Notes: generated from the sequence alone by a model not told the origin. Positions 1-64,000 are shown, counted from the stretch's first letter. The stretch: DNA of 64,000 nt from Candidatus Obscuribacterales bacterium (GCA_965228855.1 CBDDIJ010000002.1:224001-288000); one strand, 5' to 3'. Made by a program: numbers and translations.

Positions 1-14
1 GTCAGCTCGTCCGA

Positions 15-611
15 TTACTCGGCGAGCGCGCGCTTCGGCAGCCGGAGCGTGCCGCGCACGTGGTCGACCGAGACGGTCGGGCGGGTGACCACGCCGGCGA
101 GAGCCGCCTTGGTGATGCTGCGCCGCTTGACGCGGATCACCTCGACGACGTGCCCGGTGCGGCTGGCGCGGACCATGTTGTCCGGCAGCTTCTCGTCGGC
201 GCGCGACTCGTGCGTGCTCGACCGGGGCTTGGCGGCGGCGCGGCTGAGGCGGTACTCCTCGACCCCGTCGACGATGGCGTGCAGACCGGCGCGCTTCTCG
301 TTGCGCGTGCGGATGCGGTGCTCGACGTCGTTGTCGAACCGCTCGTAGACGCGGCGCTTGCGGTTGCCGGTGTCACCACCGAAACGCCCGTGCACGCGCC
401 GGAAGCCGCTGCCGCGACCGTTGGCGAAGAAGCGGTCGTTGTGGTTGAACATCTCGGCGCCCTCCATCGCGTCGACCAGGTCCGCGAAGACCGGCTCGTA
501 GTCGACCTCGTCGGAGTCCAGCAGGTGCGAGGGCATCGTGCCGGGGATGAAGTTGACGCCGGTGGCGAAGACGGAGGTCGAGGCGAGGGAAGCGATGTTC
601 TTGTAGGTCAT
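15..611 (-). CDS. hypothetical protein (Arg-rich, ~198 aa)
   Basis: ORF with strong GC3 codon bias; GGAG SD upstream of ATG at 611; no recognisable domain. Confidence 0.7.
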   Translation of the reverse strand: MTYKNIASLASTSVFATGVNFIPGTMPSHLLDSDEVDYEPVFADLVDAMEGAEMFNHNDRFFANGRGSGFRRVHGRFGGDTGNRKRRVYERFDNDVEHRIRTRNEKRAGLHAIVDGVEEYRLSRAAAKPRSSTHESRADEKLPDNMVRASRTGHVVEVIRVKRRSITKAALAGVVTRPTVSVDHVRGTLRLPKRALAE

Positions 612-1707
612 TGGCAATCTCCAATTGCTCGATTAGTCGATACGTTTCCGCCGCAAGCGAAAACGCACATAACAGAGTCAGCGCCGAAAGGACAAAGCGC
701 TGAGCGACATCGTTGACGGCGGCGATAGCCATCGGCAAGACGTCTGACACATGACACCGAAAGTGGTGGCAAGTGAGGGTTGGATGAGGAGAAGAGTTTA
801 CTGGGTCTTGGGTTTTCCTTCTTCAAAGTTGAAAGATAGATAGCTACTCGAAGCTAACGGTTACTAATAAGACGGAGCAAATAGTTAAAAGCTTAAGGTT
901 TCAGAGATTTAGAAGAGAGTTAAAACTGTTGATATTGCTAGAAACCCAAACAGACTGACATCGCCATCGATTAACGGACCACCTTTCGGACCACACGCTT
1001 CAAAAACGGTGTCGCTTGGATCATGCGTATATTCACGTATTCGGAAACATCGAATACGATTAGCGCAGTTTAACAAACGGCCCATTTTAGCGAGAAGAGC
1101 ACGTCTAAGAGAACGAAGCTGTCTATGAGAGAATGCCGAATTTTCAGGAATCCGTCATAGTGGCGTAGCCAAGGAGAGTCGCCGGGAAGAACGTAGGCCC
1201 ATGAGGCTCTCCCCAACAAGGCTTTCGGGCCGGAACTCTACGAAAGAATATAGTAGCAAGATTCGTCAGGACGCTAGCTTCGCTAGCTGAGAGATCGTTC
1301 AGTTTGAGCTTTATATACCAAGAACTCATAAATCCGTTTCGGCTCTAAACCTTGAATCTAAAAGCTCCGCAGCTATGGAGCGTTTGAACCTGAGTCTTAG
1401 AGCCTGTTCACGCTTAGGTACATATCATTTACCGCGCCTGAAATTGATCACTTGGAAACAGTAGCTTTCGGTGTTCACTTTTCTGTTTCCGTTTTCTGAC
1501 CGTCTGATTTGACCTAACCCGCCCAGTTCGAGCCGCGTTCGTTCGCACACCATCGGTGTAGCGAGCTATGTGCCGCCTCGTCATCCAACGGCGAACAGTC
1601 TCGAACGGTTTGTAACTCGAAGTCGGCTGTTTAGCGACTTCGAACTTCAACGCTCGTATGCCGACGCGCAATGCGCCGGCTGTGTAGCTCTATCTTCAGG
1701 AGACACC

Positions 1708-2478
1708 ATGAAGAAACTCAAAATCGGTGTGTATGGAGGCAAGTTCGACCCCATTCACATCGGTCACCTGATTTGCGCGGAATGGACTCGCGAGCGCTTC
1801 GAGCTCGACAAGGTCCTCTTCGTCACCAGCGCCAACCCGCCCCACAAGAAGACCGGCGTGTTGGACGCGAACTTCCGGCATGAGATGGTCAAGGCGGCCG
1901 TCGCACCGAACTGCTACTTCGAGGCTTGCGACATCGAGCTCAAACGCACCGGCGCCTCGTACACGGTCGACACCATCAAGGAGCTCGCGCTTCGCTACGG
2001 CGGGGATGCCGAGCTGTTCCTGATGATCAGCGCCGAGTATCTCGAGCCCCAGAATCCGTGGCGGATCGACAAGTGGCATGGCGCCGAGGAAATCTTCAAG
2101 ATCGCCACCATCCTCGTCTTCCCGCGCGACGTCAACGGACTCGCCCAGATCGAGGAGTGGAAGAAGGCCATCCCACAGGCTCGGATCGAAGCGCTGATGG
2201 CGCCCAGTCCGCCCGTCTCCAGCTCGCTCATCCGCGAACGCCTCTCCAAGGGTCTGTCGGTCTGGTACATGGTGACCGCCGAAGTCTGGCGCATCATCCG
2301 CGATCGCAAGCACTACATGGACCCGGCCGTTCCCGCTCAACGCGTGAGCTGCAAGGTCTACGTCGACCCGGCGCCGGCTGCGCAAGCCGACAGCGGAAAA
2401 CGTTTTTCGTGGCGCAAACCGAGCACCTGGTGGGGCGCATTCTTGCGCGCCGCTGAAAACTACCAGGGCGGTTTCTAG
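1708..2478 (+). CDS. nadD: nicotinate-nucleotide adenylyltransferase
   Basis: GVYGGKFDPIHIGH (HxGH), SYTVDT, VSSSLIR motifs; AGGAG SD before ATG 1708. Confidence 0.92.
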   Translation: MKKLKIGVYGGKFDPIHIGHLICAEWTRERFELDKVLFVTSANPPHKKTGVLDANFRHEMVKAAVAPNCYFEACDIELKRTGASYTVDTIKELALRYGGDAELFLMISAEYLEPQNPWRIDKWHGAEEIFKIATILVFPRDVNGLAQIEEWKKAIPQARIEALMAPSPPVSSSLIRERLSKGLSVWYMVTAEVWRIIRDRKHYMDPAVPAQRVSCKVYVDPAPAAQADSGKRFSWRKPSTWWGAFLRAAENYQGGF

Positions 2479-2610
2479 CCGTAAAAGCTTGAAGTTTGAA
2501 ACAGCATCGACGCGCCACCGTCTGCGGTGCACGCTGATGCGCACGTTCTCAGGATCTTTTCCACAACCTTCCGGCGACGCAGACCTTCGCCGGTTAACGG
2601 AGAACTAAAC

Positions 2611-4134
2611 ATGCAGCTGTTAGACAGACTCGACCTCTGGTCTCGCAAACGCCGCCTCCAGAAGAAGCGTGAGGCGATGATTCGCGAGTACTACGCCAAG
2701 ATGTTCATTCTCGGTGGTATGGTGACATCCACCGACACGTACAAGCGCACCATGGGCGCGGCTTTCCGGAGCTTCGCCCTGGACTACTCCGCCTACCACC
2801 TCACCTTCCGCCGCGGCTTGTCCGAGGCCGGCGCCGGCGACCAGCTCATCATGGCCGGTCACGAGGACATGCTCAACCAGTGGTTCAACCGCCCGCTGGT
2901 CAAGCAGGACATCCGCATCGCTCAGGACTGGGCTGACTGGGACGCCAATGTCAAAGCGTTCCCGCACGAGATGTGGGAGCGCGAGATCAGCAAGGCGCCC
3001 GGTCTGAGCCCGGTGTTCTATCTGGACGTCGACGTCTGGGGTTTCCCGGGCGGTCAGTCGTTCCTGAAGAACGTCCCCGCCCTGAGCTTCGAAGGAGTCG
3101 GCGGCGTGATCTCGTTCCTGGAGCCGGCGATGTGCCGCTACTTCGCGCCGGTGATCCAGGCGACCAAGGCTCGCTTGATGAGCCAGGTCACGGAAGCCGA
3201 AGCCGAGTTCGGACTGCGCGCCGCGGTCAACGAACTCGCCAACATTGCCCTGCTGCGCGCCCGCTTCGTCGGCTCGGGCGGCAAGGGTCAGCTCACCTCC
3301 AATGACACGGCGGTGTTCATGTTCCCTGAGCTCTTCAGGGACATCGGCACCATCGGTCACGAGGGCATGAGCTCCAACCAGTCGCTCAAGCGCTCGCTCG
3401 CCGAATGCGAGCTCGAGATGATGAATCTCGCGCTCGACCACGTGCCGGATTCGAAACTGCTGTGCGACCTGGTCGACGCCGAGACCATCGGCTTGATCAA
3501 TGCCATCAAGGCGCTCAAGGCCCATCCGGATGCCACCAAGGCCGGTATCAGGGTCGACTCGGGCGACATCGCCGCGCAGTGCGTCGACTATCGCTTCGCC
3601 ATGCGCGAAGCCCAGATCGCGCCCGACCGCGTGATCGTCTACGAGGACGAGGTCTCGCCCGAAACCATCGTCAAGGTCCGCAACCACTACGTCGCGAAGA
3701 CCGGCGAGGAGCCCACGCTCCTCTTCCCCGGCGCCGGCGGCTACTGGTGGAAGGCTGTGCTCCGTGACACCGTCTCGGCTGCGTTCAAGCGCAGCTGGAC
3801 GAAAGACCAGCCCAACATCAAGTTCTCGAACTCCGAGGGCAAGGAGAGCATCCCGGGCATCATCCGCGTCTACGGTCGCGGCGACACGATGTACGTGGCG
3901 CACGTCACCGACAAGGTCGATGGCGAGCCGCTCTACAAGAAGCTGGTCAGCAAGGGACGGATCGTCTACCGCGAGACCCCGCAAGTGCAAGCCGCTCGCG
4001 CCAACGCGACCTGGGGCAAGTACAGCAGGGTCGAGTTCTCGCCGACCATCCAGGGCTACATCAGCACGTATCGCGAGAAGCGCGCCGCGGAGCGTGCTGC
4101 TGCGCGAGCCGCACTCGAAAGCGGTCGTCCGTAA
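2611..4134 (+). CDS. pncB: nicotinate phosphoribosyltransferase (divergent PncB family)
   Basis: TDTYKRTM, EFGLR, TSN, GTIGH (phospho-His position), GIRVDSGD, IKFSNSEGKESIPG motifs; GGAG SD; operon context. Confidence 0.82.
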   Translation: MQLLDRLDLWSRKRRLQKKREAMIREYYAKMFILGGMVTSTDTYKRTMGAAFRSFALDYSAYHLTFRRGLSEAGAGDQLIMAGHEDMLNQWFNRPLVKQDIRIAQDWADWDANVKAFPHEMWEREISKAPGLSPVFYLDVDVWGFPGGQSFLKNVPALSFEGVGGVISFLEPAMCRYFAPVIQATKARLMSQVTEAEAEFGLRAAVNELANIALLRARFVGSGGKGQLTSNDTAVFMFPELFRDIGTIGHEGMSSNQSLKRSLAECELEMMNLALDHVPDSKLLCDLVDAETIGLINAIKALKAHPDATKAGIRVDSGDIAAQCVDYRFAMREAQIAPDRVIVYEDEVSPETIVKVRNHYVAKTGEEPTLLFPGAGGYWWKAVLRDTVSAAFKRSWTKDQPNIKFSNSEGKESIPGIIRVYGRGDTMYVAHVTDKVDGEPLYKKLVSKGRIVYRETPQVQAARANATWGKYSRVEFSPTIQGYISTYREKRAAERAAARAALESGRP

Positions 4135-4292
4135 TTTTCGAGCAGCACCGTATATGACACCAGAAGCGAAGCGGCGACAGCCGGTTTCAGATCGAAACAG
4201 CGCGAGCGGTTTCGTTCCAGAACCTGGCTGTTAGCCGATTCGTGATGGTTCCGGTGACTGTTTCAATCACCCTCCTACAGGAGATTTCGAAT

Positions 4293-5414
4293 ATGAACCT
4301 CGGAAAACCGATTTTGTTTGCGACGCGCGAGTACGAGTATCTGAAGGCTCAGATGCTCAAGTCGCGGCGTTTCCTCGATGGACAGCTGGCGCGTTCGGTG
4401 GCGAAAGACGGCTCGTCGGCACTCGCTCACGTGCCTTTCGCCGACGGTGAAGATTATCATCGCCGGCTCACCGACGTCGTCGACCGCGAGGTGATCGTCG
4501 TCGGTGGCACCACCAACAACGACTCCACCATGGAGTTGCTGGACATCGGCACGGCGCTCGTCATGGAAGGCGCAGCGCGGCTCAAGCTGGTCGTCCCGTA
4601 CTTCGGTTACTCGACGATGGAGCGAGCGATCCTGCCGGGCGAATTCGTCAAGGCCAAGATCCGCGCGATGCAGATTTCCGGCATCCCGCGCGGCGCCATG
4701 GCGAACTGGGTCTACCTCTTCGACCTGCACTCGGAAGGCATCCCGCACTACTTCGAGAACGGCGTGATCACGCGTCACATCTACGGCAAGTCGCTCGTCA
4801 TCGATGCGGTCAAGAACGCCGCCATCGCCTGGCAGAAGGACAACGGTCTCGAACTTCACGGCTCGACCTGTGACGGCGATGCGACCAAGCTGCGCGTCAC
4901 GACGCTCGACTGCCACGCCCCCAACGTCGATGACGTCCTCAAGGGCGGCAAGGTCTTCGGGCTGGCCGACTTCACGGTCGCCTCGACCGACGCCGGGCGC
5001 GCCAAGTGGGTCGAGTCGCTCTGCCGCGACATGATCAAGCTCAGGCTGCCCGTGCACCCGGCCTTCATCATCAAGCGCCGCATCTCGGGCACGGACACGG
5101 TCGTCGCCGACATCTCCGCCGACGTACAGGGCAAACTCGTCGTCATCTACGACGACATGATTCGCACCGGCGGCTCGGCGATCTCGGCTGCCAAAGCCTA
5201 TCTCGCTCGCGGCGCCGTCGCCGTGATTCTGATCGCCACGCACGGCGTTCTGCCCGGCGAGTCGAAGAAGAAGCTCAAGGACAGCGGCGTTTTCGAGAGG
5301 GTGATCGTCACCGACTCGCACCCCAACGCCGTCGCCCTGGCGGATGATTTCCTCACCGTCATCCCGACCGGTTCTTTGCTGGTCGATCACGTCCTCGGTC
5401 CGAAGAAGCGCTGA
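4293..5414 (+). CDS. prs: ribose-phosphate pyrophosphokinase family protein, copy 1
   Basis: FADGE, PYFGYSTMER, DLHS, STDAG, VIYDDMIRTGGS, ATHGV motifs; AGGAG SD. Confidence 0.85.
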   Translation: MNLGKPILFATREYEYLKAQMLKSRRFLDGQLARSVAKDGSSALAHVPFADGEDYHRRLTDVVDREVIVVGGTTNNDSTMELLDIGTALVMEGAARLKLVVPYFGYSTMERAILPGEFVKAKIRAMQISGIPRGAMANWVYLFDLHSEGIPHYFENGVITRHIYGKSLVIDAVKNAAIAWQKDNGLELHGSTCDGDATKLRVTTLDCHAPNVDDVLKGGKVFGLADFTVASTDAGRAKWVESLCRDMIKLRLPVHPAFIIKRRISGTDTVVADISADVQGKLVVIYDDMIRTGGSAISAAKAYLARGAVAVILIATHGVLPGESKKKLKDSGVFERVIVTDSHPNAVALADDFLTVIPTGSLLVDHVLGPKKR

Positions 5415-5552
5415 GAGCGCGCTTTTTCCGGACAGAATCGCTGCAGGCGGTTTCGGTTTAAACCGCTCATACGCGACTGCAGATACCGCGCCATTCGCGT
5501 GGAACCTGCAGAGGACCTGTCTCTTAACCAGATAAAGATAAGGAGAAATTCC

Positions 5553-8414
5553 ATGACCCAACGTACCAAACGAAGTAAGTTCGGCTTGGTGCGCATCGCT
5601 CTGGGCAGCCACGCGGTCGAAGTCACCAACTGTGACAAGAACGCGGACCACATCATCAGCATGATGCAGCGCGCCGCCGGCGTGAACGCCAACTTCCTGG
5701 TTCTCAACGAACTGGGCGTGACGGCGTACACCTGTGCCAACCACTTCCGCTCGGAAGTGCTGCGCGAAGGCGCCCTCAAGGCGATCGACAAAGTTCGACT
5801 TGCTTCCAAGAAAGTGTTCAAGGGCGTGACGCTGATCGGCGCGCCCATCGAACTCGACGGCGAGCTCTACAACTGCGCCGTCGTGATTCAGAACGGTCGC
5901 ATCCTCGGCGTGGTGCCGAAGACGTACCTGCCCAACACGGGCGAATTCCACGAGAAGCTCTGGTTCAGCCGCGGTGATGTTCTGCGTCGACGCACGGTGA
6001 AACTGTGCGGTCTCGACGTTCCCATCGGCGTCGACCTGCTGTTCGAAGCAGACGACTTCCCGGGCCTCGTGTTCGGCGTCGAAGTCTGCGAGGACGGCTG
6101 GGCGGTCATCCCGCCGCACCGGCTCCAGGCACTCGGCGGCGCGACCGTGCTCTTCAACCTGTCGGCGAGCAACGAACTCGTCGCCAAGGACGAGTATCGG
6201 CGCAGCATGATCCAGGCGCACTCGGCTCAGGCTCAGGCGATCTACGCTTACGCCTCTGCCGGCGAAGGCGAGTCGACCACCGACATCGTCTATGGCGGTC
6301 AGCTGCTGCTCGGCGAACTGGGCGGCATCCAGACCGAAGCCGAGCCGCTCGCCGACAACGACAGCCAGCCCTTCCGCTACGCCGACGTTGACGTTCAGCA
6401 CGTCACGCACGAGCGCATGCGCGACTCGACCTTCGAAGATTGCCGGCGCGCCTTCGCGTCGATGATCGATTTCCGGCGCGTGAAGTTCTCGCTCAACGCG
6501 GGCGACTTGCCGGAGAAACTGGCGCGCAACGTCGACGCCTATCCCTTCGTCCCGCAAGACCCGGCCACGCTCAACAAGCGCTGCCGCCAGGTGATCAAGA
6601 TCCAGGTGCGTGCGCTCCGCACGCGCCTGCTGTACCTGGCGAAACTGCGCGGCGGTCTCGAGAAGATGGTCGCAGACCTGGTCGCGAGCGGCAAGCCGCT
6701 GTTTGTGGTTGGTATCAGCGGCGGTGTCGACTCGACCGAGTGCTTGCTCGTCGCGCTGAAAACGCTCGATGAGCTCGGCATCCCCAGAAGTCTGCTTCAC
6801 TGCTTCACCATGCCCGGCTTCGGCACCACCAGCCGAACCTACAACAACGCCATCAAGCTCATGCAGCTCGCCGGCGTCACGTTGAAGGAAGTCGACATCA
6901 AGGCGCGCTGCCTGCTCGCCTGGCAGACGGAACACAAGACGCCGTTCGGGATCAACCTGGACGGGCTTGCGATGGACGCGTTCATTGACAAGCTCAAGGA
7001 ACTGCCGGCCGGTTCCAACGACCTCGACTTCGAGAACGAGCAGGCGCGCCAGCGCACGCACATCCTCATGAACAACGGCTTCGTGCTCGGCACGGGCACG
7101 CTCACCGAGCTCGCCTCGGGGTGGTGCACGTACAACGCGGACCACATGAGCATGTACTCGGTCAACCCGGGTGTGGCGAAGACGCTGATCGCGTTCCTCA
7201 TCCGCTGGTACGCCGAGCACGAGACCACGGGCGAACTGCAAGCGGTTTTGAACGACATCGCCGCGACTGCCGAATCGCCCGAACTGCTGCCGGTCGGCAA
7301 GGACGGACAGCAGAACCAGAAGTCCAACGATTCGCTCGGACCGAAGGACTTGCGCGACTTCTTCCTGTACCACTGGGTGCGGTGGGGGACGCGTCCGAGC
7401 AAAATCCTGTACCTCGCCACCAACGCGAAGTTCAAGCAGGACTACGCACTGAGCGGCGTTCTCGCCACTCTGCGCCAGTTCATCTGGCGTTTCATCACGC
7501 AACGCTACAAGCACTCCTGCCAGCCCGATGGCGTGAAGCTCGGCTCCGTGAGCCTGAATCCGCGTTACGACTGCCACTATCCTTCGGATACGGCGCCGGA
7601 CGCCTACAAGGCGGAGCTCGAGGAGTATGTCGGCCAGAAGCCGGCTGAAATCAACTGGCAGGAACCGCAACCCAAAGGACCGCAAATGAAAGCAAAACCG
7701 AAGGTGCTCCGGGCACTTCTCCGCGTCGACCTGAAGGACGACTTCATGCCGTGGGGTTCGCTGCCGGTCAAGGGCGGCGATGAGATCGTCAGCGTCGCCA
7801 ATGCGCTCTCGCGCAGCGGACAATACGACCTCGTCGTCGACATCGAAGACGATCACCCGAAGAACCACAAGTCGTTCGCCTCGCAGCACAAGGGCAAGAA
7901 GCCGTTCACCGACTTCGTCACCCTGTACGGCGTCAAGCAGCAGCTGTGGACCGACCACTGCGTCAACGGCACGGACGGCGCCAAGTTCCACAAGGACCTG
8001 GACCGCTCGATGGTGTCGAAGACGATCCAGAAGGGTCAGGACGCGCGCGTCGACAGCTACTCCGGCTTCTACGACAACGGTCGCACGGCGGCGCCGCGCT
8101 TCCGCAAGAAGTACAACTTCCTCGGCCGCTCGACCGGGCTCGCCGAGTATCTGCGCGCCGAAGCGGAAGCCCGCGGCTGCGACGAGATCCAGATCGACGT
8201 CATCGGTCTGGCGCTCCGCTACTGCGTCTCCTTCACCGCCAAGGACGGTCGCGGCGAGACCTACAAGGGCAAGCAGTTCGGTGTTCGCGTGGTCGAAGAC
8301 GGCGTCCGCGCCATCATCTTCAACGACGGCGAATACGAGCAGGAGCTCGAGGACCTGCGCGCGCTCGGCATCGAGGTGATCCACAGCAGCCAGGTGCTGC
8401 CGAAGGTCGCCTGA
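5553..8414 (+). CDS. nadE: glutamine-dependent NAD+ synthetase fused to C-terminal nicotinamidase (PncA), copy 1
   Basis: Nitrilase-fold E-K-C triad (NEL, PKTYLPN, VCED), GISGGVDS P-loop, GWCTYNADHMS; C-terminal isochorismatase/PncA motifs VD..DF, DDHP..H.SF, WTDHCV, KG...DSYSGF, GLA..YCV. Confidence 0.9.
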   Translation: MTQRTKRSKFGLVRIALGSHAVEVTNCDKNADHIISMMQRAAGVNANFLVLNELGVTAYTCANHFRSEVLREGALKAIDKVRLASKKVFKGVTLIGAPIELDGELYNCAVVIQNGRILGVVPKTYLPNTGEFHEKLWFSRGDVLRRRTVKLCGLDVPIGVDLLFEADDFPGLVFGVEVCEDGWAVIPPHRLQALGGATVLFNLSASNELVAKDEYRRSMIQAHSAQAQAIYAYASAGEGESTTDIVYGGQLLLGELGGIQTEAEPLADNDSQPFRYADVDVQHVTHERMRDSTFEDCRRAFASMIDFRRVKFSLNAGDLPEKLARNVDAYPFVPQDPATLNKRCRQVIKIQVRALRTRLLYLAKLRGGLEKMVADLVASGKPLFVVGISGGVDSTECLLVALKTLDELGIPRSLLHCFTMPGFGTTSRTYNNAIKLMQLAGVTLKEVDIKARCLLAWQTEHKTPFGINLDGLAMDAFIDKLKELPAGSNDLDFENEQARQRTHILMNNGFVLGTGTLTELASGWCTYNADHMSMYSVNPGVAKTLIAFLIRWYAEHETTGELQAVLNDIAATAESPELLPVGKDGQQNQKSNDSLGPKDLRDFFLYHWVRWGTRPSKILYLATNAKFKQDYALSGVLATLRQFIWRFITQRYKHSCQPDGVKLGSVSLNPRYDCHYPSDTAPDAYKAELEEYVGQKPAEINWQEPQPKGPQMKAKPKVLRALLRVDLKDDFMPWGSLPVKGGDEIVSVANALSRSGQYDLVVDIEDDHPKNHKSFASQHKGKKPFTDFVTLYGVKQQLWTDHCVNGTDGAKFHKDLDRSMVSKTIQKGQDARVDSYSGFYDNGRTAAPRFRKKYNFLGRSTGLAEYLRAEAEARGCDEIQIDVIGLALRYCVSFTAKDGRGETYKGKQFGVRVVEDGVRAIIFNDGEYEQELEDLRALGIEVIHSSQVLPKVA

Positions 8415-8468
8415 GCATCGCGAAACTGAATCACGGTCTCTGACCGGGGTTTAAACAAGAGATTAATG

Positions 8469-8503
8469 GGGGCGCACCGCACCGGATGTGGTGCGCCCCT
8501 TTC
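8469..8503 (+). terminator. putative intrinsic terminator after nadE-pncA
   Basis: GGGGCGCACC...GGTGCGCCCC stem followed by TTTCT. Confidence 0.55.
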
Positions 8504-8559
8504 TCGAACGATTGCGTTTGAGTTCTAGAGTTTTAACCACAAACAAAAACGGGATCGCA

Positions 8560-9300
8560 ATGACAAAACGTAAATGGGCATGGACAGCCACGATTGCGGC
8601 TGCCCTCATCGCTGTCGCCGGAGTATGCTGGTCGATTTTCGGCGTTCACGAAATCTCGATGTCGCAAGCCGACATCCAGACGAAGATCGACGAAAAGATG
8701 CCGGCGTCGCAGAAAGGCGTCACCATCTCCAACGCGAAGATCGATCTTTCGGGCGACAAGCTCGGACTGACGTTCAACGCGGCGACCACCAAGTTCAACA
8801 CCGAATACCGCATGAACACCGCCACGCGCGGGACTCTGCGGTACGACCACTCCAGGGGCGCCTTCTACTTCGTGCCCGAGGAATTGAAGGTTTCCGACAT
8901 CCAGGCCAATGGCGCGAGCGTCGCTGAGAAGGTCGGCGGCTTCATCGACAAATGGGTCGACTCGAAGAAGATTCAGGACAACAAGTCCGAACTGGCGGCC
9001 AAAGCCGAAGCAGTCGCCCAGGGTCTCGTCCAGAAGTCTGCGGCGGCCGTGCTCGACCACGTTCCCGTCTACAAACTCAAGGATGACTTCAAGGGCTACG
9101 TCGTCCGCGCCGTGCTGAGCGACGTGGAGATCAAGGACGGTCAGGTCATCGCTCACCTGTCCCTCTGGCAGCTGACGAAAACGGTGCTTTTCTTCGCCGT
9201 CGCATTCGTTGCCGCCATCGGATTCATGATCGCGCTGGCCGCAAACCCCGAATGGGGCATTCCGCTCATGCTGCTCGGCAGCATCGGCGACATCTCGTAA
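8560..9300 (+). CDS. DUF1439-like membrane-anchored protein
   Basis: N- and C-terminal TM segments; 'EISMSQADIQTKIDEKMP' and 'PVYKLKDDFKG' resemble DUF1439. Confidence 0.55.
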   Translation: MTKRKWAWTATIAAALIAVAGVCWSIFGVHEISMSQADIQTKIDEKMPASQKGVTISNAKIDLSGDKLGLTFNAATTKFNTEYRMNTATRGTLRYDHSRGAFYFVPEELKVSDIQANGASVAEKVGGFIDKWVDSKKIQDNKSELAAKAEAVAQGLVQKSAAAVLDHVPVYKLKDDFKGYVVRAVLSDVEIKDGQVIAHLSLWQLTKTVLFFAVAFVAAIGFMIALAANPEWGIPLMLLGSIGDIS

Positions 9301-9321
9301 CTCAAGTCGGAAGAGGCTTCC

Positions 9322-9702
9322 ATGACTCACGCAGCACAATCCACCTTTCCTCGTCGCGGCGAAATCCGGTCTTTCCAGGATGCGTCCGAGGTTCGCTTCG
9401 GCGTCGTCATCTCCGACGATGCGCGCAACGAAAAGGCGAACGACGTCCTGCTCGTTCCGCTCAAGTCGACCGCGCAGTCGCCTCAGAGCGCGTCGCTCCC
9501 GACTCCCGGTCAGCCGCTCATCCCAAGCGCTCTTTCCGGTCTGTCCAGTGACTGCCGCGCGACCTGCGCCGACATCACTCGCGTCGAGAAGAGCGACCTC
9601 CTCGATGGTCCGGTCGGCACTCTGCCCGAGGTCCACCTGATGCAGATCGTGCGCGCCATCCGGGCAGCAATCGGCGACGCCCTCGTGCACCCCGTGCACT
9701 GA
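9322..9702 (+). CDS. PemK/MazF-like protein (orphan, degenerate)
   Basis: PRRGEI..., R.GVVIS.D..N, VLLVPL.S, GL..D....C..I..V.K..L...VG.L pattern of the PemK fold. Confidence 0.7.
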   Translation: MTHAAQSTFPRRGEIRSFQDASEVRFGVVISDDARNEKANDVLLVPLKSTAQSPQSASLPTPGQPLIPSALSGLSSDCRATCADITRVEKSDLLDGPVGTLPEVHLMQIVRAIRAAIGDALVHPVH

Positions 9703-9890
9703 GAAATCGCGGACGCTCCCGTACGCCCCGTGCACTGAGAAATTGCGGACGCGCTCTCGCGCCCCCCCGTGCACTGATAAATTGCGGACGCGCTCTCGCG
9801 CCCCCCGTGCACTGAGAAATCGCGGACGCTCTCGTACGCCCCGTGCACCGAGAAATTGCGGACGCTCTCGCGCCCCCCGGTGCATTGAGA
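9693..9890. repeat. tandem repeat, ~36-39 bp unit, ~5.5 copies
   Basis: GTGCACTGAGAAAT(C/T)GCGGACGC...GCCCC repeated head-to-tail without unique spacers. Confidence 0.92.
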
Positions 9891-9959
9891 TCGCCGCGCG
9901 CTCAGGCTCGAGCCTGAGCGCAACTGATCGTTTCCACCAATAACAATAAGGAACCAATC

Positions 9960-10616
9960 ATGTTGTTCAAAGTCGATACGCTTTTTGGTCACGTCATCGA
10001 AGAAACAGCCGATGGAGCGGTTTACCGCGACGACGGCAGCAAAGTCGATGGCAACAATCTGCGCCCGTGCTTCGGGTGCAAAGCCAAGTGCCAGCCGGGC
10101 GAACACGACCCGTGCATCGCCGGTCTTCCGAACACCTTGAACGCATGCTGCGGTCACGGGCTCGAGGCCAATCCGGTGAGCGGCAGTCAACCCGGCTACG
10201 TCGGTCTCACCGACGGTCGCATCATCCGGTTCGCCGGCAACCTCGGCGGAGAGCGCATCAAAGCCGCAGTTGCTGCTGCGTGTGCCGACCAAGCGCTGCC
10301 GGAAGGATTCCAGGTCACCGAGACGGCATGGTGGGGCGGTCTGAGTCAGGACCAGGTCAACCTGGTTCATGCCAAGATCCCGCTCTACATCGCCAAGCTG
10401 GTGAAGGCCGTCTCGGGCGTAACACCGAACGCCTTTCTGAACGGCGAGGCGCCGTGGTGGGTTGAGTTGAGTGACGAACAGAAGGACCAGATCTGGGACC
10501 TGCTGAGCGCCAACCACAGCCAGTTTGTGAAACTCATTCTGGAGGCCGGTCCCGACGCCGACGCCCCGGATATGGATTTCAAGGAAACGCCGACTGCGAC
10601 AGCCACGGCAGGCTGA
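9960..10616 (+). CDS. hypothetical Cys-rich protein
   Basis: 218-aa ORF, AAGGA SD, CxxC...HDPCIAGLP...ACCGHG putative metal-binding motif. Confidence 0.8.
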   Translation: MLFKVDTLFGHVIEETADGAVYRDDGSKVDGNNLRPCFGCKAKCQPGEHDPCIAGLPNTLNACCGHGLEANPVSGSQPGYVGLTDGRIIRFAGNLGGERIKAAVAAACADQALPEGFQVTETAWWGGLSQDQVNLVHAKIPLYIAKLVKAVSGVTPNAFLNGEAPWWVELSDEQKDQIWDLLSANHSQFVKLILEAGPDADAPDMDFKETPTATATAG

Positions 10617-10638
10617 GCCAGCCGAGCTAGCTTCAACG

Positions 10639-10668
10639 AGAGTCGCCGGATGCTTTTCCGGCGACTCT
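10639..10668. terminator. GC-rich hairpin at the 3' end of the NAD cluster
   Basis: AGAGTCGCCGGA / TCCGGCGACTCT 12-bp perfect stem; no clear U tail. Confidence 0.6.
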
Positions 10669-10683
10669 TCCTGAACAGACCGT

Positions 10684-10703
10684 CTACTATCTGTTGTCAT
10701 ACA
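10684..10703 (-). promoter_or_regulatory. cluster-end bipartite motif (TGTAT-N7-GATAGTAG on minus strand)
   Basis: CTACTAT 16 bp beyond the hairpin, as at the other cluster ends. Confidence 0.5.
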
Positions 10704-10819
10704 GTCGACGATAAAAAAAAATCGCGACTACGTCGCCCATCAAGCCCGCAATCTCAAGTGATGCCCCTCTAGACCGCAATCTCAATCTCGAGTAATGCAC
10801 CGTCAAGCCGCACCGTTTG

Positions 10820-11270
10820 AAAAAGTGGGAAAAACAAATCACTTTTCGCCCAAAACTGATCGATTTTTGCCACATTTCCTTTTCCGAATCGAAAATCGGT
10901 GGAGCCAGACCGAATCGGCGGAAGCAAACGGAATCCGCGGAGCCGACCGGAATCGGCGGAGCTGAAACTGAGTCCGCGGAGACTGCAATCTCAAAAAGTG
11001 GCAAAAACAGATCACTTTTCGCCCAAAACTGATCGATTTTTGCCACATTTCCTTTTCCGAATCGAAAATCGGTGGAGCCAGACCGAATCGGCGGAAGCAA
11101 ACGGAATCCGCGGAGCCGACCGGAATCGGCGGAGCTGAAACTGAGTCCGCGGAGACTGCAATCTCAAAAAGTGTGGCAAAAACAGATCACTTTTCGCCCA
11201 AAACTGATCGATTTTTGCCACATTTCCTTTTCCGAATCGAAAATCCGCGGAGCTAGACCGAATCGGCGGA
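10820..11270. repeat. tandem repeat, 173-175 bp unit, ~2.6 copies
   Basis: ATCACTTTTCGCCCAAAACTGATCG recurs at 10838, 11011, 11186 with near-identical intervening sequence. Confidence 0.93.
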
Positions 11271-11348
11271 GCAGCAGCGGAAGCGCCCCAAAAGGGGGAA
11301 GGAGAGCGCGAATCAATCGCAAACTCTCCTCCCCTCAATCACTGTGGC

Positions 11349-11564
11349 TTATTCCCAGGTGTGTGGTTTGATGCACATGCACGACCACAGCTTGCGCTGG
11401 CAACCGCTGCAAAAACGATCGTACGAAGGTTCACAGGTGGTGCAAACATCCTCGTACTTCATACCGGACTTCAATTCACCACTGCAGGTAGGGCAACACT
11501 TCTTCTGGTTGTCGGCAGGGGAAGCGCTTTTAGGGTTCAAATTGGTGTTGTTGGATGCGGCCAT
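11349..11564 (-). CDS. small Cys-rich (Zn-ribbon-like) protein, 71 aa
   Basis: GAGGTG SD before ATG 11564; CPTC, CTTC, CSGC, CMC motifs. Confidence 0.6.
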   Translation of the reverse strand: MAASNNTNLNPKSASPADNQKKCCPTCSGELKSGMKYEDVCTTCEPSYDRFCSGCQRKLWSCMCIKPHTWE

Positions 11565-11973
11565 AGTCACCTCACGTTTACTTAAAATCTGCTTGAAATC
11601 GGCTGCAGAAGAGGTTTTCCAAAAACACACAACGACCGTCACTACGAATCCGAATCACAAGGACGCTCGCCGAAACACCCACCAGACATAGTACACAACC
11701 GGTTTCACGCGAAACACGATCGTTGCTGATACTCGGGCGTATGCTTGAGTGTTTAGAGATTTGAGAAGAAAAAATGCAATCAATTACTGCAACAGGTTAA
11801 ACGAACGACTCTAATACCATCAATATCAAAAGCCTGGATAACAATTGTCAGTAGCCAATTCACGCCCTAATTTGGTTAGCACGGCTAACGCAACCCGCTC
11901 CAGAAGCCACTTGACATTCACTCCTGACAAGCTCGACGAAAGCTGCGAAACAAGACGGCTCCGCAGGTGCAAA

Positions 11974-12157
11974 GGGCCCAACGAAAGCTGCATCACCTAG
12001 AACGGCTCGGCAGCTGCAACGGCCCAACGAAAGCTGCATCACCTAGAACGGCTCGGCAGCTGCAACGGCCCAACGAAAGCTGCATCACCTAGAACGGCTC
12101 GGCAGCTGCAACGGCCCAACGAAAGCTGCATCACCTAGAACGGCTCGGCAGCTGCAG
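11974..12157. repeat. tandem repeat, 46 bp unit, 4 exact copies plus degenerate flanking copies
   Basis: GGCCCAACGAAAGCTGCATCACCTAGAACGGCTCGGCAGCTGCAAC with ACGAAAG at 11981, 12027, 12073, 12119. Confidence 0.95.
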
Positions 12158-12357
12158 CAGCTACAGCGGCCTCATCTGCATCACAAAGAACGGTCCGGCA
12201 GGTGCTGCACAGGCTCCGGCAGGTGCGAATCGGAAAAACCGATTCCATAGCCCTCAAGAAAAACAGCGGAATGGGGAATAAACCCACTCCGCTGCTCGAC
12301 ACGTTCTCAAAATCCGAAAGGCGAAATCTCCTTCTTCCCGGGAGAAACTCGCAAATT

Positions 12358-15300
12358 CTAGCGATACGCTGCCACTCTTGGGGCGAGGTACTGCTGGAAC
12401 GGTTCCTGGCTGCCGGACAAGTGCATCAGGATCGCCGAGGTCTTCATCATTCGGCTGCTTAGCTTGGCGCACTCGGGATGCGACGACGCGAAGATCGAAC
12501 GCAACGAGCTTACCGACTGAACAGCGGAGTGAACCGAGAACTCGGAAGTAAAGGCGCCGACACCATCGGCAGTGGCAACCTCATTCACATCGCGATGCAT
12601 GATCGACTCCATCGGATTGACGGCAGAATAGCTGCCCGCGCGGCGAGCACAGACAGTGGCATGGCGGCCAGGCGCGAGCGATACAGATTGCGAACCGAAG
12701 TTCACTCTGACACCTGCCCGTTTCACGTCGTGCATATCATACACCGAAGTTCCGTGACCCCCTGCCACGACGAGAACAACGGCACCCCGCGCGATTGAAA
12801 CGCGTGCGTCAGGCGTCTCGACTACCATGTCTTTCGAGGCAACGATCAGCGCTCTTCCAGACTTCAACGAATGGCTCTCGCCAACAGCTTTAGCGCCTGG
12901 GAGGTTATCGGAAATCAATTCGATCGCATTAACCTGAGCAACTTCCTCACCACCAGGAGCCAAGCGAAGGTCCGCACCTACAGCCGTTCCAGAGCCAGCG
13001 GTGGCATTCATCGTTTCAGTTGTTAAAACAATTGATGAGTTCGCGACAGCTCCGGCGAACGAGTCTAGAGGCGACAGCAGCGCCGTATTTGTCGGCTGGC
13101 TGGTTTGAGAGGTCTTAAACTGCTGGCTAGTTTGATAAGCCTGGTTGTCTAGATAGCCTTCCGCTGTCACCGACGGAACGCTCATGGTTTGGCCCCCTTC
13201 GGACGCAACAGCACTTTCAGAACTCAATGAAGGCGATTGAATCGACGCTAACGACACAGCAGCCGCGCCTCGGCTCGGCGGATCGGCTATCACCGTTACA
13301 CCACCATCAAGGATGATCTTCTTACTCGCAACGTCCGACGAGCCATTGTTGAATATGACCGCTTTGTTGATTGCCACGATGTTGGAAATAGCGCCATTAG
13401 CGATAATTCCATTATCCGGTCCCCAGAAGATCTCGCCTTTGCCTTGTATGTCAGTGTTGACATTCGCTGGCTGCGTTCCCGCAATCGGCTTCCTTGGCAA
13501 GGCGCCTATCGCGATGGTGACGTCGTCACCTTTGCCTGCTGTTTCAATAATCGAACTCGCGCCCAGTTGGATGTCGCCGGTATCTACTTGCGTGTTCTGC
13601 AGAAGGATTCCGCCATTGGTCGCAAGCAAATGCGCCGCGGAAACAACGGAAAGCCTGCTGTTGGCACCACCGGTGATGACTGAGATATCTCCATCGTCGA
13701 CAATAACATCATTGAGGATTACGCTGCCAGAGGCAGTCAGACTGGCTCCATCAACGGCATCGCTGGCCTGAACCGTAAGCGTCGCCGTTCCAACACTGGC
13801 GAGGTTAACCTTGCTGTTGGTGTGGAATTCCAGAGAGTCCGTATCGACCGAAATCGGCTTTTTACCAATCGCTCCGGTGTCGGAGTTAAACACGATCGAG
13901 TCTGCAGTGACAACCACGCCCTTAGAGCCGACAATGGCCCCCTTCAGTCCGGCATTGAGCGACAAATCCGCTGCCTGCACCGCGCTGGAGGAAGCGATGG
14001 TTATGCCGCCACCATTATTGGTGACAGTTATTCCGTCGCCCAACAACATGCCTTGCACACCATTCTTGGGTGCCTTGCTCGAGCCAAGCGTGAATGCCTT
14101 TTTGGAGTTGGAAGTCAGATTGATCGATCCATCTATTCCCGTTCCAATGCCGCTGGCATCAAGATCTCCTATGATCGCGAGCGTTCCACCTTTGGGGGCT
14201 GTTGAACCGGCCTTGAATGTGTAAGAAGCCCCGTTTGCGTTGCCAGTTCCATTTACACTGGCATCGGTTGTCGAAGCGAGAACTGAGAGGTTGCCACCGG
14301 TTTCAAAATCGATCTGACCTCCCGCTGCGTTAACGCCCGTTCCGCCAGCCGCGGAGACATCGAAGAAAACAGACCCTTTCTTAGCTTTCGGAACAGCTCC
14401 CAGGTAAGTAGCGGTTTGATCGTTTGTAAAGTATGAAACCGACCCGCCATCACCTGTAGTGGCATCAGCATTCAACACAAAGGGATTATCGACAGTGGTG
14501 TTTACCAGGACAGAATTACCGCTTACGTCAATTTGTCCACCATTGCCGGAGCCGTCGACATTGGCGACAATTCCACTAATTGCGCGCAGGTCGATAGTTC
14601 CGAATCCCGAAACTAAATCGATTGAGTGCGCAGAGAGATCTCCGCCTACCGTCAAAACGTCGGTGGCCGAGCCAAGCGTCTGAATCTCAATGGACCTGTT
14701 TCCAGCATCAATGCTGCTTACGGTGATGGAGCCGGCGCTCAAAGGACCATTCGAGATCGAACCGCTGATGGCGCTTCCGTCTTGATACACCAGAGTGCCA
14801 ACGATAAGCGGCTGAGCCGCTCTGACTACCACTCCTCCATCGACAGCCGCAGCGCCGTTGGTATCAATCGCCCCGACGACTACGCCACCTTGCCCGATGA
14901 TCTGCACATCGCCGCTAACTCCTACAGCTCCTGTAGTCGAGACACTTCCAAGACTTACGGTACCGTCGCTTGCAGTTCCGGCGGACGCTGCGGCCACCAG
15001 AGAGCCACCATTTGCACCGGAACTCGTCAGGTTGATCGTCACGTTGCCGAGGTCGATGTTTCCACCCGTCGTAGACACACCGGTCACGGTGTTCGGTCCG
15101 ACCACACGCACCTGACCCATCGTCCCAGGTGTTGAATCGAATCCGGCCAACAACGTGAGCGAACCAGCATCACCAGCGGCGCTCAGGTCGATCAAGGTCG
15201 CGCCCGTGCTAGTGATGTTTCCACTTGCAATGATGGCGAGACTCTGCCCGGTGAAGATCAAGTTGGCGGGCAGAACAACATCGCCACTGGTATTGATGAT

Positions 15301-18300
15301 GTTGTAGAAGTTCGTGTTGACGATCTTAGGATTACCGATGAAGCTCGAAACAGGCAGTTCAGTATAGGTGTACGTGGTGATGCGAACCTGATTATTGCCA
15401 ATGTAGGTAGAACCCGCTTGCAGCGTGATACTGGAGGTGGGCGTAGAAATGGCAGTGAGATCAACGTTTCCGTTAAATGTCTGAGATCCAGACAAGCTGA
15501 TATTCACATCAGAGCCGATTTGCGTTTCCACTGTAGAAGTAAACGTACCGCCGGCACCGCTCAGGGCGAGACTTCCACCAGCGAGCGAATGCAAGTTGAT
15601 GACACCACCATTGGTGTTACCGGAATTGATGTATGACGCCGTGTCGATATCGAGAAGCGTCGTTCCGGTTATCGTACCTGAGTTCGTCACGCTTTGAGCT
15701 ACGATGCTGGTCGACGGGCTCGTAATCGTTCCACTGTTCACGACATCGCCGGTCGCTCCGGCATCGATATCGATGCTCGTACTTCCGTTAACGACGGCGC
15801 CGGAATCGACGGTGACGTCTCCGCCGCTTATCGAGATAATACCGCCCGTGGCATTGGCAGAAGCCGTATACGATTCCGCCTCAATTGTCAAAGATGTGGA
15901 CCCGGACAGGGTCGCGCTGTTGGAGACGGTCTGCCCAGTGATTGACGTCACAGGACCACTGACCGCTCCTTGAAGAAGCACATCACCAGTGGCTCCAGCA
16001 TCTATATCGAGACTAACCGTTGCGGTGATGGAGCCAGTGTTTGTCACCGTGACGTCGCTGCTGTTGATGGTCACGCCACCGCCATTAGTGGCACCCGTCG
16101 TGATAAACGTTGGAGTGTTAATCTCGAGCGTGGACGAGCCGGTTAGCGTCGAATTGTTCGTAACGGTTTGCCCGGCTACTGTCGTGACAGGGCTGTTGAC
16201 CGCTCCCTGGAGCAAAACCAATCCAGTCGTTCCGCCATCGATATCGACACTTGTGGTTCCCGTGACACCCGCAACCGTGATGTTCCCGCCGTTAATCGAA
16301 ACCACACCACCAGTAGTGAGACCAGTATTCGTGAAAGATGCCGCTGCATCGATAGTTAAGGCGGTCGAACCACTTATCGTAACCGAGCTGGTGATGGTTT
16401 GACCGGCAATGGTTACAGTCGGCGCGCTTAATGCTCCTTGCAGAAAAACGTCTCCGGTTTCCGCGTCGATATCTATCAGGGAAGAGGTCGTTAACGCCCC
16501 AGTGTTTGTGACCGTTACATCCCCCCCACCAATCGTACCAAGACGAACCAAGGAGAAATTGCCCACGAGGGTGACGTCATTAGCACCCGTTCCGACCGAC
16601 AGATTGCCTCCGCCTGTCACCACAATTTCGGCGACTCCGCCAGTTCCGCCGCCAGTACTGGATGCCGACACGTCGAATCCGCTACTGGTCAAATTTCGAC
16701 CGTACAGCTCAACGATGCCACCGTTGTGTGACGCCGCTGTTGCCGTCCCGGCGTTTGCAGACAGAACAACCGTGTTAGCGATCACCAGGTCACCCGTCAA
16801 TGCAACTAACCGCAGATTCCCGCCGTTCCCTTCAGTCGCGCTCACGGAGCCAATTGCAGCTACGTTTAAACCGCCGGAGCCATCCGCTTGAATATCGATC
16901 GTTCCACCGTTACCAGAAGTCGTTCCAGCCGACACCAGAATGCTGGTGATGGCATTGCTTCCAGTCGCAGCACCGATATCGAGCGTTTCATTACTGCCAG
17001 TGCGGACAGTCACAGAACCGCCATCGCCTACCGCCAGGGCGCTTACGTCCACGTTTAAAGCGCGAACAGCACCTCCCGAAATGAGTTCTACATCGCCACC
17101 ACGGACGGTGAGATTCTGGACGAAAATATCTCCAGCCGCTAAGGCTCCGCCACGAAAATCACCGGATGTGACGCCCGCCGTCGCGGTGGAGAGAACCACT
17201 CCCGAGTTAGGCGTAGAGTTGTTGAATGAAATCAGGCCAGTGCCAGCAGCCCCAGTCAAGCCGAAACTGATGTCCGCAACGATACCGTCAGTATCACTTC
17301 CGGCAACCATAATAATGTTGCCGTTTGCGCCCGTGCCATTTCCACTTGCATTAACAGTTGCATTGTTCTGAATGTAGATATTGCCGCTGTCCTTTCCGGC
17401 CGCATCGAACGCGACGAGCGTGATGTCACCGCCAGCACCGTTGGCGGCGTTGCTGTTTGTTCTTACTTCATTGAAACCGTTCAGCGCAAGGTTCAGGTCA
17501 CCACCTGTTGTGGTAGCACCAGTTATCGTGACGTTAGTTCCGGACTGGGTAAATGTAGCGCCGGCTATCATCGTGATATTACCGCCGTCTCCGATATTGG
17601 AAGCCGCAGAGAACACGGTTCCGAAATTCCTCGAATATATGTCGCCTCCTGCGACGACAAGTATTCCCCCTGGGGCGGTTATATCCTGAGCGAGATCACC
17701 GAACTCACCACCATAGAGAATCGTGGCAGTCGCGCCTTGCCCGACCGTAATCTCATCTATAAAAGCGAGTCCATTCGTAATCGCTCCACCTCTGAAGGTA
17801 CCCGACGTGATGGACTGCGTATTCTTAGAGATCACCACGTTTCCGAGTGGCTGGGCGGTCGCGGCATAGAAGTTTCCGGTCCCTACCGTACTTGCTCCCG
17901 TCGTATCAAAAACGCCTCGAATTCCGATACCATAAAATCCGTTATTCTGACCCGCGATGAACGAGATGTCGCCGTTAGAGCCAGTGCCGTTACCGCCTGT
18001 TGTAATAACGGTGTCTTCGAAATCCGTTGCAACATATCCACCACCGATATTACTTCCCCGATACGCAATGAACGTGACATCGCCACCCGATCCGTTGGCA
18101 GCGGAACTCGAGGTATCAACGATTCCGAGCGAATTTCCAACCCCAGGGTCGTCGTTATCGAGGTAAATAAAACCACCAATAGCGGAAGCGCCCGTTATAG
18201 TTATGTTATTAGCGTCCTGCGTGAAGTTCGCACCAGCAATCACAAAGACATTACCGCCATCTCCGCTTGCGCTCGAAGTGTCGATGTCGGTCTGCGTCGG

Positions 18301-20496
18301 TGCTCCTCCGGAGATGTTTCTACCGGCAACAATTGTTACGCCACCGCCTGTAGTGACATAACTTCCCGCCAACTCCAGATCCGTCTGCGCCGTGATCGTG
18401 ATCGTGCCATCGGCATCGATGTCTGAAACACTTGCAAACGCCGCTGATTGCACCAGTGCGTTAGCTCCGGCAAAAACCGTTCCAGTGACATTAACATCCT
18501 GTGCGTTCGGCGTTGTCGTTCCTGGAGCAAATGAACCTTGAACGATAGCGCCCGTCGTGTCGTTTATCAAAACAGGACCATTCACCACGACAGGTTGGAA
18601 GCTGCTTATCAGCACATTGCCGGTCCCATCATTTGTGCCGACACCCTGCGTATCAACATCTGCAACGGTCACACCGCCGCCACCAATGATGGTGACATTG
18701 CCATTATTGCCACCGGCACCGCCGAGGGCCGAGATTGTTGCCGAATCCAGATCTATATTGCCGGAATTGGCACTGCTGCCTGCGAAAGCTACGATAGTGA
18801 TATCACCGGCATTGGTAGTTCCATCTGAAATGAAATCCAGCAAAAGTCCGTCACCGTTGATAGATCCGCCACCGGCCGAAGCCCCGCTTATAGAATTGTT
18901 CGCACCAGCGCTTGTCCAATTAGAGCCGGCCACCAGCGTAATGGTTCCACCGGCCCCACTGTCGTTATGGGTATCAATCGTCGCATCCAGATCGAAGTTG
19001 ATATCGCCACGCGCCAGAATCGCGACCGGACCGCCACCGGTAGTGATGTCGTTCATCAAGGTAAAATTGCCGGTCGACTTGAACGTCGGATCTCCACTCG
19101 CCTGCATGCTGTTGACGATCAAGTTCTCAGTGTCAGCAAGCACGCTAGCCGTTCCCGCACGCCCCGTTATCGCACCGGTGAGCTCGCCGACATTCACATT
19201 CAGAGCGCCATCGCCAGAATAAAGATTCAGATCCTTAGACAACCAATCGCCACCGGTCAGAGTCGTATTAGCCTTGGCTGTATTGTTGATATCGCCAACG
19301 GTAATCGCACCATTCAGCGCCTGAATAGAGCCGCCCGCATTGTTTACAACAATTGAACCAGTGGCATCGTACGCACCGGCAGTAATACCAATATTGTTCT
19401 GAGCAGAAATTGTTCCACTATTCGAAAGCGTCGCTGTTTCAATCGAAACGTCTCTGGCCGCCGATATTGAAGCGACTGAGTGATTTCCGCTAAGGTTTGA
19501 AACCGTTTTAGCCGACAGAGTCAGGTTGCCCGAACTCGAGATTTCACCTTTATTGACCAGACTGTCGTCGGCTCGCAGCTTCAGATCGACCGACGACTGC
19601 AAATTGTCGTATTCGGGAAACATCGATGAATCGGTCACCGACGAAATCAAACCGCCCGCGTTATTTGTGAGATTGCGCACCGCGATGGACGCTTTGTCTG
19701 CACCAGGCTTGTTGGAAAGCGCGTAGATAGCGCCATTGTTTACGAGGTCACCCTTGAGGTTGAAGTCAGAGCGATTGCTGAAGTTTCCGACCACCTTAAT
19801 GGCTTCCGGAATCACGAGTCCGGAAACGTTCATACTGCTGCCATTCGTAAGCGAATCGAGTGAAAGCTGCCCGCCTGAGGCTCTTCCGGAATTGTCGAGT
19901 TGCAGCGTCTGCCCGTCGCCACCGAGAACTTGAATAATCGATGCGTATTCCGCTGCTGTTACGCGCGAACCGGCTGAAAATGTTTTCTCACCATTGCCAA
20001 CGCTTAAAGTGACGCTATCCGCGCTGCCAAACAGTTCCTGTCCAAGCTGGATGCTTCGTTCGTTGGAACCAAAATTTAATTCGACCGCAGCGTTTACGTT
20101 CCGGACTTTGCCGGTTTCCGTTATCTGCCAGGTTTTCGACTCGTTGCGTCGAGTGATGTTTGCGTCACGATTAACATGACCGCCACCGCGAACTCGAATC
20201 ATCGGCGCGAGATTGTCTTGAGGAGCGGTAATTGGAAGTATCGGCTGAGGAAGTGTGATACTCGGGTTAGAGCGCACTCGATTTTCCAATCGCTCAGCTC
20301 TGTTTTGAAGCCGCTCCGCGCGATTCTCCAATCGCAACTGGCGGAGAGCCGACCGGTCAATATCCATTCCAGCCAGTCTGTCAGCGCGATTTGCATACGC
20401 CGGTCCAATTGAGAGAAGGAACGAAAGAGAAACACATGGAGTCACAAAAGAGCTCCAAGTAAGGTTTTCGAATGTTTTGTCAGGCTTACCGTTCAT
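12358..20496 (-). CDS. giant secreted beta-helix (haemagglutinin/adhesin-like) protein with FecR-like C-terminal domain
   Basis: 2712 aa; signal-like N-terminus (...IGPAYA); G/N/S/T-rich beta-helical repeats; C-terminal 'DMVVETPDARVSIARGAVVLV...SVYDMHD...VSLAPGRH' FecR-like segment. Confidence 0.8.
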   Translation of the reverse strand: MNGKPDKTFENLTWSSFVTPCVSLSFLLSIGPAYANRADRLAGMDIDRSALRQLRLENRAERLQNRAERLENRVRSNPSITLPQPILPITAPQDNLAPMIRVRGGGHVNRDANITRRNESKTWQITETGKVRNVNAAVELNFGSNERSIQLGQELFGSADSVTLSVGNGEKTFSAGSRVTAAEYASIIQVLGGDGQTLQLDNSGRASGGQLSLDSLTNGSSMNVSGLVIPEAIKVVGNFSNRSDFNLKGDLVNNGAIYALSNKPGADKASIAVRNLTNNAGGLISSVTDSSMFPEYDNLQSSVDLKLRADDSLVNKGEISSSGNLTLSAKTVSNLSGNHSVASISAARDVSIETATLSNSGTISAQNNIGITAGAYDATGSIVVNNAGGSIQALNGAITVGDINNTAKANTTLTGGDWLSKDLNLYSGDGALNVNVGELTGAITGRAGTASVLADTENLIVNSMQASGDPTFKSTGNFTLMNDITTGGGPVAILARGDINFDLDATIDTHNDSGAGGTITLVAGSNWTSAGANNSISGASAGGGSINGDGLLLDFISDGTTNAGDITIVAFAGSSANSGNIDLDSATISALGGAGGNNGNVTIIGGGGVTVADVDTQGVGTNDGTGNVLISSFQPVVVNGPVLINDTTGAIVQGSFAPGTTTPNAQDVNVTGTVFAGANALVQSAAFASVSDIDADGTITITAQTDLELAGSYVTTGGGVTIVAGRNISGGAPTQTDIDTSSASGDGGNVFVIAGANFTQDANNITITGASAIGGFIYLDNDDPGVGNSLGIVDTSSSAANGSGGDVTFIAYRGSNIGGGYVATDFEDTVITTGGNGTGSNGDISFIAGQNNGFYGIGIRGVFDTTGASTVGTGNFYAATAQPLGNVVISKNTQSITSGTFRGGAITNGLAFIDEITVGQGATATILYGGEFGDLAQDITAPGGILVVAGGDIYSRNFGTVFSAASNIGDGGNITMIAGATFTQSGTNVTITGATTTGGDLNLALNGFNEVRTNSNAANGAGGDITLVAFDAAGKDSGNIYIQNNATVNASGNGTGANGNIIMVAGSDTDGIVADISFGLTGAAGTGLISFNNSTPNSGVVLSTATAGVTSGDFRGGALAAGDIFVQNLTVRGGDVELISGGAVRALNVDVSALAVGDGGSVTVRTGSNETLDIGAATGSNAITSILVSAGTTSGNGGTIDIQADGSGGLNVAAIGSVSATEGNGGNLRLVALTGDLVIANTVVLSANAGTATAASHNGGIVELYGRNLTSSGFDVSASSTGGGTGGVAEIVVTGGGNLSVGTGANDVTLVGNFSLVRLGTIGGGDVTVTNTGALTTSSLIDIDAETGDVFLQGALSAPTVTIAGQTITSSVTISGSTALTIDAAASFTNTGLTTGGVVSINGGNITVAGVTGTTSVDIDGGTTGLVLLQGAVNSPVTTVAGQTVTNNSTLTGSSTLEINTPTFITTGATNGGGVTINSSDVTVTNTGSITATVSLDIDAGATGDVLLQGAVSGPVTSITGQTVSNSATLSGSTSLTIEAESYTASANATGGIISISGGDVTVDSGAVVNGSTSIDIDAGATGDVVNSGTITSPSTSIVAQSVTNSGTITGTTLLDIDTASYINSGNTNGGVINLHSLAGGSLALSGAGGTFTSTVETQIGSDVNISLSGSQTFNGNVDLTAISTPTSSITLQAGSTYIGNNQVRITTYTYTELPVSSFIGNPKIVNTNFYNIINTSGDVVLPANLIFTGQSLAIIASGNITSTGATLIDLSAAGDAGSLTLLAGFDSTPGTMGQVRVVGPNTVTGVSTTGGNIDLGNVTINLTSSGANGGSLVAAASAGTASDGTVSLGSVSTTGAVGVSGDVQIIGQGGVVVGAIDTNGAAAVDGGVVVRAAQPLIVGTLVYQDGSAISGSISNGPLSAGSITVSSIDAGNRSIEIQTLGSATDVLTVGGDLSAHSIDLVSGFGTIDLRAISGIVANVDGSGNGGQIDVSGNSVLVNTTVDNPFVLNADATTGDGGSVSYFTNDQTATYLGAVPKAKKGSVFFDVSAAGGTGVNAAGGQIDFETGGNLSVLASTTDASVNGTGNANGASYTFKAGSTAPKGGTLAIIGDLDASGIGTGIDGSINLTSNSKKAFTLGSSKAPKNGVQGMLLGDGITVTNNGGGITIASSSAVQAADLSLNAGLKGAIVGSKGVVVTADSIVFNSDTGAIGKKPISVDTDSLEFHTNSKVNLASVGTATLTVQASDAVDGASLTASGSVILNDVIVDDGDISVITGGANSRLSVVSAAHLLATNGGILLQNTQVDTGDIQLGASSIIETAGKGDDVTIAIGALPRKPIAGTQPANVNTDIQGKGEIFWGPDNGIIANGAISNIVAINKAVIFNNGSSDVASKKIILDGGVTVIADPPSRGAAAVSLASIQSPSLSSESAVASEGGQTMSVPSVTAEGYLDNQAYQTSQQFKTSQTSQPTNTALLSPLDSFAGAVANSSIVLTTETMNATAGSGTAVGADLRLAPGGEEVAQVNAIELISDNLPGAKAVGESHSLKSGRALIVASKDMVVETPDARVSIARGAVVLVVAGGHGTSVYDMHDVKRAGVRVNFGSQSVSLAPGRHATVCARRAGSYSAVNPMESIMHRDVNEVATADGVGAFTSEFSVHSAVQSVSSLRSIFASSHPECAKLSSRMMKTSAILMHLSGSQEPFQQYLAPRVAAYR

Positions 20497-20820
20497 ATTC
20501 GTCTTTCTCCATTTAGTTACCGAGCCGCTTGAGCGTCACCGAAAGCTTCCTGCAAGCATTCGCAAACTACCCAACCCTTGTGTGCAAGCCATTCTTGCAA
20601 GCGCAACGAAACGAAAACGCGCCAAGAACCCGAGTGAGAGCTGGCTCGCACAGCCACAAAGCCTACCACTTATTGACACGAATTTCGTCACCCTTTGGAA
20701 TGACCTTAGCGCTGGACGAAACTCACTCTTGGAAATCCCGCAGCGGCTGTCAATAGAGCCATCAGGATTTACATAAGAAGATGTTATACAATTCTTTTCT
20801 CCTTATAAAAGGCGCCTGTC

Positions 20821-21897
20821 ATGCCGGACAAAAAACCAATTTTGTTTTCCACCGCCAGCTACGAATACCTGAAGAAGGCGATGATGGCGGGCGACCGGTT
20901 CGTCGACGGCTTGATCGCGCGCGGACAATCGAAAGACGGGCCGGTTTACGAAGACAAACCTTTCCCGGACGGCGAACGCTATCACCGCATCATGACCGAG
21001 GTCGCGGACCATGAAGTCATACTTCTCGGTGGCACAATCGACGATCGAGAAACAATGGAACTTCTGGATCTGGGGCAGGCGATTGTTGAGAAAGGCGCGC
21101 TGAGTCTGCTTTTGCTTGTTCCCTACTTCGGATATTCAACGATGGAACGCCAGGTGCTGCCGGGCGAAGTTGTAAAAGCGAAGAATCGCGCCAGACTGAT
21201 CTCGGCGATACCGCCGGCAGCATTCAGAAATCGGATTTTGCTCCTCGATTTGCACTCGGAAGGAATTCCTCACTACTTCGAAAACAGCCTTGTCGCCTAC
21301 CATCTGTACGCTCGCGACCTGATCATCGACGCCATTGTCGACGTTGTAAAAGAATGGCAGTCATCGGCACTGGTAGCGTCCGCGGTGGCAGACGGCAAAG
21401 GTTCTAAACCCTATGAGCGAGGCGGACGGTCCGACGAGAACTGGCTGGACGACGCCCACTTCACCCTTGCATCCACGGACGCGGGTCGGGCTAAATGGGT
21501 AGAATCACTCGCTCAAGACATGTCTGCACGCGGCATCCCCGTACACCCTGCGTTTATCATCAAACGCCGCACCTCCGGGGCTGAAACAGAAGTCGCCGAC
21601 ATCTCCGCAGACGTCGACGGAAAGTTTGTAATCATTTACGACGACATGGTGCGCACCGGCGGAAGCGCAATCAAGGCAGCCAAAGCCTATTTGAATAAAG
21701 GTGCCAGGGCAATCGCGTTGGTTTGCACCCACGGCGTCTTGCCAAAGGATTCGAAACAGCGCTTGAAAGACTCAGGCTGTTTCTTCAAAATCGTAGTCAC
21801 CGACAGCCATCCCCGGGCGGTCGAACTGGAAGATGACTTCGTAAAAGTCGTGTCAATCGCCAGCCTGCTCGAAGAAAGCATCTTCAACCATCATTGA
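20821..21897 (+). CDS. prs: ribose-phosphate pyrophosphokinase family protein, copy 2
   Basis: FPDGE, PYFGYSTMER, DLHSEG, STDAG, IIYDDMVRTGGS, CTHGV; clear paralog of 4293..5414. Confidence 0.87.
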   Translation: MPDKKPILFSTASYEYLKKAMMAGDRFVDGLIARGQSKDGPVYEDKPFPDGERYHRIMTEVADHEVILLGGTIDDRETMELLDLGQAIVEKGALSLLLLVPYFGYSTMERQVLPGEVVKAKNRARLISAIPPAAFRNRILLLDLHSEGIPHYFENSLVAYHLYARDLIIDAIVDVVKEWQSSALVASAVADGKGSKPYERGGRSDENWLDDAHFTLASTDAGRAKWVESLAQDMSARGIPVHPAFIIKRRTSGAETEVADISADVDGKFVIIYDDMVRTGGSAIKAAKAYLNKGARAIALVCTHGVLPKDSKQRLKDSGCFFKIVVTDSHPRAVELEDDFVKVVSIASLLEESIFNHH

Positions 21898-21954
21898 AGA
21901 GACATCAGAAAACTGATCGTATGATATGTTCATAACAAAATTAGAAGGCAACTT

Positions 21955-24864
21955 ATGAAATCGGTGTCGTTGAAAAACAAACTTAAAAATCACGGATTTG
22001 TTCGCGTTGCAACAGCGACTCCGAAGCTCAAGGTCGGCAATGTGACCTACAACTGTGCCGAAATTATCGAGCTCCTGAAGCAGGCGGAAAATGAGCGCGC
22101 CGCTGTGGTTTTCTTTCCCGAGCTATCATTGACCGGCTACACATGCGCAGACCTCTTCCACAACTTTGAGCTTTTGCAAGGTGCGCTTGATGGGTTGGAA
22201 ACCGTCCGAGCGGCCACCCTCAACGATTTCTCCGGTATCGCGTTTGTAGGCGTGCCGCTTCTCATAGACAACCTTGTATTCAACTGCGCTGTGGCGCTCA
22301 GCAATGGGAAAATTCTTGGTGCTGTTCCGAAAAGCTATCTGCCAAACGCAGGGGAGTTCTATGAGTGGCGCTGGTTCTCACCGGCAGAGTGCTCGGTAAA
22401 TGACTCGATTTTGCTGGGTAGTGAAACAGTTCCGTTCGGAACCGACATTTTGTTCTCCGCAGACAACTTTCCCGGGCTGGTGATCGGGCTTGACGTGTGC
22501 GAGGACGGTTGGGCAGTCGACCCTCCGTCGTTGAAGCATGCCATCATGGGCGCCACCATTATCGGAAATCTGTCAGCAAGTCCAGAGTGGGTGAGCAAGC
22601 AAGAATACAGAAGAACTCTGTTCACGATGCGCTCAGCGACACTGCTTTCGGCATACGCCTACACTTCGTCCGGCGTTCATGAATCCACTTCCGACCTGGT
22701 GTTCAGCGGACATCAGTTAATTTGCGAAAACGGCTCTCTTATCGCTCAGTGCAAACCCTTCTCCAGAGACTCAAAGTTGACTGTCGCCGACATCGACATC
22801 GAACGACTCCTGGCGGATCGAATGAGAATCAAAAACTTCGCCGACGCCAGACGACGAACGAAAGAACGACTCAAGTATCGCAAAGCTCCATTCAAAGCCA
22901 ATTTTGTGGAAGAGCCTTCAACCTTGATGCGCAAAGTCGATCCGCGTCCATTTGTGCCGAGAGATTCATTCGCGTTGAACGAACGTTGCGATGATATCTT
23001 CAACATCCAGGTAGCCGGGCTGGCGAAGCGGCTTGAGCAGCTCGGCAAAAATCCAAGCATCGTGCTCGGAATTTCCGGTGGTTTGGATTCGACTCTTGCA
23101 GTTCTCGTCGCATGCAGAACAATGGACCTGCTCGGACTGGACCGCACTAACATCCGCGGATTTACAATGCCGGGATTTGGTACGACGGAGCGCACAAAGA
23201 ACAATGCTCTGGCGCTCATGAAGGAGCTTGGAATCAAGGTCGAGCCAGTTGCCGACATCAGAGCCGCATGCCTGGAAGAGATGCGGCAGATGAAACATTC
23301 TCCGTTTGCGCAAATAAATATTGATGAGATTTACAGCCAAGCCGCAAAGAAAGTAGAGAAATCCAAAGAGTTCACGATCGACGCTATCCAAACGGCGGCA
23401 CAAGAACTCTTTTCCGATGCTTTGAGTAATCTTCCTGCAAACAGTCAGGACCTGGTTTTTGAAAACATTCAGGCCCGAATGCGCACGAAGATATTGATGG
23501 ACTCCGGATTCGTACTTGGCACCGGAGACCTCTCAGAGCTCGCCCTGGGCTGGTGTACGTACAACGCCGACCACATGAGCATGTATAACGTCAACTCCGG
23601 AGTCCCGAAAACTCTTGTACGTTTTCTCGTAAAGTGGGCCGCAGAGCACCTCTTCGAAGGAGAGACCAGACGCATTCTTATCGATATTTTCGATACTGAG
23701 ATTTCTCCGGAGCTCCTGCCTGCAGGCAAGGACGGCACCATTGCTCAAAAAACCGAAAGCTTGATCGGTCCATACGAACTTCACGATTTCTTTTTGTACA
23801 ACATGCTGCGCTTCGGTTTCAGTCCAGAAAAAATTCTATTTCTGGCGAAACATGCAAAATTTCAGGGAGAGTACGACGAGAGCGAAACTCGCGTATGGCT
23901 CAAAATTTTCATTCAGCGCTTCTTCCGAAATCAGTTCAAGCGCAACTGTTTACCCGACGGTCCCAAGGTCGGCTCTATCTGCCTTTCGCCGCGAGGTGAC
24001 TGGAGAATGCCGAGCGATGCCGATGAAACGCTCTGGTTACGTTGGGCTGAAAAAGATACTCTACCAATCGGTGCGAGTGAGACGAATACGCCGTTCAGCT
24101 CCCGTTCCACAACATCCAACTCGAATGGCAAAGGGTCGAAGAAACTCTTAAGAGTATTGCTACGCATTGATGAGCAGAATGACTTCATGCCCGGGGGGGC
24201 GCTCGCCGTCGCTGATGGCGACCAGATCGTAGACGTCTCCAACAGACTTGCCCTGAGCGGTTATTATGATCTAGTCGTGGATAGCATGGACGATCATCCT
24301 GTGGACCACGGATCATTTGCATCTCAGCATGACGGCAAGAAACCGCTGACAGACCGAGTTTCACTACACGGCATCGATCAGCAGCTCTGGCCGGACCATT
24401 GCGTCTCCGGAACACAAGGCGCTGAATTTCATCCGAAACTAGACCGCTCAATGGTCGCCATGACCGTCAAAAAGGGACAGGACAAGCGTGTCGACAGCTA
24501 CAGCGCATTCTATGACAACGGTCGCCACGCCAACGTAGGCAACAAGAAGCAAAACCAGTTCCTGGGACAATCCACTGGATTGGCTGATTATCTGCGACAG
24601 TGCGCCGAAGAGCGCAAAGCAACTGCAATCCAAATCGACATCGTCGGTCTGGCTCTTCCCTTCTGCGTGACATACAGCGCGAAGGATGCACGAGAGGAAA
24701 TGTATAAAGGCAGACCATTTGATGTGCGCGTAATTGCCGACGGCGTCAAGGCTATCGAACTGCAAGACGGCGATTTTGAGCGGTCGCTAGCGGACCTGAA
24801 AAAATCAGATATTGAAATTATCACAAGCAAAGACGTACTTGCCGAGCTCACAGCGAAACGCTGA
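21955..24864 (+). CDS. nadE: glutamine-dependent NAD+ synthetase fused to nicotinamidase (PncA), copy 2
   Basis: FPEL, PKSYLPN, VCED, GISGGLDS, ENIQARMR, GTGDLSE, NQFKR, SPRGDWRMPSD; PncA DEQNDFMPGGALAV, WPDHCV, DSYSAF, GLALPFCV. Confidence 0.93.
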   Translation: MKSVSLKNKLKNHGFVRVATATPKLKVGNVTYNCAEIIELLKQAENERAAVVFFPELSLTGYTCADLFHNFELLQGALDGLETVRAATLNDFSGIAFVGVPLLIDNLVFNCAVALSNGKILGAVPKSYLPNAGEFYEWRWFSPAECSVNDSILLGSETVPFGTDILFSADNFPGLVIGLDVCEDGWAVDPPSLKHAIMGATIIGNLSASPEWVSKQEYRRTLFTMRSATLLSAYAYTSSGVHESTSDLVFSGHQLICENGSLIAQCKPFSRDSKLTVADIDIERLLADRMRIKNFADARRRTKERLKYRKAPFKANFVEEPSTLMRKVDPRPFVPRDSFALNERCDDIFNIQVAGLAKRLEQLGKNPSIVLGISGGLDSTLAVLVACRTMDLLGLDRTNIRGFTMPGFGTTERTKNNALALMKELGIKVEPVADIRAACLEEMRQMKHSPFAQINIDEIYSQAAKKVEKSKEFTIDAIQTAAQELFSDALSNLPANSQDLVFENIQARMRTKILMDSGFVLGTGDLSELALGWCTYNADHMSMYNVNSGVPKTLVRFLVKWAAEHLFEGETRRILIDIFDTEISPELLPAGKDGTIAQKTESLIGPYELHDFFLYNMLRFGFSPEKILFLAKHAKFQGEYDESETRVWLKIFIQRFFRNQFKRNCLPDGPKVGSICLSPRGDWRMPSDADETLWLRWAEKDTLPIGASETNTPFSSRSTTSNSNGKGSKKLLRVLLRIDEQNDFMPGGALAVADGDQIVDVSNRLALSGYYDLVVDSMDDHPVDHGSFASQHDGKKPLTDRVSLHGIDQQLWPDHCVSGTQGAEFHPKLDRSMVAMTVKKGQDKRVDSYSAFYDNGRHANVGNKKQNQFLGQSTGLADYLRQCAEERKATAIQIDIVGLALPFCVTYSAKDAREEMYKGRPFDVRVIADGVKAIELQDGDFERSLADLKKSDIEIITSKDVLAELTAKR

Positions 24865-25387
24865 AAGCCTTACTCTCAATATCAATGCGTGCAATCGCGC
24901 CAGGCAACTATTCACCTTAAATGTGGTGGGATTACGATGTGGCGTTTTCCTGATAGAGTTTGGCGCCTCATCCAAAAGACGCACGGAGACGGAGTTACAA
25001 GCAGGAATGGCAAGCGTTTTGCGCCCTTACCAAATATTCGACGAACGTTGATCGAGTGCCTAACAACGGAATAGGTTGTTGCCATCATCCATAACTCATC
25101 TCGAGTCGCGAACAAAACAAACCTTCAAGTCCCGCACAATAACCAGTTCAAAGCAAACTCCCAGCACTGAAGGTGTCGCCATGTCAGTCGCCCTGCGAAC
25201 ACTTACGCCACCGCTGACAGTGCTGCATTAATCGGCCCACAAAGCCGTTCAACATAAAGGAAGCGCATGCTTTCCTCCCTCCTAATCGACTGGTCCTTCA
25301 GTCGTTTTACATAAACGGCTTCGAGCCGCGGCAGGGGTTCAGCCCCTATCTTGTTGTTTCCCAACTCGTTTCAAACTGGAGACGTCA

Positions 25388-25612
25388 ATGAAGAACTGCA
25401 TCCGTTGCCGCAAAGAGATCCCCGCCGAGCGCGTGGAGGCCCTGCCGGAAACCGAGCTGTGCATCAAGTGCAGCGAGGCGGTGGGCGGCGATTTCATCCT
25501 GGTAGCGCACAACGAGCGCACCAGCAAACCGGGCAGCATGAAGCACAACTACGGCGGCGTGTCCGTCAAGTTGGTGCGTCGGCACATCGCCCCGCTGCCT
25601 CCCGAGAACTAA
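25388..25612 (+). CDS. TraR/DksA C4-type zinc finger protein
   Basis: CIRCRKEIPAERVEALPETELCIKC; GGAG SD. Confidence 0.85.
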   Translation: MKNCIRCRKEIPAERVEALPETELCIKCSEAVGGDFILVAHNERTSKPGSMKHNYGGVSVKLVRRHIAPLPPEN

Positions 25613-25642
25613 ACAGTGCTCGGGCGGTGGCGCCCTGTTTTC

Positions 25643-25681
25643 GCAAAGTCGCCAGGCGAGCAGCACGCCTGGCGACTTTGC
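25643..25681. terminator. hairpin at the 3' end of the TraR/DksA gene
   Basis: GCAAAGTCGCCAGGCG / CGCCTGGCGACTTTGC 16-bp perfect stem. Confidence 0.6.
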
Positions 25682-25695
25682 ACCCAGCCCATTTG

Positions 25696-25919
25696 CTACT
25701 ATCTAATATCGTGCTCGTCAAGTCCCCAATGACTTGTCCGTAGAGGCTTTGCGAGACTTCCCTCTCCTAACGAATCCAATTTGTCTATCGTACGATGCCG
25801 GAATTTCGAAATTCCGGCATTCCAGGATAGACAAAATCGTCCTTTCAAAAACACGAATTTCCAGTATCCCTCTGGCAAAGCCTCTTTCGAAGCCACGTCG
25901 ATATTAGGTTCTATAGTAG
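25696..25919. promoter_or_regulatory. symmetric module: outward TAGTAG motifs (25696-25715 minus, 25900-25919 plus) flanking a 56-bp palindromic element (25780-25835)
   Basis: TTTGTCTATC...GATAGACAAA enclosing the perfect 26-bp palindrome ATGCCGGAATTTCGAAATTCCGGCAT; both motifs exactly 84 bp from the element ends. Confidence 0.75.
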
Positions 25920-25933
25920 CAAAATGGGGGAAA

Positions 25934-25959
25934 GACGGAGGCGAAAAGTCGCCTCCGTC
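25934..25959. terminator. hairpin at the 3' end of the lipoprotein gene
   Basis: GACGGAGGCGA / TCGCCTCCGTC stem. Confidence 0.6.
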
Positions 25960-25977
25960 CGTTTCAGTCGTCGCTAA

Positions 25978-26487
25978 TCAGCGCCGGCCGCCGTGGTCAC
26001 GACCGTCGTGCCCGCCGCGTCCGCCATGATCGCGACCGTGGTCGAGACCACCGCGCCCCGGAAAGCCACGGTCCGGCTGGCGATGCGGCGGGTCGCGGAA
26101 GACCGGAGGACGATGCACCGGAGGCTGGCGGAGTACCGGGCCGCGGTACACCGGATGGTTGCGCCAGTAAGGGTCATAGCTGCGGTAGTGCCCGTCGTGA
26201 CGATGCCAGCCGCGATTGGGAAACCAACCGCGATCGCACCAGACACGCGACCCGCCAGACCAGTAGAAGTACAACCCGACGGAGTTGTCCCTGTAGTAGT
26301 ACCGGGCGCCGTCGTACCAGTAGTCGATGTCGACCACCACGGAGGTGCCCTGATCCACGACAATCGCGTCGCTGCCATAGACCGGAGCAGATGGGTAACC
26401 GTCGTAGGCGTAGTAGGTACCCGCACAACCGGACAGAAGCGAGACCAGGAGGGCGCCTGCGCCGAGAGTCAAAAGTGTTCTCTTCAT
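25978..26487 (-). CDS. putative lipoprotein with Tyr/Trp-rich core and His/Gly/Arg/Asp-rich tail
   Basis: MKR + hydrophobic stretch + LLSGC lipobox; AAGGA SD. Confidence 0.75.
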   Translation of the reverse strand: MKRTLLTLGAGALLVSLLSGCAGTYYAYDGYPSAPVYGSDAIVVDQGTSVVVDIDYWYDGARYYYRDNSVGLYFYWSGGSRVWCDRGWFPNRGWHRHDGHYRSYDPYWRNHPVYRGPVLRQPPVHRPPVFRDPPHRQPDRGFPGRGGLDHGRDHGGRGGHDGRDHGGRR

Positions 26488-27132
26488 ACGTTCGTGATTC
26501 CTTTTGATTCAAAACCTTGAACCGAGGTCGATTGCAGATTCCGCTGATCTGCAGTCGATGATTTCTGAAGTAACTTCAGTTCTTGCGACAGCGGTATCGC
26601 AAGAACATCATGTTCGGCTAATCACAGCAGAGCAGAACCGAGACGACCCGCAGAAGCCAAATCGCGAGCTCTTCCTTACGGGTCAATCGAGGCACTCGAA
26701 ACCGATGCTGCTCCACCGGACCATGACTGGCCGGCAATGAAGCTAAAAAACTAACCTGAAGCTGTTTACGAAATTAAAACCAATGCAGCGCTTCAAGATG
26801 ACAAGAAGTCATGTGTACTTTGGATATTATTGACCGCCAAAATAAAAAGCAAGCTGGAAACACTAAACCTGTTTGATTCTTTCCAGCTCTCAAACCGTAT
26901 TTGCCTGCAGGCGGCTGGCTTCAGGTCTGAAACAGACCGCTAGCGTAGCTCGCAGCGGCTCACCGCCCAGCGTTACACTCACCTGGGCGGCGAACTAGAA
27001 ATGGTGTCGAAGGCATATAAAGACTGCTAGATGACCGATAAGACCAAAGGTGTATTTATCTCCTCATAATTAGGGTATGTAAAATTCGAATCCTCGGCTC
27101 AATTTTTCTGGCGGTGGGCGAGGGAGGAAAAG

Positions 27133-30100
27133 CTGAGTAGCGATAATACAGACAAGAAAAAAACCGGTGCAGCTTCCAACGAAGGGAAAGACGCATCGGG
27201 TCTGTCGTTCTCTATTCCTCCAGACGACTTGATTTTCGGAGAAGGCGAAGAGAAGGCAGATGTCTCGATTAAGCCTATAACGCCCAAAGAGGACCGCAGC
27301 GGCGCGGGTTGGAGCTACAAGCGCGACGCTTCGGAACCGCCGGTTTCCGGCTCATCCTCCGGTCCGGCTCCTGTTCCGGTACCTCCGCCGGCACTCTTCG
27401 GAGGACCAACTCCACCTCAAGACGCTGCCCAGTCGCCCAGACGCAGCGCAACAAATTTGCCGGGAGCCGGAGCACCACCACCGCCCCCTCCGCCACCCAG
27501 CTTCAACTGGGCAGCACCAACTGCGACACCATCACCGTCGCCGGATAAGACAGCGACCAGCGGCTTAGGAGGTTTAAACCTTCCAGACTTAGAGAACGAT
27601 CTTCCCGCTCTGGCTGGCGAACCTCCAGCATTTCTGGCGACACCACCGTCCTTCGGACTCAGCACTCCCGCCACCACAGATGGTGCACCTCCCGGATTTG
27701 GCGAGCCACCAAGTTTCGGAGCCACGACATCCGACAGTTCCTCCGATCCTGCTCAAGCCAGGACGCCGCTGTCGAAACGGCCACCAGCCAGAGGTCGAAT
27801 TCATTCCGATATCCATATCAATGAGCACCACCTTGAGCAGCCCGCTGCGCCTTCGAGCGATGCCGGTCTATCCCCATTCGCCCCCCAGACTTCCCCTGGT
27901 GGGCCTTCGCCCTTCGCTCCCTCCGCTCCAGCTCAATTAACGCCAGGACCCGCGCAATCACCGTTCGCACCTCCTGCGAGCTCCGAGCCGGCCGCTGTTT
28001 CACCTGTGACCGCGCCGCCGGCAGCGACACCTGCCCCACCACAACCACCGCCGCCAGCAGCCCCAGCACTATCATCGCCACCGGAACCAGCACTACCGCC
28101 GCCACCGGCACCGCCGGTACCACCACCAATTCCCCCGTCAGTCTCTTCGCAGCCGCTGCCACCGCCAATTCCTCCGCCTCCGGAACCTAAAGCTCCGGTG
28201 AAGCAGGAACAACGCCCCCGCACCGAGCAAAAGCCTCCAGCGCAACCCCAGCAGCGCCCACAGCTCTCATCGCAACAAAGACCGACCACCTCGCCGCGCA
28301 GTCAAATCGACGACAAGGCACTTCCAAAGCCGAAGGCGTTTGGGCAAATAATGCCCACCTCCAAGAAAGGTCCTGACCAGCCTCTGCGTCCTTCTGACCC
28401 TGGTCGGCATTCGCCTCCGCAGCCGGGACCAGGGAAAAACATTTTCACCGTTATCGGAGAAAACGACACGGTTTCACCGCCTGAACCAAAGCGCGTTCCG
28501 TTCCCGGACGACAGCATCATGCCCGGAAGTGGAATGCAAGCAGAACCACCGAACTGGCAGAATTCTCAGAGCAGCGGCACATACCGCAGCGGCATCACAC
28601 CTGAATCTCCGAGCGCTCCTCAAACGGGCTTCGACAACCTTCCGACAGACGATTGGAAGTTAGACGACTTAGATCAGAGGAGCGAACCGACCGGAACATC
28701 AAGCTCCCCGCAATCGCCCTTCGCACCACCGGAAGTGGCACAAAGCTCTCCGTTTGCCCCGGAGACGGGAAGCGGAGAAGAGAGAAGAACAGTCATTCCA
28801 TTCCCTGACGAATCTGCCGTTTTCATGCCCCCGCAAGGAGCCGCACCACTTGGCACACCAGGCAGCGCGACCGGTTTCGGAGAAGAGCAGGATTCGAATT
28901 TTGGATATTCGCAGTCGGGTTCGGATTATGCACAGCCGGATTTCGGCGATGCTCAGCGTGATCAAAGTTCCCCTGACTCTGAGTTTTCCGAACCAGGTTT
29001 TGAACAAGAGCCCGCTCCAACAGCGGCAGAACAAGAGAACACTGGAAACAAAGGCGTACCGAACAGCAAACAATTCAGAGAAGCATGCCTCGCTTCGAGT
29101 ACCGCAGACTCAGCCATGGCGAACGACAATTTCAAGGTCGCCATGCCTCTGTACAAGAAGGCGCACAAGCAGTTCAAAAAGGCCGATGCCACAGACTCGC
29201 AAGAGTTCGGAAATTGCCTGCATAAACTTGCGGACTGCTACTACCACACTGAAGAATACGAAGAAGCCCTCGCGCATTACGAAGAGTTCATTGAGTGGTC
29301 TAAACATCGCAGCACACAGCCTGACGTCTTAACGGTTGTAGTTAATTTGAAACGCGCCCGCACCTTCCAAAAACTTGACCGCGTAGATGACTGCGATCGC
29401 GCGTTTCACGAGACGGTAACAATGGCAAACAGAGCACTGCCTGTTTCCCACCCATTATTCACCGTTGTTTACAACAGCTACATCAGCATGCTCAAATTCT
29501 CCGGAAATGCAGCCGACAAGCTGACACAGGTCGAGGAACAGTTCGCAGAACGGATGATGACGTCATCACGGACGGTGGCAATTCCTGAAGACTTACAAGA
29601 AGAACTGAGCGCCTGGACAGACCTTGAAAAGGCTGATCAAGACAGACTTGAACGCAATCGACAATTGAAACTATCGCGCCATATGTTTCAAAATGAGCGG
29701 TCTCGGCCAGGTCAAATGGTTCACAGCATAACAGGCTCCGGTGCGTTCAAAACTATCGTCATAGTGGTCGTTTCGCTACTTCTGATCGGCAGTATCTCCG
29801 TGATGGGATTCGGTGCCTACATGCTGCTCGATCAATCGGGCGACAAAGCCGCAGAATCAAAAGACCTGGCAGATCCGGCACTAGGAGCCTACGTCGGCAA
29901 AGTTTATAAATCAGCGGACGGATTAAAAACGCTGACAATTAAGAAGGATGGAACTGCAACATTTGTTTTTGGAAACGATTCCGCCACCTTCGCCGCCGCT
30001 GCCGGCGCCCCCAAAGAGGGCATTGCAGAAGATCTGCGGAAGATGATGTTCGGCAAAAACAATTACATCGTCGAGGAAGTTCAAAAGGGTTTCCGCGACA

Positions 30101-30663
30101 AAGATGGCACCATTCTCTACGCGGAAGATTCAAAAAACCTGCGAATCACAACCGACATGCAGAATATCGCCGATCTCGCCAACTATTATTATTCGAGGCA
30201 CCAATCTCAATATCCGAAAAAACGCAAAGACTTCAGCGAAATGGGTCCTGACGTAAAGTGGGAAAACCCGCTCGGGCAGTCAATTAAACCAATCATCAAG
30301 GCGCATGAGTTTGAGAAATATGATGGTGATGTTGCGTTCTCCGAGAATCTAGACAAGTATCGCAAAGGTAAGAAAATCTTCGAACAGGACGGCAAAACAG
30401 GCGCACCGCCCGGGCTCATAGAATGCCTGAGCATCGTGCCTTTCGACGAATACCACACCGAAGACGGTGTTTCATTCATGGTGCGCGCGTACGATTCGAA
30501 CGGCAAATTCCTGACGTCCAGCATTCCGGGCGAAGTGTTCGTTATCTGCCAACGCAACGGCGTCAAACATACCGTGGTCAAAGCAGAAGATATCAAATCC
30601 CCCGTCAAGGACAGCAGCAAAACCACAGCCTATTTCAAGTTGATGTCCGGAAGTAAGAACTAG
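27133..30663 (+). CDS. Pro-rich low-complexity / TPR-repeat membrane protein
   Basis: Long Pro-rich N-terminus, TPR-like helices (CLHKLADCYYHTEEYEEALAHY), one TM segment, extracytoplasmic C-domain; probable CTG start at 27133 after GGGAGG. Confidence 0.8.
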   Translation: MSSDNTDKKKTGAASNEGKDASGLSFSIPPDDLIFGEGEEKADVSIKPITPKEDRSGAGWSYKRDASEPPVSGSSSGPAPVPVPPPALFGGPTPPQDAAQSPRRSATNLPGAGAPPPPPPPPSFNWAAPTATPSPSPDKTATSGLGGLNLPDLENDLPALAGEPPAFLATPPSFGLSTPATTDGAPPGFGEPPSFGATTSDSSSDPAQARTPLSKRPPARGRIHSDIHINEHHLEQPAAPSSDAGLSPFAPQTSPGGPSPFAPSAPAQLTPGPAQSPFAPPASSEPAAVSPVTAPPAATPAPPQPPPPAAPALSSPPEPALPPPPAPPVPPPIPPSVSSQPLPPPIPPPPEPKAPVKQEQRPRTEQKPPAQPQQRPQLSSQQRPTTSPRSQIDDKALPKPKAFGQIMPTSKKGPDQPLRPSDPGRHSPPQPGPGKNIFTVIGENDTVSPPEPKRVPFPDDSIMPGSGMQAEPPNWQNSQSSGTYRSGITPESPSAPQTGFDNLPTDDWKLDDLDQRSEPTGTSSSPQSPFAPPEVAQSSPFAPETGSGEERRTVIPFPDESAVFMPPQGAAPLGTPGSATGFGEEQDSNFGYSQSGSDYAQPDFGDAQRDQSSPDSEFSEPGFEQEPAPTAAEQENTGNKGVPNSKQFREACLASSTADSAMANDNFKVAMPLYKKAHKQFKKADATDSQEFGNCLHKLADCYYHTEEYEEALAHYEEFIEWSKHRSTQPDVLTVVVNLKRARTFQKLDRVDDCDRAFHETVTMANRALPVSHPLFTVVYNSYISMLKFSGNAADKLTQVEEQFAERMMTSSRTVAIPEDLQEELSAWTDLEKADQDRLERNRQLKLSRHMFQNERSRPGQMVHSITGSGAFKTIVIVVVSLLLIGSISVMGFGAYMLLDQSGDKAAESKDLADPALGAYVGKVYKSADGLKTLTIKKDGTATFVFGNDSATFAAAAGAPKEGIAEDLRKMMFGKNNYIVEEVQKGFRDKDGTILYAEDSKNLRITTDMQNIADLANYYYSRHQSQYPKKRKDFSEMGPDVKWENPLGQSIKPIIKAHEFEKYDGDVAFSENLDKYRKGKKIFEQDGKTGAPPGLIECLSIVPFDEYHTEDGVSFMVRAYDSNGKFLTSSIPGEVFVICQRNGVKHTVVKAEDIKSPVKDSSKTTAYFKLMSGSKN

Positions 30664-30709
30664 AACCGGGAGCACTTTTGCCTACGCCACAATGCCGACC
30701 TGACCATTC

Positions 30710-30932
30710 CTACTATACTCGACAGGACTTACAACTAGACAGGACGAGGGTTTCGGGCTTTTCGCTCGCACTGGGAGCACTTTTGTCTACGCCACAATGC
30801 CGGATTTCGGCAAAAGCGTCATTGCCACGTAGCCAAACCGAAAGTTTTCTGAGATTCACGCGACGAGAATCGGCGCAAACCCTGGAGGCATCGACCTCTA
30901 CAAAACACCTCAGATACGGACTTTTATAGTAG
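30710..30932. promoter_or_regulatory. module: TAGTAG motifs (30710-30729 minus, 30913-30932 plus) flanking palindromic element 30782-30837
   Basis: TTTGTCTACGCCACAATGCCGG...CATTGCCACGTAGCCAAA; motifs 72 and 95 bp from the element ends. Confidence 0.7.
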
Positions 30933-30947
30933 ACAATGTGGGGAGAG

Positions 30948-30978
30948 GCGACGGGGAAAACGCTTGTTTCCCCGTCGC
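30948..30978. terminator. hairpin at the 3' end of coaX
   Basis: GCGACGGGGAAA / TTTCCCCGTCGC stem. Confidence 0.6.
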
Positions 30979-30985
30979 GTAGAAC

Positions 30986-31738
30986 TCAGACAGTGCGCAG
31001 ACTTTCGTACACCAGGTAGATACCTTTGAGCGTGAGCTCGCTGTCGATCACGTTTACCAGCTTGCGGCGGCGTCCGGCGTTGACGAGCGGGACCACGAGT
31101 TTGCCATCGCCGCCGGTGGCGACAACGACAGTATCATTTCCGAGCTCCCGGCGAGCTTGTTCGGCATACGCGCGGGCGATGCCCACGGTAGCCAGAAGAA
31201 CGCCGTTATCCATGCAACTGGGCGTGTCCTTGCCCAGAGCGACGGTGGACGGAGTCGTGCTCGCAGCGTGGTCGAGCAGGGCGCAGCTTCTCGCGAGCGT
31301 ATCGCGAGTGTGTTTGAGACCTAGAGTAAAAAGCGCGCCCTTGAACTTGCCGTCACGATCGACAGCCGTCAGGGTGATCGCGGTTCCCAAACCGATTACG
31401 GCCACCGGTTTGCCACAGGCGTGAAGTTTCACGGCGGCGGCGGCAGCAGACACAAGGTCAGCGCCGAGTTCGGCATTGGCTTCGAAGACATTCTGCGAAA
31501 CTGCATCGACAACGAACAGCTTGCGCCCGGCTGCCTGACAGAACTTGGTCACGGCATCGGTCACCGACGGTGCTACCGAGGCAAGCACTACCGGCAAGTT
31601 AGAGCGCAACAAAGCGCTTCTGGTCTTGCTTTTGGCGTGCCTTGTCAAATAGCTCCACTGTTCCAAAACAACGCCGTCTTCGATGACGGCGCATTTGACG
31701 CGTGTGTTGCCGGCGTCAACGGCGAGGATTTTTGACAT
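30986..31738 (-). CDS. coaX: type III pantothenate kinase (divergent)
   Basis: LAVDAGNTRVK, ASVAP, LGAD, GTAIT, ATGG, LTLKGI motifs. Confidence 0.8.
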   Translation of the reverse strand: MSKILAVDAGNTRVKCAVIEDGVVLEQWSYLTRHAKSKTRSALLRSNLPVVLASVAPSVTDAVTKFCQAAGRKLFVVDAVSQNVFEANAELGADLVSAAAAAVKLHACGKPVAVIGLGTAITLTAVDRDGKFKGALFTLGLKHTRDTLARSCALLDHAASTTPSTVALGKDTPSCMDNGVLLATVGIARAYAEQARRELGNDTVVVATGGDGKLVVPLVNAGRRRKLVNVIDSELTLKGIYLVYESLRTV

Positions 31739-31889
31739 ATAGTCACTCCCGAACGGCGGGGCGACCGAGATCCCGAGATTGAACCAGTCAATCGTCGAGC
31801 ATCGTCGGCGCCCCGCCTACTTGAATTGGAAGAGATACACGCGACACCACAAGTGGTGCCACCTTCACCCTCGACCGTCAGTCGAAGGT

Positions 31890-32447
31890 TTACTTCGAGT
31901 CGCTGCCGGTCTTGCCTTCGTCTTCACGAATGCGCCGCTCGATCTCCGCACGGGCTTCAGCCGGCGTGCGCTTTTGGCGCTTCGGCGCCGACGGAGTGGC
32001 ATCTGGAGCGGTGTCACCGGCGGTGGCATCACCCGAAGAGCTGTTACCGGCATCCGCATCGTCAGCGCCGTGCTTCTCGCCATCGCAACCACAATCGTGG
32101 TGCTCGGCTTCGGGCGCGGGCTTGGGCGGCGTCGGCGTTTCCGCGGAGCGAGCGCTCTTCCTGGCGGAGTCGCCGCCGGTGAAGAAGTCGATGATGCTCT
32201 TTGCGCCGACGAAGAGGAAGTACAGGTACGAGGCACCGGCCAGCAGTCGGACGGGCATGGCGCCGAGGAACATCGGCGAAGACATCACGCCGGCCAGCAT
32301 GACCACACCGACGAACGAGATGGTGAGCGCGTTGTTCTTGCTCAGCCCTCGGTCGACGAGAAACTGATAAACCCGCTTGCTCGTCGAGGCCACGCCGATG
32401 AGCAGCGGGATGACGAGAATCAGGCTGAAGGACCACATTCCACCCAT
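31890..32447 (-). CDS. hypothetical membrane protein with acidic low-complexity tail
   Basis: Three hydrophobic segments; AAGGA SD; GC3 bias. Confidence 0.7.
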   Translation of the reverse strand: MGGMWSFSLILVIPLLIGVASTSKRVYQFLVDRGLSKNNALTISFVGVVMLAGVMSSPMFLGAMPVRLLAGASYLYFLFVGAKSIIDFFTGGDSARKSARSAETPTPPKPAPEAEHHDCGCDGEKHGADDADAGNSSSGDATAGDTAPDATPSAPKRQKRTPAEARAEIERRIREDEGKTGSDSK

Positions 32448-32553
32448 GGTGATATTTCCTTTTCGGAGTCAGAGTTGAGAAGGAACTGAGAGCCGGAGCG
32501 CATGCAGCGACTCCGACTCTCAGCCGAGTGATTGACGTCAGTTACGAGCTGTT

Positions 32554-33252
32554 TTACAGCCCGAGCGAGACCAGCACCTTCAGGAAGGCGCCGGGTTGCA
32601 GCGTCACCCATGCCAGCAGCGCCGCTAGAGCTGCGTAGGCAGTCGCGTAACCGACCCTGGTGAGGAGCGACACGCGGAAGAAGGACGGGGCGACATCGGC
32701 TTGCTGATTGCGCATCTGAATCGCCGTCCAGGCTTCGCGCAGAATCAGGGCCGCCATGATGATGTTGAACAGGTTGAGCCCGATCTGCATCATGAAGTAG
32801 ATGAACAGCGGGATACCGAGGAAGTACATCCGGCGTTCGATGGCGAGCGAAATCTTGCCGCCGTCGAGGGGCTCGAGCGGGACCAGATTCAGCAGGTTGA
32901 TGACCACGCCCCAGATGCCGAGCTGGAAGAGCAGAGCCCCTCCGAGCACGTATCCGAGCGTAAGCGCGATCAGACTGGCGATGCCGCCGATGAGCGGGCC
33001 GGCAAAGGCGACGAAAGCTTCGTCGCGGGCGTTGGCGCTGTAGCCATTCAGGCGTACCATTGCGCCGAGCGGCGTGAAGACGGGCAGAGAGACGCTCATG
33101 CCCTTCATGCGAGCCGCGTAGAAGTGCCCCATCTCGTGAATGAAGATGAGCACGAGAATCCCGATTGCCATCGGAAGCGACCTGGTCAAGAGGAACCAGA
33201 ACGCGACCGAGATAACAAACGAGATAAGCGAAGTTTGGCGTTCGTTATTCAT
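32554..33252 (-). CDS. site-2 protease (peptidase M50 family)
   Basis: HEMGH, AFAGP, NLVPLEPLDGG motifs; multiple TMs. Confidence 0.9.
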   Translation of the reverse strand: MNNERQTSLISFVISVAFWFLLTRSLPMAIGILVLIFIHEMGHFYAARMKGMSVSLPVFTPLGAMVRLNGYSANARDEAFVAFAGPLIGGIASLIALTLGYVLGGALLFQLGIWGVVINLLNLVPLEPLDGGKISLAIERRMYFLGIPLFIYFMMQIGLNLFNIIMAALILREAWTAIQMRNQQADVAPSFFRVSLLTRVGYATAYAALAALLAWVTLQPGAFLKVLVSLGL

Positions 33253-33419
33253 TTTTGAACCTTTCGCGACGCACGTTGCTGTTTCGACTCCGAGTCGAGA
33301 AGCAAAATGCGCCTGTTCGTTCGATCCGAGCATCTGTAAGAAGGCGTTAACGTTACCGACCCGGTGTTAGCGTTCTTCGAGTGATAGGATGTTGTGGGCA
33401 ACACGACTGGGAAACGTCA

Positions 33420-33776
33420 ATGTCGAACAACAACAACTACCGTGAAGACCGCCCGTGGGGCACTTTCATCATTCTTGACGATCTGCCGTACACCAAAGTC
33501 AAGCGACTGGTAGTCAATCCCGGACAGCGCCTCAGCTATCAGAGCCACAAATTGCGCGCCGAACACTGGGTTGTCGTACGAGGCGTAGCGACCGTCACCT
33601 TGGATGACGTGACGAAAGAGTATCGCTACGGAGACCACGTTTTCGTCGGACGGGGAGTCAAGCACCGCATCGCCTGCTTGGGCGACGAGCCGGTCGAAAT
33701 CATCGAGGTCCAAACGGGAGAAGCCTTCCCGGAGGAAGACATCGTCCGCTACTCCGACGATTACAGCCGCAGCTAG
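33420..33776 (+). CDS. cupin, mannose-6-phosphate isomerase type II C-terminal-like
   Basis: RPWG, KVKRLVVNPGQRLSYQSH..RAEHW, IIEVQTG...EEDIVRYSDDY. Confidence 0.9.
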   Translation: MSNNNNYREDRPWGTFIILDDLPYTKVKRLVVNPGQRLSYQSHKLRAEHWVVVRGVATVTLDDVTKEYRYGDHVFVGRGVKHRIACLGDEPVEIIEVQTGEAFPEEDIVRYSDDYSRS

Positions 33777-33950
33777 ACTCGCACATCTACGCTCACGCTA
33801 ACGCCTTCCATGAGCTGCTGGATTAGCTCGAGAAAGAGAGTTGCAGCCGGCAGGCACACGCCTGGCACGGTTCAAGAAACAGCTTGCAGCCGATCCGCCT
33901 GTAGCGGTGCGGAAAACACCTCACGCGCAGTCACGCGCCAGAGAGCCGCC

Positions 33951-34784
33951 TCAGGTGGAAGCCAGCAGCAGGAGAACAACCGCAGTGCCGTTGTTCAGCA
34001 CATGCGCGATAATTGGGACGTACAGGCTACCAGAGCGTCGATACGACTCCGCCAGGATTGCTCCCGCGACGAAATATGCGATGAAACCGCTCAGATTGAA
34101 GTGCATCAGCGCGAACGCCGAAGCGCTCACGACAAGCGCCACCACGTCGGCCATGACCCTACCTGCGGTGCCCCTGTTCGACAGAGCGCTACGCGTCATG
34201 TTGTACAGGAAGCCGCGGAACACAAGCTCCTCGAAGACCGGACCGACGACCACCAACGCTGCGAGCGCGTAGAGCGGCCACCCGGAGAGCGCCTTGAGAA
34301 AGTCGGCGGCGGGATCGACCACATCGGGCATCGGGACGAAGCTTATGAGCTTGTCGACGCCGATGATGACGAGCCACGTGACGACGCCGCGCCAGAGGGC
34401 CGACCACTTACTGCCTTTGAGACTGTCGAGGTTGAGCCCGACAATCTTCTTCAGGCTGAGCTTGTCCTTGCCCAGTTGTCGCTTCAAATACCAGACTTCC
34501 GCTCCGAAACCGCAGAAGAAGCTGACAATCGAAGAGATCACCAGGAACGGCAGGTAATGGTCGGTCATGATGCGGTGAGGCAGACCTTCGTCCACCAGCG
34601 ACGTCAACATCACACCCGCGATGAGCGCGAGAGCAGAGGCGAAAGTGACCACGAAGTAAATGACGAGCGCGACACCGTAGGTCTTTGCAGACTTGCCGAG
34701 GTCCCACGGGAAATCAGTTTTGAGACGCGCGACAGGATGGAAAATCGCATCCCATGCGCGACTCAGAAGCGTTTTGTTTTTCAT
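33951..34784 (-). CDS. CPBP/Abi (CAAX) intramembrane metalloprotease
   Basis: PVFEELVFRG, FALMH, PIIAHVLNN motifs. Confidence 0.9.
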   Translation of the reverse strand: MKNKTLLSRAWDAIFHPVARLKTDFPWDLGKSAKTYGVALVIYFVVTFASALALIAGVMLTSLVDEGLPHRIMTDHYLPFLVISSIVSFFCGFGAEVWYLKRQLGKDKLSLKKIVGLNLDSLKGSKWSALWRGVVTWLVIIGVDKLISFVPMPDVVDPAADFLKALSGWPLYALAALVVVGPVFEELVFRGFLYNMTRSALSNRGTAGRVMADVVALVVSASAFALMHFNLSGFIAYFVAGAILAESYRRSGSLYVPIIAHVLNNGTAVVLLLLAST

Positions 34785-35216
34785 GCTGGAATTCCCGACC
34801 TGCTGCTAGCAAAACAGCAGATCTGTAACGTTGACTGCGCAAACCCTTTGCCAGACAGGTGTTTCGGTTTAGCGACAGCGAAATAGCGTTAAACCCCACC
34901 GCACAACAAGTGAGATGAGGACTAAATTTCTGAGGGAAAAATCAGAGCTGTGGCAATAAGTTTGGGGGGACGATAGGAACAAGCGAAGCTTACTGAATCA
35001 AGTTCTTGTTGAACAAACGCGAAGCTACTTCTCGCACGCGTTTATAACTAAGTCTTGTTTCATACTGCGAACTTTGGCTCTGATTAGAGGAGTTTAGAAA
35101 AACTGGAAAGTGATTAACAGTGCGCGACAGAAAGATCAGGTCCCATGCTTGAAGCTACTTTCTTGATTAAGGGAAACAGATAGCGGTCCTTGCGCGAGCA
35201 CCCGAATCGCTACTCT

Positions 35217-35537
35217 CCGATGAAAAAACAACAGATGTGTGAAAAACAGCACAAAAATCCTCGAAAACGGCCTCGTTTTTTACACACTCCGCCAGAGCGA
35301 CTCGTTTTTCTGTCTAAGCGCACTCAATTCGTACTCACCGATGAAAAAGCGGACCTCACCGATGAAAAACAGCAGATGTGTGAAAAACAGCACAAAAATC
35401 CTCGAAAACGGCCTCGTTTTTTACACACTCCGTCAGAGCGATTCGACCTCACCGATGAAAAACAGCAGATGTGCGAAAAACAGCACAAAAATCTTCGAAA
35501 ACGGCCTCGATTTCTGCACACTCCGGTCAGAGCGATT
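35217..35537. repeat. ~93-bp A-tract-rich direct repeat, 3 copies
   Basis: CCGATGAAAAA...CAGCACAAAAATCCTCGAAAACGGCCTCG starting at 35217, 35359, 35452. Confidence 0.9.
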
Positions 35538-35694
35538 CTTTTTTTTCGAGAGCGATTCGTTTTTTCGTTTCTAAAGCGGACCATGCGACCAGTTGATGGT
35601 CGCCGATGAATAGATTTCTGGCCCGGTCTGTGTCAGAGCGGGCCACTTTTCATTCATGCGAACCGATTGTGACTCTCGGACAGCTGGTTGGGTT

Positions 35695-37269
35695 TCAAAC
35701 CGTAGCCGCGCTGATAACAGGCTGGTACGACAGTATCGGATTGTCGCGCCCATAGAGCGAAGTTAGCTCTTTCAACTTGTGCGTCACTTCGGGCGTGAGC
35801 GCATCAGCTTTCATGCGCCAAGCCCAGTTCCCTTGCTGTGAGGCAGGCAAGTTCATGCGCGACGAGGAACCTAAACCGAGAACGTCCTGCATCGGAATAA
35901 TCGCGATTGCAGAAACAGACGCAAAGGCGCTGTGAATGAAGTCCCAGTTGATGTTTTTTCCATCGGACTTGAGATATTTCAAACAACGTTCGCGCTCGAA
36001 ATCAATCTGCTCTTGCGTGCGCGAAGAACCCGCTCCTGCCTGACTGTTGAACCAACCGATAGCGGTATCGTTATCGTGCGTTCCCGTGTAGACAACAGAG
36101 TGGGGGATGTAGTTGTGCGGGAGGTCGATGTTGCAAGCGTCGCCCCCAAACGCCATTTGCAGGATCCGCATGCCCGGGAATTCAAACGAATCACGCAGCT
36201 CTTCCACATCCGGCGTGATGACACCAAGGTCCTCGACAATGATTGGAAGCGTGTCGCCAAAGTGTTTCTGCAAGGCGGTGAAAAACTCAGTGCCTGGAGT
36301 TGTAACCCATTTGCCCTTCTGAGCAGTGGTTTCACCGTACGGAATCTCCCAGCTCGCGGCAAAGCCTCTGAAGTGGTCGATACGAATGACGTCGACCATT
36401 TCGAGCGACATTTCCATGCGACGAATCCACCAACCGAAATTATCTTCGCGGATGTTATCCCAGTTATAGAGCGGATTTCCCCAGAGCTGCCCGGTCGCGC
36501 TGAAATAATCCGGTGGCACTCCGGAAACTACAATCGGCACTCCGTCTTCATCCAATTTGAAAAACTCAGGATATCGCCACACATCGACAGAATCGTAAGC
36601 AACGAAGATCGGCAGGTCGCCTACAATCGCGACCTTCTTTTCGTTTGCGTACTGCTTCAGTTTCATCCACTGTTTGAAGAACAAGTACTGGTAGAATTTG
36701 CGCTCCTCGATTTCCTCCCCGTGCGCCGCTTCGACTTTCGCGAGTGCGGCTTCATCTCGCTTGGCCAACTTCGCGTCCCACTTGTCCCAGGACTGTCCGG
36801 CGTTCTTTTCTTTGATAACGCGGAAAAGGGCGTAGTCGTCTAACCACCAGTGGTTCTTCTGGCAAAATGCAAGAAAGGCGGTCTGCAAGCCGGTGTCCGT
36901 AGATTTTTTAAAATTACGGAAAGCCTGCGCCAACAACGCGTTTTTGTAGTCGATCACCTGACCGTAACTGATGCGCTCGTCGTCATCAGACTCAGGCGGT
37001 GAAGCAACATCGTCTTCTTTGAGGAAACCATCTTCAACCACATCGTCAAGGCTTATGAACAGCGCATTTCCTGCGAATGCCGATAAGCATTGGTAGGGTG
37101 AGTCACCAAATCCGGTCGGTCCCAGAGGCAAGATTTGCCAGATGTGCTGCCCGGAGTCAGCGAGAAAGTCAATGAACTCGTAAGCTTCCTTGCCGAGATC
37201 GCCGATTCCATACTTGCTCGGAAACGAGCTCGGGTGCATGAGTATTCCGCTGGAACGTGGAAATTTCAC
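35695..37269 (-). CDS. malQ: 4-alpha-glucanotransferase (amylomaltase, GH77)
   Basis: RSSGILMHPSS, WQILPLGPTG.GDSPY, GVPPDYFSATGQLWGNPLY, RIDHFRG, YTGTHDNDT; GTG start after AAGGA. Confidence 0.96.
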   Translation of the reverse strand: MKFPRSSGILMHPSSFPSKYGIGDLGKEAYEFIDFLADSGQHIWQILPLGPTGFGDSPYQCLSAFAGNALFISLDDVVEDGFLKEDDVASPPESDDDERISYGQVIDYKNALLAQAFRNFKKSTDTGLQTAFLAFCQKNHWWLDDYALFRVIKEKNAGQSWDKWDAKLAKRDEAALAKVEAAHGEEIEERKFYQYLFFKQWMKLKQYANEKKVAIVGDLPIFVAYDSVDVWRYPEFFKLDEDGVPIVVSGVPPDYFSATGQLWGNPLYNWDNIREDNFGWWIRRMEMSLEMVDVIRIDHFRGFAASWEIPYGETTAQKGKWVTTPGTEFFTALQKHFGDTLPIIVEDLGVITPDVEELRDSFEFPGMRILQMAFGGDACNIDLPHNYIPHSVVYTGTHDNDTAIGWFNSQAGAGSSRTQEQIDFERERCLKYLKSDGKNINWDFIHSAFASVSAIAIIPMQDVLGLGSSSRMNLPASQQGNWAWRMKADALTPEVTHKLKELTSLYGRDNPILSYQPVISAATV

Positions 37270-38144
37270 AGTTTGGTTTCCTTCTCTAAAACGCAGTAGT
37301 CCCGTCGATTTTGTGACTCGCTCGAAGCGCACCACAAGCCTTTCATCAAGATTAAGGCTATCACTTTCTCGGTTATGCCATGCCCGAAGCGAGAAGAAAC
37401 TGAAGAAGTTGCACTTAAAACAAAATTTTTGTCGATAAACTCACTGAGTTCCAAAAGATCAAAAGAAAGGCCCGATCAGAATAATCTTCTAGGCGAAATC
37501 CCGGTTCCCGCCTGGCTTTGGAAAGTTTTACGAAACCCGCACCAGTAGCCAAGAAAGCTCGCTTGCGCTAATTGCGACAGAGTTTAACCTCCATTAATTC
37601 TACTCGTTTTGAATACTCTCTTTGAGGTTTAAACATCTCGCCAGGCGCGCGAATGTGCCACGCAGTCAAGAGCAACGGCACAAAAACCGAGGCGGGCGGC
37701 GCCAGACGACGACAGGTTGCCAGTCTTTTCTTGGCAACCTCGTCTATGTTAGCAATGACTTACATATCCAATTTCGATTTCCAGCGAGTCCAGAAACCAA
37801 CCGCAGAAACGCTGACTACTCACCAAGATTCAGCTAATCCTTCCGAGGATGCGTATTGGTCTTGTCTCTCGCGAAAGCGCAAACTCCGGTGACGCCCCCA
37901 AAGTGTCGCCGCTACGAAAGGCGCGTTCTCGTCAACGAGCGCGTCATTCAGTGCACGCCCGGCTCTCCGTCTGAGCGCAGCCCCTGCACAACTCTAAACC
38001 GCCTGAAGTGATTCACGCGACCTAGCACCACGACTGCCTTTGACGGTTGTGGGTGTGGCACTGATTGAACAAGTTTCGTTGACGATTAACGCGCTTCTCC
38101 CACGAGCAGCGCGTTTTCAATTTTGAACCGAAAGGAGCCAAAAC

Positions 38145-39863
38145 ATGAAAACGATACACATCTCGATCAACGCGATGTGCTCGCTGCTCGTGGGTGACCC
38201 CTACAACCCCGGCAGCCAGCCATCCCAAGACGCACGCGCTAAGGCTCGTGCGTACTTCACGGCAATGAAACAGAAGGGCGTCGATGGCATCTCCGCCGAC
38301 TTCTGGTGGGGCCAGATTCAGCCCGAATCCGGTCCAATCGACTGGAGCAAACCCGGCGCCGCCTACTACGACTGGCTCGTCGACACGATCATCGAGTGCG
38401 GACTCAAGGTGGTCCCCATCCTGAGCTTCCATCAGTGCGGTGGCAACGTCGGAGACGACGTCTACGTGCCGATTCCGAAGTGGGTCTGGGAAAAGCTGCA
38501 GCGCATCCTGGGCGACGCGAACTTCGCCAAGTTCAAGTCGGAACAGGGAAATCTCTGCGAAGAGTACGTGTCGTTCTGGGCAACCCACCTGGTTCTCGAC
38601 GACTACGCCGCCTTCGTGAAGTCCTTCCGTGACCACTTCGCTGACCGCGCTGCGCACATCAGCGAGATCAACATCAGCCTGGGGCCGGCCGGCGAACTCC
38701 GCTACCCGTCCTACAACAGCCACGACAAGGGTGTCGATTATCCGACTCGTGGCGCGCTGCAGTGCTACTCGAAGCTGGCCGTGGACTCGTTCCGCGACTG
38801 GGTGCTGAAGAAGTACGGAACGCTGGATGGCGTCGACAAGGCCTGGGGCACCGCGACGGCGAAGGGGCAACCCATTCTGCCGCCGAGCAATCCGCTCCAG
38901 TTCTTCACCGACCGCAACCACGTCAACATGCAGTACGGGATGGACCTGTTCGACTGGTACGCCAACGTGCCTCAGGACCATGCCCGCATGGTTCTGAAGA
39001 AGGTGTTCGAGATTTTGGCGGCCGACGATTCCCCGATGAAGGGCATCGACATCGGCGTCAAGGTTCCGGGCATCCACTGGTTGACGGGAACCTGGGAGTT
39101 CAACGCCCAGATCGCAACCGAGAAGCTGCAGGCGGAGCTTGCGAACATCTGTGCTGAGCAGGCCCGCAACTTCGACGGCAAGACCGACGCCGCAACCTAT
39201 GGCGACCAGCTCGCGAAGAAGCTTGCGCAACACGTGCGCACTCGGACCAAGACCTGGAAGCCGGTGGAAGATGGTGGTTCGATCAAGCTGGGCAGCCGCC
39301 TGGCTGAGCTCGCTGCCGGCCTCATCCGCACCTCGGACAGGGCTGACTGGGAGAGCGACGAAGCCGGTCGCGGCTATCGCCCTCTCATCAAGCTCTTCGC
39401 CGAGTTCGAGGGCAACAAGAACAGCCGACTGGTCATGCACTTCACCTGCCTGGAAATGGCTGACGGTGAGGGCGCTGAGCGGAACGCGAATTCGGTTGCT
39501 CAGTCTCTCGTGTACTGGGTCGGTGCGGAAGCTCACCGGCAGGGCGTTCCCATCAAGGGAGAAAACGCCGTGTCGTGGAATCTGCCTCTGCCCGGCGCAT
39601 GGGAGCGGATGCGTCAGCACCTGCTCGACGCAAGCCTGGATGCGAATGGCGTCCGTCAAGGCTGGTTCGAGGGTCTCACGATCCTCCGCATGAACCACGT
39701 CGCCGACGACCCGGTGGCCGCTGCGGAGATGGTGAAAACCACAGCCTACGCAGCGCAGCTCAACGGCGCCCTGTCGAAGCAGTCCAAGTCCGCGCGGACC
39801 CGTGCCGCCGGCAAGCCCACCACGCCACCGCCTGCGGTGAAGCCTGGAGAGAAGATTGCCTGA
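38145..39863 (+). CDS. beta-amylase (GH14)
   Basis: SFHQCGGNVGDD, GPAGELRYPSY, KVPGIHW, FTCLEM, GENA; AAGGAG SD; no signal peptide. Confidence 0.9.
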   Translation: MKTIHISINAMCSLLVGDPYNPGSQPSQDARAKARAYFTAMKQKGVDGISADFWWGQIQPESGPIDWSKPGAAYYDWLVDTIIECGLKVVPILSFHQCGGNVGDDVYVPIPKWVWEKLQRILGDANFAKFKSEQGNLCEEYVSFWATHLVLDDYAAFVKSFRDHFADRAAHISEINISLGPAGELRYPSYNSHDKGVDYPTRGALQCYSKLAVDSFRDWVLKKYGTLDGVDKAWGTATAKGQPILPPSNPLQFFTDRNHVNMQYGMDLFDWYANVPQDHARMVLKKVFEILAADDSPMKGIDIGVKVPGIHWLTGTWEFNAQIATEKLQAELANICAEQARNFDGKTDAATYGDQLAKKLAQHVRTRTKTWKPVEDGGSIKLGSRLAELAAGLIRTSDRADWESDEAGRGYRPLIKLFAEFEGNKNSRLVMHFTCLEMADGEGAERNANSVAQSLVYWVGAEAHRQGVPIKGENAVSWNLPLPGAWERMRQHLLDASLDANGVRQGWFEGLTILRMNHVADDPVAAAEMVKTTAYAAQLNGALSKQSKSARTRAAGKPTTPPPAVKPGEKIA

Positions 39864-40039
39864 GCCAGCCGTGAGGCTCGCGTAAGGCGAGTTTGCACCT
39901 GGAGAGGAGCGGTCGCCGACGAACATCGGTGATGCGCTCCTCTTCGGCGTGCGAGCTGAGAACCGTAGAGTACACGCGCTCCTCCAACACCCTGGGGAGC
40001 GGCTCCGTGTTAACCGAGGGTCAGAAGGGGAGTTCTATT

Positions 40040-42169
40040 ATGAAAAACAGAATTATAGACGAACTCGTAACTGCCGTCGGCTCCCCTGAGCCTCTCGGAG
40101 CTACGGTTCAGACAACCGGCATCAACTTCGCCGTCCGTTCGGGCGCCGACTCGATGTCCATCAACCTGTTCGCTCACGCCGATGATGTCGAGCCCAAGAA
40201 AGTGGTGCCGATGCACAAGACGGGCGACGTGTTCCACGTCTTCGTCGAGAGCCTGGGCGATCGCACGATGTACAACATCACCGCCCATGGTGCCTGGGAA
40301 CCCAAAGCCGGCAAGCGCTACAACGCCGGAATCCAGCTCATCGACCCGGAAGCACGGATGGTGACCGGCACTCGCAACTGGTTCGCACCGTTCGGTTACG
40401 ACAACAGCAACCCGCAGGACCCGGACCGCCATCTGCGCATGGGACCGAAACCGACCACCGCGACGCCGAAATGCGTTGCGCTGGCGAGTTCGACTTTCGA
40501 CTGGGAAGGCGACACGGCGCCCGATACGCCGCTCGTCGAAACGGTCGTCTACGAAGTCGCCGTCGCAGGCTTCACCGGTCACAAGAACAGTCCGGTCAAG
40601 AAGTTCCGCGGCACCTACCTCGGTTTCATCGAGATGATTCCGCACCTCAAGCGGCTCGGCGTCACTGCGGTCGAGCTTCTGCCGGTGATGTCCTGGTACC
40701 GCAAGACGCAGTTCAAGGACCCGGTCACCGGCGCGGAACTGGAGAACGAGTGGGGCTACATGACCATCGCGTTCGGCGCGCCGGACGAAGGTCTCGCCAC
40801 CATCCCCGGTGCCGAAGTCAACGAGTTCAAAATGCTCGTTCGGGCTCTGCACAAGGCCGGCATCGAAGTGATTCTGGACATCGTGTTCAACCACAGTCCG
40901 GAATCCCACGAGTACGGTCCGACTCTGAGCCTCCGCGGTCTGGACAACAGGACGTACTACCTGCTGGTGCCCAACCAGCTGGACAAGCACTTCCTGGAGG
41001 ACGGCAGCCTGCCGCTCAACTACTCCGGCTGCGGCAACACCCTCAACTGCAACGAGCCGCACGTGCGCGCCCTGATTCTGCGCGTGCTGCGACGCTGGGT
41101 CGAGGAGTTCCATGTCGATGGCTTCCGCTTCGACCTGGCAGCGGTCTTCGGCATCGACTGCGACCTCTCGGTCAAGCCCGATGCTCCGGTGATCGTTGAA
41201 ATCGCCAGAGACCCCGTTCTCCACAAGGTGAAGCTGATCGCCGAACCGTGGAGCGTGGGTGTTTATCTCATGGGGCGCTTCCCGGCTCCGTGGTCGGAAT
41301 GGTGCGGTCGATATCGCGACACCGTGCGTGCCTTCGTTCGAGGCGAAGCCGGCCAGGTCGCGATGCTCGCCACGTCGCTCGCCGGTTCGCAAGACTGGTT
41401 CGGCGATGGTTCGCGCCGTCGAGTGCCAGTCAACTTCGTCACCGCCCATGATGGCTTCTCGTTGTGGGACCTCGTGTCTTACGACAACAAGCACAATGTG
41501 GCGAACGGGGAAAACGGCAACGATGGCGAAAGCCACAACCGGAGCTGGAATTGCGGCTACGAAGGCGACCTCGCCAACGCGCCGTTGTCGGACGACGAGA
41601 AGAAACGCATCGACGCGCTGCGCCGCAAGCAGGTCAAGAATTTCCTGACCCTGCTCATGGTCAGCCGCGGTGTGCCGATGATCGTCTACGGCGACGAGAT
41701 GGGTCGGACCAACGGCGGCAACAACAATCCGTGGTGCCAGCACGAGCTCAACCAGCTTGACTGGAACCTGCTCGAGCAGAACCCGGATCTATTCCGTTTC
41801 GCCAGCATGATGATCGATTTCCGCAAGAGGCACTACCTCGGCGGACGCGGGCACAAGCCGGTCTTTCGGCCGCTCGCGTGGCACGGCGTCGCACCCAACA
41901 AGCCGGACTTCAGCACGGGCACTCGATTCATCGCAGTCGAGCTCGGGCAGTTCACGGCTCAAGGCGTCGACCCGGACCAGGCGGTCTACGTTGCGACGAA
42001 CGGTTACTGGGAGCCGATTCCGGTAAAACTGCCTGCCGGTAACTGGCACCGCATCGTCGACACGAACCTCGCTTCCGGCGCGGACATCGTGGAAGACGAC
42101 AACGCCACCGCTCTTGGTGGCGAGTACATCCTGCAGCCGCGCTCGACCATCGTGCTTGTGCGGAAGTAG
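40040..42169 (+). CDS. glgX: glycogen debranching enzyme / isoamylase (GH13)
   Basis: PLGAT..., VILDIVFNH, NYSGCGNTLNCN, DGFRFDLA, IAEPW, NFVTAHDGFSLWD. Confidence 0.93.
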   Translation: MKNRIIDELVTAVGSPEPLGATVQTTGINFAVRSGADSMSINLFAHADDVEPKKVVPMHKTGDVFHVFVESLGDRTMYNITAHGAWEPKAGKRYNAGIQLIDPEARMVTGTRNWFAPFGYDNSNPQDPDRHLRMGPKPTTATPKCVALASSTFDWEGDTAPDTPLVETVVYEVAVAGFTGHKNSPVKKFRGTYLGFIEMIPHLKRLGVTAVELLPVMSWYRKTQFKDPVTGAELENEWGYMTIAFGAPDEGLATIPGAEVNEFKMLVRALHKAGIEVILDIVFNHSPESHEYGPTLSLRGLDNRTYYLLVPNQLDKHFLEDGSLPLNYSGCGNTLNCNEPHVRALILRVLRRWVEEFHVDGFRFDLAAVFGIDCDLSVKPDAPVIVEIARDPVLHKVKLIAEPWSVGVYLMGRFPAPWSEWCGRYRDTVRAFVRGEAGQVAMLATSLAGSQDWFGDGSRRRVPVNFVTAHDGFSLWDLVSYDNKHNVANGENGNDGESHNRSWNCGYEGDLANAPLSDDEKKRIDALRRKQVKNFLTLLMVSRGVPMIVYGDEMGRTNGGNNNPWCQHELNQLDWNLLEQNPDLFRFASMMIDFRKRHYLGGRGHKPVFRPLAWHGVAPNKPDFSTGTRFIAVELGQFTAQGVDPDQAVYVATNGYWEPIPVKLPAGNWHRIVDTNLASGADIVEDDNATALGGEYILQPRSTIVLVRK

Positions 42170-42409
42170 GAACGGCTGTGCGCCGGAGACTCTGCAGCAA
42201 TGCAGCCTGTCTCCGGCGCGACGCGCTCGGGATGCAAATCCACGCGCGAGGTGGCAAGCGATGAGCTTGCCGTGGACAGTGAGAGCCGTCATGTCAAACG
42301 ACTGACGACTCGGGATTCTCTAACAACGGCTCCGCGGAATGTTTCCGCGTCGCCAAACCCAGACCAGACGAACCGAGGGAAGTTCTTCCTCACAACCGGA
42401 GAAAAAATT

Positions 42410-42835
42410 ATGTCCAACAAGCAGCAGCACCTGTCTTGCGTCGCCCGCGGCAACGGCTTCATCCCGGTCGCCGACGCCACCTACTTCATCGACAACGAGC
42501 CGGTCCACACCGGGCTCTTCGAGATGATCGGCGACAGCCTCCAGCCGGTGCACAACACCGACACCTCCCTGCGCGTGCGCACCTGCGTGCTCCGTGAGCG
42601 CCACCCCGACATCAAGGGCGACCGCCACTACCGCGCCATCGAGGACGTGTTCCCGCCGACCGAGGGCAACGAGGACCGCTACGTCGGCATCTTCGAGTCC
42701 TACGAGGACCGCATCAAGGGCTCGGTGTCCATGCCGGTCACGCTGACCTGCTTCACGCCGGTCCACGCGTTCAAGACCGACAAGGGTCCCGACCAGTACT
42801 ACGGCGCCGCCGCCCGCGCCAAGCGCGCCGCCTGA
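42410..42835 (+). CDS. hypothetical protein
   Basis: GGAG SD, extreme GC3 bias. Confidence 0.75.
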   Translation: MSNKQQHLSCVARGNGFIPVADATYFIDNEPVHTGLFEMIGDSLQPVHNTDTSLRVRTCVLRERHPDIKGDRHYRAIEDVFPPTEGNEDRYVGIFESYEDRIKGSVSMPVTLTCFTPVHAFKTDKGPDQYYGAAARAKRAA

Positions 42836-42851
42836 CGGCAAGCCTGAGGGC

Positions 42852-42885
42852 AAGAGCGTCATCGCAACCCAGCGATGGCGCTCTT
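42852..42885. terminator. hairpin at the 3' end of the amylase cluster
   Basis: AAGAGCGTCATCGC / GCGATGGCGCTCTT stem. Confidence 0.6.
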
Positions 42886-42902
42886 CGCCTTTCCACTTCA
42901 GT

Positions 42903-43202
42903 CTACTAGATCATACAGGATTCACAGAACCCGAAAACACAAGCCCAGAGAGGGTATTCGGCATGTCAGGTTCTACCGCGGTTAGATTTGTCTACGTGAC
43001 GATGCCACTTTTCGGAGATTCCGTCGCTCTCAGATAGCCAGGACTCACGGCCTACTACAGTGCTTGTCTACGCCACGATGCCACTTTTCGGAGAATCCGT
43101 CGCTCTCAGATAGCCAAATCAAAGTACCCGTTCGACGGCATGTCCCAAAACCGCCTACCTGAGGCAACTTCCGACGATAGCTTGTCCTATATTTGCTAGT
43201 AG
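42903..43202. promoter_or_regulatory. module with two tandem palindromic elements (42987-43042, 43063-43118) and outward TAGTAG motifs (42903-42922 minus, 43183-43202 plus)
   Basis: TTGTCTACG..ACGATGCCACTTTTCGGAGA.TCCGTCGCTCTCAGATAGCCA duplicated; each motif 84 bp from its nearest element. Confidence 0.75.
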
Positions 43203-43223
43203 GTAGCCTGGGTGGACAAATCG

Positions 43224-43276
43224 GGGTGAGGACAGGCGCTTGGTTGCCGAAGCAGCCTTGCGCCTGTACCTCACCC
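43224..43276. terminator. hairpin at the 3' end of the patatin gene
   Basis: GGGTGAGG.ACAGGCGC...GCGCCTGT.CCTCACCC imperfect stem. Confidence 0.55.
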
Positions 43277-43294
43277 GTCTCCTAAGTATCTTCA

Positions 43295-44290
43295 TCAGCT
43301 CAGCCCCTGCGAGCCCATGAAGCCGCGGACAAGAGCCACCAACTGACCGAAATCAGCACAGTGGCTCAGCGGGTTCAAACCTTCCTGGAACGCATGGCTG
43401 TGCGCGCTCAGTTCGATGACTGCAGCGTTGAAGCCAGCCAACAGCCCCGCCACTTTCTGACCTTCGGTGAGCCGAAAGCGCATGGCGTGGACTTCGGCAA
43501 CGTGTGCGTTGATGTTGATGTCGGCCTTGCCGTCGTCCGCCAGTTCGATCCGGTCGGAGTCATGGCAGAGAAGCTTGCGGCCGACACGGCACAGGAAGTT
43601 GTTTTTGCGCGAATCTTTGCCGGTAGACGCGACTCGCACAATGGTACCCTGGGCGCCCATGAAGTGCTGCTGAACCACAGATGCGGGACAGCCACCCAAC
43701 GGGCTCAGAGCACCGTCGAACAGGAACCGGCCCATATAAGGAACAGCTTCCAGCAGGCCGGGAATCGCGCACGTTGCCCTGATTGCCAGCGACAGCGGAG
43801 CAGGCTCCTCAGACAGCACGTTGTAGCTGCCGTCGAAACCGTACTCGAACACGCCGGAGGCAGTGAACAGGATATGCGAATTCTCGGTGAGAGCCATCGT
43901 CCAGAAGGACTCCGGCCACTCTTTCACCTGCGCATCGATCAGTTCGCCCAGCCCATCCGTGTGACGCATGCCGCGACGCAGCAGGCGAGCGATGAACTTG
44001 TGAGCGACGCTGCGCTTGCCGTCGAGTTCGGTGGCGAACGAACGCAGAGGTCCGGTGTCACCGCTGGCGGGGCGCAACAGTTTGAGGAAATCGAGAGCCA
44101 TGGTGGTCTCGATGATACGAAGCGGATCGGCGTTGTCAGCCAGGAGCAGTGCCGGGATAGCACCGCCGCTGATACCACCAATCGAGCTCCAGCTTTTCAG
44201 ACCAGCGAGCTTGATGGCGAGCGTAGCGCCCAACCCGGTGAGGATTGCGCGCGACCCGCCCTGCTCGATGACGAGATGACGGTTATTCAT
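43295..44290 (-). CDS. patatin-like phospholipase
   Basis: QGGSRA oxyanion loop, GISGG nucleophile, ATCAIPG, FDGA. Confidence 0.85.
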   Translation of the reverse strand: MNNRHLVIEQGGSRAILTGLGATLAIKLAGLKSWSSIGGISGGAIPALLLADNADPLRIIETTMALDFLKLLRPASGDTGPLRSFATELDGKRSVAHKFIARLLRRGMRHTDGLGELIDAQVKEWPESFWTMALTENSHILFTASGVFEYGFDGSYNVLSEEPAPLSLAIRATCAIPGLLEAVPYMGRFLFDGALSPLGGCPASVVQQHFMGAQGTIVRVASTGKDSRKNNFLCRVGRKLLCHDSDRIELADDGKADININAHVAEVHAMRFRLTEGQKVAGLLAGFNAAVIELSAHSHAFQEGLNPLSHCADFGQLVALVRGFMGSQGLS

Positions 44291-44524
44291 AATGTCCTCC
44301 TAAGACTATCGCCGACCAACAGCAGTCGACGAAGAAGCGAACCCGCGCAGGCGCCGTGAGTCCGCTTGGACATCACGACTGCGTCAGCCCGGGGCGAACG
44401 TTCGCTTGCGCTTTCGGCGGAAGCGATATCGTCCTGAGAAAAGTAGGTGCATGCGGTTCCTTTCAAACAGTTGCGTTCCTCGGGTGAAACACCGGCGATT
44501 GCTCGCCGATGTTTCTGTTTAATC

Positions 44525-45433
44525 TCAGTCCTTCATCTCAATCACGCGCGTCGAACCCGGACCGAAACCCAGGAACGCGATCATTGCGAAGAAGACGCCG
44601 AAGATAACCCAGCAGATGCCGGTGATGGATTCACGCGTGGTTTTGGTTTCCCACATCATGTTTCCGCGGGTCTGCTGGTAGATCATCGAAAGAGCGGACT
44701 GGACGCCCTTCGCATCGCTCGCCTGGAACAATGCGAACGGCGAGTCGCCGAGCTGCTCGACGAAGTCGCGGATGAAACGACCTTCTGCCGGTGCTTTGGC
44801 GGCGGCGTTGCCGACCTCGACGAGGAAGACCTCGACGTGCAGTCGGGCGAGTTCCGCGGCAATCTTGGTGGGCTGGTCGAAGTACATGATGCCCTCACCG
44901 TCGGTGAAGACCACGAGCACTCGCTGTTCCGAACCACCCGCTGCGCGAAACTGTTCGAGCGCCGAGGCGAAGCCCGGATCGAACCGACCGACGCCGTAGT
45001 CGAACGGCAGCTTGGTCGCGTCTGCAGGCAGTTTGGCACCACCCGCCGAAATCGGCGCGATGATCCTTGCGGTTTCACCGAAAAGCGTCAGGCCGTATCC
45101 GGCTTCAGGACGCCCTGCGGAGAAATCACGAAGACCTTGAACTGCGAGTTCGGCGCGCGTGGGCAGGCCGCTAGCTGCGCGCTGCGACATCGAACCGGAC
45201 TCGTCCACGAGAGCGACGATGTTGACCGGCTGCGGCACGCGCACGTTCTCATGATTCACGACGTATGGTTGCGCCAGGGCAAAGACCAGCGCGGTACCGA
45301 GGATGCTGACCATGAGCGGCCACATCGAGACCACGCGCGAGCGTCGAGTCGAGTAGTCGGAACGGGTCGGAATGAGCATCAGGACGAAAAACACGAGGCA
45401 CGCGAAGAAATATTCCGGATGAATGGCTTGCAT
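44525..45433 (-). CDS. VWA-domain membrane protein (BatA/BatB-like)
   Basis: N-terminal TMs, ALAQP, MIDAS DESGSM, FTDGE, C-terminal TM. Confidence 0.8.
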   Translation of the reverse strand: MQAIHPEYFFACLVFFVLMLIPTRSDYSTRRSRVVSMWPLMVSILGTALVFALAQPYVVNHENVRVPQPVNIVALVDESGSMSQRAASGLPTRAELAVQGLRDFSAGRPEAGYGLTLFGETARIIAPISAGGAKLPADATKLPFDYGVGRFDPGFASALEQFRAAGGSEQRVLVVFTDGEGIMYFDQPTKIAAELARLHVEVFLVEVGNAAAKAPAEGRFIRDFVEQLGDSPFALFQASDAKGVQSALSMIYQQTRGNMMWETKTTRESITGICWVIFGVFFAMIAFLGFGPGSTRVIEMKD

Positions 45434-45567
45434 GGTACGGTTCCTCTCGAACTTAACCACGAGTGATCTTATCGACCGCATCCAGCAGTCGAAGGCGAAA
45501 TGCAAAGGTGGCACCGGCAAGCAAGAATGCCTGCCGGCGCCGAAATTGACAGTTCAGTTCGCCGGCA

Positions 45568-45747
45568 TCAGCCGCCGAACAACCAGCTGAGCACGCCGAT
45601 TGCGATTCCGAGGAACCCGATCAGGGTCAGGGCATTGGCGAGATTGAACAGCGCCTTGTTGCGCATGCCGTCAGCCGCCTGAGCGACGAACAACGACACG
45701 ACCATCATGACGACGCCGACAACCGTGATCCATCCGATGATGGTCAT
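45568..45747 (-). CDS. small two-TM membrane protein (59 aa), not in the ORF track
   Basis: MTIIGWITVVGVVMMVVSLFVAQAADGMRNKALFNLANALTLIGFLGIAIGVLSWLFGG; AAAGG SD. Confidence 0.65.
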   Translation of the reverse strand: MTIIGWITVVGVVMMVVSLFVAQAADGMRNKALFNLANALTLIGFLGIAIGVLSWLFGG

Positions 45748-45883
45748 GGTTTGAAACCTTTTGGACCGCTGAAAACAGCCTCACCAGCTCGCGGTCCGGA
45801 GCCGATGAGAGCAGCGGGCTGAAGAAACGGCGACGGCAACGTTCCCGAGTCACCTCGAGGCAACGCCACCGCCGCCGACACCA

Positions 45884-46141
45884 TCAGTCGTAGCTGAACC
45901 AGTACGCCTCCATCACCCTGAGCACTTCCGCGGTCACAGGGAACTCAGGCGTGGACGGGATGACGGAGTCTATGCCGCACTTGGCGCACACAGCTGTGGT
46001 TCCGCGGTCCGTCCATTCCTTTATCTCATGTGGCGCGTAGATCTCCAGGCAGTGGAAGCAGCCGCAGGTCGCAGCCTTGTTGAGCTCCTCGCGGTTGTGT
46101 GTGCACCGCGCATGAGCAGCCTTCTGGTCGAATTGATGCAT
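45884..46141 (-). CDS. small conserved Cys-rich cytoplasmic protein
   Basis: CGCFHC...I.EW.D...TA.C.KCGIDSVI motif. Confidence 0.8.
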   Translation of the reverse strand: MHQFDQKAAHARCTHNREELNKAATCGCFHCLEIYAPHEIKEWTDRGTTAVCAKCGIDSVIPSTPEFPVTAEVLRVMEAYWFSYD

Positions 46142-46462
46142 GTTCTTGGTCCCTGGTCAGTCCATCAACAGCGCGCCTGACGACAGCCGAAGCCATCGCC
46201 TGACCTCACACGGTCGCACACAAGCGGCTTCAGTTCGGAGAACCTGAACCGCCTGTGGTGGCGCACCTGATGGCGAAAAGTGACCGACCTAACTGCTATC
46301 GATTCGCATGGCTCTCCTTTCTTGAGAGTTGATGTCGGATACCGCTCACCCTTTCCGACTGAAACCGCGAACGCACTCGCGAGAATGCGGACGCGGCGCC
46401 GGATGCAGCTGAGCGGTCACCCGGCTACAGGCAGCACAAGGCTGCGTGTAGCCTGACGGCCT

Positions 46463-46810
46463 TCAACGGCAGTCGTAGCGGTAGCCGACGAAGCGGTCCC
46501 AACGGTCGTAGATCGGGATGCGGACCTGCGTGCAGGGGCGCTGGTAGCGCGGCTGCGAACGCTGATAGCGCGGGTAGTCGCGCTGGTAGTGACGCTCGTT
46601 CTCGAAGGTCTGCTGGTCGCCGATCAGCCCACCGCCGATGGCGCCGATGGCAGCACCGGCAGCAGCACCGCCGACGTCGCCGGTTGCGGCACCGCCGATG
46701 ATGGCACCGCCGATGGCACCGATCGTACCGTACTGCTGGCCGAGGGGAGTGGCGCAGCCGCCGAGGAACAGAACGGACAGCAGGGAGAGGGAGACGAGGA
46801 TTTTACGCAT
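46463..46810 (-). CDS. glycine-zipper lipoprotein
   Basis: FLGGC lipobox; GAIGGAIIGG...GAAIGAIGGGLIG. Confidence 0.8.
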   Translation of the reverse strand: MRKILVSLSLLSVLFLGGCATPLGQQYGTIGAIGGAIIGGAATGDVGGAAAGAAIGAIGGGLIGDQQTFENERHYQRDYPRYQRSQPRYQRPCTQVRIPIYDRWDRFVGYRYDCR

Positions 46811-47057
46811 GATTGCTCCAGACCCGAAAAGGGTCGATGTGGTTGTGGGAAATTTGAGTCCGAACTTGAGTCCGGACAACTGTTCCGCCACGTCAGTATC
46901 AACGTCGCGGATAAACACCGAACAGCAGGAACTGCTCGGTTCGAAACGAGCGCCCGAAGACGCTCGCTCCGAGATCAGCTTGCAGGCAGTTTTCCGAGCT
47001 CCGAAAAGGAGCAGCGAAACTTACCGTGCAAGCGGTTTCACTTCAGGCGATGGCGCC

Positions 47058-47693
47058 TTACTTGTTCTTGCCGCCGGGGACCTGCATGGGCTCGTCGACG
47101 CCGGTCTCGAACGCCTGCTTGGTGTCCGAGGTCAGCACGATGACGTACATCTGGTCGAGAGCGGCCTGGCCCGACTTGACGTTCGAGCCGATGCGCGCCT
47201 TGAGGGCGTCGGACGGGAAGAACTTGCCGAGGAAGAAGGACTTGATGAGCCCTTCCTGGCGCCAGTAGTCGTAGGCCTGCAGCATGCCGATCAGCTTCGA
47301 CTGCTTCTGCTTGTAGCTCTCGCGGCCGGCCTTGACGAAGTCGACGATCCGGTCGTAGAGGTCGAGCTGACCCTTGAGGTCCGGATAGGCTTCGGTGATC
47401 GCCGAGAACATGGCGCCGCCGGTGCCGGGCTGCATCTTGCCCTCGTAGCGCCCCTTGACCGCGTCCTCGAGGATCTGGTCGAGCTTGTCGGACTTCAGGT
47501 TGGCGACGCCGACCTGCTCGTAGAACGAGGACTTGAACGAGGACAGCTCGTTCTGGTTGTCGAGGTACTGCGCGTTGAGGCCGGTCTCCATGCGGATGCC
47601 TTCGTTGCGCATGCTGTTGACGGTGCCATAGAGGCTGATCGCACCGAACACGAGGGCGCCGATGACGCCGAGAGTGATGAGAAGACCCTTCAT
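47058..47693 (-). CDS. LemA-like single-TM protein, paralog A
   Basis: N-terminal TM then helical domain (AITEAYPDLKG); AGGAG SD. Confidence 0.7.
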   Translation of the reverse strand: MKGLLITLGVIGALVFGAISLYGTVNSMRNEGIRMETGLNAQYLDNQNELSSFKSSFYEQVGVANLKSDKLDQILEDAVKGRYEGKMQPGTGGAMFSAITEAYPDLKGQLDLYDRIVDFVKAGRESYKQKQSKLIGMLQAYDYWRQEGLIKSFFLGKFFPSDALKARIGSNVKSGQAALDQMYVIVLTSDTKQAFETGVDEPMQVPGGKNK

Positions 47694-47833
47694 TGCAATT
47701 CTCCTGATGGAAGTTGGGAGTGACGCGCACAGCACCGCAGATGGTGCCCGAAGCGCCAGATGGATTTCACACGCCGTCCGCTGCAAACTCTGACGAGAAA
47801 GCTACAAAGCGGCGAAACGAGAACGAACGGACG

Positions 47834-48220
47834 CTAGTCGATCCGAGGATTGGCGACCGAGGGACCGAGAACCTTGTAGCCGAAGCCGCTGGCGAACCCG
47901 ATGAAGAGCACGCTGACGGCAACCATGAACAGACTTGAAGCCGAATCGATCACGCCGCCACCGAGCGCGAAGACGGCGGCGAGCAGGATGGCATAGATGA
48001 CGAGCGTGGTCATCATCCCGGAGAATACCGGACGATGCGCGCCGGCGAAGGAGACGATGCAGCCGACCACGGTTCCGATCACGGCACCGACGATAGCCGG
48101 ACGGCTGAGCAACACGGCATCCGAGAGCACGACCGACCCGTAGGCGATCACGTTGACGATGACCTGAGCGACAGCGCAACCCATAGCGCTGCCGAGAATT
48201 CCTGTGAACTTGTTTTTCAT
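47834..48220 (-). CDS. hypothetical four-TM membrane protein
   Basis: Hydrophobic 128-aa ORF with GC3 bias. Confidence 0.65.
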   Translation of the reverse strand: MKNKFTGILGSAMGCAVAQVIVNVIAYGSVVLSDAVLLSRPAIVGAVIGTVVGCIVSFAGAHRPVFSGMMTTLVIYAILLAAVFALGGGVIDSASSLFMVAVSVLFIGFASGFGYKVLGPSVANPRID

Positions 48221-48398
48221 AGCGAGAATCCCGCTGTTCGACGTTTCGTTTGCCGAATAGATTCGGCGGTGAGGCACTTCCGAAACGGATGAGATGACAC
48301 GTTTGCCACCACCATCCGCCTGTAACTGTTCGTCATTCGGTCGGCACCGGTAGCGATGGATGATACCACCACCACCGGTACCAAACACGCAAGGAAGC

Positions 48399-49040
48399 TT
48401 ACTTCTTCTTGCCGGCGCCCGGGATTTCCATCGGGGCGTCCGTGCCGGTCTCGTAGGCCTTCTTGGCGTCGGAGGTCAGCACGATGATGTACATCTGGTC
48501 GAGCGCCGCCTGGCCGGTCTGGACGTTGGAGCCGATGCGGGCCTTGAGCGCCGAGGACGGGAAGAAGTTGCCGAGGAACATGGACTTCACGAGCCCTTCC
48601 TGGCGCCAGTAGTCGTAGACGCGCAGCATGTCGATCAGCTTCGTCTGCTTCTGCTTGTAGGCTTCGCGGCCGGCGCGGACGAAGTCGACGATGCGGTCAT
48701 AGAGGTCGAGCTGCCCCTTCAGGTCCGGGTAGGCCTCGGTGATTGCCGAGAACATCGAACCGCCGGTGCCGGGCTCCATCTTGCCCTCGTAGCGACCCTT
48801 GACCGCGTCCTCGATGATCTGATCGAGCTTGTCGGACTTCAGGTTGGCGACGCCGACCTGCTCGTAGAACGAGGACTTGAACGAGGAGAGCTCGTTCTGG
48901 TTGTCGAGGTACTGCGCGGAGAGGCTGGTCTCCATGCGGATGCCGTCGTTGCGCATGCCGTTGACGTAGCCGTAGAAGCTGACCGCGCCGATGACGAGGG
49001 CGGCGATCACGCCGAGGGTGATCATCAAACCTTTGCTCAT
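48399..49040 (-). CDS. LemA-like single-TM protein, paralog B
   Basis: Near-identical to 47058..47693; AGGAG SD. Confidence 0.7.
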   Translation of the reverse strand: MSKGLMITLGVIAALVIGAVSFYGYVNGMRNDGIRMETSLSAQYLDNQNELSSFKSSFYEQVGVANLKSDKLDQIIEDAVKGRYEGKMEPGTGGSMFSAITEAYPDLKGQLDLYDRIVDFVRAGREAYKQKQTKLIDMLRVYDYWRQEGLVKSMFLGNFFPSSALKARIGSNVQTGQAALDQMYIIVLTSDAKKAYETGTDAPMEIPGAGKKK

Positions 49041-49162
49041 GTGTATTCTCCTGATAGGAAGTTGACAGAGTTTGAGCGCCACCACCATTGGTGCCGCTCA
49101 GTTTGCTCGAGGTGTGCGGCAAAAGCGCTCGGTCGTCGAGTCGCTCCGTCGCACTGTTGCGT

Positions 49163-50542
49163 CTAGCGGCGAAAGCGCCGGAAGACGTCGTCGCCGGCGG
49201 CAATGCAGATGCCCCAGGCGACCGCGGCGAAGAACAGCATCGCGAAGAGGATGCCTATCATCTGGCCGGTGGTCGGCTCGATTTCGGTGAGCAGGTAAGC
49301 GAAACCGCCCTTGCCGTCATCGCCGCCCATGCGCACGCGCTCGAACTTGTTCTTGCCCCAGAGAATGTTCTCCAGGACGCCCGAGGAGAGCGACACGCTG
49401 ACCTTGTCTTGCGACAGAACCTTCGCCGTCGGATTGCCGAGCAGCGTCTGCGGATCCAGCGCGACACCCTTGAGGTCGTACTGGAGCTGGAGCAAGAGAT
49501 GCTCGTTGCCCATCGGCATGCCGGTCGTTCCGCGAGCCCAGTCGACGGTTTTGCCGTCCTTCGTGCCGAGCACGATGACGACGCCGTTCTTCGACAGAGC
49601 CTGCTTCTCGAACTTCTCGGACTGCCAGTACGCGGTGAGCGCGCCGGCGTAGTTGTCCGGGTTCGTGACCTTGTTGGCGTCGACGACGACCAGATGCAAG
49701 TCGCCCTGCAGCATGGTGCCGAAGGCAGCGTTGAACCGGTTGATCGCCCCTCGCCAGTCGCCTGCCGGCGGAGTGACGCCGACGAAGTAGGCGCGGTCCA
49801 GGTAGTAGAACCCGTAGACGTCGTTGTCGCGAGCGATTTCCGGGAACAGATTCGCCTTCGAGTACTGGTCCACTTCGCTGTTGAAGCGCTTGAGGATCGA
49901 GGACTGCGAGGCGAGGATGTAGTTGGCGTACGGCTTGCGAGCCGTCACCGGACCGGGGTTGCCCGAGTTGAGCCGGTCGCTGGCGCGCTGCCAGAAGTCG
50001 GGCACGCCGGAGGCGTAGTGCGACGGCACGCGAGTCCAGCGACGCCACCGGTGATTGTCCGGGTCGGTCGGCAGGTTGTGCCAGGCGATGGTGTAGTCAC
50101 CGAGGGTGGTGTGAACGACGAAGGTCCACTCGTAGTCCGTGTAGGGGCACGAGTGATATTCGGTGCGTTCGCACTCCTTCTCGACGCGCTTGCGACCGCC
50201 CTTGCCGTCATCGACGTAATAGGAGCAGTCGTACTTGACCTTGTAAGGGTCGCAGTCGTAGCAGCGCTTGCACCAGCCGTCGCGCTCGCACTTGATCTTC
50301 TCCCAGGTCACGCCGGTTTCCCAACCGGTCCAGTTCTCAGTGAAGGTCACCTGGTTGCTGATCGCCATCTGACGTCCGACATACGCCGTTCCCGGAATGA
50401 CGAGAACGAGCATGACGGCGCCGGCGATGAGAAATTCCTTGTTCGTGATTCGCTTCTCGGAGTTTGTCTTCTCCAAGTAAACCTTTGCCGCATAGCCCAC
50501 CGCGAGGGTGATTGCAGCTGCAAGAAGAACCAACAAAATCAT
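49163..50542 (-). CDS. membrane protein with Cys-rich insert and TPM-like domain
   Basis: Two N-terminal TMs, C..DGWC..CYDCDPY..., 'SKNGVVIVLG' TPM-like motif, C-terminal TM; GGAGG SD 9 nt before ATG 50542. Confidence 0.7.
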   Translation of the reverse strand: MILLVLLAAAITLAVGYAAKVYLEKTNSEKRITNKEFLIAGAVMLVLVIPGTAYVGRQMAISNQVTFTENWTGWETGVTWEKIKCERDGWCKRCYDCDPYKVKYDCSYYVDDGKGGRKRVEKECERTEYHSCPYTDYEWTFVVHTTLGDYTIAWHNLPTDPDNHRWRRWTRVPSHYASGVPDFWQRASDRLNSGNPGPVTARKPYANYILASQSSILKRFNSEVDQYSKANLFPEIARDNDVYGFYYLDRAYFVGVTPPAGDWRGAINRFNAAFGTMLQGDLHLVVVDANKVTNPDNYAGALTAYWQSEKFEKQALSKNGVVIVLGTKDGKTVDWARGTTGMPMGNEHLLLQLQYDLKGVALDPQTLLGNPTAKVLSQDKVSVSLSSGVLENILWGKNKFERVRMGGDDGKGGFAYLLTEIEPTTGQMIGILFAMLFFAAVAWGICIAAGDDVFRRFRR

Positions 50543-51422
50543 GCCGGTCATCCTCCTATTCGAAAAGAGGTTGAGGTTGACGACGCCTCGGCTAACGGCT
50601 GCCCGATGAAACGGAACCGCCAGTCGAGACGTCGGTGTTGCGAAGCCCTGAAGCGCCAGAGCCCAGAAATTCAAACTCTCGCTTGACCGCGCACCGCCCC
50701 CATCAGCAATTAAGCCTTGATGAGAGTCGGAAATCGTGCGCGAATGAGGGTTGGAGTTGGTTTACGTCTAGAGAGAGTTGTTGTCAAGCGATTCTTTATT
50801 AGTACCAGGTATAGATATTGTGAAGCACGCTTAATATTTTCGTTTAAAACCGTTTACAATTCTCTTGGCAACAAGCAAAAACCGCCACGACTGCCTCTTT
50901 TACTTCCGGATTGCCTGAGTCCGGTCGGCGATATCGCAGATGAATTCTGAACCGACCGATTAGCTGACCTGCGCGAGCCCGACCACCGTTTTGAAATCGT
51001 GCGCGACCTTATGCGGAAACAGCGTCGTGCCAATTGTCCCGCTTCGCCTCCGGTAAGAGGTCAAAAACGTAGAACTGACGACAAGGTAGACGGCCGTTGC
51101 TGAACAGTTAGCGCGAACCTGGCGCATCGCCCGAAACGCCGCGCTGAAGCCAATGTAACGAGAGTTAAACGAGCAACATCTCAAAACCATTACGAAAATA
51201 AACGTTCCTTGGAAAGAAAACTTCTGTAGGTTTCAAGTACATCTTCCTTCCAAAAACCAAACTAAATCCAGGCACAGAAACACAAGCCAATTAAACGCGA
51301 ATCTACTCCACTACAGCTTTCATCGCTGCATGAGTTGATCCGCGCCCTGGATTGAAGCACCACTGCTGGTGCCTCTCGTTTGGAAGATGGAGTTGAAACG
51401 TCCAACCAGAAGGAAATTGCAA

Positions 51423-51689
51423 ATGCAGCTTCCCGACGATGACCCGCTGCTGCTCGTGACCTGGCATCTCGGCAAAGGTTTTCAGCACATGCGGCATGAG
51501 CAGGAGAGCGGTTTCGACAGCCCCGAGATGGCCGCACTCGAGAAGTTCTGGACCGAAACCGCGAGCTCCGACCTGACTCGCGACAACGTCGCCAAACTGC
51601 TCGAGATGGCACGGGCGATTCCCGGCTTTCCCGCCAAACGGCTCGAATCTGCAGAGCAAATGCTCGCCCAGGTTCCCGCCGGCGTTTGA
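51423..51689 (+). CDS. hypothetical protein
   Basis: AAGGA SD, GC3 bias. Confidence 0.65.
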   Translation: MQLPDDDPLLLVTWHLGKGFQHMRHEQESGFDSPEMAALEKFWTETASSDLTRDNVAKLLEMARAIPGFPAKRLESAEQMLAQVPAGV

Positions 51690-51760
51690 CTGCGACTACC
51701 GAAAGCAAACGAACTGCAAGCGGTTTCAATCGCGAGCGTTCACAACCACAGGGTTACTCG

Positions 51761-52246
51761 ATGGACACCTCTGCTATCTCTCTGGACGGTCTGCAAGCGG
51801 CTGTCGCCACCGCGATTTCGGTCGGCAAGCTTGACCGTCAGGCTGCCACCAAGTCGCGCGCCTTCCACGAAGCTCGCCTGACCGCCCCGGACCGCCTGGA
51901 CGCCGCCGCGCAGAACCGCTTCCTGTCGGTCATCGGCGACGTCGCCAGCAAGGTTCAGATGGCGGTCGGCATCAGCATGACCTGGGACCAGGACATCGTC
52001 GTCCCGGTCATGGAGCTCTCGCTCCAGGAATACCCCGGTCCCAAGATGCGCTCGCCTTTCCAGCAGCCCGAAGACCAGCTCGAGGTCGCACGCCTCAACC
52101 ATGCGGCACCGGCAGTCTTCGCTTTCCTCGAGAAAGCTGGTCTGCAGCCACACCTGAAGTACGTCTACAACGGCGACATCCGTTGTTACTCGCTTCAGAT
52201 CGCCATCCGGGTTCACGCCGGAATCTGCCCCAGGCTCGACCAGTAG
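51761..52246 (+). CDS. hypothetical protein
   Basis: GC3-biased ORF. Confidence 0.65.
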   Translation: MDTSAISLDGLQAAVATAISVGKLDRQAATKSRAFHEARLTAPDRLDAAAQNRFLSVIGDVASKVQMAVGISMTWDQDIVVPVMELSLQEYPGPKMRSPFQQPEDQLEVARLNHAAPAVFAFLEKAGLQPHLKYVYNGDIRCYSLQIAIRVHAGICPRLDQ

Positions 52247-52417
52247 CACGGTCAAGCCGTTCGTGCGACTGCGTTAGCACTCGCCGAACCGGATTCGCGA
52301 GTTCACTCCGAATCCAAAATCGAGACGCACGAGCGCTCACGAATCGCGGTGGCTGAGTCTCTGCGGTTCGCGACGCTCGTGCTGGAATCACAATCAAGAA
52401 GAAGAAAGAGACGAATT

Positions 52418-52741
52418 ATGATGCTACGTTTTGATATCACCATCGCCTACAACGGTGCTCAGACCTCCGTGTTCGCATCGCGCCGCGCTGCAGTAGCCGT
52501 CAAGCTGCTGTCCAAGACGCCCGAACGCATCGCTGTTATCGCGACGCCGCAACCCGGATTCGACCCGTCGAAGGATTTCCTCGCGACGGAAACCATCGGC
52601 GCCGACGGTCAGACGACCCGGAAGGTCCTGCACGGCACTGTTCCGGACAAGGTCCTGAACAGTGGTCAGCTGAGCGCCGTCGGCGAATTGATCGCCAACT
52701 CGGTGAAGACCGTGTCGGGCAACGTCACCCACTTCATTTGA
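52418..52741 (+). CDS. hypothetical protein
   Basis: GC3-biased ORF, purine-rich leader. Confidence 0.65.
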   Translation: MMLRFDITIAYNGAQTSVFASRRAAVAVKLLSKTPERIAVIATPQPGFDPSKDFLATETIGADGQTTRKVLHGTVPDKVLNSGQLSAVGELIANSVKTVSGNVTHFI

Positions 52742-52852
52742 GCATCCCGATTGGTCCTCAGTGCCGCTAACGCCTGAGTATTAGTCCAGCGCTGGAGTAT
52801 CTCGAGTATGTGGCAGCTCGGCCATGACTCGCTTCGCCGCTTCACCTACGAG

Positions 52853-52892
52853 ATTCGCAAGGCACCTGCCCTTGCGAACCTCGTTTTTTTTT
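52853..52892 (+). terminator. intrinsic terminator
   Basis: TTCGCAAGG / CCTTGCGAA stem followed by a long T run. Confidence 0.7.
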
Positions 52893-52900
52893 GAATCCGC

Positions 52901-53087
52901 CTACTATATCCCGGCGTATCTACTGTCAAGAGGGCGCAACGTTTCGGGACTCAGCCAGCTTACTATATTCCGGCGTATTTACTTTCAAGCGGGTGCAGCG
53001 TTTCGGGACTTTCATATGAATAAGAAGCGCCTGTGTCTACGACTCATTGCCGGATTTTCGCAATTCCGTCTATGCCTCGTAGACACG
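52901..53087. promoter_or_regulatory. module with tandemly duplicated motif (59-bp repeat; 52901-52920 and 52960-52979, minus) and palindromic element 53032-53087
   Basis: Minus strand TTGA(C/A)AGTA(G/A)ATACGCCGG(G/A)ATATAGTA(G/A) twice; TGTCTACGA...TCGTAGACA element 72 bp from the second motif. Confidence 0.7.
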
Positions 53088-53496
53088 CGAGGACAACCAC
53101 CTACTAAAAAAACCACAGAGATGAAGCAGGGTGGCGCGAGCTGCGCAGTTCTGAAACAGTACACTTCGCTATTTCGTATAAACGCAGAAAGTGTCAAGGC
53201 CCCCTCTTGCTAGCCGCACCGCCCCGCATCTAGGGTCAAGGTAAATCGTTTCGTTCTTTACCTGTGGAAGTGCGCTGAACGGCTAGGAATCACGAGAGCC
53301 CATTCAACAGTCGATTCGCGAGTGCGAACCGGCGGATGCCGCTTACGCGAAGAGCCTTCTCGAAGAGCCTTTTCGAACAGATCAGCACACCCACTTAGCT
53401 GAACGCGCGGCCCATCGTCCGATCAGAAACGGTTTTGCCTACCCGAGAAGCAACCAATCATCGCGATTGGTTGCTTCGCTATGGAGTGTTTTTATA

Positions 53497-54105
53497 ATGA
53501 AAAATAGAATAAACAAACTGTCCGAAACTCAAAGTGCAATCATCGCTGCCCCGCCAGGACAGAAGGTTTCGACGTACGGTTGCATCACCGTGCGCGCCGT
53601 CGCCAACTCATATGTTCAAGCCGAAGCAGGTGCCACCATTATCGCCGAAGCGTGTTCATTCATCGAAGCGCGGCACGGCTCGCGGATTATGGCTAAAGAC
53701 GGCTGTGTGATCTTCAGTTACGGCGGTGCCAAAATCGATCGCGAAGCGAATGCTCGTGTACTTATCATCGACAAGAAAAACCTTGATGATGCGCCGCTCC
53801 AGCTGGCGATCGCAAAACGCGACGGTAAATTCACATCGCGAAAAGTGATACTCGCCCTCGAAGGAGTTCATGTAAAAACCGAGGACAACTGTTTCATACT
53901 CGCCTTCCCTGGCGCGATTGTTGAAACCGGAGACAATTGCAGAGTGGTGACGTTTGACTCGTGCGTGATAAAAACCGGCAACAACTGTTTTATCAATGCA
54001 GGCAAGCGTTGTCGAGTTTATCGCGGTCACAAGTGTCGCGTGCAAGTCGGACCGGGTTCGTTTGTGACCATGGAAAAAGTCTCGTCGATAAACGAACTTC
54101 TCTAA
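53497..54105 (+). CDS. hypothetical beta-solenoid-like protein with 8-residue Cys-containing repeats
   Basis: Repeats such as TEDNCFIL / TGDNCRVV / TFDSCVIK / TGNNCFIN; GGAG SD. Confidence 0.7.
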   Translation: MKNRINKLSETQSAIIAAPPGQKVSTYGCITVRAVANSYVQAEAGATIIAEACSFIEARHGSRIMAKDGCVIFSYGGAKIDREANARVLIIDKKNLDDAPLQLAIAKRDGKFTSRKVILALEGVHVKTEDNCFILAFPGAIVETGDNCRVVTFDSCVIKTGNNCFINAGKRCRVYRGHKCRVQVGPGSFVTMEKVSSINELL

Positions 54106-54111
54106 AACCTG

Positions 54112-54137
54112 ACTAGAGGCGACTTTTCGCCTCTAGC
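54112..54137. terminator. hairpin terminator candidate
   Basis: CTAGAGGCGA / TCGCCTCTAG stem right after the stop codon. Confidence 0.55.
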
Positions 54138-54357
54138 TCGTCTACAAACTTTTACTACCCCTTATAGAATAATCACCATCAGTGATACCACCACAAAGCA
54201 CCAGATTTAATACCAGCCACTAAAGCTTAAGATATTCAAAAATTTTCCAGTTTCCAAGCGGAAAAATCGCGATTTATCCTCGATCAATCGGGTACATAAC
54301 AAACAGCACTACGGCGCTCGTCGTCAATATATACGGAAAGTGCAAAGGAGATTTCCG

Positions 54358-54603
54358 ATGGCTGACCATCATTTGCTAATTGAACCGTTTCAAGCGAAAA
54401 GTGAGACTCACTGTCGGCTTTCACTCTCTGATGAAACCAATTGCATTTCACTCTGGGTAGACGAACAGCAACTCCGGAAAGTCTTATCGCATCTCCATTG
54501 CTCGGAGAATGTCATTCAGCGTTTTCTCTCAAGCCCGTTCATAGTTAAACAGCAAATACCCGCTCAGGCTGCCAGAGAAATCGGAATCGACCTGATCAAC
54601 TGA
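54358..54603 (+). CDS. hypothetical small protein
   Basis: AAGGAG SD; followed by GGACCGG/CCGGTCC-TTTT terminator. Confidence 0.6.
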   Translation: MADHHLLIEPFQAKSETHCRLSLSDETNCISLWVDEQQLRKVLSHLHCSENVIQRFLSSPFIVKQQIPAQAAREIGIDLIN

Positions 54604-55227
54604 GCCCCATCTGCATCAAATAGTTTCAGGGACCGGACGATTTTCGCCGGTCCTTTTCGTTGGCACAGTAAGATTTCGACTGCTTTGATGCGGACGTTTT
54701 GCCCTCTTTATCGACGGACCGGTTCTAGATCGTGCCCTGTCAATCCCACAGCGACGATTTTGGCGAATTCCGTCGCTCTCTCATTGACAGACCGATCCAA
54801 TTCCAGACCGTCTAAGAATCTCGCGTCGAGCCGTTTAGAACAAGCCCAGCCTCGAACCATCCTGCTCAGCTTCAAGCAAACGTTGTGATAGCTAGCGCGA
54901 GTTACCAAGAAGCGATTTCAAACTCAAACACCTGTACAGCTTTATCTTTTGGTTAAAGTTAACAGTTGTAAAGAGGACTCTGTTTACAACACTTCTTTTG
55001 TTGAGACGAAGTCTTTCTGATACCAAGAAGACATTCTCAACACAACTTCTTCTCTGAAAGGGTCCTTATCCACCAAAACACTTGATAAAACCCATTTCCG
55101 CGCGCAGACTTCTTCACTCACCAGTGAGGACGATGCACACCGCGCGCTACTCCACCCAGCGATGCATTTTGCATCTGAGACTTCCATTTGTCTCAAGACT
55201 GGCACTCACATTTACCTGGAGCAATTT

Positions 55228-55407
55228 ATGTTCAAAATCATCGTCATGTCCGCTGAGGGCTGCCCTTCGTTCCTGCTCGACTCGAGCCTCGACCGCTTCC
55301 AGATTGCACGGGAAGTGGCTCGACGGTTCGGCTACGCTACGATGGCGCCCTTCGCATCCAGCATCTGCGCCCTGCCGCACAGCTGGATGGCCGTGGACCC
55401 GGTTTGA
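55228..55407 (+). CDS. hypothetical small protein (59 aa)
   Basis: GGAG SD, GC3 bias. Confidence 0.55.
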   Translation: MFKIIVMSAEGCPSFLLDSSLDRFQIAREVARRFGYATMAPFASSICALPHSWMAVDPV

Positions 55408-55602
55408 CACTACAGGCGGTATCGACTGGGACATCCAGTTCCGGTCCGTAAACCGCAGTCGCCCTTACGCAGCGGCTCGAACCAGACGGAATGCCATCTC
55501 GGCGCCGTTCGGTTCCAGCAGCTGAGTATACCCGCTTGCCGGGATTTCAACGTTCCAAGTCCATCTGGAGCACCGATTAACACCGAACTTCGGACAACAC
55601 CC

Positions 55603-56103
55603 ATGAACACGATAATTCTCTGCCTGATGCTCGCAGCCTCGCTCGGCGTCGGCATTTACCTGGGAGCTCGTCTCGCACGCTCTCAATACGGCATTCCGAA
55701 AAGCATCGGTCTGGCTGTTCTTCTGTTCATCGGCACCTGCATCGCAGCGACTTCGTTGCAGGAGCATCCACTCGTGCTCGCCTGTGCGGTCACCTGTGTC
55801 GCTTCCGTCATCGCCGCCTGGATCGGCGCGAAAAGCATGCCGGACTACCTGCGCAGCGCTCACCTGAACCATCCCGATGTCTTCCCCGGCAGTCGACAAA
55901 ACTCGGGTTTCGGCAGCCCCGGGAGTTCCGACCTCTCGAAGGGCATTGCGGCAATCGCCCAGCCCATCGCTCGCGCCGCCGCGCGCAAGCCTGCGCTGCC
56001 ATCTCGCGTCACACCCACCGGCAAGACCATTCGCCTGGTTTCCACCACGGACGCGAAGGTCGGCGGCAAACGACGCAAAGGTCACCTCCGGGCTGCGAAC
56101 TAA
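55603..56103 (+). CDS. hypothetical membrane protein
   Basis: Three N-terminal TM segments, basic tail. Confidence 0.65.
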   Translation: MNTIILCLMLAASLGVGIYLGARLARSQYGIPKSIGLAVLLFIGTCIAATSLQEHPLVLACAVTCVASVIAAWIGAKSMPDYLRSAHLNHPDVFPGSRQNSGFGSPGSSDLSKGIAAIAQPIARAAARKPALPSRVTPTGKTIRLVSTTDAKVGGKRRKGHLRAAN

Positions 56104-56151
56104 TTCGCACCGCGGTTTTTGTTCAACAGACTCAACCTCATGGAGGTTTCA

Positions 56152-57348
56152 TTGAATCCAATCTTGCGAAGATATCTGGGCGGCGCAGCGTTTGTCGTCG
56201 CCGCTCTGGTCGCCGGCGGCATCTGGCTCGCCACCACCGACAGTACCGAACTCGGCATGACCGATTTCCCGATCGGCACGGACGTGCGCCTGGAAGTCGC
56301 GAAGGACGCCGAGATTCGCACCGTCGAACTCTACGCCGATCGCGTCACAGCCAAGCATTCCGTCGCCACCCTCAGCGACGGTAGCATCACGAACTACTGG
56401 TACCGCGCCGACGGCACGCTCGAGAAAGCGGTCACTGAAGGTCCGCCCGATGCCGCCGGCGTCCGCATGGTGAAGCGGCAAGCAGAGGTCGCGCCGGACG
56501 GTTTCACCTACCTGTACGACGTCGAGTATCTCGCCGACGGCAGCAAGTCGAAAGAGACGAAGTTCGAGCAAGGCAAGTTGCTGCGCTCGTACTTCCACGC
56601 CAATGGCATCGCCCGGCGCGTGCAGGTGATCGTCGCCGAGAAGAAGGGCTGGCGGCTGACTCAGGAGGACTTGTATCGTCCGGACACGTCGCTTGTGGAA
56701 AGCGTGCGATACGGCGACAACGACTCCTGGGAACGCAAGTTCTTCAACGAGCAGAACGTGCTCCTGAGTTCGAAGGCGATGGGTGCCTACGGCACGCGGT
56801 ACACCGAGGTGGAGTACTATCCGGACGGCGTCACCAGACAGCGCATGGTGGAGCAGAACGGGCAGGGCACCAAGCTCACGACCTACCGAACCAACGGCGC
56901 GAGGGACCAGGAGCGCGTCTTTAGCGGTCCGGTCACAGGCTCGAACCTGGTCGTCACGGCTTACGACTCGCACGACCGCTTGAGCTTCCAGCAGTGGTGG
57001 TCGTTCGGCGAGAGCGGCTATTACATGTGGCAGCTCAAAACCTTCCGCGAGAACGGCTCGATGGCGAAGTCCGTCTACTTCGAGAAAAACAGCAAGGGCG
57101 CCACAGAGGTCGTCTTCAAGGGCGACGGTGCCTACCACAGCGACTTCACTCGCCGAAAGTTCCGGAACGAGGACGGCAAGCTCGAACTCGAAGAAGACGA
57201 GGTCAAGAACAAGGTGGTGGCCACTCGGCATTTCTCGCCCGAGCGCAACATCAAGCTTCAGCTGCCGAAAGAACAGCTGGAGCTCAAGGACGTGTCGCCC
57301 CTGCCGCGGCAAGTCATCGAATACGCGCCCGCACCGATGGGCCGATAA
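56152..57348 (+). CDS. membrane-anchored MORN-variant/YwqK-like beta-repeat protein, paralog 1
   Basis: N-terminal TM; repeated Y(R/Y)xDG(T/V) hairpins; GGAGG SD before TTG 56152. Confidence 0.7.
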   Translation: MNPILRRYLGGAAFVVAALVAGGIWLATTDSTELGMTDFPIGTDVRLEVAKDAEIRTVELYADRVTAKHSVATLSDGSITNYWYRADGTLEKAVTEGPPDAAGVRMVKRQAEVAPDGFTYLYDVEYLADGSKSKETKFEQGKLLRSYFHANGIARRVQVIVAEKKGWRLTQEDLYRPDTSLVESVRYGDNDSWERKFFNEQNVLLSSKAMGAYGTRYTEVEYYPDGVTRQRMVEQNGQGTKLTTYRTNGARDQERVFSGPVTGSNLVVTAYDSHDRLSFQQWWSFGESGYYMWQLKTFRENGSMAKSVYFEKNSKGATEVVFKGDGAYHSDFTRRKFRNEDGKLELEEDEVKNKVVATRHFSPERNIKLQLPKEQLELKDVSPLPRQVIEYAPAPMGR

Positions 57349-57444
57349 CCGGGATCGACAGTGACGCACAGCCCGCCTGACAAACAGACGAAGCTGCGCG
57401 TCACGTCTCCTCTAACGCAACCTCTGGAATCGAAGGAGGACTCG

Positions 57445-58632
57445 ATGAACAATCGTCTTCTCTCCGTACTGGGCATTGCGGCTCTGTCGATAGCGGCAGC
57501 CGCCGTGTCCATCTATGCCACCAGCAGCAATACCGCACTGGAGAACGGAGCCTTCCCGGCCACCACTCCCGTGCGCGCAGAACTGCATCTGAGCGAAACG
57601 ATTCGTTCGGTGGAATTCTATCCGGACGGTATCACTCCCCGACAGGGTGTCGCGGAGAACAACGACGGCTCGAAGACGACCTTCAGCTACCGGGCTGACG
57701 GCACGCTCGAAAAGGTCGTCACCATGGGCGTCGCCGACGCCAACGGTATCCGCGCCACACTGCGCTACGCCGAAATCGCAGCGGACGGTCAGACCTACGC
57801 GTACGACGTCGAATGGACTTCAGACGGCAGCAAGCGCAAGGAGACCCGGCTCGTCAACGATGCGACCACCGAGCGCAGCTACTTCTACGCCGACGGCAAT
57901 GTTCGTAAGTCGCAGGTGATCGCGCTCGACAGCAAAGGCTGGAAGCTCGTCACCGAGGACGTCTATCGCGAAGACCGTACGCTCGCCCACACGCTCCGGT
58001 CCGGCAAATACGACGCCTTCGAGTCGACCGACTATGCGGCCGACGGTGTCCGTGCTGTTTTCGTGAAGAAGTTCACTCCCGGTCAGTACGTCGAGCTCAC
58101 TTTCGCCGACGACGGGGTGACCAGGCTCCGTGAAGTGATGCAGCGGTCGGACGGAACGACCATCACCGTTCGTCGACTGGACGGCACCACGGCGGAGAAG
58201 CGCCAATGGACGAGTGCTGTCAATCAGGGCTCGATGGTGGTCGAAGTCATGAACGACGCCGGCAAGCTCACCTACGACAACTGGTGGACCTGGAAGGACA
58301 ACAAATACACCCTCTGGTCTTACCGCGAATACCGCGCCGACGGCACGAACTCGCGGCAAATCATCTTCGCGAGCGACGGCAAAACCGTTGAGACTGAGCT
58401 CGTCTACGACGGCGACGGACGCTTCGGTACCGACAACTTCCTGCGCCGCAAGTACCGTCCCGACGGCACACTTGCGACCGAGGAGGTGGTCGTGAAATAC
58501 AAGACCGTCAGCACCGTCGAATTTACGGTCGCTGACGACAAGCGAATCGCCCTCGACGCGAGTCGTCTCGTCGACAGCGAATACACGGCACCGCCCACGG
58601 TGGTACCGTACACGCCGCCGAGCGGGCCCTGA
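57445..58632 (+). CDS. membrane-anchored MORN-variant/YwqK-like beta-repeat protein, paralog 2
   Basis: Same architecture (VEFYPDG, YRADGTLEK, KGWKL); AAGGAGG SD. Confidence 0.7.
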   Translation: MNNRLLSVLGIAALSIAAAAVSIYATSSNTALENGAFPATTPVRAELHLSETIRSVEFYPDGITPRQGVAENNDGSKTTFSYRADGTLEKVVTMGVADANGIRATLRYAEIAADGQTYAYDVEWTSDGSKRKETRLVNDATTERSYFYADGNVRKSQVIALDSKGWKLVTEDVYREDRTLAHTLRSGKYDAFESTDYAADGVRAVFVKKFTPGQYVELTFADDGVTRLREVMQRSDGTTITVRRLDGTTAEKRQWTSAVNQGSMVVEVMNDAGKLTYDNWWTWKDNKYTLWSYREYRADGTNSRQIIFASDGKTVETELVYDGDGRFGTDNFLRRKYRPDGTLATEEVVVKYKTVSTVEFTVADDKRIALDASRLVDSEYTAPPTVVPYTPPSGP

Positions 58633-58727
58633 GAGACCTGCTCACCTAGCTCCTCCCCCGGCTCCGGTGTGTTTCTAGAAAACAGCGACCGCCGGAGCCA
58701 CATTCACGTAAGACGAAAGGAAATTCG

Positions 58728-59192
58728 ATGTACACATTTCTCGCCGTTATCGCCGTGACGCTCGTCCTCCAGATTGCCGAGGTCTTCTTCGGTGCACCGC
58801 CCATGGTGCAGAAGGCTTTCAACCGAGCGGACCGCATTCGCCAATATGGACGGGGGCGCGCCTATTTCTCGCTCCTGGTCCTCTATCCGCTGGCTCTCAC
58901 CGCCGCCTTCTACGCACTCGGAACCCTCGCCGGTGTCGTGGTCGGCTACGCAGATGCCTGGGCGGATGTGGGCACATTCTTCATGCTCATCATCTTCCTC
59001 GGCATCATGGGCTGCTTCTTCGCCTTCCTGCGAGACCTCGGCTCGCTCGTCGCGAGCAAGATCACCGGCAAGGAACGCGCCAGCACCGACGATGTGCGGC
59101 TGCTGACGACCGTCGTCTTCACGAGCGGCATGTACGGTTCTCTCGTCGCCGTCGCGCTGAAGACCGCCGGCATCGTCACCTTCGGTCACTGA
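58728..59192 (+). CDS. hypothetical four-TM membrane protein
   Basis: Hydrophobic ORF; AAGGA SD. Confidence 0.7.
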   Translation: MYTFLAVIAVTLVLQIAEVFFGAPPMVQKAFNRADRIRQYGRGRAYFSLLVLYPLALTAAFYALGTLAGVVVGYADAWADVGTFFMLIIFLGIMGCFFAFLRDLGSLVASKITGKERASTDDVRLLTTVVFTSGMYGSLVAVALKTAGIVTFGH

Positions 59193-59401
59193 CCATCAAC
59201 GGCGCGCTCTCACGGTAACCAAACCGCGCCGCGCCCATGACCTCTGAACGCCAGCCTTGCGGGACTGGCGTTGCGGATCAGGCGTGATGCTGGCGCTCCA
59301 CTTTGCGGGCGTCTTCGCCAATTAGCACTGGCGGTTCGACTAACTGCGGGGACGCCATGCGGCGCCCCCGTCCGTGGCAACCAAACCTTCGGGATCACCG
59401 A

Positions 59402-59977
59402 ATGATCACTTTACACATCGTGGCGAGCCTCGCGTTCGCAACCCTGCTGTATTCTCTGTCCGAGTACGTGATTCATCGCTGGCTCATGCACCGCATGCGC
59501 CTGGCGAATCTCGCGGACAGCAACACGATGCGCGAGCTGGTGCGCAACCACATGGGCAAGCACCACAAGCGCGACTACCACCACGAGACTCACGAAGAAG
59601 ACGACAAGCTCTGGCAGGTCCAGATCTTCGCGCTGATTCCGGTCACGTTCGTCGAAATCGCCTTGCTGTTCGTCGACCCGCTCACTTGCGGCGTGGTCTT
59701 CGTTTTCGGCATGGCGTACGCTTCTTTCTGGTGGGTCGTGCATCTCGAGATGCATCGCGCCGAAGGACGCTTCTTCTCTCGAACGGCGCTGTTCAAGCAC
59801 CTCGAGTTGCGTCACCAGTACCACCATGAGTTTCCGAACACGAACTTCAACGTCATCCTGCCGTTCGGAGACTGGCTGTTCGGCTCGACGCCGACCGCAA
59901 GCCAGCGCGCCAAGTTGGCAGCTGGAGAGCGCCGCAAGACTGCAAACAGACCGAAGACGGTCTCAGAAGCAGCCTGA
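59402..59977 (+). CDS. fatty acid hydroxylase / sterol desaturase family protein
   Basis: His boxes EY.IHRWLMH, H..KHH, VH..MH, HQYHH and NFNV..P..DWLFG. Confidence 0.8.
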   Translation: MITLHIVASLAFATLLYSLSEYVIHRWLMHRMRLANLADSNTMRELVRNHMGKHHKRDYHHETHEEDDKLWQVQIFALIPVTFVEIALLFVDPLTCGVVFVFGMAYASFWWVVHLEMHRAEGRFFSRTALFKHLELRHQYHHEFPNTNFNVILPFGDWLFGSTPTASQRAKLAAGERRKTANRPKTVSEAA

Positions 59978-60144
59978 GCGGCCCAATGTACACGGGACGC
60001 TACGGGGTCTCCGACGCGTTGACCACGAGTGAATGACGCACTCGCAAACTTGCCGGAGACGTCTCGATTGAGCAGGGGCAAACTTGCTCGATCGAGGCTT
60101 CGTCCCGACTTCAGCAACTTCCACCAAACCCGATGGAGGATAAA

Positions 60145-61356
60145 ATGTGGAATCGCTTTTCCGGGTTGAAGAAATCGACCCAGATTGTAATTCTCGCGGC
60201 GGCAGCTGTTTCGCTCAGCACCATCGCGCTCACCGGCGGCTACTATGCCACCAGAACCGATACCATCGACAACGTCGACCTGTACCCGGAGAAACTCCCC
60301 GTCCAGGCGCAGCTCCACGACGGAGAGACACTCCGCAACGTCGAGTTCTATGAGGACGCCATCACGCCGAAGCGTGCCGTCGCCTACAACAACGACGGCA
60401 CCCAGACCGAGTTCCACTATCGCGAGAACGGCACGCTGGAAACGGCGCAAACCGTTCGACTGAGCGAAGGCGGCGCCCGCACGATCCTGCGCAGCGCGGT
60501 GCTGGCCGACGACGGCGTCACCTACAAGCACGATGTCGAATACTTCGATGACGGCGTCCGGATTCGCAAGGAGCTCATCCTGGCGGACAACGAGACGCAG
60601 AACCGCAAGTATTTCTTCGAGAACGGCAACGTCTTCGAAGACCAGGTCATCAAGCTCGACCGGAAGGGCTGGAAGCTCGCCACCGAGTCCGAGTACCGGG
60701 CCGACAAATCGCTTGCGAGCACCTACGTCGCCACCGAAAACGACGGCTGGGACCGCAAGTACTTCGACGAGACCGGCGTGCTCACGATGTCGAAGTCGGT
60801 GCATACCTGGGCTTCTTTCTACACGGAAGTCACGTACGCGAACGGCGTCGTGCCGATTCGCACGGTGGAACAGAAGGGCTCGAGCACCACGGTCACCCTG
60901 CGGCGCGTCGATGGAACGAAGTCCGAGGTTCGCGTCTGGTACGGACCTCTGGTCAAGGCGATGATGGTCGTCACCTACTTCGACGAACAGGAACGCAAGA
61001 CCTTCTACCAGTCCTACATGTCGGACGACGACGGCAAGCCCGTGCTCAGCTCAATCACCATCTACGACAGAAACGGTGACGATGCCCGTACGGTCTACTA
61101 TGAGAGCGACGGCGAGATCAACGAAACGCTCTATACCTTCGGCGACAAGTCGAAGTGGATGCGTCGACTGTATCGCGACGACAAGACGCTCAAGCAGGAA
61201 ATTGACATGGAGATGGGCAAGGGTCAAGTCGGCACCAGGGAGTTCGAGGCTGAGGACAACATCAAGTTCGAAATCCCCGAGCAATATGTGGTCCTGCAGC
61301 CCTACACCACTCCGGAACAGGTGATCGAGTATCACCCGGACTACAACGGTCACTGA
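60145..61356 (+). CDS. membrane-anchored MORN-variant/YwqK-like beta-repeat protein, paralog 3
   Basis: Same architecture (VEFYEDA, YRENGTLE, KGWKL, QVIEY); GGAGG SD. Confidence 0.7.
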   Translation: MWNRFSGLKKSTQIVILAAAAVSLSTIALTGGYYATRTDTIDNVDLYPEKLPVQAQLHDGETLRNVEFYEDAITPKRAVAYNNDGTQTEFHYRENGTLETAQTVRLSEGGARTILRSAVLADDGVTYKHDVEYFDDGVRIRKELILADNETQNRKYFFENGNVFEDQVIKLDRKGWKLATESEYRADKSLASTYVATENDGWDRKYFDETGVLTMSKSVHTWASFYTEVTYANGVVPIRTVEQKGSSTTVTLRRVDGTKSEVRVWYGPLVKAMMVVTYFDEQERKTFYQSYMSDDDGKPVLSSITIYDRNGDDARTVYYESDGEINETLYTFGDKSKWMRRLYRDDKTLKQEIDMEMGKGQVGTREFEAEDNIKFEIPEQYVVLQPYTTPEQVIEYHPDYNGH

Positions 61357-61429
61357 GCCACGCTCACACCGCCGCAAAAACAGCGCGCGCCGCCACCACC
61401 CCTGGTGGCGCGCTCCTTCTTCCCATTGT

Positions 61430-61728
61430 CTACTATATACCGAAGTATTAATTCCTTCGACAAAGCAGCACCCACAGGCAATCTGGAGACTCAGGTAACT
61501 TTCTCAGAATAAATTTGTCTATCGTACGATGCCGGAATTTCCAAATTTCGGCATTCCTGCGTAGACATGACCCCGGTTGTCCACGAGATTTAGAAAGCCA
61601 CCGTCAATGAGAGTGCGACGGAATTCGCCAAAACTGTCGCTCTCTCATTGCCAAAACCTGATCTTTGAATTAGAAAGATGCCGGAACGCCTCACCAGTTC
61701 ACAAAATCCTTCCTAGATGTTTTAGTAG
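61430..61728. promoter_or_regulatory. module with two palindromic elements (61514-61569, 61600-61655) and outward TAGTAG motifs (61430-61449 minus, 61709-61728 plus)
   Basis: First element nearly identical to 25780-25835; distances 84 and 73 bp; hairpins at 61382-61413 and 61748-61778 outside. Confidence 0.75.
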
Positions 61729-61806
61729 AGCAGATCTGGAAAGAGCAGGCGCGTTTCGGTTTAGAACCAAAACGCGCCGCCCCTTAAGCTAGCCGGTTAG
61801 CCCAAC

Positions 61807-63567
61807 TTACTTCTTCTCGGTCGGAACCTCGGGCGTGACCGCGGGGTTCGTGTCCGGCTGCTGCGGCACAGCGTCGGGCAATTGAGGCGCCGGCGCAGCC
61901 TTGTGAGTGTTGAAGCTCGCAGGCAGCTTGCCGGTCTCGATGTAGCGCCGATAGTCGTGCACATTGTCGAAGGCGACAGGGAACAGCGACTTGCCGTCGA
62001 TCACGATAATCCGGACCGTGGCATGACCCGGTGCGTCGCGGATGATCGAGACCTTGTAGTACCAGCGACCGTCCGGAGTGTGGACGATCAGCGGTTCCAC
62101 AGCGGCATACATATTCCAGTTCAGCTCCGGAGCCGCCTCGGTCAGGTTCTGCAGACCGGTACGGGGACCAGTGATCGTGTCACCGCCGCGCCGGTCGTAG
62201 CCCTTGATCTCGCCGTTGACAGCGTCGAACAGCAAGACGTGGGTGAGCGCATCGGCAGTGTCGCCGAAGGGCTCGAAGGGCAGCACGAGCTGCGGACCGA
62301 AGTTCCGGAAGTTCTGGTAGTACGGATGCGAGTTCTTGTTGGGATACTCGTCCTTGGTGGTGTGGTCCTCGCTGATGTCGAGCAGACCCTTCTGGGACCA
62401 GAAGTAGTCAGCCAGCCCGTAGCGGAACTTGGCGTACGCTGCACCGTACAAATTGACCAGGTCGGTCGGATACAGCGTGGCGCCGGCGAACTTCTCCTTG
62501 GCAGACTTCAGGCTCTGATTCACGAAGCTGCCGTGCGTGCCGAATTCCATGACGCCCGACATCACGGGAATCATCGTGCCGGTCCAGGTCGGCTTGTAGG
62601 TTACGTAGGAGACGAGCAACGACCAGGAGCCGTCCTTGTTCTGCCAGTAGACCTTCTGCGCGGGCTTGGAGAGCGGATGCCGGAGCTTGAAGAGCCCCTC
62701 GGTCACCCAGGATTCGGCGCCGAAGAGGAAGAAGGCGTTCTCGCCAGACTTCTGATCGACCTTGCGATTCATCTCGGAACCGTCCACGCGGATGACACCG
62801 CTGGCGGAGCCCCAGAAGCTGTACCAGAACTTGTTGGCGGTCACCTCGGGGTTGAAACCGAGCGGCGCCTGCCAGACAGCCCGAGGCTCGCTCGACGGAG
62901 TGAGCGTCTTGTCGTCGGTGCTGTCGAGCGTGGTCTGAGTGCCCTGGGGCAGCCAGACGATGTGGACGCGCTCGACCTGCTTGGTGCGATCGTCGTTGGA
63001 CTTGAGCGCGTACTCGAGCGCCGTGGCGCGCGGCAGGACGCGGTCATCGACCGTCACGGGAAACTGGTCCAGCAAAGTCGTATTGCGCGCGACATGAGCA
63101 GCGAGCTGCCACTGCTGGATGAAGGGCACCGTGTTGGCGAGGACCAGCCAGAGACCGACGACGCCGAGGCCGACGCGCACCAGAGCGGTCAGGGCGACCG
63201 GCAAGCGCGATCCGAGCGCGAGGAGTGCAGCACCAATGACGCTGACAACGACAAAGGGTGCGAAGGTCGCGCCGTAGCTGTAGAGCAAGCCGGCCACAAC
63301 AGCACCGCCGACGATACCAGTCGCGATCTTGCCTATCCGCGACATGCGCGTGAAAGTCAGACCAGCGACCATCGCGGAGCCGAAGATCCAGATCGGCATG
63401 TATTGCCAGAGAAAGGCGAACACAGGCTGACCGATGTAGAACACCGCCCACAACAGAATGAGCGAAAGCGGACCCAGGAGGAGCCAGCGCTTGAAACCGC
63501 CCAGAAAGAAGCGTGCGGCCTTCGACCGTTGATCACCGGTCGGAGGTGTGGATTTTTCGTTCTGCAT
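61807..63567 (-). CDS. hypothetical multi-pass membrane protein with large extracytoplasmic domain
   Basis: About five N-terminal TMs followed by ~430 aa soluble domain; AAGGA SD; GC3 bias. Confidence 0.8.
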   Translation of the reverse strand: MQNEKSTPPTGDQRSKAARFFLGGFKRWLLLGPLSLILLWAVFYIGQPVFAFLWQYMPIWIFGSAMVAGLTFTRMSRIGKIATGIVGGAVVAGLLYSYGATFAPFVVVSVIGAALLALGSRLPVALTALVRVGLGVVGLWLVLANTVPFIQQWQLAAHVARNTTLLDQFPVTVDDRVLPRATALEYALKSNDDRTKQVERVHIVWLPQGTQTTLDSTDDKTLTPSSEPRAVWQAPLGFNPEVTANKFWYSFWGSASGVIRVDGSEMNRKVDQKSGENAFFLFGAESWVTEGLFKLRHPLSKPAQKVYWQNKDGSWSLLVSYVTYKPTWTGTMIPVMSGVMEFGTHGSFVNQSLKSAKEKFAGATLYPTDLVNLYGAAYAKFRYGLADYFWSQKGLLDISEDHTTKDEYPNKNSHPYYQNFRNFGPQLVLPFEPFGDTADALTHVLLFDAVNGEIKGYDRRGGDTITGPRTGLQNLTEAAPELNWNMYAAVEPLIVHTPDGRWYYKVSIIRDAPGHATVRIIVIDGKSLFPVAFDNVHDYRRYIETGKLPASFNTHKAAPAPQLPDAVPQQPDTNPAVTPEVPTEKK

Positions 63568-64000
63568 TTGAGTTTTCCTTCATGCAAGTTGTTATCTTGC
63601 GGTCTGGATGATGCTCAACGCGTCAACGAGACACGTGTACGCGAACCGTGCTCCGACCATCCCACAGCTGTAAGAGATGGAAATTCGGATTTCGGAACGC
63701 GGAGCGGTGATTGGGGAACTAAAAGAGGAACTCGCGGAGGAGACAAAACAAAACACGTAACTTTAGACGCGCGCCTCGGATAGCGCGCAAGAAATGTTTC
63801 TCTATGTAGCTTAGACACCGTAGAAAAATGTCTTTTGCATAATCTCATACAGTTCGCGACAACCCGCGCCCGAGCCAGTTTCTCGGACCCAATAGATAAA
63901 GGGTCTAACCGAATATTACCGACACATGTTCAATTTCTAATCACGCAGAGCTGCGCGAACCTGAGCGTCAATGACCCGAATATCACATCAGCGACGTTTC

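Follow-up and report, generated by a model that had tools for sequence, protein, structure and literature searches.

The layout analysed here most closely resembles two described systems, REPtrons and Ssn-NTS, and belongs to neither by their defining features. In REPtrons (TnpA-REP/RAYT), as far as the sections drawn on here describe them (PMC3333891), a nuclease gene is, as at the present locus, bordered by its own repeats, which are dispersed between genes and arranged as mosaics; REPtron repeats and PAL, the repeat described below, are both locally amplified, vary in copy number between strains and are targeted by insertion sequences, and the REPtron linkers with protein sites (BIME-1/IHF) resemble in layout the arms that join PAL to a second site, END. 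REPs, however, are single-strand hairpins with GTAG at their foot and an HUH Y1 enzyme (PMC3333891), whereas PAL is made of double-strand tandem dyads with no covariation and is associated with a PLD-Xre enzyme and with a second, phased site. The GTAG of END is separated by about 14 bp from a hairpin with no relation to it, and HUH Y1 (PF01797) was found in none of five genomes including G000, the genome analysed here, and G040 (91–97% complete; control positive in 6 of 14). In Ssn-NTS/SRM (PMC11893778, sections drawn on here) every homologue is likewise flanked by its own repeat variant, in a repeat-gene-repeat order and with expansion in a single lineage, but Ssn is a small single-domain GIY-YIG protein that cuts single-strand hairpins, whereas the flanked protein here has two domains, PLD and HTH, and operator-like sites. 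BfiI and BmrI share its single-HKD PLD domain but are restriction enzymes whose binding domain is a different one (PMC2094064, PMC2475615); BfiI joins DNA via phosphohistidine transesterification (PMC2475615). The engineered BmrI198-C.BclI chimera, an N-terminal PLD followed by a C-protein HTH that cuts 13–16 bp from its box, has the same domain order and a four-box site but is artificial (PMC2094064), and, as far as these two reports go, neither dispersed repeats nor a phased second site is known for any of these enzymes.

The window is the whole stretch of DNA analysed, 64,000 nucleotides from Candidatus Obscuribacterales bacterium (GCA_965228855.1, CBDDIJ010000002.1:224001-288000), and positions are counted from its first letter. 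PAL is 54 bp long and consists of two 19-bp dyads 33 bp apart (four boxes), with a spacer constant at 16 bp (186 copies versus at most 4 with any other length). It occurs, without assigned strand, at 1119..1172, 25781..25834, 30783..30836, 42988..43041 and 43064..43117 (first and second of a tandem pair), 53033..53086 and 61515..61568, as a B-like copy at 61601..61654 and as subfamily PAL-B (TGTCAAT...ATTGACA) at 54737..54790; this last copy has no END, and 0 of 12 PAL-B copies have TAGTAR within 160 bp. A profile scan (12–26 bits) returned 211 PAL copies in the genome versus none in the reversed genome, and PAL is present in 2 of 104 genomes of the host family. Little or no hairpin covariation was seen, the complementarity of variable columns being 0.536 versus 0.483 shuffled over the whole element and 0.333 versus 0.393 within a dyad, and an Rfam search of the window gave no match at gathering score. 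The X3 run contig, whose independence of the assembly is uncertain, matches window positions 24500-35261 without a difference.

END is a 19-bp dyad, YTACTA-N7-TAGTAR. A sequence-only reading of the window had described it as a bipartite motif pointing one way, and the site stands although its structure is that of a dyad; all 11 motif ends and 7 palindromes of that reading were recovered in place and its five fits to RATAY-N7-TATAGTAR were recounted, while the PALs at 1119 and 54737 and the END at 1256 had been overlooked. ENDs lie 85 bp from PAL at 25696..25714 (minus strand), 25901..25919 (plus), 42903..42921 (minus), 43184..43202 (plus) and 61430..61448 (minus), 73 bp from PAL at 30710..30728 and 52960..52978 (both minus), 96 bp at 30914..30932 (plus; the orthologous place in G043 has a solo END), 74 bp, as a weak copy, at 61710..61728 (plus) and 84 bp from the PAL at 1119 at 1238..1256 (plus, toward the 5' side of a nadD-like gene at 1708). 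The spacing pattern first noticed is retained, with values raised by 1 for the 54-bp element (85 five times, 73 twice, 74 and 96). Its pairing of motif with palindrome also holds for most sites, an exception being the END at 10684..10702 (minus), which follows the hairpin belonging to gene 9960-10616 (GC3 0.74), has no PAL within 400 bp and adjoins another repeat family, F3, with three 49-bp copies at 10825..11221 (10825, 10998, 11173) and three more at 35237..35519 (35237, 35378, 35471), all unstranded.

An END profile matched 273 sites genome-wide (3 in the control), and for 257 of the 273 a PAL lies no more than 400 bp away; an outward END at 74, 85, 97 or 107 bp was found on 212 of 320 PAL flanks. 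Outward TAGTAR ends peak at 73–75 bp (12), 83–87 (97), 93–100 (89) and 106–109 (16), with only 4 pointing inward within 70–112 bp, and the centre-to-centre distances of 75, 86, 98 and 108 bp fit 10.75 bp per turn. The spacing is non-random, and its stepping by whole turns bears out the idea of a putative site for a protein, set in helical phase with a second one. An outward END is present on both sides of 61 modules; among 160 PAL clusters 70 are one-ended and 19 have no END.

Phasing is typical of activator-promoter pairs, and it had been proposed that PAL is an activator site, TATAGT a -10 box and the product an antisense RNA running into the GC-rich units. The strong half of END does point towards the terminator in 91 of 100 G000 cases, and 157 of 212 PAL-linked ENDs are aimed at a 3' end. 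Conservation argues otherwise, since TAGTAG is conserved at 96–100% whereas the leading T and A of the supposed box reach just 89% and 83%, the opposite of the order seen in sigma-70 -10 boxes; the strict N7 dyad is kept in 34 of 36 ENDs of G001 and 11 of 12 of G039, the strong half is distal in 14/44 and 11/24 cases, and ENDs aimed at 5' ends often have a separate TG-extended -10 next to them. A sigma-54 -24/-12 promoter is not indicated either, as rpoN (PF04552) was found in 0 of 5 genomes and the motif has no GG-N10-GC. An activator-dependent antisense promoter is thus quite improbable.

END has a greater age and a wider distribution than PAL: several of the host order's genera carry it, and it also occurs in genomes where the nuclease query finds no homologue (family f2: 0/3). 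In the window, the terminator-like GC hairpin at 25645..25679 (plus) of a TraR/DksA zinc-finger gene (25388-25612, GC3 0.88) is followed by END 16 bp on, and that at 25934..25959 (minus) of gene 25978-26487 (GC3 0.74) lies 14 bp from END; the GC hairpin reported before 30710 is really an incomplete copy of PAL that follows a gene of low GC3 and lies outward of END in an END-anchored duplication. The distance between END and hairpin is at least 14 bp in 73 of 81 cases. That the hairpins mostly have no U tail holds in G000 (just 24/81 with at least 5 T in 8) and not in G001 (22/33); those with END have more T, not fewer (3.7 versus 2.2 per 8), so END is no substitute for a U tract. END is seldom found at divergent 5' ends (9/77, 6/36, 0/20), and the expected enrichment of modules at GC-rich 3' ends was confirmed, with 54 of 75 units at GC3 of at least 0.8 versus 14 of 165 below 0.6.

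The genes of the window are syntenic in G042, G043, G044 and G046, all four of them congeners without PAL, and their high GC3 is kept across genera. The GC3-rich gene class is old and vertically inherited, END is not a cassette boundary, and the suggestion of captured or mobile gene cassettes is not supported. Long-range movement is slow, as 44 of the 47 clusters in G040 are matched by one in G000; G040 also holds two cargo genes between PALs with no G000 orthologue. Two layers are present, an old host dyad and a lineage-restricted PAL: END predates PAL and follows the terminators of a GC3-rich set of genes under separate regulation, where a dimeric protein likely binds it as a transcription boundary. 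A LexA box was sought upstream of lexA and recA, where the best dyads scored 7 and 9 of 12 with no perfect half. TTF-I, Reb1 and mTERF are comparable DNA-bound termination factors. Pol I termination combines a DNA-bound factor with a hairpin and, in the part of the source used here, shares with END a protein site that keeps a set minimum distance from the preceding hairpin where strongly transcribed units end (PMC13675443). No bacterial counterpart was found in the literature searched, Pol I, TTF-I and their like being eukaryotic or organellar.

Rearrangement breakpoints at the second site, anticipated by the earlier reading, were found. The END at 52901..52919 (minus) is the outer copy in a 59-bp END-anchored tandem duplication of that at 52960, and 161 of 309 G000 ENDs belong to tandem series, versus 0 of 96 END-like sites in G001 and 0 of 27 in G039 (under a looser definition of END). 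Among 84 END-END duplications that are identical over at least 25 bp upstream, identity stops no more than 3 bp past END in 49 and resumes 4–12 bp past it in 37; END-to-PAL joints have gaps of 5–8 bp in 26 of 53 and of 16–17, 26, 37, 47, 56 or 67–68 bp in 15 further. Sister species differ per site by 0.021 in TAGTAG, 0.27 in the 6 bp beyond and 0.30 in the inner 6 bp (71 sites), compared with 0.061 in module-free intergenic DNA. The flanks of PAL show no greater variability than the arms (about 0.11), so no cutting is visible beside the enzyme's own boxes.

These data bear on the possibility that a host dimer on END forms a roadblock or topological boundary after units of strong transcription, at the edges of which DNA is broken by stalled polymerases, by forks or by gyrase, with PAL, as the nuclease operator, carried along by duplications and gene conversion. 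The age of END, its minimum distance from the hairpin, the fact that no Rho was found in G000 and the fast divergence beside END rather than PAL are consistent with it, as is the fit to 10.75 bp per turn, a gyrase-like periodicity; gyrase accumulates past highly transcribed units and favours DNA of about that period (PMC6379681, section used here). We nevertheless regard this explanation as unlikely, since tandem ENDs are absent from relatives rich in solo ENDs, END does not stand in for the U tract, the strict phasing needs a protein bridge, and the families F2 and F3 spread too, without END.

A tyrosine recombinase would use END as a 6-7-6 core and PAL as arm sites, modules or cassettes entering solo ENDs as in lambda att or integrons. 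The 6-7-6 dyad is perfect in G001 (25 versus 6 in the control), in G000 the outer halves are perfect and the inner ones worn, the region contains two Xer-like genes, and 33 of 53 indel junctions fall at modules, which fill 46 of 215 gaps. Integron and lambda att sites were rejected as counterparts, the breakpoints lying outside the dyad, with no shared spacer and with window genes that are syntenic, not shuffled; in addition, the Xer-like family was not found at 1e-30 in END-bearing G001 and G034, and the rarity of END at divergent 5' ends is not what such insertion predicts. This reading is very improbable. In the 61 two-ended modules the N7 spacer identity between ends was 2.23 versus 2.39 shuffled, and the longest shared stretch in a search for target-site duplications was 4.10 versus 3.86 shuffled; there is thus no classical transposon or integrase footprint.

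The nuclease gene lies 121 kb outside the window, in a unit END-arm-PAL-gene-PAL-arm-END (G000 C2:102754-104023), and its product, a nuclease of the phospholipase D (PLD) family that is so far undescribed, joins a PLD domain bearing the HKD motif to an Xre helix-turn-helix. In PAL-bracketed loci the nuclease is the sole gene between the PALs; PAL stands on both sides of the gene at 4 of 4 loci of its protein clade and at 0 of 102 other loci scanned. Strict tandem dyads within 450 bp occur at 19 of 53 PLD+HTH loci, some of which are close kin, versus 0 of 53 PLD-only or other-fusion loci and 4 of 150 random genes; their period is 32–34 in 18 of the 19, every locus having its own sequence, and the other 34 loci have no strict tandem dyad. 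One G000 paralogue (C2:1042k) is bracketed by F2 (46 copies) and another (C2:67368) has upstream of it three copies belonging to F3, a tandem-dyad family of 15 copies. TAGTAR lies within 160 bp of just 3 of 46 F2 copies, and F2, PAL-B and the G018 family build arrays or disperse in the absence of END, which is therefore not required for spread. H107, K109, D114, S122 and N124 (HxKxxxxD + GSxN) are invariant in 33 of 33 sequences of 23–97% identity, an alignment that omits one G000 paralogue without the HKD motif. In the predicted model (pLDDT 91) the PLD domain matches NucT (Z 15.2, rmsd 2.2, 131 aligned), Nuc (14.9, 2.8, 137) and BfiI (13.1, 2.6, 133), and the HTH matches C.AhdI (Z 10.9), HipB (10.7) and C.BclI (10.7). 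The natural family comprises at least 250 clusters of an enzyme of about 250 residues. The C-boxes of type II restriction-modification systems are four-box operators read by an Xre HTH; PAL has four boxes, with a period of 33 bp, the protein has a C-protein-like HTH, and PAL is a putative operator. Judging from these associations, the nuclease likely binds the four boxes of PAL; it is a putative nuclease with the catalytic motif and, in the predicted model, the fold of the Nuc/BfiI kind.

The same protein could act as a regulator that does not cut, its PLD domain serving as sensor and PAL-END loops silencing or insulating GC-rich 3' ends. The Xre/C-protein type of its HTH would suit this, as would the TrmB-type PLD folds among its structural matches, which serve non-catalytically in TrmB regulators, the slow change of PAL invariant columns (0.003 per site between sister species) and the occupation by PAL of 23 of 27 gaps flanked by two GC-rich 3' ends versus 18 of 1077 gaps on C3. 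The catalytic motif is invariant, though, congeners regulate the same genes without PAL, and a private repeat family per paralogue with rapid turnover between species fits selfish spread; this reading is very improbable.

We lean, with a little more than even confidence, towards modules being gene-less copies of the nuclease unit that are spread by a putative PLD-Xre enzyme binding PAL and cutting beside END. Its HTH would bind the four boxes, and a loop or wrap would bring END to the enzyme across whole helical turns; one HTH may read both sites, as the PAL dyads and END share CTA-N7-TAG. The cut would fall about 4–12 bp outside END, and the ends could be rejoined either by host repair or through phosphohistidine transesterification, of which BfiI is capable. 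Modules would thereby spread gene-less, occasionally with cargo, and a repeat family tied to END in the G000 lineage would explain about 200 copies and their siting at 3' ends. MITEs are non-autonomous inverted-repeat elements, and the modules similarly lack the gene of the unit from which they derive, are inversely symmetric and occasionally hold cargo, the END-PAL-gene-PAL-END unit being a candidate autonomous partner; unlike MITEs, they have no target-site duplication, diverged arms and many one-ended copies, with no DDE enzyme implicated.

To our knowledge no PLD enzyme is among the known transposase chemistries, and no PLD-family transposase or repeat-breeding enzyme was found in the literature searched, nor was the present system. 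Tentatively, and with somewhat less than even confidence, a new class of mobile element may be proposed, in which a PLD phosphohistidine transposase with a fast-evolving Xre HTH exists in hundreds of variants, each with its own operator-like repeats, one of them locked onto the order-wide terminator-boundary site of the GC3-rich programme around oriC. Obscuribacterales have an unreported two-class genome organisation, in which the GC3-rich class is set apart by a promoter type of its own, by strong terminators and by a boundary site. Enzymes printed beside their own targets would offer a ready-made code of HTH-DNA specificities and, if the reading is true, a compact, probably metal-independent cut-and-join tool; they would represent, after RAYT-REP and Ssn-NTS, a third solution to how bacterial intergenic repeats arise and persist.

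Two repeated parts, a palindrome (PAL) and an outward dyad (END), make up the module, and all the positions that the sequence-only reading had claimed for them in the window were correct on re-reading; its motif-to-element distances were reproduced, each as the reader's value plus one. The phased spacing it had proposed is borne out by four TAGTAR peaks at 74, 85, 97 and 107 bp, and across the source genome (8.2 Mb in 6 contigs) TAGTAR ends 70–112 bp outward of PAL in 212/320 flanks. A profile search recovered 211 copies of PAL in 160 clusters of this genome and 0 in the reversed genome; 175 copies in 131 clusters fall within C2:77-1125 kb of the contig carrying the window, a region that spans dnaA (793 kb) and contains nearly all genes of GC3 > 0.72, probable foreign sequence aside. 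On gene calls from a hexamer model, in which starts and small genes are approximate, PAL is contained in 23/27 gaps with two GC-rich 3' ends, 64/160 with one and 38/259 with none, and in 18/1077 gaps of contig C3. Rfam and tRNA scans of the window gave no match.

In the C2:77-1125 kb region (window genes 1708-63567) the GC3 classes are bimodal around oriC, the rich class having long leaders and strong terminators. Contig C4 and C2:1-60 kb show abrupt GC values of 0.29 and 0.62–0.69, carry conjugation genes and core genes of other organisms, lack PAL and are probably contamination or a misjoin. Two Hi-C runs yielded 5 and 3 partial reads, too few to be informative.

PAL consists of two dyads, TG(T/G)C-N11-G(A/C)C, with a period of 33 bp and an A/T-tract spacer between them. 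It is predicted to be a double-strand protein site and not an RNA hairpin, because the spacer keeps a single length, 16 bp (186 copies, any other length occurring in at most 4), and the arms barely covary. Divergence between the source genome and its sister species is 0.003 per site in the invariant columns (45 copies) and 0.124 at four-fold sites. The strict pattern has 122 matches in the source genome and 100 in the sister species, and is absent from the remaining 102 genomes of the family. Two kinds of IS110 element target PAL, with 3/3 and 4/4 full copies inside it (C2:774697, 858558, 1120767, 987644 and 197206; C5:860952 and 1461411). All 7 sit at fixed places within the repeat, for which bridge-RNA targeting is a candidate explanation.

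END is a dyad YTACTA-N7-TAGTAR, the second half being found at spacer 7 in 34/36 copies in G001 and 11/12 in G039 (two further genomes compared) and in 46/100 in the source genome, where the PAL-side half is worn to TAC(G/T). Conservation is 96–100% for TAGTAG, with the preceding T and A at 89% and 83%. The dyad lies at least 14 bp behind the terminator hairpin in 73/81 cases in the source genome (median 15), the median distance being 19 in G001 (n = 33) and 27 in G039 (n = 10). The enrichment at GC-rich 3' ends noted in the window holds, since END faces the 3' end of 54/75 units with GC3 of at least 0.8, 51/81 at 0.7–0.8, 26/78 at 0.6–0.7 and 14/165 below 0.6; at divergent 5' ends it is rare. 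Other genera, and two genomes from the second family of the order, show END in the same placement, mostly without any core repeat. Strict END patterns show no genome-wide enrichment in most relatives and are about as frequent as in the control in the majority of the family's genomes, and among 301 genomes of the class perfect dyads are clearly above control only in G001. The range of END across the order is therefore argued from its position in stretches read in G001, G034, G039, G043, G053, G057, G104 and G105.

Several candidate roles or agents for END were discarded. A conserved perfect dyad in gut Melainabacteria came down to one single case within a coding sequence, substitution for the terminator U tract was not supported, and a LexA box was rejected. 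Retro-mobility was set aside as no reverse transcriptase was found in G034, which bears END. Two Xer-like tyrosine recombinases are encoded at C2:369775-370713 and 923144-924055, and their family is present in 58/104 family genomes; it was not found in G001 and G034 at 1e-30, which speaks against these paralogues as the END enzyme. Among the 112/196 region proteins common to G001 no END-binding candidate is evident, TetR and Fur being the only regulators found. The likely role of END itself is that of a protein-bound boundary behind terminators. A third dispersed repeat of roughly 120 bp and different internal layout occurs near END-like sites on C29 and C70 (L031-L036) of the congener G044.

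The GC-rich units that END faces are not cassettes, and the suggestion that the module delimits captured or mobile genes is not upheld. The window genes keep largely the same order in four congeners (G042, G043, G044 and G046), and GC3 is retained across genera: it is kept in orthologues at near-saturated four-fold sites (in G043, GC3 0.80 at identity 0.53, n = 26), and in G001 GC3 is 0.70 in orthologues of the rich class (n = 29) and 0.44 in those of the low class (n = 77). Divergence is lower in the rich class (0.090 vs. 0.152), and only 7/30 window proteins match PHROGs. A recent acquisition of the units as phage or foreign cassettes is rejected on synteny, GC3 at saturated sites, lower divergence and few PHROGs matches. 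High-expression codon bias, for its part, explains the rich class only partly (correlation of 0.45 with the ribosomal-protein shift). Shine-Dalgarno matches are more frequent in this class (0.60 vs. 0.37), TAA is the preferred stop and host-type -10 boxes are few. A promoter-like motif, TTGHNW-N18-TASNBT, stands mostly 190–380 bp ahead of the start and occurs 34 times in sense vs. 4 in antisense in 146 regions (2–4 at other spacers); it is weak in G001 and G039. Members of the class include the PrkA-DUF444-SpoVR and MoxR-DUF58-VWA operons, which are linked to stationary phase. The class thus appears to be a separately regulated, probably stage-specific programme. A GC3-rich sigma-70-family factor encoded in the same region (C2:706806-707633), with END at its own 3' end, is its candidate sigma.

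Other features of the window include two paralogous NAD-salvage clusters at 1708-8414 and 20821-24864 (NadD-like, NAMPT-like, Prs-like and NAD synthase), one GC3-rich and the other not, both kept in congeners; a PemK/MazF-like toxin gene (toxin-antitoxin family) within a GC3-rich unit at 9322-9702; and further tandem repeats of 36–38 bp and 46 bp, outside the assigned families, at 9642-9914 and 11926-12201. A duplicated gene at 47058-50551 matches PHROG 1383 (virion structural protein) and adjoins a PHROG 2087 match, its named relatives including Patescibacteria, and three GC3-rich paralogues, each roughly 410 residues long and internally repetitive (56119-61356), have no Pfam or PHROG match. 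In congeners, tRNA-like sequences occur in GC-rich clusters near 19340 of G043 C22 and on G044 C29 (L031, near 30557 and 31348 of the joined stretch).

The sister species alone has a segment flanked by one array of 6 PALs and one of 4, with a gene for a protein of 256 residues. The closest homologue of that protein in the source genome (54%) is C2:103074-103847, in the layout END-97-PAL-gene-PAL-85-END. This protein combines a PLD domain with an Xre helix-turn-helix (HTH); a structure search with its model (pLDDT 91) returned NucT, Nuc, SauUSI, Zucchini and BfiI, then C.AhdI, HipB and C.BclI. All 33 aligned sequences keep the catalytic motif and a CxxC unchanged. Matches occur in 53/107 genomes of the order; some of them are longer proteins that have only the PLD part in common with it, and at least 250 clusters pass 1e-30. 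Of 181 genome loci, the best 80 divide into 27 that span both domains (22 with Obscuribacterales, Obscuribacter or Melainabacteria in the title, 5 with other titles) and 53 that span the PLD part only. An ESM Atlas search gave HTH-type matches only, below 0.9, PADLOC gave only domain-level matches to Mokosh PLD and control proteins, and no relatives were found in the viral contigs searched.

A blind detector found tandem dyads at 19/53 two-domain loci, 0/53 PLD-only loci and 4/150 random genes, a few of the two-domain loci being near duplicates and the counts not independent; the period is 32–34 bp in 18/19 loci and the sequences vary from lineage to lineage. Among the loci scanned, PAL lies on both sides at all four of its own protein clade and nowhere else. 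The catalytic motif is kept in 4/5 paralogues of the source genome and missing in C2:917966. Paralogue C2:1042k has repeats of family F2 (46 copies) on both sides and C2:67368 is preceded by three copies of F3, a family of 15 of which another six are the window repeats at 10825-11221 and 35237-35519; repeats also surround the fourth intact paralogue (C2:1001700-1003900). In G001 the core repeat, TATGC-N8-GCATA twice, adjoins both paralogues and lies 62–74 bp from END in 4/4 strict copies read, and G018 has another repeat family, without END.

Rearrangement breakpoints had also been anticipated at the module, and in 400 kb of the sister species 33/53 indel junctions against the source genome are no more than 200 bp from a module, modules occupying 46/215 gaps. 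Divergence between the two is highest flanking the END dyad (0.27 and 0.30; dyad core 0.021), and PAL flanks diverge like the arms, at about 0.11. There are 126 END pairs within 330 bp, 84 with at least 25 bp of upstream identity; in these, identity ends at most 3 bp past END in 49 and resumes 4–12 bp past END in 37, the upstream point being variable. The gap at END-to-PAL joints is 5–8 bp in 26/53 and 16–17, 26, 37, 47, 56 or 67–68 bp in 15, with 12 off phase. Neither a target-site duplication nor a common spacer was found in 61 two-ended modules. Clusters of the sister species have a partner in the source genome in 44/47 cases. Two of its genes between PALs (SDR-like; DUF421) lack an orthologue in the source genome, and no module is present at several larger gene indels. 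A replication-direction bias of duplications was discarded, both strands occurring on both sides of dnaA as judged by eye.

The nuclease is paired with its repeat, the repeat is phased with END, the active site is intact and breakpoints lie at END. As the best mechanism we lean, by a small measure, towards a nuclease that cuts beside END and rejoins DNA. A dimer of dimers would occupy the four PAL boxes, the arms, of 7–10 turns at about 10.75 bp, would place END on the same face, DNA would be cut directly outside END, and the cut end would be rejoined to a nearby or in-phase site. An artificial BmrI-PLD/C.BclI fusion cuts 13–16 bp from its box (PMC2094064); counted from END's outer half, that distance would put the cut 7–10 bp outside END. 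The BfiI phosphohistidine can join DNA (PMC2475615). A host-only cause is less favoured than the enzyme because tandem ENDs are frequent in the source genome (161/309) and absent from the G001 and G039 stretches examined. Against this mechanism count the spread of F2, of the PAL subfamily PAL-B and of the G018 family without END, and the lack of a classical footprint at modules. The sequence-only reading is thus confirmed in what it observed and supported in part of its interpretation.

REPtrons (PMC3333891) and Ssn-NTS (PMC11893778) resemble the module in how the layout works, but the defining tests for enzyme and hairpin fail here. No description of the PAL/END repeats, the GC3-rich class or the PLD-Xre family was found in the full-text literature searched, mostly outside subscription journals. 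This is an undescribed nuclease-repeat system over an undescribed terminator-boundary site, END, whose boundary role is putative.
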